A DNA stretch of 64,000 nucleotides from Euprymna scolopes (Eukaryota). The notes beneath the pieces were generated by a model. The model was not told where the DNA came from. It worked only from the letters and a program-made list of their open reading frames with translations, and ran no database searches. Location of the stretch: NCBI GenBank assembly GCA_053919585.1, contig CM132785.1. The stretch is one strand, 5' to 3'. Position numbers and translations under genes: made by a program. Positions within the stretch are counted from its first letter, which is position 1, and each line of letters starts with the position of its first letter. Positions 1 to 64,000 of this stretch are shown here, in pieces.

Positions 1-344
1 CATAGATATTTTATTTGTATTAAAGAATAATAAACAACATCTATCAGAATATTTTATATCATAAGATGCAAGTCTGATACAAGTATGTTTCATATATTAT
101 ATACATTTATATAAGTGTTTACATTCGAATATAGCAATTATTTATGATTTTACATGAACAACTCTTAATAAATGAATTAATAGATATAAAGAAATTTTAC
201 TGCATTTAAACTCTATGATACATTTATTATTGTTGGGAAATATAGATATATCTTATATGATGTTAATGTTCTAAAATATTTATTTTATTTATTTACAATA
301 TCTGCATTTATTAAAGAGATTTGTATTCAAATGTATATTCTAAC

Positions 345-518
345 CTCCTTTTCCGCCTTCCAGTTTGAATAAGGCAACTCTCGACTTGTGGATATCAGCA
401 TCGAGTCCAGGAAGACCGAGACTGATGCTGTCTTTAATGGTCGCATCCAAAAGTTTCTTATCTTTTGCTTTCAATGCCGCTTTATGCCGTTTACGTAGAT
501 CGTCCACGGAAATTTCTC
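345..518 (-). CDS. exon, U1 class D repeat
   Basis: 174 nt, AG..GTTAG; GEISVDDLRKRHKAALKAKDKKLLDATIKDSISLGLPGLDADIHKSRVALFKLEGGKG. Confidence 0.9.
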
Positions 519-3500
519 CTAATAATTGAAAGTCGATTTATATGAAAATATAAAATTTTATATTTCGGATTTTTTAATAATTGTGTTTAAAATACAATGT
601 TTGCATAGTTACATATGAATTAAAATACTTTCTTATGTTTTTCTTATCGATGATATATCAGATAATAATAATAATAATCAACAATTATAAGTAAAACATT
701 AAAATATGAATATTAATATAACGAATTATTATCCATAAAGAGTTTCTTATTAGTTGGATTTTTACAATAAATAATCATCTTTTTAATCTGACCTCCATAT
801 CCGCCACTCAATTTGAAGAGTGCTTCCCGGGCATCACAGACATCGAATGCCAGTTCTGGATACTTGGCTTCCTCAGCAATATCAATAAGTTGTTCTAATT
901 TTGGTCGATCTTTGTTCTTCACAGCTAATCGCAGTTGGTCACGCAATATTTCTGGTGTCAAATCGTCCAAGGATATATCTATTCAAATTCAGATTACAAT
1001 AGTCAGCAAAATATTTCATATCGCTATGATAAAAATAATACGAATTATTGTATTGTTATTTATTGCATTATAATAATCTTTCTTCTCTTGTAATTATTGT
1101 ATCGGTCAGTTTATATATTTGTACATATCTTAAACTTGAAATTTATCCGTGTAGATTTGCATATATTTATCAATATGCTTTTATTAAGCATTCTACCCTA
1201 TACATAGATTTATGGTGAAATCAGAATAGAAAACAAATTTATGATTCTATGAATATGATGAAAACAATTAATCATTTGGAAATAGAATCAGTAATGAAAA
1301 TAATTGTATATGTATAAATATATCCATGTATATAAAAATAAAGAAGGTAGGAAATACGTAATGAATCATGCTGGCAATTATATTGCATTTAGTATTTAAT
1401 ATTTAAAATATAGTTTCTTTTAAAAAATATTAATATACTAAAATCGTGATTCGAACCTGTATCTCCATGTTTCTTACGGAACAGACTGAACTTTGGAAGC
1501 TTCATTTCAAATTGTGGAAACGACCATGATCCTGATAATCAAAACGGCAATAATAATCTCCTATAATTTTGTATAACTATATAAGAAAATAATGAAATGA
1601 TTATTTTTACAGTTAATCAATTACTGATGGGTTCCATTTTTTTTAATTTCGTAAATTGTAATCAACATGATATCAATGATTATTTAAATTACCTTGCCTT
1701 TCTGAGGTAAACAAATACGATATGATGATCATTAAAATAGGGTTTATATATTTACCCATTTAATTAAAATGTTATAATTAAAATTAATTTAAAAGTCTGT
1801 TTGTTATAGAATATATTATTTACATAAAATGAAAGGGTGCAGATGCAATATGATATACTTATCTAACCTTCAACATCTGCTTCCATTTTTGGAAGTGCTT
1901 CACGGGCCTCTTTCAGATCTACTTCAAGTTCTGGATATTGGGCTTCCTCGGCTTCCAAGATAAGCTTCTCAAGTGCAGGTCTATCGTTGTTCTTCATAGC
2001 TAATCGCATTTGATAACGTAGGTCTTCAGGGGGCATCAATTCGATTGAAACATCTATATAAAATCATTAGATTGTTGTAGTTTATATTAGAAACTAAATG
2101 ATATAATAATTATCTCTAAGAAAGTTTTAATATATATTATTACAATTATTCGTCTATAGAAATTGTATTTTAAATTTGATAGTATTAAACACATTGTTTT
2201 ATCATTTATGTAAGAATAATACATATATTTGTTAAAAGTATATTCTATAAATAATTTTCTTTAATGGCACTACAAATTAGTTATTTTTATTGTAATGTTG
2301 TTTAGATTAGCAAATGCATTACTTGTCAGTATATTATTTTATTTCTAGCAATATTTTGTTAATTAAAATAATATTTCTATATAACGTAACTTTTAATATT
2401 ATATCGGTTATGAATATGCAAAGAAAATCTGTATCTACTGAGATATAATTTAACAAAACATAGTGTATTATTTCACAGTAGAAAATATTTGATATTATAA
2501 TTGTTGTAATTTAGTTATGCTTCCTAGAAAAGTAAAATTTTGAAGTAGTGAAGCTTAACAATCTCGAAATTCTATTACAATATTTACAAAAAGTAGATAT
2601 ATGAAGTTCAAAATTATTTATATATTTATATATTCGGTATTGCTGATATTAATAGTCATTATTATAATTATAATTTATTCATGAGAAGCTAAAAGATAGC
2701 GAACCTTTATCTTTTTTCTTCTTAGAGAAGAGTCCAAAGCTGGGCATTTTGATATTGATGTCTGGGAACGACAAGGATCCTGATGATCAAAATATAATTT
2801 TTAAATAAACACACAAAAAGAATCTTATGCATTAAAGGCATCTTTGCATAACGAATAATTAATTCCATTTGCAATATTGACATATAAATAATATTATTAT
2901 TTACTATATTATCAATTAAATTTATCACTCACTTTGTTAAAATTAACTCCGAATCAATTAAGAATTTAATAAAAAATAAAAGCAACCAAAAAAATGGATA
3001 AGTTTAATGACCATTAGCAATGCTAACAGAATTCTACATAAGGAATACTATTTAATAAGGATATGGACTTTAAGATGGTCATATTTGTTGAACGTAATAA
3101 GTAATGTGATAAGAATTTCGAAAACTATTGAAGTAATTATACTTTAAAGTAATAAGTATTTCGGGTTTTGGCAGTTTGAGTATGTAAACTATTGAGACAA
3201 ACCTTTGCCGCTTTCTTCCAGGGTATCCAAACGTAATCTGGCTTCTTGGATATTTGGCATAAGTTCTGGGTGTCCGTAACTGACACATTCGTCAATCACT
3301 TTTGCCAGAAGATCTGGATCATTTTCCTTGATTGCACCCTTTAGTTTCAGTTTAAGTTCGTCTACACTCAGTTCTCCTAACAAACAAATAATAGCAATGA
3401 CAAAACTAATACTTCCCAAGGAGATATACGACAATTCTAGATATATGAAGTTAAGTCATATATGTATAATAATGCTATATTTTATTTAACTACGAATCGT

Positions 3501-4219
3501 AATCAAATTATGAACTCATGAAAAATAAATGTTAAACCATTGATAATTTAATAATTAACATGCATAATTTAAATGGTGTATGTTAAAATATATTAATGAA
3601 TTTTATGATAATTTTATGCTTAGATTTCAATATAAATTGATTACAGAAAAATCGATTTTAGCATTAACATATTGTTCCGCTTTCGTTATATATAAAAACA
3701 TTGTGTAATCATAAAAGTATATAAAGAGAATGAAAGGCATTTATGTATTTCAAAACTACTAACCTCCACGACCAAAACCCATGCCTTCTAGAGTGTCTCT
3801 AGCCAAGTTGAGATCGAGAGAAAGTTCCGGAAATCCGGCTTTCTCGCATTCAAGGATAGCTTTTTCCAATTGAGCTCGATCTTTGTTTTTGATCGCTGCC
3901 CTCAGTTTTCCACGATAAAATTCCGGGGTTTTCAGTTCTGATTAATGCAATTGATATTTACAATTATTTAGATGTGAATAAAACAACATTAGTAATTCAT
4001 TTTTTCTAAATATCGATCATTACTTAGTAATAAATAGCCATAAATGAATTGACACATATATTAATAACACTGCAAAATGCATGTGTTAAGTTAGCACGTA
4101 CGCTTGATTCGGACTATATTGTACTGTGAAACTGAACTAACCCTATTCGGGCTTAACCGGCTTCTTCCGAAGGAGGAAGTTCCATGGGAGTATGAAATTG
4201 AAGACAAGCGGTCCCCAGT

Positions 4220-4284
<65 letters not shown>

Positions 4285-6262
4285 ACGATGTTAGGTTTTT
4301 GCAACTCTTGAAGAGAAGTGCCCTCCTACGTGCAGCTCCTAGAATTCCAACATTGGTCACCCATTTTAGCAATGATCAACGTTGCTTAACTTTGTTGATT
4401 TGACGGAGACTGGTGTGTCAACGTGATAATGCCATATAACTAACTAAATAAATAAGCTATAAATTGAATCATTACCGATGCATCTCTATGTCACATTGTT
4501 TTAGTTAGATATTTCATTTAATTCGACTTTAAAAATAATATGGACGCTTCAAATAAATCTGCATTGAATTTATTTAAATTTTTAAAAAATTACGAAGGAA
4601 ACACGTTAAAATATTTTTCTCTCTAAATTTCTACTTAAATATATATTTTGTTCGCATAAAAATAACTTATGAGCAATTAAATTGTGTACAGGTACGTAAG
4701 GTAGAGTTTCGTGCTGATTGCTTCTTGTAGATGCTGTCAATTAGTGCCCAGAAACTATAATCGGATATATATTAGTAGAGTAACCAACTTAGCTTTAAAT
4801 GAAAATAATAAACATTACATAATTTAATAGAAATGATCAACTCATATTGTATATACAGAAAAAGAATGAAATAGTGATATGAGTAGTTAAAATCAAATCA
4901 GGATTCGAATTCAACAAAAAGTATGTTTATATACAAAAATGCATAACGGAATCATCCCACTATGAATCTAAAATTTTATAAGTGGGATTGGTAAAATTTA
5001 CGTCCGGTTTTGTATCATATGGATATATCAATATCTGTTGATTTATTATGATAATTAAATTTATACTGTTTTTATAAATATAATGTAGGCATAAGATCAC
5101 TATTACAACAGGATAATATAAGATTGAAATATTTAAAAGCGACTTACATTATCAGCAGAGTATCAAACCATTTATAATGTAAACCAATTACAAATTAACG
5201 TTATTGCATCCATAAATACATTGAATATTTCCATTGTTATATCGATACATGCAATTACATCTTATATCATGTAAACGTTAAATTTAATATAAGCATTAAA
5301 ACTTTTAGAGAGATATTCATTCAAATATGGATTCTAACCTCCTTTTCCGCCTTCCAGTTTGAATAATGCAATTCGGGACTTGTGGATATCAGCATCGAGT
5401 CCAGGAAGACCAAGACTGATGCTGTCTCTAATGGTTGCATCCAAAAGTTTCTTATCTTTTGCTTTCAATGCTGCTTTATGCCGTTTACGTAGGTCGTCCA
5501 CAGAAATATCTCCTAATAATTGAAAGTTAATTTATTTAAGAATATGAAATAAAATAAATAATTAAAATCGATTCTTTTCCAAATAAATTACTGATATAAT
5601 AGTATATTTGATGTAATTAATTAGAACTTTATTAGATGCAACAATTAAATTAAAGAATGGATCGTTTTAACAAATAATTGTATATTTTAAAGTATTTATG
5701 TAAATTTTAGATAATTTTAATATCTTACAATTTACATTAAATAATCATTTTGAAGCTAACCTCCATATCCGCCACTCAATTTGAAGAGTGCTTCCCGTGC
5801 TTCGCAGAGATCGAACGCCAATTCTGGATACTTAGCTTCCTCAGCAATGTCAATAAGTTGTTCTAATTTCGATCGATCGTTGTTTTTCACAGCTAAGCGT
5901 AGTTGATCACGCAATGTTTCTGGTGTCAGATCGTCCAGAGATATGTCTAATCAAAATCAGATTATAAATGTCAAAAGTATTTTATATCTACACAATAGAT
6001 AAATTAAGAGTATCGCTGTATATTCGTTAAAATTAAAATAACATGTACATGGTATTTCGTAATTATTTAAGTTTGTAGTTTTTTTTATATTAGAATTAGA
6101 AAATTTATCTTTGTAGATTTAAACATTTAAAATATATTAATGTCATGTCTATGCAGTTTCTGCTTAAGAAATGATTTTTGTTATTTTATGAATGCAAAAT
6201 ATAAAGTAACATAAAGAAATATTTATTTGAAATATATAAATTGACGAACTAAGTAATTACTT

Positions 6263-6303
<41 letters not shown>

Positions 6304-9300
6304 TTAATCTTGTATATATTCATATTACTATTTTTTATTTAATATTCATAAAATAGTCGATTTTATTCTTATGTTAAATAAATTTATCAATAAACTGATG
6401 CGAACCTGTGTCTCCATATTTCTTACGGAACAGACTGAACTTTGGAAGTTTCATTCCGAATTTAGGAAACGACCATGATCCTGATAATCAAAATGTAATA
6501 ATATTATACAATAATAGATGTTATTCTGCTAAAACGATTATTTTTTAAAACATTTTTGTGATTTTCTTAAAATAATAGACTGGTTAATTTGTTAATATAA
6601 TGATTATCAGAGATGAGTTTTCATTTCTTTACTATTAATAAATCAGAAAATAGATTGTATGATAATGATTGTAGTTTACTTAATGTGCATAGTCATTAAA
6701 TTTTAAGGTAGATAAAAACGACATAATGATGATTAGAGAGTGTTAACCAATTGAATAATTTAATACAAAAAACTACTTTAAATCAAAGAAACGGGCTACA
6801 TGAGAATATAAATCTAATGAAATGTAACGATGAAAACGCAGTATGATAAACTTATCTAACCTTCAACATCTGCTTCCATTTTTGGAAGTGCGGCACGGGC
6901 TTCTTTCAGATCAAGTTCAAGTTCTGGATATTGGGCTCTCTCAGCTTCCAAAATAAGCTTCTCAAGTGCAGGTCTATCATTGTTCTCCATAGCTAACTGC
7001 ATTTGGTAGCGTAGGTCTTCAGGGGACATCAATTCGATTGTAACATCTACATAAAATCATTAGGTTTTTGTAATTTTATATTAAGAATTATAGGAACTAC
7101 ATATTTGTATATTTAAAAAGCCAGCAATAGCAGAGTATTGTATAAATCAAAAGATTTTATATTATTGTTAAGTTAATATGAGACTACAATCAATATTTTA
7201 GTTGATGAGAACTGCTTTAAAGTGGATCCTTTTTTTTTTTCTTCTTTTGGTGATCTTATCATTGTCAAAATAAAATCTTTGCGGATAGACCTTTAGCAAA
7301 CATTAATAAGCATTCGATGATATAAAATAGAAATCATTGAATTCTTTAGTGATGATTTTAGCTATGAGACTAACATTTCTTATTAAAATGATGATAGTAA
7401 ACTTCAAAATAGCGAACCTTTATCTTTCTTCTTCTTTGAAAAGAGTCCAAAGCTGGGCATTTTGATGTCCAGGTCAGGGAGCGATATGGATCCTACTAAC
7501 CAAAATCAAATAAAGTTTAAGAAATACCAAAGAAGATATAACTGACAGATGGCAGACACTAACTTTGTAATAAGAGGGTAATTTCTTTTCAGGTAATTAA
7601 AAATTTTCAGGAATTACTTATCTTTTTATATTAAAATGAATTAAGGTTCTTAGATTATTGTAACTTATGTACCATTATATTAAGTGCACTTTATTAAGAA
7701 ATAATTAATTTATACAACTTAACAAATTAAATATAAATAAATAATCCGTCCATAAAAAAAATATAATGAGAATTTGGTAAAATGAGTAAAGAATTATAAT
7801 TAATAGAGAAAAGAATAGAATTTTTTTAACGTTTCATGTTAGTTAATCTTAAAAGATCATATCATATCATAATTTATAACGATAACAATTTGGAGCTTTA
7901 CCGTAGCTACTAGACGTGAATGATCGTTACAAACCTTTGCCACTTTGTTCCAAACCATCCAGATGTAATCTGGCTTCTTGGATAGCTGGCATGAGTTCTG
8001 GGTGTCCGTAACTGACACATTCGTCTATTACTTTCGCCAAAAACTCTGGATCGTTTTTCTTTATTGCACCCTTCAATTTCAGCTTTAGTTCGTCTACACT
8101 CAATTTTCCTGGCAAGCAAGTAATATTACATATTTATATTTTATATTTTTCAGCATTAGAGTGATTTAAAGTAGGTTATAGAAACGATAGGGATCATTTA
8201 CGGTATTGAAAAACGGCAGTCATTACATTAATGAAATAATTTAAAATACTCGACAGCATTTAGCGACTCAGATGAATGCAATTATTTGTATAATGTATGT
8301 TAATTGCTTCATGTTTTTGAAGTAATATAGATATATTTGATGATGCCTATTACGATCTATTGATGAATATAATGATTGCATGATAATGACAATTCTGCAA
8401 TAAAAATCAATGTAAGTTTGTTTACAATAAGAACAGTTATAGTTAAATAATTTGTTACAAATCGATACTCTTTTTATTCAATTAAAACGATAATTTGATA
8501 TTGATGATACAAAAAATGCAAGTATCGATTTAGATAAACGAAAAAGAGTGCAGCTAACCAGTATTCTAAGTGAGTTTGACAAGGAAATTCATTATAAATT
8601 TTGAAAATACTAACCTCCGCGACCAAAGCCCATACCGTCTAGTGTACCTCTGGCTAAATTGAGATCGAGCGCGAGTTCCGGGAATCCGGCTTCTTCGCAT
8701 TCAATGATGGCCTTTTCCAATTGAAGTTTGTCTTTGTTTTTGATTGCTGTCCTCAATTGACCACGAAGAAATTCCGGTGTTTTAAGATCTGATTAATGTA
8801 ATTAAGATCATGATTCTAAAATGTTACAATGAATTATAAGATTATTTTGATGTTTAATCATTTCGAGAATTGAATTTACATCGATGTATATTTTATATGG
8901 ATTTAAAAGTAATTCATATTATAATATTCAAAAACAGTCTTTATCTATAAATTGTTACATTTGTAAAAAGAAAATTATGATTGACGTTTTTTATAATCAT
9001 ATGTAAGACCTCTTAAAATGTTAATGAAATTATGTTATGAAGAGCTTTACAACTTAATCATAAAGTGAAATAATCATGAATCATAATTTATGTTGGGAAC
9101 CTTCGGTCGATATATAATGATTACTCCATAAGATCAATATTTCAATTATTATATTAAGTCAATAATAACGAAATAGTTTAAGCATATAGGATTTGTATTC
9201 AAAAGTGTATTCTAACCTCCTTTTCCGCCTTCCAATTTGAATAAGGCAACTCGAGACTTGTGGATATCAGCGTCGAGTCCGGGAAGACCCAGGCTAATGC

Positions 9301-11447
9301 TGTCTTTAATGGTGGTATCTAAAAGTTTCTTATCTTTAGCTTTCAATGCTGCTTCATGCCGCTCACGCAAATCGTCCAGGGAAATTTCCCCTAATAATTG
9401 AAAGTCAATATATTTTTAAAATCTCATATGAAATATCCTTTTAAATCATTTTAATAAATTTGACAACTAATTATTGTGAAAATAATGTATTTAATTAAAA
9501 TGATATTAGAGATATTGTTTTTTCATGGTCAAATTATGGTAAATAAAAGGCATAATTAAAGTAGTAAAATATGACAATAAGCGTAAGAGAGTACTATCAT
9601 TACAGCATAATATTTGCGTAATGCATTATATAATTATTTTTTAATTCTAACCTCCATATCCGCCGCCCAATTTGAAGAGTGCTTCACGGGCCTCACAAAG
9701 ATCGAACGCCAGTTCTGGATACTTGGCTTCCTCAGCAATGTCAATAAGTTGTTCTAATTTCGGTCGGTCGTTGTTCTTCACAGCTAAACGCAGTTGGTCA
9801 CGCAATATTTCTGGTGTCAAATCATCCAAAGATATATCTATTCAAAATCAGATTTTAATCGTAAATCATATTTCATAACGCCATGATGAAAATAATAATA
9901 AAGATCCTCATTTAAATTATTTATTGCTGGCTTATTATATGATCCTCATTTATTGTTTATTTCTGGCGGTTAATATGTATGTTTGTATATAGTTGAATTA
10001 CGATTGATATCTATTGTAGATGTGAACAGTGTTAATATTTAAATATAATTTATACAATTATCTTTATTTTAAATCTAAGGATAATTTATTATTCTGCGAA
10101 TAGTATTTTAAAATGTGAATCCTTGATAGATTTAAATATTTAAGCAGAATAATTATATGCATTTTTATATTAATATGTACATATATACAATGTATTTTAC
10201 AATTCATGCAAAAATATTAAATTAATGGATTCTGTACATATATCTTTATATATTTTATATATGATATTAAAACATTGTCATCTCGATATTAATAGAAAAA
10301 ATGTATCCGCAAATAAAAAAAATGATGCAAACCTGTGTCTCCATATTTCTTACGGAACAGACCGAATTTTGGAAGTTTCATTTCGAATTTTGGAAACGAC
10401 CATGATCCTGATAATCAAGATGCAATTAATGTTAGATAATAATAGATTAGTTATTTGTTTTCATGATAATATAAGAAATAAAGAAAGCTGTTTATTTGCA
10501 TGGGTAGAAAAGAGGTTTATTTATTATTAATGAATTTAAAAATAATTTCATATTTTCTATGAAGAAATTTTACCTCATATATGAGTGATTGTTATTTAAA
10601 TAACTTTACATTCGTGTGGTAAACTAAGATAATATAATGATAATGAAATGGCGTTGGTAAATTTACACATTTAATAAAAAGGAATGAATTTAAATTGATT
10701 TCAGTATGAGGATGCTATAAAATATGTAATTCATATATATTATAGGAATTGGTGCAAACGTGATATGATATACTTGTCTAACCTTCAACGTCTGCTTCCA
10801 TTCTTGGAAGTGCTTCACGAGCCTCTTTCAGATCTACTTCAAGTTCTGGATATGCAGCTTTCTCAGCTTCCAAGATAAGCTTCTCAAGTGCAGGTCTATC
10901 ATTGTTCTTCATAGCTAACCGCATTTGGGCGCGTAAGTCTTCGGGGGACATCAATTCGATTGAGACATCTATATAAAATTACCAGGTTTTTGTACTTTAA
11001 TATTAGAAACTGAATGATGCAAGTTAACTATTTAAAACTATGTGTTCTAGGTAATATTATTAATGTAGGTATATGACATAGGTTTATTATTTGTGAGTAA
11101 CTATTTTCATGTGTTATATTATAGTGTTTCTTAGTTTTAATTATTTTTATTAATAAGTAAGAGAGTAACTATTTTTAAATTATGTTTGTTTATGTCCATA
11201 TTAGCATATCGCTATTTTATAAACATTAAACCTGGATATGCATTGATAGATTGCTTATATAAAAACTATTAATCATGTTCGAATAATGAATATTGTTTGT
11301 AGATATATTTAACAAGTAACCTCAGTTTCCCAAATAAATAACTTATTTCTCCCTTACTCTCGTTCTCATGAATGTAATTTCGTTTCACTTCTATCCATTT
11401 TATCATATTATTTTTTGCTATAGTAAGACTTCTGAATTGATTATCGC

Positions 11448-11500
<53 letters not shown>

Positions 11501-14500
11501 TAACTTGCATATTAATGTAATAGATTATATATTGCATTGATATAGGAACAGTAATAATGGCTATCGTTTGAAATATTTAATTTCAGTTGCAATAGGTCTT
11601 CTTTACAATATGTCAAAGGTATTAATATGCTACTTAAGCTTCGGAGATAAATGTTTGATTTTAATAATATATTATATTCATACAAAATTTATAATAGCGA
11701 ACCTTTGTCTTTTTTCTTCTTTGAGAAGAGTCCAAAGCTGGGCATTTTGATATTAATATCTGGGAACGACAAGGACCCTAGTAACCAAAATAATAATCAT
11801 TTTAGAAAAACACAAAAGCAAATACGACTGACACATGACATGTATTTTTTAAACTTGAAACCATTAATTTATTGAAATATATTAAAACATGTCCATGTTC
11901 TATTATATAATGAACGTCAATAATTTATAAATCCTGCCCAATTAAATTTTTATGAAGGTAAAATTTAAACTGATACAATTTGAGAAAAACGAGTGTTCTG
12001 TATAACTGTAATCAAGATCTAGTAAATAACGAAGTATTTATACTTTAAAACGAGAAGAATTTTTAACTTTTTAGTGGATATAAATGATCGAAACAAGTAT
12101 TCAAAGAAAGTATGCAAAAAGTGTTTACAGTTATTCAAGTTAATATATGTGAATGATCGACACAAACCTCTGCCACTTTCTTCCAGAGTATCCAGATGTA
12201 ATCTGGCTTCTTGTATTGTTGGCATAAGTTCTGGGTGTCCGTAACTGACACATTCGTCAATCACTTTCGCCAAAAGCTCGGGATCGTTTTCCTTGATTGC
12301 ACCCTTTAGTTTCAGTTTAAGATCATCTACACTCAATTTTCCTGGCAAGCAAATAATATCAATGAAAATTAAATGAGGACGGTTTCCACGACAAGCTATT
12401 TACGAAAAAGTATATCGATTAAGTGGTGAATAGAGAGATTATTAGAATGGAATGTTATTGTATAATTTTAAAACGAGTAGAAGGACAATTATTTTTACAT
12501 AAATAATGCTTTTATGTAAAATATTAGAATTTACCCAGTGATATATTTTATACTACGATATACTAACGAATCATTATGATGTATATAATGATATTAATAT
12601 ATTAGTATTTGAATACAAATTGGATTTATAAACAATCCATTTAGCACAAATCTAAATACTTATCACTGATTTTTTAGACATCGAGACTTTTAAAGAGGAA
12701 GGATTAAAATATAATATACGATAAAGAAACAACGATAACAGTGTTCAGGATAATTTTATCAGGTTTTTAATTACACAAATAATCCATCTAAACTTTGAAA
12801 ATACTAACCTCCACGACCAAAGCCCATACCGTCTAATGTGTCTCTAGCCAAATTTAGATCGAGGGCGAGTTCCGGAAATTCGGCTTCCTCGCATTCAACA
12901 ATGGCCTTTTCCAATTGAAGTTTGTCTTTGTTATTGATTGCTGCTCTCAGTTGGCCACGAAGAAAGTCCGGTGTTTTAAGATCTGATCAATGTAATTAAT
13001 TAGCAATTAAAAATCGACAGTAGTAACATAATCTAAGTTTATTTTAGATATATTACAGACTGAAATGTCAATTGATGAATATTTAAGAAAAATGCACGAA
13101 ATTAGCGAAATAATTTATCTCGTGAGATGCAGGATGCTATATTGTTTATATTAGATTTCCAGAATCCAGATTGATATTTTGGTTAGTTGTTGTTCACATT
13201 TGTAATAATATATTGAGATTCTTAATAAATAAATTTAATTATATGAGGCAGAAATGAACGGAGTTCATTAATTATAATCTCAGACTTAATTAATTAATAT
13301 TAATTAAATATAAAGTGATCAATGATAAATAAACAACTTCTGTCAATAAATATGTTAAGTATTATTTGTTATTATGTAAATAGATATGTAATCTTATAAT
13401 ATTTATATAAATGATTCTTATGTAATAAGAGAAGTTTACTATGATATTTAGATCATTAAGTGACGTTTTTATTCAAATACGTATTCTAACCTCCTTTTCT
13501 GCCATCCAGTTTGAATAAGGCAACTCTCGACTTGTGAATATCAGCATCGAGTCCAGGAAGACCAAGACTGATGCTGTCTCTAATGGTTGCATCCAAAAGT
13601 TTCTTATCTTTTGCTTTCAATGCTGCTTTGTGCTGTTTACGCAGGTCGTCCACAGAAATATCTCCTAATAATTGAAATTAAGTTTATTTAATAATACGAA
13701 AACAAATATTCATTTCTTTACTTACATTCATCGGTTGTTAATATTTAAATATTGAGAAATTATGCATTTAATTAAAATAGCTTTATTATCAGATTGATGA
13801 AATAATCGTCTTTTAAACAAAGATGATTAAACATGTTCACGTATAAAATGAAGTATTATCATTACAATATAATTTAAACGTAATAATATCTATACTTATA
13901 TAAGAATTATATTTCATCTAACCTCCATATCCTCCACCCAATTTGAAGAGTGCTTCGCGGGCATCACAAAGATCGAACGCCAGTTCTGGATACTTAGCTT
14001 CCTCAGCAATGTCAATAAGTTGTTCTAATTTCGGTCGATCGTTGTTCTTTATAGCTAAGCGTAGTTGATCACGCAATGCTTCTGGTGTCAAGTCGTCCAG
14101 GGATATATCTGTTTAAAAGCAGGTTTTAATAGTAAGAAACATATTTAATATTTTCACGGTAAATATGCTACGGATTATCGTAGTATATTCATTAAACGGC
14201 TTTTAAATGTGTTTATCTGTCATTGTTTTTATAGTTGGTTGTATTTTTATATACGTTTGTACTTATATTTGAATTAGAATTTTATATTTTGTAGATTTAC
14301 CATTTAAATATNNNNNNNNNNNNNNNNNNNNNNNNNNNNNNNNNNNNNNNNNNNNNNNNNNNNNNNNNNNNNNNNNNNNNNNNNNNNNNNNNNNNNNNNN
14401 NNNNNNNNNNNNNNNNNNNNNNNNNNNNNNNNNNNNNNNNNNGAAGTAATGAATATTTTATTGACTTTATTCTGAATTAATACTTAGTATCAATAGTATA

Positions 14501-14952
14501 ATTTTCTTAAGATTTATTTGAAATAAATAAAGTGACGCGAACCTGTTTCCCCATGTTTTTGGCGGAACAAACTGAACTTTGGAAGTTTCATTCCGAATTG
14601 TGGAAACGACCATGATCCTGATAATAAAAATTTAATATTTTTACACAGTAATATGATTGATATTACTACTAATCAATTCACTGTAAACATTTTCGTGATT
14701 ATCTTAAACACAAACAAATTTAACCAGTTTAATGCCTTGTGTAAGTACCGTTATTTTTACTTTTACTCAATTAAAATAGTCTAGATATTATTATGAATGA
14801 TGTTTCTACCTGATATAAATTGTTGATTATTAGTTAAATTACATTGGTATTCATGTGAAATAGACAATAGCCATAGTGTGATTATCAAATGATTTTAATA
14901 GATTTACATGTTACATTAAATCGTAATATGTCGAATTAAATTAAAATTACGT

Positions 14953-15018
<66 letters not shown>

Positions 15019-18000
15019 GAAAAGGGTAGCTGTAAATACAATGTTATATACTTATCTAACCTTCAACATCGGTTTCCATTTTTGGAAGTGCTTCACGGGC
15101 GTCTTTCAAGTCAAGTTCAAGTTCTGGATATTGGGCTTTCTCGGCTTCCAAAATAAGTTTCTCGAGTGCGGGTCTATCATTGTTCTTCATAGCTAACTTC
15201 ATTTGGGCACGTAGGTCTTCAGGGGGCATCAATTCGATTGTAACATCTATATAAAATCATTCGTTTTTTAGCTTAATATTAGAACTAAATAATACACATA
15301 CTGCATTAGAAATCTTTGTTAGACATATTGCTATACAATGAAATATAGACATCTCTACGGTTTTACGATAGAAAATATAAAAGTGTGCATATTGATTGTC
15401 ATTTTTATATTAACTTTATTATTTATTAATAATATATGAATAACACATATATGCTCGTATGTGTGAAAATTAAGAACATTTAACTCATTTATTTAACAAA
15501 TAAATCATTTTTTGTTTTATTTTTATGAAGAATTCAATTTAAATGCGAATATATTTATATATTCATTTTTAACTTCTAATGAAGTCGGGTAAATACCATG
15601 CTTTTGGTTTAATGAACGTTTGCTGCTTTATAATCTCCAAATTTTTCTCTCGTGTGATGCAGTATCAAAATGAATATTAAATTATAGAATGTTGGAAATC
15701 AAAGCAACTTATATTTTCTTCAGTTATACGTTTGGTATTATATTCGGTGACTGTTATAATAATAATTTATTAATATGAAATTTTAAAATAGCGAACCTTT
15801 ATCCTTTTTCTTCTTGGAGAAGAGTCCAAAGCTAGGCATTTTGATATTCAGGTCGGGGAACGACATAGATCCTGATAACCGAAATATTATATTTTTAGAG
15901 AAATACAAAACAGAATACGATTAATCGATAATAGGATAATAAATGCAATTTATATTGATTTAAAAAACAAATTGAAAGAATTAATTGATTTTCAGTAGTA
16001 CAAATTACATTGTTTACTATTATTATAAGAAGTTACACTCAGTTAAGTATGCAATAAAAAAAATTCTAACGCATTTAAAATTTTAAATTATCGTCCAAAA
16101 ATTAAATTCTGTAAAAATATTGAAGAAATTATAATTCGTGGCAATGCGAATATGAAGTGCAATCTGTTTTTTCAGCTGGTGAGTGTGAATAATAGACACA
16201 AACCTCTGTCACTTTCTTCCAGATTATCCAGATGTAATCTGGCTTCTTGGATAGTCGGCATTAATGCAGGGTGTCCGTAACTGACACATTCGTCTATCAC
16301 TTTCGCCAGAAATTCTGGATTGTTCTCCCTGATTGCACCCTTTAGTTTCAGTTGAAGGTCATCCACACTCAGTTTTCCTGACGAGCAAATAGGAGCTTTG
16401 ATTAGTACGGTAGTACTTTTCCCAAGAGAACTAAATTCAAAATTAATTACTGAAATTGAATTGGTATTTTTGCTAGTGTTCTTCAATATGTAAAAGGTGA
16501 GGTGATAATTGTATTTCTAGATAATATTTTAAAGATGTACAACACTTATTTGAATATGACAAATATGTAGATTTCAATAGATTATTTATAAAATAACAGA
16601 AATTTGTATTGTAAAGTTTTCGATATGTCAGTAGATACCTATTATATTACAGTTAATAGTTGGGAGTAATAATAATGATGGGCAAATTCATGTAGCATAT
16701 GTAATTAAACACACATGGAGAATTCCATGTTTAGAACTTGTTGGATATTGATAAATATTTAGAAAATAATAAAATTTAAATATATTTTGATCGAAGTCAG
16801 CAGAACTTTACGTATCTCAGTTTTGCACTGTTCTGGAATATTTAAAAAATTGATAAATTAAAAAAGTTATTTTATTATTAACTTGAAAAATACTAACCTC
16901 CACGACCAAAGCCCATACCGTCCAGAGTGTCTCTAGCCAAATTGAGATCGAGAGCTAGTTCCGGAAATCCGGCTTCCTCGCATTCAATGATTGCTTTTTC
17001 CAATTGAAGTTTGTCTTTGTTATTGATTGCTGCTCTCAGTTGGCCACGAAGAAAGTCCGGTGTTTTAAGATCTGATCAATGTAATTAATTATAAATTATG
17101 TTTCCGAAGTGATAATATGATTTTAATGTAGTTGATAAGCAATTATAATTTTGCAATGGTAATATGATACTAATATTACTTTGTAAATTCATTCTAGAAT
17201 CTTTTAATTATTTCGTGGATGCAATTTCAATTTATAAACTTTACATCATATTTAAAGACGAATGAATCATTTAGGCACATTAGTTTACTTGTAAAGATGC
17301 TAGACATATCATATTTTAACGTTTTCTAGTTGTTGAACTGTTTCTATAATTTATTTGAACTTATTGATCATGTGGATTATATGAGAAAAATCATATTCGT
17401 AAGTTGATTAATAAATAAGTACAATATTAGCACTAATAAATGATTTTTTTTTAATTCTGTTGTCACAAAATTACATAATTTTATACTTGTATTGATATAA
17501 GTGCACACGTTTAATGTTACGAAATAACTAAGAAAGTATCCGAATATGCTAGAGACTTTTGTATTCAAATGTATATTCTAACCTCCTTTTCCGCCTTCCA
17601 GTTTGAATAAGGCAACTCGAGACTTGTGTATATCGGCATCGAGTCCAGGAAGACCGAGGCTGATGCTTTCTTTAATGGTTGCATCCAAAAGTTTCTTATC
17701 TTTTGCTTTCAATGCTGCTTTATGTCGTTCACGAATGTCGTCCGCAGAAATATCTCCTAATAATTGGAAGTCGATTAATATAAACATGTGAAAGTAAATT
17801 TCGTCAAATCATTTAGTCTTTGAGCGAAAAAAAGGATATCTATTAAAATACGTTTAGAGATGTTTTGTCTTCATAATATTTATGGTTAAGAATTTTAAAA
17901 GAAATTTGAAAATAAAATTATTCATGTAAAATATATCGATTAATTTTTAGAGATGTTATATTGTAGTAATTAAAATTATTTATATTATTGAAATGAGTTG

Positions 18001-21000
18001 TTTTATTACAATATAGTTTGAAAATATTAATACTTATATTATATAATCTTATTTTGTTCTAACCTCCATATCCGCCTCCCAATTTGAAGAGTGCTTCGCG
18101 GGCCTCACAAAGATCGAACGCCAACTCTGGATACTTAGCTTCCTCAGCAATGTCAATAAGTTGTTCTAATTTCGGTCGGTCGTTGTTCTTCACAGCTAAG
18201 CGCAGTTGGTCACGCAATGTTTCTGGTGTCAAATCATCCAGAGATATGTCTATTCAAAGTTAGATAGCGATAATCAGAAAATAATTCACATCATCTTTAT
18301 AAACTAAAATGCGAAATAGTGTCGAATATTGTATAAATTATAAGAATGGTAAATGTATTTCAAATATCAAATTGTTTACATTTCAGTTTTGTTTAATGAA
18401 GGTTTTCCTTCTAAGTGGAATTAAATATATTTAACATATCATTGATGTATATATCATTAGCATATCATTGTGTATATCTTTATCATATCATTGATATATA
18501 TAATCAGAATGTATATCATTTTAGAACGTTAGGATTATAACGAAAGATTTTATGTGTAGTCAATAAATTCATGTGTAAAATTACGTAATATTTACTAATA
18601 TTCGTATAAAACTTGTTTTAAAAAATTATGTTAAATCACTTAATATATATTATTATATCTTTACTAATCAATATCATAAATATTAGTAATGTTTAGATTT
18701 ACTTAAATAAATAAAATTGTGCGAACCTGTATCTCCATATTTCTTACGGAATAGACTGAACTTTGGAAGTTTCATTCCGAATTTTGGAAACGACCAGGAT
18801 CCTGGTATTCAGAATGTAATAACATAATAAAACAATGAGACCAATACATTAAATATTTACATTATTTTTTGTTGTTTATTTAATAAGCACAACTGTTACG
18901 TTTTTTCTGTATTCGATAAATTAAGATAATATATAAATTATGAAAACAATGCTCAATATCTATATAAATGCATGCTGTGTACTAAGACGAGCTAATGATT
19001 ATAAAATTATTGAAATAGATATCCACGATATTAAAGTAAGATGCTTTAAATAAGTCTAAACTTTTTCTAGTTTAGACATGTTGATATATAAATATTAGAT
19101 GTGCTGATATAAAATATATCATTGCTTCATCGTAATAAATGAAGAATATACAGTTCAAAGAAAAAAATGTTTTGCTGTTAAAACTTTATCAGACTATGAA
19201 TCAATTTTCCAATTATTATGTCCAATAATTAGCTAACCTTCAACGTCCGCTTCCATTTTTGGAAGTGCTGCACGGGCTTCTTTCAGATCAAGTTCAAGTT
19301 CTGGATACTGGGCTTCTTCGGCTTCCAGAATAAGCTTTTCAAGTGCGGATCTATCATTGTTTTTCATTGCTAACTGCATTTGGTAACGTAGATCTTCAGG
19401 GGACATCAATTCAATTGTAGCATCTATATAAAATCATTCAGCATTAGAAACTACACGATATATATAGAGTAATGTAAAACTGCAATCTGCAGTATATATG
19501 TTTGCAGTTATTTTAATTAATTAAAAAATCTAAAATTTACAAATAATTTTATTGTTTAGTTCTCACGTTCGTTTAGATAACTTCTGACATTTTTATCTTA
19601 TAAACCTTATAGTTGTATTATATATGTACATGTCATATTCATACTTGACAATTTTGTCGTCTTCTCATCTGCATAGACAAATGATATGTATTATATATAA
19701 AGATGCACTGTTTTAAAACACGCTATATCAGTCATCAGTAGAATTCACACTACAGTTTAGGCAACTTGAACGTGGATATAATGCCATTATTCCTTAAATT
19801 GATACAAGAACAATGATATTGTATGTGTATAGCTTTTGTTTAAATCGTTTAATCTCTATTGTAATAAATCTTCTCTGGAACATGCCAGATATATGTATAC
19901 AAGGTTTTAGCTTCAGAGATTAGTATTTTACTTTGATAATAATATTTTAGCTTATGAAACATACAAAATAGCGAACCTTTTTCTTTCTTCTTCTTTGAAA
20001 AGAGTCCAAAGCTGGGCATTTGGATATTGATATCGGGGAACGAGAAAGATCCTGATAACCAAAATAATAATATTTTAAATTATGCAGTATAAACGAAAAC
20101 GAATAGAATGATCATTTACGTAATTTTATAAGTCATGCTATTATGAAATATTTTTAGTTAATTATGTATTCAATTATATAAATATATTTTTCAATCATTA
20201 TAAAAATGAATAATTCTCAGTTATAAATTTAATAAAAACAATTAAACTTAATCGCAAAAACAGAATTCTGGTTATGAGTAATGTAATTTTTATTTTGTTA
20301 AATATTGAAGTATTTATACTGTGAAGCAACAGATATATAAGTTTTTGCCAATTTGGGTATGTTAATTATTATAACAAACCTTTGCCGCTTTCCTTCAGAT
20401 TTTCCAGATGTAATCTGGCTTCTTGTATTGTTGGCATAAGTTCTGGGTGTCCGTAACTGACACATTCGTCGATCACTTTCGCCAAAAGCTCGGGATCGTT
20501 TTCCTTGATTGCACCCTTTAGTTTCAGTTTAAGATCATCTACACTCACTTTTCCTGACAAACAAATGATAATAATGCCAACAATATTACGACTTATGTCA
20601 CCATAAGGGAATTTAGTCCAGGTTATAAAGAGGAAATCGGTCATTTTCATATTGAAAAATGGAGGGCATAAAAAAAACAAATTGGTATATTTTTAAATTG
20701 TAGAAAGAAGTAATTATTCTTATAAGAAGAAATGAAAAAAGATTTGCAATGTTATATTTAATATCAATAAATATTTATCATTCTTACAAGATAATATTTT
20801 ATTATAAACATTATAATTACTAATTATTATGGTCTATAAAATTTGGCATAAACGAGTAAATTCGCATTCGGGTTTTATTACAGATACATAGAGAAACATA
20901 CGTTAAGAGAATTTATCATAAATTTCGAATATACTAACCTCCACGACCAAAGCCCATACCGTCTAGTGTGTCTCTGGCCAAATTAAGATCGAGAGCAAGT

Positions 21001-23667
21001 TCCGGGAATTCTGCTTCCTCGCATTCAATGATGGCTTTTTCCAATTGAAGCCTATCTTTGTTTTTGATTGCTACCCTCAGTTGGTCACGAAGAAAGTCCG
21101 GTGTTTTAAGATCTGATTAATGTAATTAATTAGCAATTATGATTTTGCGATTGTAGTATGGTTTAAGTTTACTTCATGTTTATTCGAGAATGTTAAATAT
21201 TCAATGACTATTAATCATAAAATTTCCGTTAAGCATTTTAATACATGTTTGAAATATAATTTTTATGGGACGTTTTTAGAGGAAGCGAACTTTAAATTAA
21301 ACTAAATCACAAAAAAAATATTTTAACGTACAAAATAGTTTATTAAACAAATATGTGTTTTATTCTAAAGATACATTTTTGGAATTTACGATATATAATT
21401 TCCAGACCTGTAATTAAATTAAATAAATTTTCTAATTCAAATTTCGATTGTATTTATAATATATGCAAACATCTTCAATTATATTTTTGGGAAAAAGAAT
21501 TATTAGTTATTATTAAGTAAATATATAAATTAAATAATAGGCTTATAAAATTAATATAAATTACTGGTATATAATCTAATTTTACAAAACAATTCACAAT
21601 ATATTTGAATATGTTAGGGACATTCGTATTCAAATGTGTATTCTAACCTGCTTTGCCGCCTTCCAGTTCTAATAAAGCAACTCTGGACTGGTGAATATCT
21701 GCATCGAGTCCAGGAAGACCGAGGCTGATGCTTTCTTTAATTGTTGCGTCCAAAAGTTTCTTATCTTTTGATTTCAATGCTGCCTTATGGCGTTCACGAA
21801 TGTCGTCCACAGAAATATCTCCTAGTAATTGAAAGTCAATTTATTTTGGAAAATATGATATAATATGAAAGTCAATCAAATTGAGAATATTACATATATT
21901 TCTAAAATTATTTAAGCTCTACATATTTTAAATTTCGATCGATGATATTATATAAAATTAATTATATTGTGTTTTTATATTGTTGCTTTATACATTGTTC
22001 AAATAAATAAATAATAAATTTTTATCAAGCAATAAAAAAAAGGATTTAATTGAATTATTGAAATAAAATGCATTATTTCTACAACAATATTTATATGTTT
22101 TATTCTATTAATAAAATTAACGCATTAATTAAAAATTAATTAAAACTTTTAAAGTATTAAGAAATGAATTATTTTCATTACAATATAATTTTAACATAAT
22201 AATAGTTATAGTAATTAATCATTTTTAATCTAACCTCCATATCCGCCGCCCAATTTGAAGAGTGCTTGGCGAGCATCACAGACATCGAATGCCAATTCTG
22301 GATATTTTGCTTCCTCGGCAATGAGAATAAGGCTTTCTAATTTTGGTCGATTCCTGTTCTTCACAGCTAAGCGCAGTTGCTCCCGTAATATTTCTGGTGT
22401 CAAATCGTCCAGAGGTATTTCTATTTAAAAGCAAATTACGATAATCAGGAAATTATTTTTATCCTCGTGGTTAAAATAGTGCAGATTATTGTCGCATTTT
22501 TATATTTAGTGTCTATGAAAATTGTAAATTATATTGTTTGAATCTTGACACGAATTTTCATATACTGCGTTTCGAGTTTATGTAAATATTTACCGTCCTA
22601 AAATAATCATGAAAACAATGTTTTGTTTCATGAAAATGAAGAGAACTTATAATTTATAATGAATTAATTCATTCATATAATAATCAGACGCATATATATA
22701 ATTCAAAAATATTCAAAGGTATTAACTATAAGTTTTTAAAGCGAGTAAAAAGTTTTCTTTTGTATTTAATATATTAATAAAACATTCGTTAATATTTATT
22801 TTAAAGAATATCTGGATAAATTTATGCGAACCTGTATCTCCATATTTCTTACGGAACAAACTGAACTTTGGACTTTTCATTTCTAATTGCGGAAACGACC
22901 ATGATCCTGCTAACAAAAATTTTTAAATATTGTACAATAATAGAATCAATTATGATACACAATAAAAAAGCTACACATTATTTTAAATGGAGATTTTTAA
23001 GCTTTAAAGTATTTATTAAAAGTAATTAATTTAAATAATACTTAAATAATCATAAAAAGATAAATTTATGGTATAATTGCAATATTACTGTTATCCAATA
23101 AGACATTCTAGATATTCTACAACTAAGTAATAATTATTTAATGGGTATACCCATCAACTAAAAATGTAATATTTTAAATAATATTTTAAAATATGTTTGT
23201 TACTTTATGCATTTTTTACATCAAACATTACGATATTGTTTACTAGAAATAAATGAAAATATTACATATATAAAAGATTTATTATTGAACCGGAAAATAT
23301 AATTATTGTATTTAAAGTTTATATGAAACCAAATTGGTTTGGAAATGAATATGTGCAAACGTGATATCATATACTGAATTAACCTTCAACTTCGTCTCCC
23401 AGTTTTGGAAGTACTTTACGGGCCTGTTCCAGTTCAAATTCAAGTTCTGGATAGTTGGCTCTCTCGGCCTCTAAGATAAACTTCTCTAATAAAGGTGTAT
23501 CTTTGTTCTTGATAGCTAACGATATTCCGTAACGCAAGACGTCGGGGGACCTGGGTTCGTCTGTAACATCTACATAAAATCATTAGGTTATTGTAGCTTA
23601 ATATTAAAAGTTAATGATACAGAAAATAAATACTGGTAAATGTTTAGCATACAAATATTCAATGTAG

Positions 23668-23721
<54 letters not shown>

Positions 23722-26700
23722 ATATATATTGATACATATTGATATATATTGATATATATATATTGATATATGTGTGTATGTTATTCTCTAAATATCACGT
23801 AAATATAGTGAATATTAAATCTTGTTACAAATTATTAATTGTTTTTGTTTCATGACATTAAAGATTATATGAATAATACACAAGATATATTTTGCAAAAC
23901 AACTCATTAGACATTTAATAATACATTACTTTATTTTAATTTGTTTTGATGAGTGAAATTATTTACACTTATTTTCCTTTTAATAACACTGAGTATTATA
24001 AATTCATACCAATGATTTTCAAGATGTTAAGCTTTTTATATAGATTGTCTTTAATATTTCATCATTTTGTAATCGCTTTACAAGAATAGATTTAATGTCT
24101 ATAAAAAACATAATATATGAATCGATGGCCGAATTAACACAATTTAAACAAACATTTTATTAAAGTAAGCTTTGTTTTTAAATGATTATTCGTAATTACC
24201 GAAGTCAAACCGGTTTTAAAGTAATATATTTCGTCAAAATGCAAGAACGTCCAAAACACAAATCGTCCCAAATGGCAAATATCCGAACTATATTCAAAAG
24301 TAAGCAATCTCTCGACGGTATGACATTAAAAATATTTTTTTAATTTTAGATCATGAAGTTTATGTTTGTTATAATAATGAAGATATTGAGAGTAAATTTT
24401 AAAATATCAAACCTTTGTCTTCTTTCTTCTTAGAGAAGAGTTCAAAGCTGGTAATTTTGATAGGGAATGACATGGATCCTGATAACCAAAATAATAGTTT
24501 TTTTTTACAAAAACAATATGGCTAATAGATTAAAATAAGTAATCGTTTAGTTTTAAAAAAACTCATGCAATTAATTATTTTTTATAATATAAGGATATAA
24601 ATATTTTACGATCTTTATCAAAAATGAATTCCGCTCATTTGGGAATTTAAATAAAACTATAATTAAACCGAAAATGAAAATATGACTTATTCATTAAAAA
24701 TGCAATATAAATGTCGTAAAAATATTGAAGGAATTATACATTATTGCGATAAAAAAAGTTAAGTTTTTTCCCAGTTTATTTTTATAAATATTTAGTGTGT
24801 CTGCATAATCTGAACAAACCTTCGTCGCTTTCTTTCAGAGTATCCAGATGTAATCTGGCTTCTTGGATAGTTGGCATAAGTTCTGGATGTCCGTAACTGA
24901 CACATTCATCAATAACTTTCTCCAGAAGATCTGGTTTGTTTTCCTTGATTGCCCCCTTTAGTTTTATTTGAAGATCATTTACACTCAATTTTCCTGACAA
25001 GCAAATAATACCAATGTCAATGATATAAACACTTATCCGATAAGAAAGAATAAATAAATTATTAAATTTGGTATTGTAAAACGGTAGTTATCATGAGAAA
25101 ATATAATGAGGTAATTCGAAATGTCGGTTTACATTCAACAAGTTGTTTAGGAACAATTATTTATACAAAAAGTTTATTTGTTGATTTGTCAAATTACATA
25201 ATAAATAACACAGTCATGTATAATGGTATATATTTACCTTATATTAATGAATATCTACTATTCTTACACATTAATGTTTAAGTATAATCTTTATTTTAAG
25301 CAATTAATTTTAGTTTATGTAATTTAGCATAGCGTATTATTTACTCTTCGTGTTTTGTTAAATATAAGTAGATACATAGATACTTAAAAAAACGAATGAT
25401 TTACAATATTTGGAGAAAATAAATCAATATTTAAACAAACCAATTAGCCTATTCTTAAAAAGTTATACGTATTGATAGATTAAGATACTAACCTCCGCGA
25501 CCAAAGCCCATGTTGTTTAGCGTGTCTCTGGCCAAGTTTAGATCAAGAGAAAGTTCTGGAAAACCGGCCCCTTCACATTCAATAATGGCCTTTTCCAATT
25601 GCCCACGGTCTTTGTTTTGGATAGCTGCTCTCAGTTGGCCACGGTGAAAGTCTGGTGTTTTCAGTTCTGATTAACGCAATAATTTATAAATTAAAATATA
25701 CTCCTTTATGATAATTTCGGAACATGAATTATTATTTATATAGATACTTTATGTTCGTTACTTTCTCAAGTGAAATCAATTATAATTTTTAATTAGTTAT
25801 TAATTCTAATAATACTTTAAGACATTCATTAATGTTTACGTAGTAATTATACAGATCTTATTTTTCTAATACTTTAAAACAGGGTAAATGGCAAAATTGA
25901 TATTTTATTAGAATATCCAATATAATATGAGGTCTTGGATATGACCTAAAATTATATCCGATGGTGAGGCCCCACCTTGCGGGCCTTGGGAAGTATGGAG
26001 CCACCCTTTAATTGCCATTGCTCCCAGGTCCACTCTGACCCGGAGTGTTAGTACCTGTTAGGGTCCCAACTATGGGTTAAATAGAATCCGACTTAAAAAC
26101 AAATATACTCCATTAAAAATCGTTCCTCAAAATAACTAGATTCAGCATTAAATAACCTGAAAAAGGTATATATGCCATAAAACAACCAACCAACCAACCA
26201 ATATAATATAATATATCATTCGATTATAATATGAAAATGTAACTAAATTCAATAGTTAAATGGTATTCATTATAATTTTATTAACTAATTAAAGCTTATT
26301 CTCTAACCTCCTTTTCCGCCTTCCAATTCAAATAAGGCAAGTCTGGATTTGTGGATATCGACATCAAGACCGGGAAGGCCGGCAAATATACTTTCTTTGA
26401 TGGTTGCATCTAAAAATTCTTTGTCGTCTGATTTAATCGCCTCATTATGTCGTTCACGCAATGTATCCAAGGAGATATTTCCTGAATATCGAAATGTTAT
26501 TTTAATTAATACATTTATTTCAAGGATATTATACAATCTTAGTCGTTTTGGTAAATGTAAATTTAACGTTATTTCAAGAATTATTATGTTGTACTTTACT
26601 TTATCTGTATTTGTTTAATATTTACATAGATGATGATGCATGCATTTATGTTCTAAAATTTGAATATATTTGACGATAATGAACAATATTAATGTTCATT

Positions 26701-28418
26701 ATAATTAGAAATTTAATTTTAGTAAAACCATTTATAAAAGCGTGCAACTACTCGCTTAATGTTTGACTATACATAGTTTAAGATGATATATCTAACCTCC
26801 GTATCCTCCACCCAATATGAAGAGTGTTTCGCGGGCATCACGAAGATCAAACGCCACTTCTGGATATTTGGCTTCTTCTGCAAGTTCAATAAGTCTTTCT
26901 AACATAGGTCGATTATTGTTCTTCACGGCTATTTGCAGCTGATCACGCAATATTTCCGGTGTCATGTCATCCAGAGGGATATCTACAGAAAATCATGTTT
27001 CAATTGTGTTTAAAATTGCGCTTTATAAAAACAGTTCATATTAAATTGAAGAATATGTTAAATTTCTACATTATAGTTGACGGCATTGATGATGATGTAG
27101 CCTGAATAAAAAGTACGTTTTAAATTTAAGAAATAAAATAATTATTGCCTTGTAAATTTCAACATGATAGAATAGATTTATTTTCATTTCTTAAAATTAA
27201 ATTTCATTTACAAGTTTGAAAGTAGATTTTTATTTTAAAATCAAAACGATTACTTTTTCATTTTCAAGTATTAATATATATTTAAGACTTTGTAAACGCA
27301 TAAAATAATTTATATATCGATTAATCATGAAATATGAATATATATTTACAACTTTATAACACCGTATTTATAGTATTGATTACATTGCGGTATTAGGTGT
27401 ATTTCATTTATAACATAGGTATGAAAGTATTTAAGTCAAATAAATAAGCGAAAATATTCAAACCTGTGTCTTTATATTTCTTACGGAAGTGACTGAACTT
27501 TGGACGTTTCACTTGGAATTTTGGAAACGACCATGATCCTGATAATTAAAATTGAGTAATATTTGAATGAAAAACGGAAATCGGATACATTCATGTAAAA
27601 ATTCATTTCATGCAATGCTTTCTTGATTTTATTATAATGAAACCATTCTACGAATTTACAGTTAAATAAATGAATATATATTTCAGTTTTGTGTAATTAT
27701 ATTTTTTTCAGTTTAATTTTGCATGCATTATGTTTCATATGTTTATATTATATTTTATTTATTTATATGATTATGATTAAAGCATTCCAAATATGTTTAT
27801 TTGATTTAAAATTAAACTTAATGAAATAATTATTTTAAGGGAAATATTAATTATTTAATATTGACAAAGAAAAGGAGTTTTAAAAAATCAAAAGCTTATG
27901 GATATATAATTAATTATCATTTAAGATTTAATTGAAAAGCACATCTAAATATGAATCCACACAACCAACCTTTGTCACTTTCTTCCAAAGATGCCAGATG
28001 AATTTTAGCTTCTTGAATATCTGGATTCAGTTCCGGATACCCTGAACTGATACATTCCGTTATAACTTTCTCCAGAAATTCTGGATCGTTTCTCTTGATT
28101 GCACCTTTTAGTTTCAAACGAAGATCGTCTACGCTCAATTCCCCTGACAAACAAAACGTACCAAATGACAACGATGCAATTTGTGTTCAGTTTTTGAAAG
28201 AAGTAGTGACGAGGAAACAGACAGAATAAGTGCGGAGAAGGCAAACCAGACGAAAAAGTGTTAGTAAATGATAAGAAAATCGCAAAGAAAACAGGGAATG
28301 GTCTCATGAGAAAAAACAGAGAACAACGTATGTCTCAACCATGTAATTAATCAATTAGAAAAATATTGACCATCAAGTATCAATTATGAAATCGAATCAA
28401 CAAATAGCTTTCAATAAA

Positions 28419-28487
<69 letters not shown>

Positions 28488-31400
28488 CAAACATTTATTA
28501 ACATTTTTAAATGATTTATTTTTATGTTTAGCGAAATTTTAATGTTTACTTTTTAGATTTGTATAATTATAAAATCATTTGATAAAAAAGAAAATGTTTA
28601 TATGAAATCAATATAAAAATAATAATATATTTATTTTAAATGAACAATTTTATAAAATCAAGGAAATATGTAATATACTGTACTAATTTTCTTAATAAAC
28701 ACAATTTAATTATATATAATATGTCAACACGTGTATATTAGTAATAGAGATAACAAACGAATTGTTATAAAGTTCACACTGAAAAACTGATTGTGTGATT
28801 ATTCAACATAAATTAGGAAAACGAAATCGTAGATCAAACAAAATCCTTACAAACGTTATTAGTCGATTAATTTGATATCACCACATTATGTGCAAACTTA
28901 TGAACTTATGAATGTGTGATTTTGTGATGGAAAATGGAACGAACACAGTTGTGAAGGGGACTGTTTAATGTACACTTTGAGACAAACAACAAATCCAAAT
29001 AGAATAACACTCGTAAAATATGGTTAAAGTGTTTAGTAATGTTAAAGTACACTTAACGTGTATGTACATTTCGCTTGTAATTTTGTTTTAATATTTTAGA
29101 TAAGTATAGGTTAATAACATGAAAGTGAAATTAAAATGTATCGAACCTTCATCTTCTTTCTTCTTAGAGAAGAATCCAAAGCTGGGCACTTTGATATTGA
29201 ACTCAGGAAACGAAATAGATCCTGATAACCAAAATGATATGGTATTATAGAAACTCATTAATAAAAATAACTGTTAAGTTTAATGGCTTCTTTTCAAAAG
29301 ACAAATCATTTACCAATTGTAACACAAATTAAGTCATGTTAATAAATTAGATAAAATCTAAGAAATCGCTTAAAAATTTTGTGTAATCGCCATATATATT
29401 TTATAAGTTACTATATATATATATTAATATATGTATGAATATATATACATTATATATATACATATGTGTATATGTACATTACAAGGTATATAATATAACT
29501 GATATTAAAATAGTTGATTAAAGTCTAATCCATACTGATTGTTTTATACCTTTATGGAAGTAAAATTACAAAGATGATCATGGGTAAGTTATTAAATTAG
29601 ATATATTATATCAAAAACGACTTAAATACAATTCCCGCGTTGGTATTTAAAATTATGAGGACAAACCTTTGCCGCTTTCTTCCAGAGAATCCAGATGTAA
29701 TCTGGCTTCTTGGATATCGGGCATAAGTTGTGGATGTCCATAACCCACACATTCGTCTATCACTTTTTCTAGAAACTCTGGGTCGTTTTTCCTGATGGCA
29801 TCCTTTAATTTCAGGCGGAGGTCATCTACACTCAATTTTCCTGGGAAACAAAATTCACCGATTCAAAATGACAAATTCAAACTACTCTTTTGGCCAAATG
29901 GATACAGATGAAGAGACAACAGAGTAGAAACCTATTTAATTAATTATTCATGTCAAAATGTAAGATACAAAATATGTACGAAATAGCTTAATGATATTAA
30001 ATTAAAAGAAAATGGAAACGAAGCAGATATACACCAACTGTAAAAGTTTATGATTTCAAGGAGAATAGTTATATTACATTTCATAAAAACTACTATTTAA
30101 TTTTTTTATATAAAATAATCTTCAATGTACAAGGCTTTTAATTTCTACAGCAAATACATTACATTCTTAAAATTAAAAATGTTTGCTTAATAAAGGAAAT
30201 TTTCAGAAATATATTTTGTTTTGTGCATCATTTATAATATCTAAATTTTAAGAAATTTTTAGATAGAGTCATTAATATTGATAAAAAGAGACTAAAACTC
30301 ACCAAAAAGCGAAGAAGAATAAGATTTAACAAGAAAGAGAGAGACAGACAGACAGACAAACAGACAAACAGAATAATAAGATTCAGCAGGAAAGTCCAAA
30401 GTACTAACCTCCACGACCAAAGCCCATTGCGTCCAGAGTGTTTCTGGCCAGACTGAGATCGAGGGAAAGTTCTGGATAACCGGCTTCCTCACATTCAACA
30501 ATTGCCTTTTCCAATGCTACTCTGTCTTTACTGTGTACAGCGGCACTCAATTGGTTACGGTAAAAGTCCGGCGTCTTAAGATCTGATTAATGTAATCGAT
30601 ATTTGAAATTATTTTCTAAACATTATATAATAAATTCGTCATTTTAGTCATCAATTATTTATGATTAAGTAAGAATTTAAATGGATTAATCGAATTTAAT
30701 TATTAACAAAACAGCATTACATATTTTGGTAATAGAATTTTTTCTGATGAATTAAGTATTATGAATGTTATATATAAAGGTATATTTAATATAATATATA
30801 TAATATATAATCATGCCTACGCGAATTATTAATTGACAAGGTATAAGTATAAGGCAGTATGCATTGAATAAAAGTATTATAAAATTCTAATAGTCATAAT
30901 GATCATATATGTAAAGATCAGTACTCTAACCTCCTCTGCCGCCTTCCATTTCTACTAAGACAACTCTGGATTGGTGAATGTCGGCGTCGAGACCAGGAAG
31001 GCCGAGCGAAATGCCTTCCTTAATGGTTGCATCCAAAATTCTCTTATCTTTAGAATCCACAGCTGCCTGCATTCGTTGACGAAAGTCTTCAGGAGATACA
31101 TTTCCTAGTAATCGAAAATTGATTTTTGACATTTTTTAATACAATATAATTGAAGTAACAATAAGTGTATGTTAAAATAATTAATGGGTGAGTCGCAGAT
31201 AATGTTTGTTTCCAAAATAACTGTTTATCTAGGTGCTGTCTTACTTTTTACTAACGTAATATATTTAAGTATATATAGAAAAGCATATATATAAAAAATT
31301 CGAAAGTAAAACGCGATAAATACAATTTTAGATTCTGAAGCAATCAATACAAGCAGATATGCATTTCGACACTCTATCGTAAACATAAATTATGCTTTAC

Positions 31401-34400
31401 ATAATGTGATATCGGCATAATTTATCTGCTTTTAATTAAAATAGTCTTTTAGTTGACGTTTAACATTTATATATCTGTCTTTTATAGTTTGCTAATTCAA
31501 TTTAAAGTAATTGGATTTATTGCGTTATGTATACATACATATACCAATCGGTATCTACATATTTTATCTGTCTCTATATATGTATATTTTAAGCAAACAT
31601 TGTTCAAAATAACAGAATTCTGCAGTTTAATTATGCATTTTTTTTTTTTTTTGGTGTTAAATTCTAAAAAAAAATAGATTATATTTTTAGTTTAACACAA
31701 ATATATTATTAGTAAAAATGAACAAATAAAAGTATAATTAAGCACAGGAAACAAGGTTTGCTTAAATGTGAGAATGTGGCTATATATCTATATATATGTA
31801 TGTGTGTGTGTTATTCAGATATATTACATATGTATATTTTCATATATACATTAATTACAATCAATTAATTATATGTAGTTAACACGTTACTACCGTTTCG
31901 CGGAAGTTATGATTGTCAGACATGTAAAAGTATTTTCCAATTTGAGTACAGATCAAACGTTGGAGTGTGTATTTAAATTTTTAAAAAAGACGTTAAGGTG
32001 TATTAATATATTCGTACGATCTCGCGGAACTGCCGCATCAATTAATCTTTTTAAAATGGCTATCGAAGCTCCGCGTGTATCTTGATTTGGCTCTATTCCA
32101 ATTCTACGTAGTCGATTCCTGTGTTATTAATTATATGTTATAACGCTTATGATTACATATTTAAAACGCTTTTAGTAGTTTAAATGAGCTTCCGCCATAT
32201 TATATAACTTCTACAGATATGCATAAGCCAACTGAAAACAATGTCTTCATAGCATTAGAAATTAATAAGAAAATATAATTAACAAGAGAAAATGTATATG
32301 ATTATATTTAAGTATGTACATAGCATATATTACCATATATTTTAAAGTTTGTCTAAATAAAACAGAATATTAACGACAATAATGGCAGCATTTCTGTGGT
32401 TAAGTTTAAATTTATGTTAATTTCTAACCTCCGAATCCGCCTCCCATATTGTTGAGTGCTACACGAGCGTCCCGAAGATCAAACGCCAGTTCTGGATACT
32501 TGGCTTCCTCGGCAATTTCAATAAGTTGTTCTAATTTGGGTTGATCATTGTTTTTCACGGCGATTTGTATTTGTTCCCGCAAAGTGTCTGGTGTCATGTC
32601 GTCCAGAGCGATGTCTATATAAAATGAAGTTTCAATCATTTTAAAATATTTCATCAAGTACAATCCATAATAACTTTAACTATGCTTTTATTTTCGTAAT
32701 TTATTCAAAACTTTCGAGATGGTAAACTTTTATGAAAATTAAAATTTAAATAGATAGAATATTCCCGTAAATGTTTGTATATACACAGGTTAACAGGAAA
32801 TTAATTTTGATATTTTAAATTTTTTTTCAAAAAGGATGACGAAATATGTGAAAATGTTATAGTATATAAGTATGATATTTTTTAGTTTAAGACAATTGTA
32901 AATAAAAATGCAAGCACCTACAGCATACATAATCACACCTGCAAACACAATTTTACTTTAATGCGTGCGAAAGGGTATTTTGTCTTTTTATTATTTAGAC
33001 GATATTTATATTGAAATAACATGAACATATGAGTAAAATATTCAAACCTGTATCTCCATATTTCTTACGGAAAAGACTGAACTTTGGAAGTTTCATTTCG
33101 AATTTTGGAAACGACCATGATCCTGATAATCAAAATGTAATAATATTATAATGAATGAAGTAACAGAAGATGCGAGTAGTATTGGTTAATATTTGTGAAA
33201 TGTTTACTTCGTTTTAATAAAGATATTATAACAAACAAATTGGCGAATGTGATTCGGTGATTTTTATAGCAATTATTTTCAAAATGCAATTAACTTTTGT
33301 AGGACCAAAAATGCTTTTAAGATTACGCATTTACGTAATAGAAATAGAAAGTGATCCAATAAGCAAGATAATAAATTTAAAAAGGTCGGTGATTACATTT
33401 GTAGAAATTAATAATGTTTTATTATTAGAGTAAATGCCATATTTACAAATATATGATTATGATGCTTACTGATTTATTATTATCATGGGAAGCAGTAAAT
33501 ATCTATAGTATCTAAGTATTACACCTCATGTATAACACTTACTCAGGTTCAAAAAATTATATTACAATAATATGTGAATTTTTATAATAAAAAATGATCG
33601 ATTAAAATGCTAATATTATACGTGTCTAAACAACGGCATCTAACATGATAGATATATGAGCGCATAATCCAGATCAGTTAATGTTTAAGTCATTTACACC
33701 GAATTATCAGTTATTTTCTCTTATTACGATAATATTTTATGTGTCTAAAATATACAAACTCATGAAATATGTACAAATGTGCTATTGAGTGGGTAGCTAA
33801 CCTTCAACTTCGTCTCCCATTTTTGGAAGTGCGGCACGGGCTTCTTTCAAATCAAGTTCAAGTTCTGGATATTGGGCTTTCTCAGCTGCCAAGATAAGAC
33901 TCTCAAGTGTTGGTCTATCATTGTTTTTCATGGCTAAGCGCATTTGGTAACGTAGGTCTTCGGGCGACATCACTTCGATTGTAACATCTACATAAAATTA
34001 TTAGTTTTTTTATTTCAATATTTACGAAATATATAATTTCAATAATATTATCTATAAATAGATTTAATGCATACATTATGTAATATACAAGAAAGTATTT
34101 TCTGTAAAAGCTAATAATACAATACATTACAATTTAATCGTAAACTAAACATTTCATTACAGTTAAAAATATTCAAACGTCAGCTTTTGAAACTATTATG
34201 GTTTAATTGTAAATTTTATTGCTTTTGAAAGTTTAACAGTAAAACATATTACTTTTAATAATAGTTGGTAAATTAATTCAAAATGTAAACACATTTATTT
34301 CTTTAGACGAGTAATATTATATATTTCTCTCCAATTATATTAATGAGAGAATCAAATATGATTACTTCGAAATGTTTCCTATCTTTAAGCACAAATATGT

Positions 34401-37035
34401 GTAATTGTAATATTGTGTTTATGTTAAAACTATATCTCATATCATTTGATGATACAAATATGAGCGGTTTTTATATTTTATTATAATTATTTTGACTAAA
34501 GAGATGAAAGTATTTGATAAATACATATGAAAAGGAGGAAAGTAAAATATATCGAACCTTTGTGGTGTTTCTTCCTAGAAAAGATTCCAGTGCTAGGCAT
34601 TCTAACATTGAAGCCAGGGAACGAAAATGATCCTGATAACCAAAACAATACAGTTTTAAAAACGCCATTTAAAAACTGATTATGGATGAAAATTATCTCC
34701 GTTTCAAATATGGAATATTTTAGCAAGTTTAAGACAAACATATGTATATTGTAATAATACGACAATTTTAATTATAAGGCAATACTAGATATGATGATTT
34801 AACGTTTTAAGAATAAAGACAAAAATTAAATTCTTCTGATATTTTTTATTAATTTTATATTCTCATTAGTAAGAGAAAAATTAAAACTCAACCGCCACGA
34901 TGAATATTTACAGAAAAATATGAATATTTATTCGACAGCTCATATTTATGCGATAATTTACAAGATATGCACATTTAACATTTCTAGTATGAAGAAACGA
35001 TTTAAAGTTTTTTAAATGATTTAAAGTAATTTTATACAATGCAAATGCAAAGTTTAGGTGAAATATTTTATCGAGAAATATAACATTGATTAGAAATAAA
35101 TCATGTATTTGTGGAAAATATCGAATACGCTGTAGGAAATCCGAATGATAATAGTACATACTTTGTAACAAAAACGAAATATAGATCAAAGTGTGTTTTA
35201 GAATGCTTTATTCATTCTATTAATTAAAAAAATAGAAGCAACTACAATGCTGAATATTTTTTTGTAATCTCAGAAAAATTCTAAATGAAATAGATGCAAT
35301 TTTAATTAGACATTTATAGTATATTACGATATTTTAAGCAATTTTAATCATACTAATTTTATACACCTGTGGTGAATTGTAATGTGAATAATAATTTCAG
35401 ATAAGGAAATTATGTATTCTAGAAAAAACGATATTGTAACAAAAATGTATAGTAATAAATACTCATAATGAAGATGAATCTAATGATAATCCCATCTATA
35501 CATGTGTAATGATTTAGACGAACCTTTGCCACTTTCTCCCAGTGATCCCATATGAAGTCTAGCCTCTTGGATATCAGATGTAAGCTCCGGGTGTCCGGAA
35601 CTAACACATTCGGCTATCACCTTCTCTAGAATATCTGGATCGTTTTTCATCATGGCGTCTTTTAGTTTCAAACGCAGGTCGGGTACGCTCAACTTTCCTG
35701 AGAACAAAATGTAGCAATTATATGTCAATTCTATGTCCACCTGCTGACAGGTCCCACCATAGAAAGGGTGACAAAAACAAGGAAAAAATAGTAATGTGCT
35801 AATAAGTAAGTTGTAAGATGACTCGTTGGCTGTGAACAATGTAAAAAAAAAAAACAAAGACATTTAACCGAAAATGCTTTGACGAACAATTTACAGTTAC
35901 GGATAGCCAATGGCAAAAAGCAATATATTTAGCCGACAAAAGCCAACATATGTGTCACTTTAAGTTTTTTTCTCTTTCAAAGGGTCTTTAATTATGCCAT
36001 TAAATCACATAAGCGATTTTCAGATTTAAATATTTTAGATAAAAATGCTTTGTAAATTGAAAGATGTTAAGCAAAATCAAAAGCCAACATAAATTTATGC
36101 TAGATAATCTTGCAATCATTTATATTTAAAAAGAAAAGATAATTCTAATACATAAGTTAAATGTTGTTTAAGAAAATAAAAATTACAGAATCATTAGAAT
36201 AGTATCGAATTGGAATACATATTTAACCATTTATAGAATTATCAGCTCATAAAAAAATTATGCAAAAGCTGTATTTCTTAGCCGAGGCAAGAGACAAGGG
36301 AGAGCGACAGATCGTTGAAATATAATTGATAACGAATATCCGTTACACTAACCTCCTCGCCCAAAACCCATACCATCCAGTGTGTCCCTGGCATGTCGAA
36401 GATCAAGAGAAAGTTCCGGATAACCGGCTTCCTCGCATTCCATGATGGCATTTTCCAACTCGGACTGGTCCTTGTTATCAATTGCTGCTCTTAGTTGAAC
36501 ACGAAGAGCGTCCGGTGATTTGAATCCTGATCGATGTAATTATAATTTTATCAGCATTTTACAGATATAAGGGAAATTTCGTTAATTATAATTTAAGTAG
36601 TAATTTATTGTAATTAAGATACTGTTTAAACAATCGTTGTATCTCAATGAAAAAAAGGTACTTATGCAGTTTACGAACCGTGATGACATAATAACGTTAT
36701 TATTTAGACACAAAAAAAAACATTATTAACATGGAACGGGAAGTTTATAATTATTATGTACTTTAACATAAAAATGTAATGAAGAAAAGATACCGGAAAA
36801 AATAATGAACAAAGGATACCGTTTGCCAATTCTTAGCTGGTGCGATTTCATTTACTAAGTGTTTCGGTACCTTCCGGCGATTTAACATGCCTGGGATCTG
36901 TCGATGATAACGCGGTCCGTATTCTGCATAAGTAGCTAAAATATTTTATGTCGTAAACTGTATTAATTAATTATAATTAAGATACTGTTATAATTGTTTA
37001 TGAGTTGTACTTTGTAATATTGTCTAGATAAGAAA

Positions 37036-37110
<75 letters not shown>

Positions 37111-40100
37111 TAGGCATACGCTCTTTAGCCTGACATATTTCTTATTTAAGTTATTAAGATAATTGTTTTTGCAACTTTATTTGTGCATAAACGTGTCCAA
37201 ATAATAATAATTTATGTTAATCTATGGAATTAAATACAATAATAAAATACGTTTGCATCGTTGGAAATACTTTTAAAAAGATAAAAGTTCTAACCTCCTT
37301 TGCTGCCATCCAATTTATATTTGTTCTCCCTGGCTTCTTGAATGTCGACTTCAAGACCCGGAAGGCCGAGTGAAGTACTCTGTCTTACGATTGTATCTAT
37401 AGCATTCGTATCCTTTGATTCGATGGCGGCCTTAAGTTTCGGGCGTACAATTTCGGGAGTTATCGTTCCTGGCAAGCAAAACCGATTTCAGTGAATATTC
37501 TTCATTGTAAAGGAAGTATATATAATCATTTAAGTTTTGCTTCTATTGATTGATTTATAACGTAACAATGCAATATAATTGTTTTTTTTTTGTTTTGTTT
37601 TTTTTATAATTAAAACTTTTTGATTGCATCTAATAGAAATCACATCAATGGAATTAATAAATTTAATCAATTAATACATTTAATTTGTATTATTCATTTA
37701 GATAATTCGACTATTGTTCTGATCTTGGATGTTATTTACACATTTTTGACTGATGTAACCTCCGACCTTCTGCACATGTGATGTCGAACTCAGAAATCTG
37801 TACAGAATTTTGAACCGAAGTCACGTAAACGTGGAGCAATGTATACAAAGCATACATAATATTTGATTATAAAAGATGAGATTTCTGATTCTGAATTTTA
37901 ATACATAGTGTAAATGCTACTAAGAATACAATAAAAACATTTCTTAAGACGTCTACGTTTTCAATTGTAAATAGAGGGTTCAATTCAAGATGTTATACAT
38001 ATTATCCACATAAAGTTGTTAGAGTTAGAAAAGAAGCATCTGCAGAATTTTAGAGGTTACATACGTCGAAATGTTGTGATAAATGAAAACACTAGCCAGA
38101 ATAATCTAAATAATACGAAGAATAAATTAAATTTGCATTTATTTACGTTGGAGTTAGAATTTCCTTTCTGAATCTAGTTGAAATAAAATATACACAATCT
38201 ATAAAGTCTTCTACTAAATAAATGATATTAAGTCGAAAGGATATTATTAAATTTTTTTGGCATATATTTTCACTGTAAAACTCATATGTAGAATATTTGG
38301 ATAATTGTCTAACCTCCATATCCGCCGCCCATTTTGTGTAGACTTTCACGAGCCTCACGGAGATCAAGTCCCAGTTCTGGATATTGAACTTCCTCAGCCA
38401 CTTGAATAAGCCGCTCAAGGTTAGGCCGGTCATTATTTTGCGCGGTTACCCTCAGCTGTTCACTGAGGGTCTCGGGAGTCATGACTTGTACAGAAACATC
38501 TACACAAATGGATATAATTTCGTATTAAAACAAAGACTTTATTAATATATGCAGTATATATGTGTGTGTATTTACATTAATATTGGTAATTGATTTTTGA
38601 TATTATACAGTATGTTATGCTTTTTTTCTTTTTGATGGTATTGTTTGCTAAACGATGATTTAGTCAGGGCTGGGCATAAGTAAAGAATACCAAAAGGTGA
38701 AAAATCCTGTACGAATGTATTGTTTCACTTTATGGTATTCATTGCTTATTTCCAGTCCCGCGGACTAAATGATTAGTTTAAACAAACGTAAGCATATTTA
38801 TATTAACTATAGGGACACTGTGGATATTTCAAGTGACTGTTTCCATCAATCTGTATAATATTACAATAATAATAATAATAATACTTTGTTAATATAAATA
38901 GTTGTTAAGGTGAATATTAATAAGGTATAAGTACACAGTTTTTGTAAAAATATTTATCATCGGATAAATATTCTTTAGATTAATTAAATGTTTGTGGATC
39001 TCTTTATTTTTTTAAATTGTAGCAATCTAATTCTTTTAAACAATAAATATTTCTATCTTGTTACCGTAAACAAGTAAATATGCAAATATGTAAATATGCT
39101 TCAAATCGATACAACTAATATCACTTTATGAAATGTGTCTGTTAAAAAGTTACTCTTGTAGTAAACGAGGGAAAATTATTCTATTTTGAAGCAATTCATT
39201 TTTAAATAAGTCAGATTGTTTAACCTCGCAGCGTCAGATTAAAGGTCAATCACTACCTTTGTTAACCGTGCGATCTCATTTTTAATGTGTATCAAAATTT
39301 ATGAAGCGCATTATAACAAGATGTGCCTTAACGTATTATTTATGTAAAGAGTCAGAACTGCTCTTTAAAAATATGATTAATTTTATCAATGGTTAAATAC
39401 ATAAGATTTGTAGAAAGTATGGCTATGAATTTCTTTGAACATCGATGTATACAATTATGCCTTATTAATATATCAATAATAAAAGGATGCGAACCTGGTT
39501 GAGTTTCTCCTTTTGAGAACAGACGCATACTGGGAAGTTTCATTTGGAATCCAGAAAATGGCTTAAATCCTGACAACCAAAATCAATATTTGATATAACC
39601 AATGTAGAGGAATTATCAAAGAGAGTAAAATGCAAACTGTATTTGAGCTACTTCTAAATATTCTTTATCGAAGTGATGTAAAGTTAGTGTTAAGCTATAA
39701 AGGAATCCGTAACTATTACTTGAATTTATTTCATACATTTACTGATCTTTAAAAGATATTTACTATAATTGCCAACTTGGAATTGTCCGAATTGTATAAT
39801 ATTTAGATATAGATTGCTATTATCACACTGCCTAATTACTGGTAGCACATAATTAAGTGGGTGATAGAATTATTGACAGGGATTAAATCTGCGCGGACAA
39901 TCGTGAATTGGATAACATGTAGAGTTTATTTAAACGTTAAAACTATATGAAATATATATGATCTTTGGCAAGTGTACGTGGGTAATCTATCACCGATGGA
40001 TTAAAAAATAAATGATTTAGTTTAAAATCGTCTATAAAAGAGCTCTTATACTACAATCAACATATTATAATTATGATAAACATGATGTAAATACTAGATT

Positions 40101-43100
40101 TAATGCAGTAAATGTAAATTGTTACGGATTCCTTTTAGTTTAGTTCAGGGATGATTCAAGAGGTTATTACTTTTCTGTTGACCGTAACAGTCTTTTCATT
40201 TGCTGAAACTTTTTTTAAGTTTTTTTTTAGAATGAATAATTCTTATCATTTATTTTTCATTATTATAAAAGGGTTGTATAAATTAATTCAAGCAAATATT
40301 ATATTATGACAGCCTATTACTTAGTATCTTTACCGTTAAATTTTCAATTATATAATGACAAGAGTTAATAAAAATAGTTTATGATTGGATAAAAGTCCGA
40401 GAAAGATATTAAAACACATCGATGTATTAAAAATATTATATAATATAAAAGATAATGGAAAAAGATTTAGAGTCGAAAACAAATACAAGATATCAGGACA
40501 AACCTTTGCCACCTGCTTTCGCAGGTTCTAGACGAAGCCTTGCTTCTTGGATATCGGGCATAATTTCAGTGTGCCCTGAACTTACACATTCCTCAATGAC
40601 TTTCTCCAGAACCTCTGGATCATTTTGTTTTTTGGCTGTGTCCAATTTCACACGAAGGTTGTCTGTTGTAATTTGCCCTGACAAACAAAACGTATTAATG
40701 ACAAAAATAGGCACTATATTCGCACCTGGTCACAGGTGAGGAAATAAGATGATTGTGAATTTGATTTGAAGCTTTAAACGAAGAAGAATCAAGATGCAAC
40801 CAAAAACTGACATGCAAGACCGAGTATTTATTTCTAATCAATTGAATTACCAGGATGTATTTCTAATCAATTGAATTACGGGAATTTACAAAGAATAACA
40901 AACTTTTAAGGCTTACATGGAATTTATCATTAACATATCACAATTTTACATAATATTCATAATATTATTTATAGATATATGATGAAATGCTGATAACATA
41001 TTGTGATGTCAATTTAAATCAAATAGCTTAAAATGTTTTCGTTTGAAATAAAAGTGAAATTTTAAACAAAGAAAGAACCGCATAAAGAGAGGAATTGCCA
41101 CAAAAGGGGCGCGTAGATCGTTAAAATTCCTTAAAGGTAAAACAATAGCTGGTGCAGACAAAGTTATAAATACATTTAGCATTTGCAGATAGACGAGAGA
41201 TGATGGTTTTGAGCGATGAATTCAGTTGCAAGGTTAATTGTTAGCAACTCTTGAAGAGTTAAAGTGAGGAGATTTGAATACAAGTGAAGTTTTAAATGCC
41301 ATATGCGACACAAATCGAAGTGCAGAACGAAAGCAAAACTTGTGTTGGATTTTTCTAGATTAGAATTGACAATTTGGATCATGGATTATTCGGACAACTA
41401 TTATTATCTGGTTTATTATATTCACGACGTTTCGGCCGAGATAACGTCAACGTAATTCTGATGAATTTTTTCGAACTTCAATTTGAGAATCATTGCGTGT
41501 AAGACGATAGCCTGGAAGGAATTTCGATCTAAAAACTTGATATAAATATAATAACCGATACGAGAATAGTAATCCGAATAATCCAAATAACACGAATAAA
41601 ACAAAACTTACCGAATGAAACAAATATTTGAATTTCATAAAAAGGAGAATAAAAGGTATGCGCAATAACAGAGCAGATAGAATTAAAGGAATTACAAATA
41701 ATGGTTACAGCAATGGAATAAAATATATTGATAGTCGACTCAAAAGATGTTTGAATGCAAGCTATGTAACAAGTCATAGACGGATCTTAAGTGAAGACGC
41801 ATTTTTAAAAGTCAGAAAGTAATAGACAGAATTTAATTTTTAGAAAAAATGTGTTTTGTATGTACAGCAAAAAGATGTCACTAATCAAGAATTATTTACA
41901 AATACTAATAAAAGAAAGTGGCGTAGTCGGTTCGAATGTTTTAAATGTAAGCTACATGAGTAAAAGGAACATCTTAAGAAAAGACAAATTCACGAAAGTC
42001 AGAAAATAATAGAGATTATGTATGAATTAATTAATGCGGTACCTAGAAAAAATGTGCTTTATACGTAGAGGCAAAAAGAAATTTCAGTAATCAGTAATTA
42101 AATAAAGATACTGATTAAAACAAACGGAACTGAACATATTAGATGCAAAACGCCATAAACACAATTTCGAAAATTACAACTTTATCACTATAAACAGTCT
42201 TGCATTTCAACACCCGGCCAAACCCTAAAATAAGGTTTGAAATCGGCATATTTCTTGCTTACATTTCAAAATAAAAAATAAACTTTTAACCGAAGTCTAG
42301 ATTTAATATATTCGTCTTTTTATTGTTTAATATTTTAATTATTAATTAGAAATAATAAATAATAAAGTAAATAATAAAAATAAAATAAGAATCAGAATTG
42401 TCGCGTTTTGCATTGAAACATATCATCGATGCGTCCAAAAATCTCTTTAAGCATCTTCGTCGATCTGTCAATCTGTTAAGACTAAGTTTTAATTATTAGT
42501 TGTAGATGCGTCTACGCATCAGAATATGACGTTATGTCAGTCTGTCATTTAAAGGATCGTATTGTAAAGCTCAGTGGTCGTATTGATAAATCTTAGAATA
42601 ACCATTGTCATCGTATAAAGCAAATATGAAGCTGATGATTGAGACGTAAAAGCATACGTTGACAACACAATTGCTATATGTGTATAAAACCAGAAAAAAA
42701 ATGCGAGAACCAAATCGGAATTACAAAATTAAAATAAAATAGAAAATGAAGCAAAGATTTATTTATTTAAAATATATCATAATATATTTTAATGAATGTA
42801 TTTAAATATATACAACGCATTAATGGAATAATACGCCGTAATAAATAAAATCCGTAAAAACAAAGATTTGTTTAAAACAATCATTTTCAAACAAGCATTG
42901 AAAGTTTAATAGAAAAAGGAGATACTATAATATTCCGAGGTTTGGCGCTCAATAACTGGTATTGAATCCATGCTTAAGCGAGAGTTTTGTAGTTAACGAC
43001 TGTGGCGCGCGCGAAAGAGAGAAACAGCAAAGTTAAAAGGATTAATAGGGAACATCCGATAGACTAACCTCCACGACCAAAACCCATTCCGTCTAGTGTG

Positions 43101-46100
43101 TCTCTGGCCTGACGGAGATCAAGAGAAAGCTCTGGATAGCAGACTTCCTCGCATTCAATGATGGCCTTCTCCAATTCAGGCTGACTCTTGCTCTCGATTG
43201 CCGCTTTCAGTTCTCCTCGGAGGGTGCCTGGTGCTTTCATTCCTGATTAAGGCAAATATGGATGAGATTTTTGTTGTACAAATACTGGTGATAAAAACTT
43301 GAATCCACTCATTTAGTAATGATAACGTTTTATGGTTTAGATATTGAGCAAAGTATTAACCATTGCAAATATTACTGTACTATTAAAGTTAAATATCAAT
43401 TACAAAGCATGCAAAGGTTTATTTATTAATTGATTATTATAAGTAAATGATTTTATATCTCAAGTAAGAGAATGGTAATAATAAGTTAATTTATATTACG
43501 TTTTACTAAGAAACAATGTGATGAGAATTAACATTTTTCATTTAAAACGTTTATGATAAGTAAATGTAAGGATGATTTATCAGATCTACTTTTTACAATG
43601 TCTCATATAGGGTGGAACCTTTATGCAAAAATCTTTAATCTAACCTCCTGGTCGGCCTTCTAATTGACATAGGGCGTCTCTGGCTTCTTGGATGTCGACT
43701 TCGATTCCGGGCATACCAGTAACTATGCTTTCCTTAACAGCCAAATCCAAAGCTTTCTTATCCTTTTCCTTGACAGCTGTCTTCAGTTGAACACGCACCT
43801 TTTCGGGGGTTATTGATCCTGATAATCAAAAATCGATTTCATGGTATATTTGGTTAACAGGAGTACACAACATGGCTGTATATAACTATTTTATTGTGTT
43901 TCTTCGGATGATATATGTTTATTATTGTTTAGAATTATTCAAGAATATCAATGTTGGGAAGATATAGATGTCATTATATAGGTATTGATACAGAAAAAGT
44001 GTTCGGCTGTGTAATCAAAATCTGCTTTTAAATTGCATTAATTTCACTCCGGATTGATCATTGAACGGAGTTAAGATAACAAAAACAATTGTTATTGATC
44101 TACTTTAATATATTAGCTTTGAATAAGTGTTTTCATTTTCATGGTCAATTCATACGTTTAATTGAATCTTTAAAGATCTATCTTAATTCTTTTAATAATT
44201 GATGTAATTGATACGTTAAATTTATCTCCAAGTTTAATTAATAATTAATAAACCAATAATTTTCCAAGCGGAATCACACAGATTTTGATTAACTTTCACG
44301 AACGGTTTTTTAGATTAAACATAAAGGATATATTTCGGGATTTTATAAATAAGTATTGATAATTTGCATTACTACGAACTACTGCTCTTATTTTGATTGC
44401 TGTATTTACATGTCAGTCAATTTGTACAACAGATTTCTTCGAGTGTATTTTTTTGCGTGAGTATTTACTAGTGAAATTTAGGAGTCTTTATTTCAAATTC
44501 GAGAACCTAAATAACATTTCAAACTGAACTATGTATTTAATTCACGGGTATAGATTTTCATTTCATCAGTCATAGACAATCTACCTCTCGTAAATTAAAT
44601 AAAGGATATAGTTCAAAATTCTGTCCAAGTTTATGAGTCCGATTCAAACATTCTACTATAATTTTTCAAGTTCTTAAAAATACAGCTAAAGAAGTTCGGC
44701 CGACACATTATAACTGCAACAACCAAAATGAAGATAGTAGCTCGGTTAAAGCAAATTATCAATTCTTATCTCAAAAATAACAAAACATAATTTACAAAAT
44801 ATATTTATTATTTAAATTATTTAAATTTAGATAATTTAAAATTAAAAATAATTGAATTATCATTTCAAAATGGTTTTCTTAATAAATTCATATTATTAAT
44901 TACAATTATATTATTATGCTATATCTAAATGATTTATTCAGATAATGAATTTTATACTTGTTTTTCTAGATTTCTAAATTTATTTATATTTCCTAACCTC
45001 CATAACCTCCGCCTAATTCATTGAGTGTTTCACGTGCGTTGCGTAGTTCGTAGGTCACTTCTGGATATTCATAGTTTTCACACTCAACAATCAGTTTCTC
45101 CAAGGCTGGCTTGTCTTTTAGTTGTGTGGCGGCTCGAAGCTGTTCCTGAATTTCCTCCGGACCTTTCATGATTACCACTGTATCTACATAACAAAAGTTG
45201 CAATACTGAACATGTTGCTGTGTAATGGTTGAAGAGTTGGGGAAAAAAGGTTTAAATACTTTGTTGCAAAAGACAGTGATGTCTTACATGTATTGGATTT
45301 ACATTTATTTCAAAGATGTAGTTAAATATTATGTTTTTAGTGCTTGAGTTAATTTTGATTATTTTATCATTGTTGTCGTTATTATGTTTTATTATCGATC
45401 ATAGTAAGAATCAGTAGTCATAGTAAGAAGTGTTTCATGAAATGGTCGTCATGCATGTGTGGCGACAAATGAAGAAACTTATCAATCAGTGTATAACAAT
45501 CAAATCCAGTGTGAATCATACTAAACTGTATAAATGCAAGTAATGAAGGTCATCATACGAGGTACCCAATTATTATAGTATAAAATTATTATTATACTTC
45601 CAAGAAATAATGTTATATCTATATCTATTGCTCTACTATTACATAAAAGGAACTTTGTTAGTGTGTCTGTGTATCTATATGTCTGTGGGTTCGTTCCCTA
45701 TGGACTCCAAAACGGTTGGGTCGATTTTTATGAAATTGCACGCAATTAGAGCAGGAAATCAATCGATTTGATTGAAAAATGGCATATTTCATTAATTTGA
45801 TGACAATAAAAATATGGGAATGTGAAACATTCGTTGATCATCATTCAATCCTGGACAATGTCAAGTCACCATGTTAGTACTGAGTTTCATTATAATATTA
45901 TTGACAGAAAATGATATTAAATCAATCATCATATTTCATTATAATTTACTAAAAAATATTTGGAATAAGTCTGCCATTAGCTTAGATTGTACTATACTTC
46001 TATGAATAATAGAGTTGGTATATTTATGGCTGAAGTTAAAAATATAATATAATTTAATGCTTAAATATTTAGTGTAGTATCTGATCTGTTCTCATAATAC

Positions 46101-49100
46101 CCTCTTTCCAGATATTTTGTCCTCCTGTTTAGCGGAGGAGAATAATGCATGTACTGTTTTCATCAGACCCTCCACCCAGGCATTGTGTCCACCTTTAAGG
46201 TGGTACGTTATATGTTAGTTTGTTATCATGCCATTCGTCAGATAGTACTTCTTTTTATGGGGGGGGGCAGTAATGTAGTATCTATTCTGTGATCATAACA
46301 GAATCATCCCAGACAATGCGTCCTTCTTTTCGTTATCTTTTTTATATAATAAACTTATATCATTCATTTATTATTCTTCCTTTTTGTGTTATGCTGATCT
46401 ACTCCTTTCACGGATGAATAAAATTACCCTGAGATAATATATATAGTAATATCTAAACATCGTGTGCTACAATTCGTAGCAGTTATGGCCCACGAATCAT
46501 GACGTGTACTTCTGTAGCGTACTTTTGTTAATACATTTATTTGTTAATTATCTCATATCTTATTACCAGCCAGAAAAGCCAGAACATTTTGTATATTACA
46601 ACAAATTTAAAACGTATCTCTTATTTAATGTTAACCAAAAATGAATTAATATTATCATAACAATATTGCTACTAAGTATCTCTCTAAATAACAATTGATC
46701 TATTATTATATAGTTCGCATGGGACTTGTATGTTAAATCGATTACACAACTTGTGGCAGAAAGTATATTAAATTGATGAATCATTATGATTCATTTTATG
46801 CGTTATGTATTACGATGTGACATTTAGTAGATATATACAAGATGTCACATGAAAAATAATTACTAATTGACATGCGTTTAATTTAAAAGTTACAACAAGT
46901 ATATTCATCATGAATACCAAATTGCATAATTATCTTAAATAAAAGAATCTTTTGTAATTTTGAGAATAATAGGCTTCGGCTGTGAACATTTGTAATCTTC
47001 ACAACTAACTTGGCCAATATCTCCTCAAATAAAGCTTTCATACCTCATATGTAGTTATTTAGACTAGAAATGTGCATTCATAATTAGAGAAGTATATTAT
47101 ATATAAATGGATTCCACATAGTTATATATGGTTACATAGTTACGTATGGCCACATAGTTATGTATAGCTCGTTTAATTATAATTGTGTGTGCGTGTAAAT
47201 CTGTTCATGCGTTACATACAATTATAACTATTATAATTGTAGTAGAATCTTTCTCACTGGAAATAAGTTCACACATAAATGTCGATCGTGTCAGCTTCGA
47301 AATTAATTAGACACTTATGATGTTAAAAATCTGTTTTCAATAAGAGATGTTTTAAAAATAAAATGCATGACGACCATAACATGTTTTTATACTTAAATAG
47401 GAAAAAAACTATTTAAAATCTGATAGTATGTTTTGGAGAGGTTATGTGAAAATATACTTTCTACATCGAGAGATGGTATAATATACATGTTTTATATTAT
47501 ATTTATAAATGGTTATAAAAGATCGTTATTTTCAAGTAATTACTCTAATTAATGCTGAGAAAGTGTATATGATACATAGTAATGTATTAGTATGTATAAG
47601 TGAATGTGTTTACATATGTATGCTTGCGTTTATATTTTTATATATGGAGGAAATACGTGTGTTGTGAGCGTGTATGCATAAATATGTTGGCAATGCTAAC
47701 CTCTACCTTCAGAGAATGGGTAACCAACTTGTCCCATATCCACCGACATCATTCCAGGAGGAAAGTGTTGATCTCCGTATGTGATTTTACCTCCTGATGT
47801 TGTGAACAAGGGATGACTTGCACCGGGGGAAGCGAATCCTGATGGGCCAAAGCAGGACATGATAAATGATTGGGAATTAACCATAACGTAAAGAGTTAAC
47901 TGAGATATGGAGTCATGATATATTGAAAAATATCAATATAATATTACTCATTAATAATAATGCATATGTTATTCAATGAATCATATTTACAAACCATTAA
48001 ATTGATTCAAAAACGATTAAAACCTATTGATTATAAAGAAAGGTATTTATTTACAGTTTATTATTTAGTTATTAAAATTAATTAATGCTATCATTAGTTA
48101 TCTTATGCTAACATTAATGATGTATTTATATGAATATATAGGTAAATAAATAAATTAAATAATTAAAGCAAACTAAAATAATATCATGTATTTTAAAATC
48201 AAATAAAACGCTGTTCAAATAAACCAAAGGTAAATATTTCAAAGCTCAAATTCTGGGGGGGATTAGCATTAGAAATAGAATGCATATGTTGGTACGTAAA
48301 ATAAAATTGTTTGTAAAGTATTAGTTATGTGGAATGAGCCGAATTCGTCTTTTTGTTTTCGCTTCCTACTTTATTTAATAACCCCTACTTAAAATCATTA
48401 AAACCAAATTAATCAATGAAAAACTACAGCCCTAATCGATGAAAACATATAACTAATTGATAAGAAATAGGAGACGTATTTAAATTAATTTGATTTTAAA
48501 AAAAGAAATCACCAAATTAATTATACATAATAAAATGAAATGCCTTTTCTTTAACTGAAAGTCAGTAAAGTAATTGACACGTGTTTATAATTTTATTTTA
48601 TTTTCGACCATGTAAAAAGTGTTTATTGTTTTGTTTTTTTATTGTTATTATTGTGAGTTATTATGAAGATCAATCTTTCTTTGTTCTACATTCAGAAAAG
48701 TATATTCGCATATGTTATGATTAAAGCGAACCGGGCACATTTTTATTATATATAAAAAAAAATATGTAAAATAATATAAATGGTATTAACAAATGATATC
48801 ATGATCTTAAAAAGAGAACAGCAATACGTTTATTAACTTGATTTAAAAAGATATGACGGAAGCATATAGACGGTTTTCAGAATGATGAAAAGTGGCAGAT
48901 GTTGTTTACGATGATGGACAACTACATCAGGCCGATAGAAATTTATAGACGGTGTCAAATCGAAAATTTCAAAATTATATTTAAATTTATAATTTTTCTA
49001 CAATTAGTAGCATCGTTAATTACGTTTTCTAATTTCTAATAAAAATGAAATTCCGTTGTATTTGAACAGGTTTTATTTTGATTTTTTTCTAAAATAGCGA

Positions 49101-51196
49101 GATTAATTCCCAGTTAACTCAATAATGAGACATATGTACGAAACGAGAAGCCGAAGATTGTAGGAAACCCACCTTCACGGCCTGTTTCCATAAATACTAA
49201 GATATTTCTGGCTTGTTGAATGTCCGGGAAAAGTTCAGGATGTCCAGATGACACGCATTCATCAATGGCAATTTCAAGTGCTTCAGCGTCGTTCTCGCGT
49301 TTTGCTGAATCAAGCGACAATCGCAAGGATTCAGGAGTTTGAGATCCTGTACACCAAACGAAGGCAAATGATAAATGATTTGAGACGACAAAGTTTCTAT
49401 AACAAAACAGGCGCTAAAAAGTAGAATTGATTAATAGTGTAATATGCACATATATATTTATAAATAAATATTTATATATATATATATAAATATACAGGTG
49501 AACATATCTCAACACAAATACAATTCCATATTTTTATACTGCCAACACTCGATAAAATCCAATGAAAAGTATGTTAGCTATAAATCAAGTTTTAAATGGT
49601 TAGAAAATAAAATTATCAAAATATTAGAAGGAAACGACAAAAAATATTTTATGACAATTTCAAAATTGCGAGTTTCAGACGATAAAAACATAAAAATACA
49701 TTTCCATAAAGAAAGTCTATTTATTAAAAGCGAATTTAAAAATCAACCACAGCAAAGTGTTATGAAATCAAAAACCAAATTGGACCAGCTGAAAAAATAA
49801 ACTAACCTCCTCGACCGAAGCCCAACTTCTCCAAAGTATCCCTAGCCTCTAGCAGATCACGAGAAAGTTCTGGGTACCCGGTTTCCTCACATTCAAGGAT
49901 GACATTTTCCAAGTGAGGTCGGCTTTTTTGTTTAATAGCGCGGCGCAAATTTTCACGAATATCTTTGGGGGATTTGGATCCTGGTAAACAACAGAACGGA
50001 CATGTAAATATCTAAAATCTTTATTCACCCCACGTTCAGAATGTCATGTCGATATAAAATGTGTAAATTAATATATTTTCATGATTTATATCATAAATTT
50101 ACACTTAATATGGAGAATAAACGCAAAATAAGTAGAAATTTACAAGTATATTTTCGGCTTTTGAACCTTAAGATATTTGCGTATTTGACTCATTTTTATT
50201 AAAGTAATCAGTTCAGATCTTATTAGTTTAACACAGTTGTATTTTTATGTGAATTGACAAAGTTACATCTTTTTTTAAATCTATATTTAATTAAAGTAAG
50301 AAATTGTTTTAAAATCTGACCTCTCTCGTTTCCCCTTAGATGATCTAGTGATGCACGTGCACGTCTGATGTCGGGATCTAATTCGGGGAATCCTGAAGCT
50401 AAACATTTCTTGATTACCTTCGCCAAATGGCTGGGATTTTTCTCTTTGATGGCTTCGTTCAGTTTGTTACGCAAATGTTCTGGGTTTGTTTTGCCTGTTG
50501 AGGAGCATTCACATTACAATCATGGGAAAATATCGATAGGTAAGAAAAATGTAAATTTATAAAAATTAAGTTATGCATTTATATATGAATTTCATTAGCA
50601 TTAAACGATATTTTGATTTGTATCCATTCTGTGAGGCATAATTGATATAATTAATTTACAACTATATGCTACACACTTATATATCTGATGTTAAATACAA
50701 CCATATATTAATATACGTTACGGTAAAGTAATTAATTATACGAAAAAAATTGATTAATCATATATAGTATATTTACAGATATTAATATTTGATGCAATAT
50801 ATAATAAATTACCTTTTAAGACGAAATATTTATTCGAATGTTTATATTAGTATATGCCTCACAATTTAATTTAAATATATTTACAATTTCTTGAATTGTA
50901 TATTAAAAATAGAACATTTGGAAAAGTATTAACTTTTTAATAAAAGAAAAATATGTATTGAGGAGAATTCTGACCTCCATAAACACCGCCCAACTTCTTA
51001 TGAGTAAGTCGAGCCTCACGCACTTCATAAGCCAATTCCGGGTATTCTAAATGTTCGGCCTCTACAAGAAGGTTTTCCAAAGCGGGTTGGTCTTTTTGCT
51101 CGGTGGCTAATATCAGTTCTTCTCGAAGAACATTAGGAGATTTACCTCCCCCAAATAACTCTGAACAGAAAGAATAATAATTTATTTACATAGGAA

Positions 51197-51244
<48 letters not shown>

Positions 51245-51984
51245 GAATTTTATATGAGATATATGTATAGCAAATTATCACATTAAGTTGATATAGGTTA
51301 GATTGAATCACGAATTGGTTGAATTTCAATTTAAAATATAAGTTCAGTGCTAACATTAAATAGAGCCCATAGATAAATTAATTTCAAGATTTATTATTAT
51401 AACATTTATAATAATTTATAACAATTAACATAATAAGCAAGTTAATGGATTTACCATTATTTAAAACAGTATCTAGAGTAATAGTTGACATTTCCTAGTT
51501 GATAAAGAAAAACTAATACTCAATCTGTTTGCTTCGTACCTAAATAAAAAATTTTAAATAAACATAAATGTATTAATTTCTCATTTCTTTATATCTAAAT
51601 TCAATTGAAACACAGGAATTGTTGTAATTTTCATAAAGGAGATTTTAACAAAAAGATGCTCGACGAATAAAATTTGTTGCTAACCTTTTGTGCCTCCCAT
51701 CAACCTATGATAAAATCCGGACATTGTTTCTGGGAATCCTGTGTGTACTCGGTGTGTCGTTACCATCTTAACCGTTCTCCTTTGAGGAGATCCGGGGGAA
51801 CCTGGATATTCAGTGGAGATAAATCCAGGTGACATTACTTTGGGAGAAAGAGTAAAAATAAAATAATTTAAATTTTGAAGTTACTAGTAGGTGTGTTTCA
51901 GTAAATTTGCGTGCATTTAGGTAGTATTAAAAAGCTTAAGCTTGTTATTGTTAGTTTATATATATATATGTATATATATGTATG

Positions 51985-52043
<59 letters not shown>

Positions 52044-52180
52044 GTTGAATGCATCGTAAAGTATTTTCATCAAGTTGTCATCTCTTAAATCTGTAGATGG
52101 TGCGTTGATGAAGTTAATCTTGAGAGGAATTCTGATAATTTTGTGTGCAGAAAGTGGAAATTTTATTAGATTTTTATCAC

Positions 52181-52230
<50 letters not shown>

Positions 52231-55200
52231 GCCCGTACATGTTTTCATGTTTCTTAGGGTGATTCAGGTAGCTGTATCTAACATTCGCATGGGTTACACC
52301 AAGATTTCGTAGAAGTATTGCATGTAACCTTAGTTTTCGCATACGTTTGTTCGTTTTACGGATTGATTTTTGATCACATAATACCAACATAAGGAAGGGA
52401 TTTGTTAAATCTAGTAATTATAAGCATAATTTGCACCAACGATAGTTTAAATGCACCTATTTCTTCAATAAACTAGATAGTAATAACTTTAATCATTATT
52501 ATCTCATGCATTGTAATATTATATGCGTATATAAAAAACAACAACAGCACATCTAACAGCTCTTTTGGAGAAATTTGAAGACAAATATGTTTTCGAATCC
52601 GTAGCACCATTACACGGGACCCCAAAAAGTTTTAGGGTTATTTATGTAATATTTTCATGTGCTACTAGAAGGTTTTAATACCTACGATGATGTGTTGGCT
52701 AAAACCCATGCAGATACAGACTCTATCTGATTTTGTGATATAGTAATAAACCTTCGTTTACATATGACGATTCTTTTATATTCAGAGTGTAGCAGAGAAG
52801 TTTACTCGAGTTCAAAGATTGATAAAAAGCAAATACGTGGAGATAAAACTTTGCATGTTACGTTGTTTGGATGTGTGCTCATTAAGAACAACATGCACCT
52901 TTCTTTTAACCAAGAAAGGTCGTATTAGAATAAATATATTAAATATCCGTCTAGTAGTATTTCAGAAATTAAATTTTCTCAGATCTTCATGGCAGATCCT
53001 GTCAAAGACCTTGGATATATGGAAAGCTACCGTTCTAATTTTATCTGCTATACTTAGTGTATAGTATATATGTTCAGAGATGACAGTATCCGCAGTAGAA
53101 CAGAATTGCCAAAATTCACACCATTAGTCAGAAGGAAATTTAGTATTTTCGATCTCTTGGGTTATCACTAAATTAATTAAATATTAATTCAAAGATCTTT
53201 TATAAGCTCGAGACGAGACTTATGGGTGGCATAAGTCTGCAGGTTGGTTCTCATCTTATGATACACTTTTATATTTAATATCCTATCCGTGTGTAGAACA
53301 TCATGCGTTTCTTGGGAATTTTCTTTTGTAAGAACGGTAAGTCCGATGTAAATACACTATGTTCCTATTGAATGTAGTTTTCTCTTCATCGTTATTAGCC
53401 AGTATCAGATGGGTACATATTTTATTTGTAAGGTTCTAAATTTAGATAAATATTTTCCTCTTTAAATAATCAGCTACAAGGACAGGAAATATGGTAGAAA
53501 AATTTAGCGATCGTCACTTTAGTGGTACTATTTTCATAGCCATCTATACCAAACATACTTATACATACTAGTTGTTTTTATTATATATTTGATTTTATTA
53601 AACTTTGAAATCTAACAAACTGCTCTGCGCCACTCCATATACGTTATATCTAGATTAAGCCTTAAAATAATTCAAGCATTGCAGTAAATTTTATAAAGCG
53701 TGTAAGCAGATGAAATGCACAGAAACTTGCGCTTTGCGCTGATTCTGTTCTGGTAGACTGACCTCCTCGGCCTCCATCCCAAAGGTCCAGTGTGTGACGG
53801 GCATTCTGGATATCAGGAATTAATTCCATGTGACCAGAAGCTACACACTCGTCAATCAATCGCTCAAGATTTTCTCGATCGTTTTGTCTTTTTGCCAGTT
53901 CAATTTCGTCGCGCATTTTGTCGGGGTGTCTATTGCCTGGCAACCGAAAAATATTCATCAATGTACGAAAATTAAATGAAATCTATGTAAATAAAATATA
54001 GCTTTCCCAATCAAAATTATTACTTAGACTATGAATAATCGCAACGCTATACTTTTTAGTTATAAAATGTTACAGGTGAATTATAGAAACAACTACTGCA
54101 TACTGGAAGTTATACTTTGAATGGTATTCAATATATGTTGAATGAATTTATATTCATATGTAATAGCATGAGAACATAATCAATTAATCTTTTTACAACT
54201 TTTCATTTTTAGTTTCAAATAAAGTAACAAACTTAGGCGACATTTCCACAATCTAATATTAAATATGTTTTTCATAATCACGATTTTCTGTACTAATAAT
54301 TTATGTTCTTTATAAAATATATTTAATATCTTTATCCGATTATTTTTAGTTCTTCGTATTAAAGTAGTATACATTTTGTTTTCTGAAAATTGGGGATTCT
54401 TCTATAATTACATTGCATTTCTTTCAAAAACAAAGATTTAATATATAAACATATTTTTCGATCATGAACTTTAAATTGATGTAAAATAAAACAAAAATAT
54501 TTCGATAAAATTATTATACTATACTATATATGAATACTTGCATTTATCATCCACTTATGAAAATATTAAAGAGCGTAGAAAATAAAATTATTTGTACGAA
54601 AATGTAATAAAAACTATGAAAATAAAATTTACTATTATATTAAATACTTTTATTAAAATATGTTGTTTTTAATAAAAAGTTCAGGTTATCGTCCTTTATT
54701 AGAATTATGATTTCATGCTTATCTCCCTTGCAATTTTCCTGCAATTTTAAGACATTATGTTAGATATTATCGAATATTATCATTTTTTTAATCAGCGTAT
54801 TGCGTAAAACATGGACTTGTTATCACTAAATTATTAATGCTATATTACTTTAAATCTGCTTTAAAGTAAAGAAAAACAATAGATATCGTATTTTACTTTG
54901 AATAGAGAATTTAATTTTGGAATATAGATGTAATTTTCATGACGAGTACAGTATAGTAAAAATTAACATATATAATAAAACTAAGTATATTTTATAATCG
55001 TATATAAAAGTCTGAATTTATCGTTCATTTACGAAAATATGAAAGAATATTACAAGAAACGGCATTATAGTAATGTGAATTTAAACTTCCAAAACCATTA
55101 TCGCAATTCTTACTTTCTTTTCTTTCCTTTTTTATGAAGTAATGTATATTTAAATGAAACCGGAATAACGAATTTTTCCACAGCCTAAAATTTATATTCG

Positions 55201-56044
55201 ATTAATAGAAGATATTAATGAATTATCATTCTTTCAAAATATTGCTGATATCTAATCTTAATTATGAATTGTTTCCACGTAAGGAAAGAACAAGTAATAA
55301 TTGTAAATGCTTATCCGTGTATATATTTATTTGAAATAGTAATTATACGCATGATTTATATACTAACCTCCACGACCGAAACCCATGCTCTCCAGAATGT
55401 CTCTGGCTTCAAGAAGATCGCGAGACAATTCTGGATAACAGGCTTCCTCACATTCAATGATGGCCTTCTCCAATTCAGGCCGGTTTTTACTCTCGCTTGC
55501 TTTTTTCAGACGATCAAGGATCTCTTTTGGTGATTTTAAGCCTGAAGGACAAGAATATTATCGTATGATTTGAATAAAATTTATCCACGTATTAGACTAA
55601 TTAGAATTTTGATATTTTGTCTTGATTCAATGATGAACAATAGTACTGTTGATTTTATAACATTATTATTAGTTGAGATAAGACTAAATTAAATTAAAAT
55701 TGATGTGAGTTTACTTTATAATTACAGTATTGAACACCTTCTGTGTTTTATCATGCATTTTCTTGCTTTGAGATCTGTTTTATTAATATATAATCATGTT
55801 TGTTTATGAGAAGATTTCATTTTTATTTGAAAAAATTATATAATGTAACTGTCAATATTTTCCCATTTAAAGCTTTGTTTATAATGTTATTATTACGAGT
55901 GCTCATTTCATTCCATCAATATTGCAATAGTAGTAGCAATAATTTTCCATTGTTAGAATGTCATTATGCATTAAGTAACTAGTTCCTCAATCATTTAGTG
56001 TTGATTAAATGCAACAGTATATCTCTATTTATAGAAGTTAGGTA

Positions 56045-56093
<49 letters not shown>

Positions 56094-57131
56094 GTATATT
56101 TGTATATACAGGTTTACTTTAAAACTATTTCACCGATCATTATTACATTTGGAACATAGGTATAAGGAATCGGAGATAATGTGGACTCTATTTTGCTTAA
56201 TTTAGTTTTATGCAAATTCCTGCATGCCAACGATATTAAAACTTAGGTAGGTTGAATGAGTTCCTCCGAAGGAAGAACACAAGGAAACACAAGCATTCCC
56301 CATTCGCATGTATATCCCGGCTAGGTTTTTGGAGCGGGGGATTAGTGTCCTCCTACATACAGCGGATGGTATTCCCAAATAGTCAGCCACCTGATACTGA
56401 CCAAGCTTTACGTTACTTAACTTCGGTGATCTATTGAGAACCGGTGGGTTAACATGATTATGCCGTACATTACAATGCAAATTCCTAAATTTCAATTTAA
56501 AGGAGTATTTTAAAGAATTTAAAAGATTTAAAGAATTTATATGGGTACAACATCCCATTTTAAAATCCAAATATTACAATTTTGCATTAAATTTGAACTA
56601 TAGTGATTCGACTATAATTAAGCAAGCTTCCCTGATATTTTAAGATCCATTAAGTTTAAGCCTTAAGTTTTAAATATTTTCCAGAATAAAAATAATATAA
56701 TAGATTTAGATCGAAAGGGAAAATAATTTTACCTGTCCTAGGACGGGTGTTCTTCTATAATATCGATGGGTCTTCATTTAATTAAACCATAACTTACGCC
56801 ATGAAGCAACCGGTTTTTTATTGAGTAATTTATGTAAATACTAATTATGGCGATCATTTACTTCAAAGTTTTACATGTACACCTAGTAAAAATGATATTT
56901 AGAAATAAGTTAATTTTCTATGTAGAAATAAACAGTTGGCCTATTTTTAATTGCATAAGGTATGAATCACATAAAAAGTCCATATTTACTTTCAGTGAAG
57001 TTAAGTATTGTCTTTTCAGAATTTTCTCCTGCCTACGCAGCACTTAAACTACCTGAAATGTTAGGAATGTGGACGAATAAAAAAATATTTCACTACCCAG
57101 GTCCCAAAAGCACACTTTGGGAAGTAAAATA

Positions 57132-57186
<55 letters not shown>

Positions 57187-58410
57187 TATGCATACGAATT
57201 CAGTTAATTTCAGACTATTACAGCTGATACTTATAGTTCTGAAGAAGCAGGAAATATGGATGTATATATAGAAAATGTAGTTATTTGAAACATTATATGA
57301 TGGTAGTTGCACAAGTAATCACTGTCAGGATAAAACTACTTTTAATGGGTAAAGGATGGGTGGCTCAATCTAAAAGGAAATCTAATCTTCATTTCCAGCT
57401 TATGCTGTTTATATAACAGTTTTTAACTTCTCAACCTGCCGGTTGCGACAAATAGCATATAGCAAACGAAATGTTAATTTAAAGAGTTATGCCACTCTGT
57501 GTTATTACAACAAAAATGATCTTTCTAAAATATTCCATTATAAAATGCCATGTTATTTATTCTGTTTATAAGGTACTAGATAAATACCTGTCCCAGTACG
57601 GGAAAAACTGATTCCTCAAGAGGAACATTTTTAAAATAAGATAAGTGGCTAACTTTAATCGAAGGCAATCTAAAGGTTCTCTTTTTAATAGTTACAACAC
57701 CTAAGTGAAGAGGAGGACGCCAATTATTTCTCAGGATTACTCCATTTCCCTGTGAGTCACCTCTTATAAAGATGAATATTAGCAAGAGTGTATGATTGAT
57801 ATGACTTGACCGAAATTTGAATCCCAGTCTTCTAGCAAATCAGCGGACACTCTTACCAGTATGCCAAATGGGCCAGTATAACAGTTTTCTACCACTTTTA
57901 TGTCCTTTTCGATTATTACAATCAGCATATGATGATGGTGAACTTTATGTTAATACTTCTTAATCCTATTTTTATCAAATTTTATTTTTAGCTTACGGGG
58001 TCTTAAGAAGAATTTTAAATTTAGGAAATCTAGCTTGATTAGTTTAATGCATGTGGATAAAATTCGATGCTAATCTAATTTTTGTTTCAATCTTTAAATA
58101 GGGAAGTATGCTTATATTATGCTCATGAACTTTTAAAAATACTTTAAACAAATTGAAGTTGGGTGAATATTAAATACTTTAAGTCTAATACATATTGGTA
58201 AAATTTCACACAATCGAAGGCATTTGATTTTTCACGAAGGTCTTCCACCCTCTTTTTACTCCTTTGCATAAGCTTAATTAAGCTAAATATTACCTACACT
58301 TTCATTCTTTATGCAGAGGGGTGGTGTTAACAAATTCAAAACGATCGGTTAATTAATCTTGGATTTAAACCTGTATATACAAATAAGTAAACACATATAC
58401 ACAGAACATG

Positions 58411-58485
<75 letters not shown>

Positions 58486-61400
58486 TCAACTTCATATAAA
58501 CGAGGATAATATGCACTTTTTATTCGCCACTTAGTTGTGAAATCTTATTTTCCGAATTGACGAATGCTAACCTTCTTTGCCGCCTTTCAGGACATAGTGA
58601 GTCTCTCTGGCCTTTTGGATATCGTCTTCCATGCCAGGGAAACCAGCTGACACACACATCTTAATTACTTTGTCCAGTTTTCGCTGATCTTTTTCTTCTA
58701 TGGCTTCCAATAGTTGTTGACGTAACATCTCAGGGGTTCTGCTTCCTGAGAATCACAACCGATTTATTCGATATAAGATATAATACGGAAAATGGCAAAC
58801 ATAACATTCATTGTTTAAGAAAAATAATATGGATCAAGGTTTGTATTGTGTGATTGATACAGTTTAGATTTAATAATTTACTTGGATAGTGAGCGCATTG
58901 AATTTTACATGTTGAAGTGATTCATTATGATTCGTTTACTTTTACAAAAATTATTAAAAGCAAAGAACGTTGCTGGCGATTGCAGCAACGAATTAATGTC
59001 AAATTATATGGATATGAGAACGATTGAATGGACATATGAAATCATATACTTGATCATTTAAATCACTTTAATATTATAAAGAGTATACACGAAGGTATTA
59101 CACTTATTTACAGCCGTTTCAATACAATGTTTATTTTAAGTTATCTAAACAAAAACATAAATGTCTTTTTAATATCGTATTTCGTTAGAGCAGAATTTTT
59201 CTTTGACAAGATTGACAGAAAGAAATTATTTAATAAAAAGGGCATGTGTGTATGTCTGTGTTCCAAAGAGAAAGAGAGAGAACAGGCGATTTTCGCAAAT
59301 ATTAATGTATGCTGACCTCCATAACCTCCACCCAGTTTGTTAAGCGTTTCTCTTGCATCTAAAAGGTCGAAACCAAGTTCGGGATACTCGGCTTTTTCAC
59401 ACTCGAGGATTATTCTTTCCATAGTTGGACGATCCTTTCCTTGCACAGCAATTCTGAGCTGTTGCCTTAAAACATCAGGCGATTTTGTAGCCATCATACG
59501 ATCTATGGTCAAAATAAATGTCATGGAAACCGAATATTAAATTTGGTATACACGGAAATGAAAAGTTCTTATCGTAGATATATGATTAGATTAGGCTCAA
59601 CGGATTAGGTTTTTCTCATGCTTTTTGGACCATCATAGATAATCTAAAGAAAAATAACATGCTTTTGATTTTAGTTCATCAACATAGTGTTATAAGTGCT
59701 TATATTATGTGTTATTCTTTAATTAATGTGTTAAATGGGGAATGCTTCGGTCGATTTATACACAAGTAAGCCCTGGAATTAAAATAGAAGATTAGAAAAA
59801 AACAAATACTTCGGAAATCGAGAACATTCCGTATTTTAAAGTCATTCATCTGAAAAATAATATTCATAAATGAATAATAAAAAATATTCGAATAAAAATA
59901 TAGTCCATCCGTGAATATATATTATTAGTGTTTTTATAGAAGAATTAAAATAAAGAAAATAGTGTTTTAAACTGTGTAAAACGCAAAGCGTTTCATAGAT
60001 TTGGTAACGATTGTATGTAAATTTAGAAGAAAGATGTTCATCTTTCAGTTATCTTTAGTCAATACTATCTATTTTCATGAAGGGTGCAGGCAAAACTCTC
60101 TTATCATACCGGTATAGCCACCTAATAAGTGAAAACCCTAAACAGTAACAATCAGGATAGAGTACAGTGTTAAACAGGTAGTTGGGTAAAATAAAAATCG
60201 TCAACTGGATAATTTCGAACGAGATAGAGAATGAAAAATACGGAGATGAATGGGGGAACAGAATTTGCAGACCTTCACTAAACTGCTCGACAATCAAGCC
60301 TGTCGTACTTCCGGATTGGTAAACGTCAGACATAACTTCAGTATAAACACTCTGTCCATAAGAACGAGGAACCATTCCAGACGATGAATAACCATAATAG
60401 ACAACACCTTTCAAATCAAAACAAAATCAATGAGAAACAACGCTAAATAAGATGGTAATTGTATTAAAAATAGTATTTTCGGCAATAGATAATTCTACAT
60501 TTAAACAAAATCAAAACAGCTTAACAATTTTACAAGCAAAAATAAGCCGGATAAAAACATTGCTTACAATGATAATATTTCAAACAGACAGGATTAATAA
60601 TACAATTAAAATATATAAATGACTTAAGTATGGTAAATTATATACGTGGACATATCATTAAATAAAGCATCTACAGAAAGCAATTAATTAAACTATTTTC
60701 AAATATCCAATCTGGAATTTTAATAGTATACCATTTTCATTGCATAATAAATATCACACGGTAAATATATTCATATTAAAATGATCATAATAACTAAGTT
60801 TTTAGCTATGAATTATACAATGTCATATATAGAAATACATACTCATATACATATATATAATTATATATATATATGTGTATATATATATTTATATATATAT
60901 ATATATATATATACATTATACTGTAGATGTATAAGTCCTCTTGAGTATGTACATATGTATGCTTGTATAATTACGTGTTTATTTTTTGTCTTATGGAGAA
61001 ATATGTGCGAAAATTTATAAAAAATATAGTATATGTTTCATAGATAAGTTTATTATTAGCAGAGACTTATGTGTTACTCCTTATGCAATCTTCTGATAGA
61101 GATAACGTATTTGCTGGCATTTATTTGAAAAGCAAACTCTGCCAAAGAATTTATAAATTTATCTCGGTCAGAAAACTGCATGTGTGAGAGGAAACACACT
61201 TAACAGTAAAACGCAATAAATAAAATCTATTATAAGCTTATTTAAATTTATGATAAGTTTCATGTTGCCCTATTTTCTAAATTAAAATATTAAAACACTG
61301 GGACTTTCGTATGAAATATACCTATTTTATGTAAAAATGCGTTTACACTGGTGCTTAATTCAGATTTTATAAGGTATGTTAAGAGATAAAACTTAACAAT

Positions 61401-61599
61401 ATATATTAACGTTTCTCTCAATAGTTAAGATGGTTTTATCAAAACTATACCAAAATAGTGGTAAAAATATATCTGTCGGCTTTTCGGTTTGTTACTCTTG
61501 ATAAATCCCTCGTAAAATTAGGCGAGAAGTTTAGATGTATTTTTAAGTTTTAGATCGCCTCTTTTCCATTTTATCTTATACCATCATATTTATTTAATC

Positions 61600-61672
<73 letters not shown>

Positions 61673-62597
61673 AACAAGTAGTTAATAAAACATGTTAAAA
61701 CACTTTGAAAAAGAGTTAAAAACATTTAATTTTTAAAAGAAAACACTAAATAAATGATAGTCCTTAATCCGCGGAGTTTCGAAGGACTATCCATTTATTT
61801 AGTGTTTCGTTTTAAAAATTAAATATGTTTTAACTCTTTTTCACAAGTGTTTTTTAACATGTTTTTTTAACTACTTGTTCTTATTATAAGCTCTATCTCC
61901 TATTTGGTTTTATCGAGCATTTACATCTGGTTGAGATATCTTTATAAATATGAATTCTTTAATATTTATATTTTACTTTAGTTTTGCCATCTTTGATCAT
62001 TTTGGTNNNNNNNNNNNNNNNNNNNNNNNNNNNNNNNNNNNNNNNNNNNNNNNNNNNNNNNNNNNNNNNNNNNNNNNNNNNNNNNNNNNNNNNNNNNNNN
62101 NNNNNNNNNNNNNNNNNNNNNNNNNNNNNNNNNNNNNNNAAAAATAGTATAGATCAAGATGAATTGCTAGTACACTCAATTCATTCAAAGAAATATTCCT
62201 CACCAGTTATACATCGTATTTTAACCCGCTGTAACATTGTAAAACAAAGTGCATGGTTTTACATTGTTGTAAAGCAATTACATACTTACTATACGTAAAA
62301 CTTAATACAATTTTCATACATAAATGCTGCAATACACAAACCTTACTAAAAGCTAGAAATATAATGAATAGCATTGGAAGCCGAAATAAATCGAGAGAAA
62401 TGGTTTAAAAACAAACTAACCTCTGTCAGGTCTGTTTAATAGGGAGTCCATATTGTCTCGAATAAATTCGATATCTGACCACAGTTCAGAATGACCAAGT
62501 GACAAACATTCATCAACGCTTTGTTCTAGGGCATGACGATCGTTTTGTCTTACATTGGCCATCAGTTTTTCACGCTGTTTTTCGACATTCTTACAAC
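345..62597 (-). CDS. Partial giant multi-exon gene: tandem helical-repeat protein (75 symmetric phase-1 exons, ~3,830 aa in window; both ends outside window)
   Basis: 75 GC-richer islands in AT-rich DNA. Each is bounded by AG/GT on the minus strand, has a length divisible by 3 and the same phase, and encodes homologous repeats in a regular order. Every exon I translated is open. No start exon or unique terminal exon seen. Confidence 0.88.
793..978 (-). CDS. exon, U1 class A repeat
   Basis: 186 nt, AG..GTCAG; DISLDDLTPEILRDQLRLAVKNKDRPKLEQLIDIAEEAKYPELAFDVCDAREALFKLSGGYG. Confidence 0.9.
1457..1531 (-). CDS. exon, U1 linker L1
   Basis: 75 nt, AG..GTTCG; GSWSFPQFEMKLPKFSLFRKKHGDT. Confidence 0.87.
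1868..2053 (-). CDS. exon, U1 class E repeat
   Basis: 186 nt, AG..GTTAG; DVSIELMPPEDLRYQMRLAMKNNDRPALEKLILEAEEAQYPELEVDLKEAREALPKMEADVE. Confidence 0.9.
2705..2779 (-). CDS. exon, U1 linker L2
   Basis: 75 nt, AG..GTTCG; GSLSFPDINIKMPSFGLFSKKKKDK. Confidence 0.87.
3203..3376 (-). CDS. exon, U1 class B repeat
   Basis: 174 nt, AG..GTTTG; GELSVDELKLKLKGAIKENDPDLLAKVIDECVSYGHPELMPNIQEARLRLDTLEESGK. Confidence 0.9.
3764..3937 (-). CDS. exon, U1 class C repeat
   Basis: 174 nt, AG..GTTAG; ELKTPEFYRGKLRAAIKNKDRAQLEKAILECEKAGFPELSLDLNLARDTLEGMGFGRG. Confidence 0.9.
4095..4438 (-). mobile_element. 5S rRNA-derived SINE (SINE3-like), degenerate, with internal (TA)n expansion
   Basis: Reverse complement of ~4325-4438 reads TATGGCATTATCACGTTGACACACCAGTCTCCGTCAAATCAACAAAGTTAAGCAACG..ATGGGTGACC..GGAAT, colinear with metazoan 5S rRNA. 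The non-5S body is shared with the copy at ~56245-56468. The 3' end is approximate. Confidence 0.75.
4223..4281. repeat. (TA)n microsatellite
   Basis: Direct read. Similar intronic tracts at ~6266, 11452, 14955, 23670, 28422, 37038 (TA then GA), 51199, 51957, 52186, 56048, 58415, 61603 and 63011. Confidence 0.95.
5339..5512 (-). CDS. exon, U2 class D repeat
   Basis: 174 nt, AG..GTTAG; homologous to 345-518. Confidence 0.9.
5761..5946 (-). CDS. exon, U2 class A repeat
   Basis: 186 nt, AG..GTTAG; homologous to 793-978. Confidence 0.9.
6406..6480 (-). CDS. exon, U2 linker L1
   Basis: 75 nt, AG..GTTCG; homologous to 1457-1531. Confidence 0.87.
6861..7046 (-). CDS. exon, U2 class E repeat
   Basis: 186 nt, AG..GTTAG. 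Confidence 0.9.
7418..7492 (-). CDS. exon, U2 linker L2
   Basis: 75 nt, AG..GTTCG. Confidence 0.87.
7935..8108 (-). CDS. exon, U2 class B repeat
   Basis: 174 nt, AG..GTTTG; inside ORF 7927-8115. Confidence 0.9.
8615..8788 (-). CDS. exon, U2 class C repeat
   Basis: 174 nt, AG..GTTAG. Confidence 0.9.
9217..9390 (-). CDS. exon, U3 class D repeat
   Basis: 174 nt, AG..GTTAG. Confidence 0.9.
9652..9837 (-). CDS. exon, U3 class A repeat
   Basis: 186 nt, AG..GTTAG; overlaps ORF 9647-9829. Confidence 0.9.
10333..10407 (-). CDS. exon, U3 linker L1
   Basis: 75 nt, AG..GTTTG. Confidence 0.87.
10783..10968 (-). CDS. exon, U3 class E repeat
   Basis: 186 nt, AG..GTTAG. Confidence 0.9.
11703..11777 (-). 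CDS. exon, U3 linker L2
   Basis: 75 nt, AG..GTTCG. Confidence 0.87.
12168..12341 (-). CDS. exon, U3 class B repeat
   Basis: 174 nt, AG..GTTTG; inside ORF 12019-12348. Confidence 0.9.
12809..12982 (-). CDS. exon, U3 class C repeat
   Basis: 174 nt, AG..GTTAG. Confidence 0.9.
13491..13664 (-). CDS. exon, U4 class D repeat
   Basis: 174 nt, AG..GTTAG. Confidence 0.9.
13923..14108 (-). CDS. exon, U4 class A repeat
   Basis: 186 nt, AG..GTTAG. Confidence 0.9.
14312..14442. other. assembly gap (N run)
   Basis: Run of N; exon order is unbroken across it. Confidence 0.99.
14543..14617 (-). CDS. exon, U4 linker L1
   Basis: 75 nt, AG..GTTCG. Confidence 0.87.
15061..15246 (-). CDS. exon, U4 class E repeat
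   Basis: 186 nt, AG..GTTAG. Confidence 0.9.
15797..15871 (-). CDS. exon, U4 linker L2
   Basis: 75 nt, AG..GTTCG. Confidence 0.87.
16204..16377 (-). CDS. exon, U4 class B repeat
   Basis: 174 nt, AG..GTTTG; inside ORF 16172-16486. Confidence 0.9.
16898..17071 (-). CDS. exon, U4 class C repeat
   Basis: 174 nt, AG..GTTAG. Confidence 0.9.
17583..17756 (-). CDS. exon, U5 class D repeat
   Basis: 174 nt, AG..GTTAG; inside ORF 17578-17787. Confidence 0.9.
18064..18249 (-). CDS. exon, U5 class A repeat
   Basis: 186 nt, AG..GTTAG. Confidence 0.9.
18727..18801 (-). CDS. exon, U5 linker L1
   Basis: 75 nt, AG..GTTCG. Confidence 0.87.
19238..19423 (-). CDS. exon, U5 class E repeat
   Basis: 186 nt, AG..GTTAG. 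Confidence 0.9.
19977..20051 (-). CDS. exon, U5 linker L2
   Basis: 75 nt, AG..GTTCG. Confidence 0.87.
20380..20553 (-). CDS. exon, U5 class B repeat
   Basis: 174 nt, AG..GTTTG; inside ORF 20369-20680. Confidence 0.9.
20939..21112 (-). CDS. exon, U5 class C repeat
   Basis: 174 nt, AG..GTTAG. Confidence 0.9.
21648..21821 (-). CDS. exon, U6 class D repeat
   Basis: 174 nt, AG..GTTAG. Confidence 0.9.
22235..22420 (-). CDS. exon, U6 class A repeat
   Basis: 186 nt, AG..GTTAG. Confidence 0.9.
22832..22906 (-). CDS. exon, U6 linker L1
   Basis: 75 nt, AG..GTTCG; GSWSFPQLEMKSPKFSLFRKKYGDT. Confidence 0.87.
23384..23569 (-). CDS. exon, U6 class E repeat (diverged)
   Basis: 186 nt, AG..GTTAA; DVTDEPRSPDVLRYGISLAIKNKDTPLLEKFILEAERANYPELEFELEQARKVLPKLGDEVE. 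Confidence 0.87.
24413..24478 (-). CDS. exon, U6 linker L2 (9-nt in-frame deletion)
   Basis: 66 nt, AG..GTTTG; GSMSFPIKITSFELFSKKKEDK. Confidence 0.82.
24820..24993 (-). CDS. exon, U6 class B repeat
   Basis: 174 nt, AG..GTTTG; inside ORF 24782-25000. Confidence 0.9.
25493..25666 (-). CDS. exon, U6 class C repeat
   Basis: 174 nt, AG..GTTAG. Confidence 0.9.
25928..26200 (+). mobile_element. SINE-like interspersed repeat with (CCAA)n tail
   Basis: GC-rich intronic island (ATTGCCATTGCTCCCAGGTCCACTCTGACCCGGAGTG..GTACCTGTTAGGGTCCC) ending GCCATAAAACAACCAACCAACCAACCA. It resembles an abundant cephalopod SINE from recollection, not from a search. Confidence 0.65.
26308..26481 (-). CDS. exon, U7 class D repeat
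   Basis: 174 nt, AG..GTTAG; inside ORF 26303-26536. Confidence 0.9.
26797..26982 (-). CDS. exon, U7 class A repeat
   Basis: 186 nt, AG..GTTAG. Confidence 0.9.
27464..27538 (-). CDS. exon, U7 linker L1
   Basis: 75 nt, AG..GTTTG. Confidence 0.87.
27970..28143 (-). CDS. exon, U7 extra class B repeat occupying the E slot
   Basis: 174 nt, AG..GTTGG; GELSVDDLRLKLKGAIKRNDPEFLEKVITECISSGYPELNPDIQEAKIHLASLEESDK. Confidence 0.88.
29147..29221 (-). CDS. exon, U7 linker L2
   Basis: 75 nt, AG..GTTCG; GSISFPEFNIKVPSFGFFSKKKEDE. Confidence 0.87.
29667..29840 (-). CDS. exon, U7 class B repeat
   Basis: 174 nt, AG..GTTTG; overlaps ORF 29653-29835. Confidence 0.9.
30409..30582 (-). CDS. exon, U7 class C repeat
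   Basis: 174 nt, AG..GTTAG. Confidence 0.9.
30931..31104 (-). CDS. exon, U8 class D repeat
   Basis: 174 nt, AG..GTTAG; inside ORF 30926-31132. Confidence 0.9.
32429..32614 (-). CDS. exon, U8 class A repeat
   Basis: 186 nt, AG..GTTAG; inside ORF 32424-32663. Confidence 0.9.
33048..33122 (-). CDS. exon, U8 linker L1
   Basis: 75 nt, AG..GTTTG. Confidence 0.87.
33802..33987 (-). CDS. exon, U8 class E repeat
   Basis: 186 nt, AG..GTTAG. Confidence 0.9.
34558..34632 (-). CDS. exon, U8 linker L2
   Basis: 75 nt, AG..GTTCG; GSFSFPGFNVRMPSTGIFSRKKHHK. Confidence 0.85.
35524..35697 (-). CDS. exon, U8 class B repeat
   Basis: 174 nt, AG..GTTCG; inside ORF 35480-35863. Confidence 0.9.
36353..36526 (-). 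CDS. exon, U8 class C repeat
   Basis: 174 nt, AG..GTTAG. Confidence 0.9.
36667..36960. mobile_element. possible MITE remnant
   Basis: Short inverted ends CAGTTTACGA ... TCGTAAACTG around a GC-richer core. Confidence 0.3.
37295..37468 (-). CDS. exon, U9 class D repeat
   Basis: 174 nt, AG..GTTAG; inside ORF 37290-37475. Confidence 0.9.
38314..38499 (-). CDS. exon, U9 class A/E-type repeat
   Basis: 186 nt, AG..GTTAG; DVSVQVMTPETLSEQLRVTAQNNDRPNLERLIQVAEEVQYPELGLDLREARESLHKMGGGYG. Confidence 0.9.
38658..38770. repeat. imperfect palindrome / foldback element (~50-bp arms)
   Basis: ATTTAGTCAGGGCTGGGCATAAGTAAAGAATACCAAAAGGTGAAA pairs imperfectly with TTTCACTTTATGGTATTCATTGCTTATTTCCAGTCCCGCGGACTAAAT. 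Confidence 0.75.
39495..39569 (-). CDS. exon, U9 single linker L
   Basis: 75 nt, AG..GTTCG; GFKPFSGFQMKLPSMRLFSKGETQP. Confidence 0.85.
39699..40135. mobile_element. MITE-like element
   Basis: Perfect 15-bp inverted ends AAAGGAATCCGTAAC ... GTTACGGATTCCTTT, with some further imperfect pairing inside. Confidence 0.5.
40504..40677 (-). CDS. exon, U9 class B repeat
   Basis: 174 nt, AG..GTTTG; inside ORF 40493-40714. Confidence 0.9.
40831..40880. repeat. short direct duplication
   Basis: TTCTAATCAATTGAATTAC occurs twice, ~30 bp apart. Confidence 0.8.
41785..42110. repeat. degenerate tandem duplication (~185-bp period), intronic
   Basis: ATCTTAAG..AAGAC..AAAGTCAGAAA.TAATAGA..TAGAAAAAATGTG.TTT..GCAAAAAGA occurs twice. 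Confidence 0.6.
43069..43242 (-). CDS. exon, U9 class C repeat
   Basis: 174 nt, AG..GTTAG; GMKAPGTLRGELKAAIESKSQPELEKAIIECEEVCYPELSLDLRQARDTLDGMGFGRG. Confidence 0.9.
43645..43818 (-). CDS. exon, U10 class D repeat
   Basis: 174 nt, AG..GTTAG; GSITPEKVRVQLKTAVKEKDKKALDLAVKESIVTGMPGIEVDIQEARDALCQLEGRPG. Confidence 0.9.
44998..45183 (-). CDS. exon, U10 class A repeat
   Basis: 186 nt, AG..GTTAG; overlaps ORF 44993-45178. Confidence 0.9.
45618..45879 (+). mobile_element. possible non-autonomous Helitron remnant
   Basis: TCTA-rich start, a GTGTGTCTGT tract, a GGTCGATTTTTATGAAATT motif and a degenerate hairpin-like end before TTAGT. This layout is typical of short invertebrate Helitrons, but the copy is degenerate. 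Confidence 0.4.
47701..47838 (-). CDS. exon, U10 long unique linker
   Basis: 138 nt, AG..GTTAG, in the linker slot; GFASPGASHPLFTTSGGKITYGDQHFPPGMMSVDMGQVGYPFSEGR. Confidence 0.75.
49173..49346 (-). CDS. exon, U10 class B repeat
   Basis: 174 nt, AG..GTGGG; GSQTPESLRLSLDSAKRENDAEALEIAIDECVSSGHPELFPDIQQARNILVFMETGRE. Confidence 0.87.
49807..49980 (-). CDS. exon, U10 class C repeat
   Basis: 174 nt, AG..GTTAG; GSKSPKDIRENLRRAIKQKSRPHLENVILECEETGYPELSRDLLEARDTLEKLGFGRG. Confidence 0.9.
50321..50494 (-). CDS. exon, U11 D-slot repeat
   Basis: 174 nt, AG..GTCAG; GKTNPEHLRNKLNEAIKEKNPSHLAKVIKKCLASGFPELDPDIRRARASLDHLRGNER. Confidence 0.88.
50975..51160 (-). CDS. exon, U11 class A repeat
   Basis: 186 nt, AG..GTCAG; ELFGGGKSPNVLREELILATEQKDQPALENLLVEAEHLEYPELAYEVREARLTHKKLGGVYG. 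Confidence 0.88.
51685..51837 (-). CDS. exon, U11 long unique linker (alternative in-frame acceptor at 51801)
   Basis: 153 nt (or 117 nt), AG..GTTAG; VMSPGFISTEYPGSPGSPQRRTVKMVTTHRVHTGFPETMSGFYHRLMGGTK. Confidence 0.7.
53763..53936 (-). CDS. exon, U11 class B repeat
   Basis: 174 nt, AG..GTCAG; inside ORF 53662-53961. Confidence 0.9.
55368..55541 (-). CDS. exon, U11 class C repeat
   Basis: 174 nt, AG..GTTAG; GLKSPKEILDRLKKASESKNRPELEKAIIECEEACYPELSRDLLEARDILESMGFGRG. Confidence 0.9.
56245..56468 (-). mobile_element. 5S rRNA-derived SINE (SINE3-like), second copy
   Basis: Reverse complement reads GTACGGCATAATCATGTTAACCCACCGGTTCTCAATAGATCACCGAAGTTAAGTAACGT..AGTA..GGTGGCTGAC..TGGGAATACC..GCTGTA (5S-like head), then GTAGGAGGACACT..CAAAAACCTA..TGCGA.TGGGGA..GCTTGT..CCTTCGGA, shared with the 4095-4438 copy. 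Confidence 0.78.
57640..57880 (-). mobile_element. tRNA-derived SINE, degenerate
   Basis: The minus strand begins with a tRNA-like head (TGGCATACTGGTAAGAGTGTCCGC..AGACTGGGATTCAAATTTCGGTCAAGTCATA, A/B-box-like), followed by a body resembling mollusc SINEs. Confidence 0.65.
58572..58745 (-). CDS. exon, U12 class D repeat
   Basis: 174 nt, AG..GTTAG; GSRTPEMLRQQLLEAIEEKDQRKLDKVIKMCVSAGFPGMEDDIQKARETHYVLKGGKE. Confidence 0.9.
59317..59502 (-). CDS. exon, U12 class A repeat
   Basis: 186 nt, AG..GTCAG; inside ORF 59141-59524. Confidence 0.9.
60273..60407 (-). CDS. exon, U12 long unique linker
   Basis: 135 nt, AG..GTCTG, in the linker slot; GVVYYGYSSSGMVPRSYGQSVYTEVMSDVYQSGSTTGLIVEQFSE. Confidence 0.7.
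61671..61881. repeat. long imperfect palindrome (~95-bp arms), foldback/MITE-like
   Basis: AGAACAAGTAGTTAA..AACACTAAATAAATGATAGTCCTT pairs with AAGGACTATCCATTTATTTAGTGTT..TTAACTACTTGTTCT; centre near 61772. Confidence 0.85.
62007..62139. other. assembly gap (N run)
   Basis: Run of N. Confidence 0.99.
62421..62597 (-). CDS. exon, U12 class B repeat (most diverged)
   Basis: 177 nt, AG..GTTAG; GCKNVEKQREKLMANVRQNDRHALEQSVDECLSLGHSELWSDIEFIRDNMDSLLNRPDR. Confidence 0.85.
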
Positions 62598-63008
62598 CTA
62601 TCAACCAAATAAAATTCTAAGTAACAGAAAAAAAATGTGGTATAGATAACAGCCCTATAAAGCTAAAAGAGAATTGACAAGTCTAATATCTTGTTCAGCT
62701 TTTAAGATTTTATTGGTACAACATCGGGTAATTCTATTATTATAGAGCTATTACTTCAAAGTTATTATTTTAAAATGTGTGCAGTACTTTTCAAAATAAT
62801 AATAAAAATTGCAACAGAAAATGCTTTTTTTTAATGGATTAACGATATCAAAAGAAACGTTTAAGAACCTTTCAAAAATATTTAGAACATCATATATTAT
62901 AACTTCTAATTTGATGAGTAAATCTTAAATCTATTTGATGGGTTATATGCATTCTTATTACGCTAGCCGTAGATATTTATTAATATAGACATATGCTAAG
63001 GAATTCCT

Positions 63009-63077
<69 letters not shown>

Positions 63078-64000
63078 GACGGAGAGGGAGGGAAAGAAAG
63101 AGAGGGGGGAGACTAAAGGAAAAAATATTTTAGAATCTATATTTGTTAAAATCAGGCGGTTTCCTCTCAGTCTCGAGAAACAGTGGATACAACCTGTAAC
63201 GATGTTTGTGCAGGACTTGTTTTATTAATGAACGGTTGCACAATCTTCAACCACATCTCTCTTGAACAAGCATTGCTATAGTCTAGTGATAAGGAGATGT
63301 CAAAGGAGAACGGCAACAATATCAGGATAAGTAGAGAACCTTCTCACATACAACACTTGATATTCTTAAATGGTCGCACATTTAGTACTTGACTCCAGTG
63401 ACCTAACAGGAACCCATATGTAAACGGAATCATATCGTATTCAAATAACAAATACAACATTAGATTTATTAATCCTATGCATCCTATGCGTAGATGTAAG
63501 GCAAATTATACACAAAATAAAATTACAATAAAATCATAGCTGTTTAAGCGTAAACAGTTTCTTTGCTCACAACGTAATCAGTAGGAACTTGAATAAAGTG
63601 TATTTTGCGTTCACAAAAGCCATACAGAAGAATAAAATTAAAATTCAGCCATCGTCTTATCACGCATATACGTATAAGCCCGTATAGGTCAGCAGGAAGA
63701 AGCGCATCATATTAACAATGGATATATTATTTTGCTTAAAAGATTAGAAGAATTACCGCGAGATACAAAGATTGCTTATATAAAAATTACTTATAACGAT
63801 GCACCCATAATTCTGATAAAATCTAGACTTGAGAGGAATTATTTATTTTAAACGAGGTGTAGTTATGCTACCGAAAAGTAGGTTATTGACGTCTTAAGAA
63901 TTTCAATTATTTTTTGCACGTAATATTTATATACGTTGGATGTATCATCAAATGTATTTCAAGATATATACTTATATATAAACAAAGATAGATAGATAGA

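What the first reader, a model, noticed from the sequence alone, without database searches (positions are those of the whole stretch)
345..62597. 75-exon array of interchangeable one-exon-one-domain cassettes forming a giant super-repeat protein of an unrecognised family
Seen: 55 repeat exons and 20 linker exons, all phase 1/phase 1 with lengths divisible by 3, in 12 ordered units. The ORF track shows only fragments and misses most C, E and linker exons. Established: symmetric exons can be skipped in any combination without a frameshift, as in titin PEVK exons, and exon arrays generate diversity in Dscam. Inference: the locus encodes either a >3,800-aa beads-on-a-string scaffold with a 348-aa super-repeat (a nebulin/titin-like ruler) or a combinatorial or length-variable isoform generator. 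I do not recognise it as a named gene.
Basis: partly seen in the sequence, partly recalled or inferred. Interest (0 to 1): 0.9.

Follow-up and report, generated by a model that had tools for sequence, protein, structure and literature searches.

The report
Part of a giant bead-chain gene
The window holds 75 real, consecutively spliced exons, a 3,830-residue slice of one very large and strongly expressed mollusc gene made of small three-helix beads and short basic linkers; the protein family has so far only been predicted in octopus genomes and never studied.

Summary
On the minus strand, from 345 to 62597, there are 55 module exons (174, 177 or 186 nt) and 20 linker exons. All have AG/GT ends and all are phase 1-1. 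Spliced together they give an open frame of 11,493 nt (3,830 aa) with a 348-aa, seven-exon super-repeat.

RNA contigs from four mollusc RNA-seq runs join neighbouring exons exactly at the predicted sites. Every type of junction is seen at least once, and no skip junction was seen. The scaffold reading is therefore supported. A Dscam-like reading is refuted, and combinatorial skipping has no support, although contigs cannot exclude it.

Gap 14312-14442 lies in an intron and is bridged in frame by RNA. Gap 62007-62139 was not tested.

"Unrecognised family" is only partly right. The module has no Pfam family, no solved structure and no paper. It is, however, the tail module of octopod KY-like (kyphoscoliosis-peptidase-like) proteins, including a 6,596-aa Octopus sinensis RefSeq model with 94 modules and the same 174-nt phase-1 exons.

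Two features were absent from every relative fetched: the basic-aromatic linkers and the seven-exon super-repeat.

The scan has already found this same gene on neighbouring DNA (notes s1-241389, s1-259177 and others).

The parts
345..62597 (-). Whole array in this window: 75 exons, 11,493 nt of coding sequence, 3,830 aa. The gene runs off both ends of the window.
   Evidence: the full exon list is in the report text
35524..62597 (-). 5' zone: four-module units D-C-B-A, each followed by one linker. There are three divergent linkers and then one 75-nt linker at 39495-39569. Introns reach 3 kb.
345..34632 (-). 3' zone: seven-exon super-repeats in transcript order L2-E-L1-D-C-B-A. Each is 1044 nt = 348 aa and occupies 4.0-5.9 kb of genome.
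12168..12341 (-). Module exon of type A (174 nt), acidic, with the ECVSYGHPEL motif.
   Evidence: RNA junctions 12341|12809 and 11777|12168
11703..11777 (-). Linker exon L2 (75 nt), basic-aromatic, SFPDINIKMPSFGLFSKKKKDK.
   Evidence: RNA junctions 10968|11703 and 11777|12168
10783..10968 (-). Module exon of type E (186 nt), the most acidic type.
   Evidence: RNA junction 10968|11703
10333..10407 (-). Linker exon L1 (75 nt), SWSFPKFEMKLPKFGLFRKKYGDT.
   Evidence: RNA junction 9837|10333
9652..9837 (-). Module exon of type D (186 nt).
   Evidence: AlphaFold model of this module shows three helices
9217..9390 (-). Module exon of type C (174 nt), near-neutral, with the GLPGLD motif.
   Evidence: loose ends at 8790 and 12984 read the end of a C exon
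8615..8788 (-). Module exon of type B (174 nt), ending in GFGRGG.
60273..60407 (-). Divergent linker exon (135 nt), phase 1-1, Gly/Ser/Tyr-rich.
   Evidence: no RNA check
51685..51837 (-). Divergent linker exon (153 nt).
   Evidence: RNA junctions 51837|53763 and 51160|51685 in up to four runs
47701..47838 (-). Divergent linker exon (138 nt).
   Evidence: RNA junction 47838|49173 in four runs
49173..51160 (-). Four module exons: 50975-51160, 50321-50494, 49807-49980 and 49173-49346. All three internal junctions are read in RNA contigs with no mismatch.
   Evidence: one 1,065-nt contig of run X3 spans exons 51685-51837, 50975-51160 and 50321-50494
27970..28143 (-). Irregular unit: an A-type module sits in the slot that otherwise holds an E module.
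24413..24478 (-). Shortened L2 linker (66 nt, three codons missing, still in phase).
14312..14442 (.). Assembly gap inside the intron between linker 14543-14617 and module 13923-14108. The mRNA bridges it in frame.
62007..62139 (.). Assembly gap in the presumed intron between module 62421-62597 and linker 60273-60407. Continuity was not tested.

Best explanation
This is an internal slice of one very large mollusc gene, most likely cephalopod, transcribed from the minus strand. Each 174-186-nt exon encodes one acidic three-helix bundle of about 57 residues. Every second to fifth exon encodes a short linker rich in basic and aromatic residues. All exons are phase 1-1 and are spliced one after another in genomic order into a continuous chain. 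That much is shown. The modules are the same kind that forms the tail of octopod KY-like proteins (transglutaminase-like core plus Ig-like_KY head), and the exon plan is shared with them. That is also shown. The array grew by old tandem duplication, first of four-module units and then of a seven-exon 348-aa unit. Each copy has since been kept under purifying selection. This is shown by Ka/Ks and by the diverged introns. Inferred function: a long, regularly punctuated structural filament or scaffold. Acidic helical beads set the spacing, and the periodic basic-aromatic linkers are the likely contact sites for a partner such as actin, membrane lipid or a small Ca-binding protein. It would then work as a cytoskeletal spacer or ruler, not as a source of isoform diversity.
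For: Gene model: 75/75 AG-GT ends, all phase 1-1, 3,830-aa open frame. Splicing: canonical junctions read at exactly the predicted positions, namely 47838|49173, 49346|49807, 49980|50321, 50494|50975, 51160|51685 and 51837|53763, and 9837|10333, 10968|11703, 11777|12168 and 12341|12809. Exon depth is 10-100 times intron depth in run X1. Selection: Ka/Ks 0.13-0.32 at Ks 0.32-0.89 among same-type copies. Only 1.0-2.4 kb of each 4-5.9-kb unit still aligns between units, so the introns have drifted. Fold: AlphaFold2 gives three helices for one module, pLDDT 78. Four octopus modules give pLDDT 89 and pTM 0.81, which points to a defined chain, not a floppy one. Family: a profile of the 55 modules finds 192 proteins among 1.84 billion. 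The long animal hits are octopod KY-like proteins with 10-94 modules. The O. sinensis locus L001 has the same 174-nt phase-1 one-module exons. The octopus tail has period-2/4 module order with D-C-B-A runs. Charge: modules have pI 4.5-5.8 (type C 7.5). Linkers have net charge +3.7, pI 9.9 and 19% aromatic residues.
Against: The RNA evidence comes from assembled contigs, which drop rare isoforms, so constitutive inclusion is not proven. In the homogeneous 3' zone, contigs from other copies of the array can lie here at 95% identity, so those junctions are not unit-specific. The KY-like head lies outside the window and was not seen here. No tissue, localisation or partner is known, so the function is inference from composition and periodicity alone. 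The linker's resemblance to AHNAK or MARCKS-type basic-aromatic motifs comes from my memory and found no support in a PDB sequence search.
Confidence: 0.72

Rival explanations
1. Length-variable or combinatorial isoform generator. Because every exon is symmetric, cells skip variable sets of cassettes or whole super-repeats, as in titin PEVK, to tune length or to generate diversity.
For: All 75 exons are phase 1-1, so any skip keeps the frame. Logan contigs drop minor forms, and joins between near-identical units cannot be told from neighbour joins.
Against: Only neighbour-to-neighbour canonical junctions were seen in four runs. Depth across the six unique 5'-zone exons is even within about twofold in run X1. 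The odd joints have non-canonical ends and sides under 30 nt, as expected from repeat chimeras.
Confidence: 0.13
2. Dscam-like mutually exclusive cassette array. One exon of each type is chosen per transcript.
For: Many similar exons of a few types in ordered clusters.
Against: Adjacent exons, including same-cycle neighbours of every type pair, are spliced to each other. One 1,065-nt contig carries at least three array exons in a row.
Confidence: 0.01
3. The real transcript is much shorter. The array is partly an assembly artefact (wrong copy number around the two gaps), or it holds several separately transcribed genes or decayed copies.
For: Two N gaps. Oligo-dT libraries give high depth far from any expected 3' end, which could mean internal ends or internal priming on the A-rich linker exons.
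Against: Units differ by 15-25% at the DNA level and their introns have diverged, so they are not collapsed or inflated copies. There is no stop in 3,830 codons, and Ka/Ks is well under 1 in every exon type. RNA bridges gap 1. O. sinensis RefSeq already models 94 modules in one protein.
Confidence: 0.1

Closest known systems
Octopus sinensis LOC115214248 (XP_036360723.1, 6,596 aa) and its octopod relatives (O. vulgaris CAI9725887.1, O. bimaculoides LOC106876157, the Argonauta hians model). All are predicted, uncharacterised KY-like proteins.
   Same: The same ~57-aa three-helix module (per-module E 1e-12 to 1e-24 against the window profile; 55-62% identity). The same one-module-per-exon, 174-nt, phase 1-1 plan. 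The same alternation of module types, with D-C-B-A runs.
   Different: No linker exon is found in those proteins or in the 27.7-kb octopus locus. They have no seven-exon 348-aa super-repeat and no E-type slot. The head and the C-terminal tail of the window's gene were not seen.
Vertebrate KY (kyphoscoliosis peptidase) and leech hillarin
   Same: The octopod relatives carry the transglutaminase-like core and three Ig-like_KY domains.
   Different: From my own knowledge, vertebrate KY is about 660 aa and has no helical-module tail. The head domain is not in this window.
Titin PEVK region and nebulin super-repeats
   Same: Long runs of symmetric exons, each encoding one short module. Modules are grouped in a higher-order super-repeat, seven units per repeat here as in nebulin. 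The product is giant.
   Different: No sequence or fold relation. There are no Pfam nebulin or titin hits. The modules are folded three-helix bundles, not 35-residue actin-binding helices or disordered PEVK. Differential splicing is documented for PEVK but was not seen here.
AHNAK / periaxin-type basic-aromatic repeats
   Same: The linker motif (S-F-P-x-F/I-x-x-K-x-P-S/K-F-x-L-F-S/R-K-K) recalls the K-M-P-K-F type motifs of AHNAK. This comes from my memory only.
   Different: PDB sequence searches with the linker and with its profile gave no AHNAK match. From my own knowledge, AHNAK repeats lie in one giant exon. Here the linkers are 25 residues long and sit between helical modules.
Uncharacterised helical repeats in tails of protist myosins, kinesins and other proteins (Rhodelphis, dinoflagellates, diatoms, haptophytes)
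   Same: Weak but repeated profile matches with the same L-x-x-A-I-x-x-x-D-x-x-x-L-x-x-A-I-x-x-A-E-x-x-G-L pattern. Foldseek finds such proteins at E 2e-4 and weaker.
   Different: Per-module E-values reach only 1e-5 to 1e-9. Common descent is not shown, and the hits could be convergent helical repeats.

Membership tests
Octopod KY-like giant module proteins (LOC115214248 type) | Tandem ~57-aa three-helix modules with the consensus P-x-x-L-R-x-x-L-x-x-A ... L-E-x-x-I-x-E-C-E-x-x-G-x-P-E-L ... A-R-x-x-L | tested here: met
   The window profile hits 16 modules in P0152, 94 in P0165 and 27 in P0158. The reciprocal best identities are 55-62%.
Octopod KY-like giant module proteins (LOC115214248 type) | One module per exon, about 174 nt, phase 1-1 | tested here: met
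   Window. O. sinensis locus L001.
Octopod KY-like giant module proteins (LOC115214248 type) | N-terminal transglutaminase-like core plus three Ig-like_KY domains | not testable with these tools
   The 5' end of the gene lies beyond the window. Only an unchecked scan note (s1-259177) says that it is there.
Octopod KY-like giant module proteins (LOC115214248 type) | Modules directly abutting, without linker peptides | tested here: not met
   There are 20 linker exons in the window. There are none in P0165, in L001 or in any other protein scanned with the linker profile. I treat this as a variant feature.
Dscam-type mutually exclusive exon clusters | Alternative exons of a cluster are never spliced to each other | tested here: not met
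   Neighbour junctions are read in RNA contigs.
Nebulin / titin | Nebulin 35-residue modules, or titin Ig/Fn3/PEVK modules, recognisable by Pfam | tested here: not met
   No Pfam family matched any module or linker.
AHNAK | Sequence similarity of the linker to AHNAK repeat peptides; repeats held in a single giant exon | tested here: not met
   The PDB searches gave only Strep-tag and chance hits. The gene here has many exons. The search was weak because the query is only 24-27 residues.
Spectrin-type three-helix repeats | A ~106-residue three-helix repeat with a Pfam or Foldseek match | tested here: not met
   No Pfam hit. No PDB match at E <= 0.001 for one module or for four modules.

The most novel reading that the evidence does not exclude
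The window is about one eighth or less of a single transcript that runs through several hundred such exons. Scan notes on neighbouring windows count 98, 104, 50+ and about 166 more. That would give a titin-sized protein with a KY-like head. In this lineage its tail has gained periodic basic-aromatic docking linkers that set a 348-residue ruler, which would make it a new class of giant cytoskeletal spacer in cephalopod muscle or nerve.
Probability: 0.3. Interest if true: 0.8.

Novelty: new variant of a known kind. Interest (0 to 1): 0.6.

Why it matters
Giant modular proteins such as titin, nebulin, obscurin and AHNAK set dimensions and mechanics in cells, and all the well-studied ones come from vertebrates, flies or worms. 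Here is a real, spliced, highly expressed gene for a different kind of giant chain, built from an undescribed three-helix module. The family has no Pfam entry, no solved structure and no paper. Genome annotation handles it poorly: the Argonauta model makes 1,720 aa from 205 kb of gene, and most database hits are single-exon fragments. If the whole array is one transcript, it would be among the largest animal proteins. The regular spacing of charged linkers gives a directly testable ruler hypothesis. The link to KY, a muscle-disease protein of unclear function, could also show what the KY head does.

Tried and rejected
1. Pfam scans of modules, linkers and intron ORFs gave nothing above noise.
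2. Foldseek of the one-module and four-module models against PDB gave no match at E <= 0.001, only designed helical repeats and bS20.
3. The ESM Atlas feature search returned only unnamed clusters from molluscs, diatoms and haptophytes, with scores under 0.75.
4. The AHNAK idea for the linker was not supported. The PDB phmmer and profile searches returned Strep-tag II (WSHPQFEK against WSFPKFEM) and a V-ATPase subunit by chance.
5. A word-index search for other 3,600-11,500-aa relatives of the O. sinensis protein found none.
6. The exact look-up of the O. vulgaris protein's locus was not on record. The Argonauta locus was too long to fetch.
7. Literature searches for kyphoscoliosis peptidase with cephalopod or octopus found only proteome lists.
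8. Non-canonical joints (8805>9200, 12213>12323, 13611>13921, 12982>9218, 12359>8400) were judged to be repeat chimeras or mis-laid paralogous copies. They have short sides and non-GT/AG ends.
9. My first automatic donor choice for two D exons (45007 and 59326) was corrected to 44998 and 59317 by homology with the RNA-confirmed 186-nt D exon 50975-51160.
10. No tRNA was found.

Full report
**What is there.** The window is AT-rich eukaryotic DNA (GC 0.25-0.32) with two N runs, 14312-14442 and 62007-62139. Clustering all stop-to-stop ORF pieces by BLASTP gave one family of 55 pieces and another of 16. Both lie only on the minus strand. The plus-strand families are their antisense shadows. The translations show a module of about 58 residues and a 25-residue linker. 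Reading one unit of DNA showed pyrimidine-rich AG acceptors and G|GTTAGA-type donors that split a glycine codon after its first base, which is phase 1 on both sides.

**Exon table.** Automatic picking of in-phase sites gave most of the exons. To these I added a linker profile hit, a scan of the long gaps and two direct reads. The result is 75 exons. In transcript order, as window coordinates on the minus strand, they are: 62421-62597, 60273-60407, 59317-59502, 58572-58745, 55368-55541, 53763-53936, 51685-51837, 50975-51160, 50321-50494, 49807-49980, 49173-49346, 47701-47838, 44998-45183, 43645-43818, 43069-43242, 40504-40677, 39495-39569, 38314-38499, 37295-37468, 36353-36526, 35524-35697, 34558-34632, 33802-33987, 33048-33122, 32429-32614, 30931-31104, 30409-30582, 29667-29840, 29147-29221, 27970-28143, 27464-27538, 26797-26982, 26308-26481, 25493-25666, 24820-24993, 24413-24478, 23384-23569, 22832-22906, 22235-22420, 21648-21821, 20939-21112, 20380-20553, 19977-20051, 19238-19423, 18727-18801, 18064-18249, 17583-17756, 16898-17071, 16204-16377, 15797-15871, 15061-15246, 14543-14617, 13923-14108, 13491-13664, 12809-12982, 12168-12341, 11703-11777, 10783-10968, 10333-10407, 9652-9837, 9217-9390, 8615-8788, 7935-8108, 7418-7492, 6861-7046, 6406-6480, 5761-5946, 5339-5512, 3764-3937, 3203-3376, 2705-2779, 1868-2053, 1457-1531, 793-978, 345-518.

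All 75 have AG/GT ends, and all lengths are multiples of three. The joined frame is 11,493 nt = 3,830 aa without a stop, about 429 kDa with pI 5.3. Exons make up 18% of the span. Introns run from 248 to 3,030 nt with a median of 480. Exon GC is 0.44 against 0.25 for introns.

**Order of the exons.** I call the five module types A to E, the two 75-nt linkers L1 and L2, and the three long divergent linkers X. The transcript then reads A X / D C B A X / D C B A X / D C B A L2 / D C B A L2 E L1, and then further seven-exon cycles to the end of the window, which stops after D C. The window therefore crosses a boundary, at about 35 kb, between a zone of four-module units and a zone of 348-aa seven-exon super-repeats. 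Two irregularities keep the frame. An A-type module at 27970-28143 sits in an E slot, and the linker at 24413-24478 is 66 nt long.

**Is it spliced as predicted?** RNA-seq runs that hold the sequence are labelled as mollusc or invertebrate. Their contigs were laid on 8400-14300 and on 47801-53800. In the unique 5' zone, all six predicted junctions were read with CT..AC ends on the plus strand, which is GT..AG on the minus strand, and mostly with no mismatch. They are 47838|49173 (four runs), 49346|49807, 49980|50321, 50494|50975, 51160|51685 and 51837|53763. A 1,065-nt contig of run X3 runs through 51685-51837, 50975-51160 and 50321-50494 and beyond. In the 3' zone the junctions 9837|10333, 10968|11703, 11777|12168 and 12341|12809 were read. 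Loose ends at 8790, 12343 and 12984 spell the ends of the preceding C or B exon.

So every kind of junction (X-D, D-C, C-B, B-A, A-X, A-L2, L2-E, E-L1, L1-D) is seen at least once. E-L1 is seen only weakly, at depth 2.5 with one stray letter. Exon depth in run X1 is in the thousands to tens of thousands against tens to hundreds in introns. No canonical junction between non-neighbours appeared. The other joints have non-canonical ends and short sides. They fit chimeras between near-identical copies, or contigs from paralogous units laid here.

There are three limits. These are contigs, not reads. In the homogeneous zone a junction cannot be assigned to one unit. Both read-laying runs are now used.

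**The gaps.** A contig of run X1 runs out of module exon 13923-14108 into the letters CCCCATGTTTTTGGCGGAACA. In the whole window these occur only at 14549, inside linker exon 14543-14617. The six letters before them are the same in the exon and in the intron start. The 14312-14442 gap is therefore intronic and the flanks are joined in frame. The 62007-62139 gap lies in the presumed 2.0-kb intron between 62421 and 60407. The two other A-to-X introns (1.3 and 1.9 kb) hold no extra exon, but this one was not tested.

**History and selection.** Genomic units are 4.0-5.9 kb long. Between units only 1.0-2.4 kb still aligns, at 73-84% identity, that is, the exons and their edges. Same-type exons differ at Ks 0.32-0.89 with Ka/Ks 0.13-0.32. 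The duplications are therefore old, and each copy has been kept as coding sequence.

**What the module is.** There is no Pfam match. AlphaFold2 on an alignment of 77 modules gives three helices (8-21, 24-37 and 40-57) with mean pLDDT 78. Four consecutive octopus modules give pLDDT 89 and pTM 0.81, which suggests that neighbouring bundles pack in a defined way. Foldseek finds nothing in PDB at E <= 0.001 and only bS20-like three-helix hits in Swiss-Prot models. In AFDB clusters the first hit is an uncharacterised 1,234-aa protein at 50% identity. The following hits, from E 2e-4 down, are uncharacterised proteins and proteins named as kinesin-like, SH3 and similar. Modules are acidic, with pI 4.5-5.8 (type C 7.5). 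Linkers carry about +3.7 net charge and 19% aromatic residues.

**Relatives.** A profile of the 55 modules against 1.84 billion representatives found 192 proteins at E <= 0.001. Most are single-exon fragments of 50-130 aa from assemblies. The named ones are the following:
- "Kyphoscoliosis peptidase-like" from O. bimaculoides.
- A 2,069-aa "transglutaminase-like domain-containing protein" from O. vulgaris, with Transglut_core, three Ig-like_KY domains, 16 modules and a tail.
- An Argonauta hians model with 10 modules, whose gene spans 204.6 kb.
- O. bimaculoides LOC106876157, with 27 modules.
- O. sinensis LOC115214248, 6,596 aa, with the KY-like head, 94 abutting modules and a unique C-terminal tail.

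A 27.7-kb piece of the O. sinensis gene shows ten modules, each on its own exon, mostly 174 nt and phase 1-1. The octopus tail has period-2/4 module order and contains D-C-B-A runs. No linker is found in these proteins, in that locus or in any other protein scanned with the linker profile. Weak repeated matches in the tails of protist myosins and other proteins share the helix pattern, but descent is unproven. I found no paper on the family.

**Reading.** Four things are shown:
- The gene is real and highly expressed.
- The exons are spliced consecutively.
- Each exon encodes one module.
- The gene is related to the octopod KY-like giants.

Three things are inferred:
- The product is a long structural chain.
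- Acidic three-helix beads set a regular spacing. In the transcript, one module (E) separates L2 from L1, and four modules (D C B A) separate L1 from the next L2.
- The basic-aromatic linkers act as periodic contact sites.

The isoform-generator reading has no support, and its Dscam-like form is refuted.

**Earlier scan notes.** These were read after I had found the KY link. They say that neighbouring windows carry 98, 104, 50+ and about 166 further exons of the same kind, and that one follow-up judged the gene to be about 640 kb with about 600 exons and a KY-like head. I could not check the size or the head from this window. The module fold and the octopus link agree with what I tested myself.

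Noticed in passing
window 56354-56470 (-): A full-length Rfam 5S_rRNA match (56.4 bits against a gathering score of 38). It lies inside the 3-kb intron between module exons 58572-58745 and 55368-55541, on the gene's strand. It is probably a dispersed 5S pseudogene or a 5S-derived SINE.
   Followed up: no
P0069, P0124, P0109, P0120, P0019 (proteins): Protist proteins carry many weakly matching helical repeats of 45-55 aa with the same L..AI...D...L..AI..AE..GL pattern. They include the Rhodelphis and MyTH4 myosin tails and the Polykrikos protein. The module may belong to an old, unnamed repeat class that is common in dinoflagellates and other protists.
   Followed up: partly
The look-up of encoding contigs place for P0161 (Argonauta hians): The annotated 1,720-aa model spans 204.6 kb of genome, so the annotation very likely leaves out most module exons. 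Most database members of the family are single-exon fragments.
   Followed up: partly
window 10333-10407 and other L1 linkers: The L1 linker start GSWSFPKFEM matches Strep-tag II (GSWSHPQFEK) in the PDB searches. This is a chance resemblance that could mislead automated annotation.
   Followed up: yes
window 4223-4282, 14955-15015, 23671-23771, 28422-28484, 51957-52042, 58411-58483, 61603-61670, 63011-63077: There are eight long (AT)n microsatellites of 30-50 copies, all in introns or flanks of the array. One more run at about 11450-11510 stops contigs.
   Followed up: no
window 47801-53800, introns: Intron sequence is present in the RNA runs at roughly 5-15% of exon depth. This is pre-mRNA or DNA carry-over. 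It does not affect the junction evidence.
   Followed up: no
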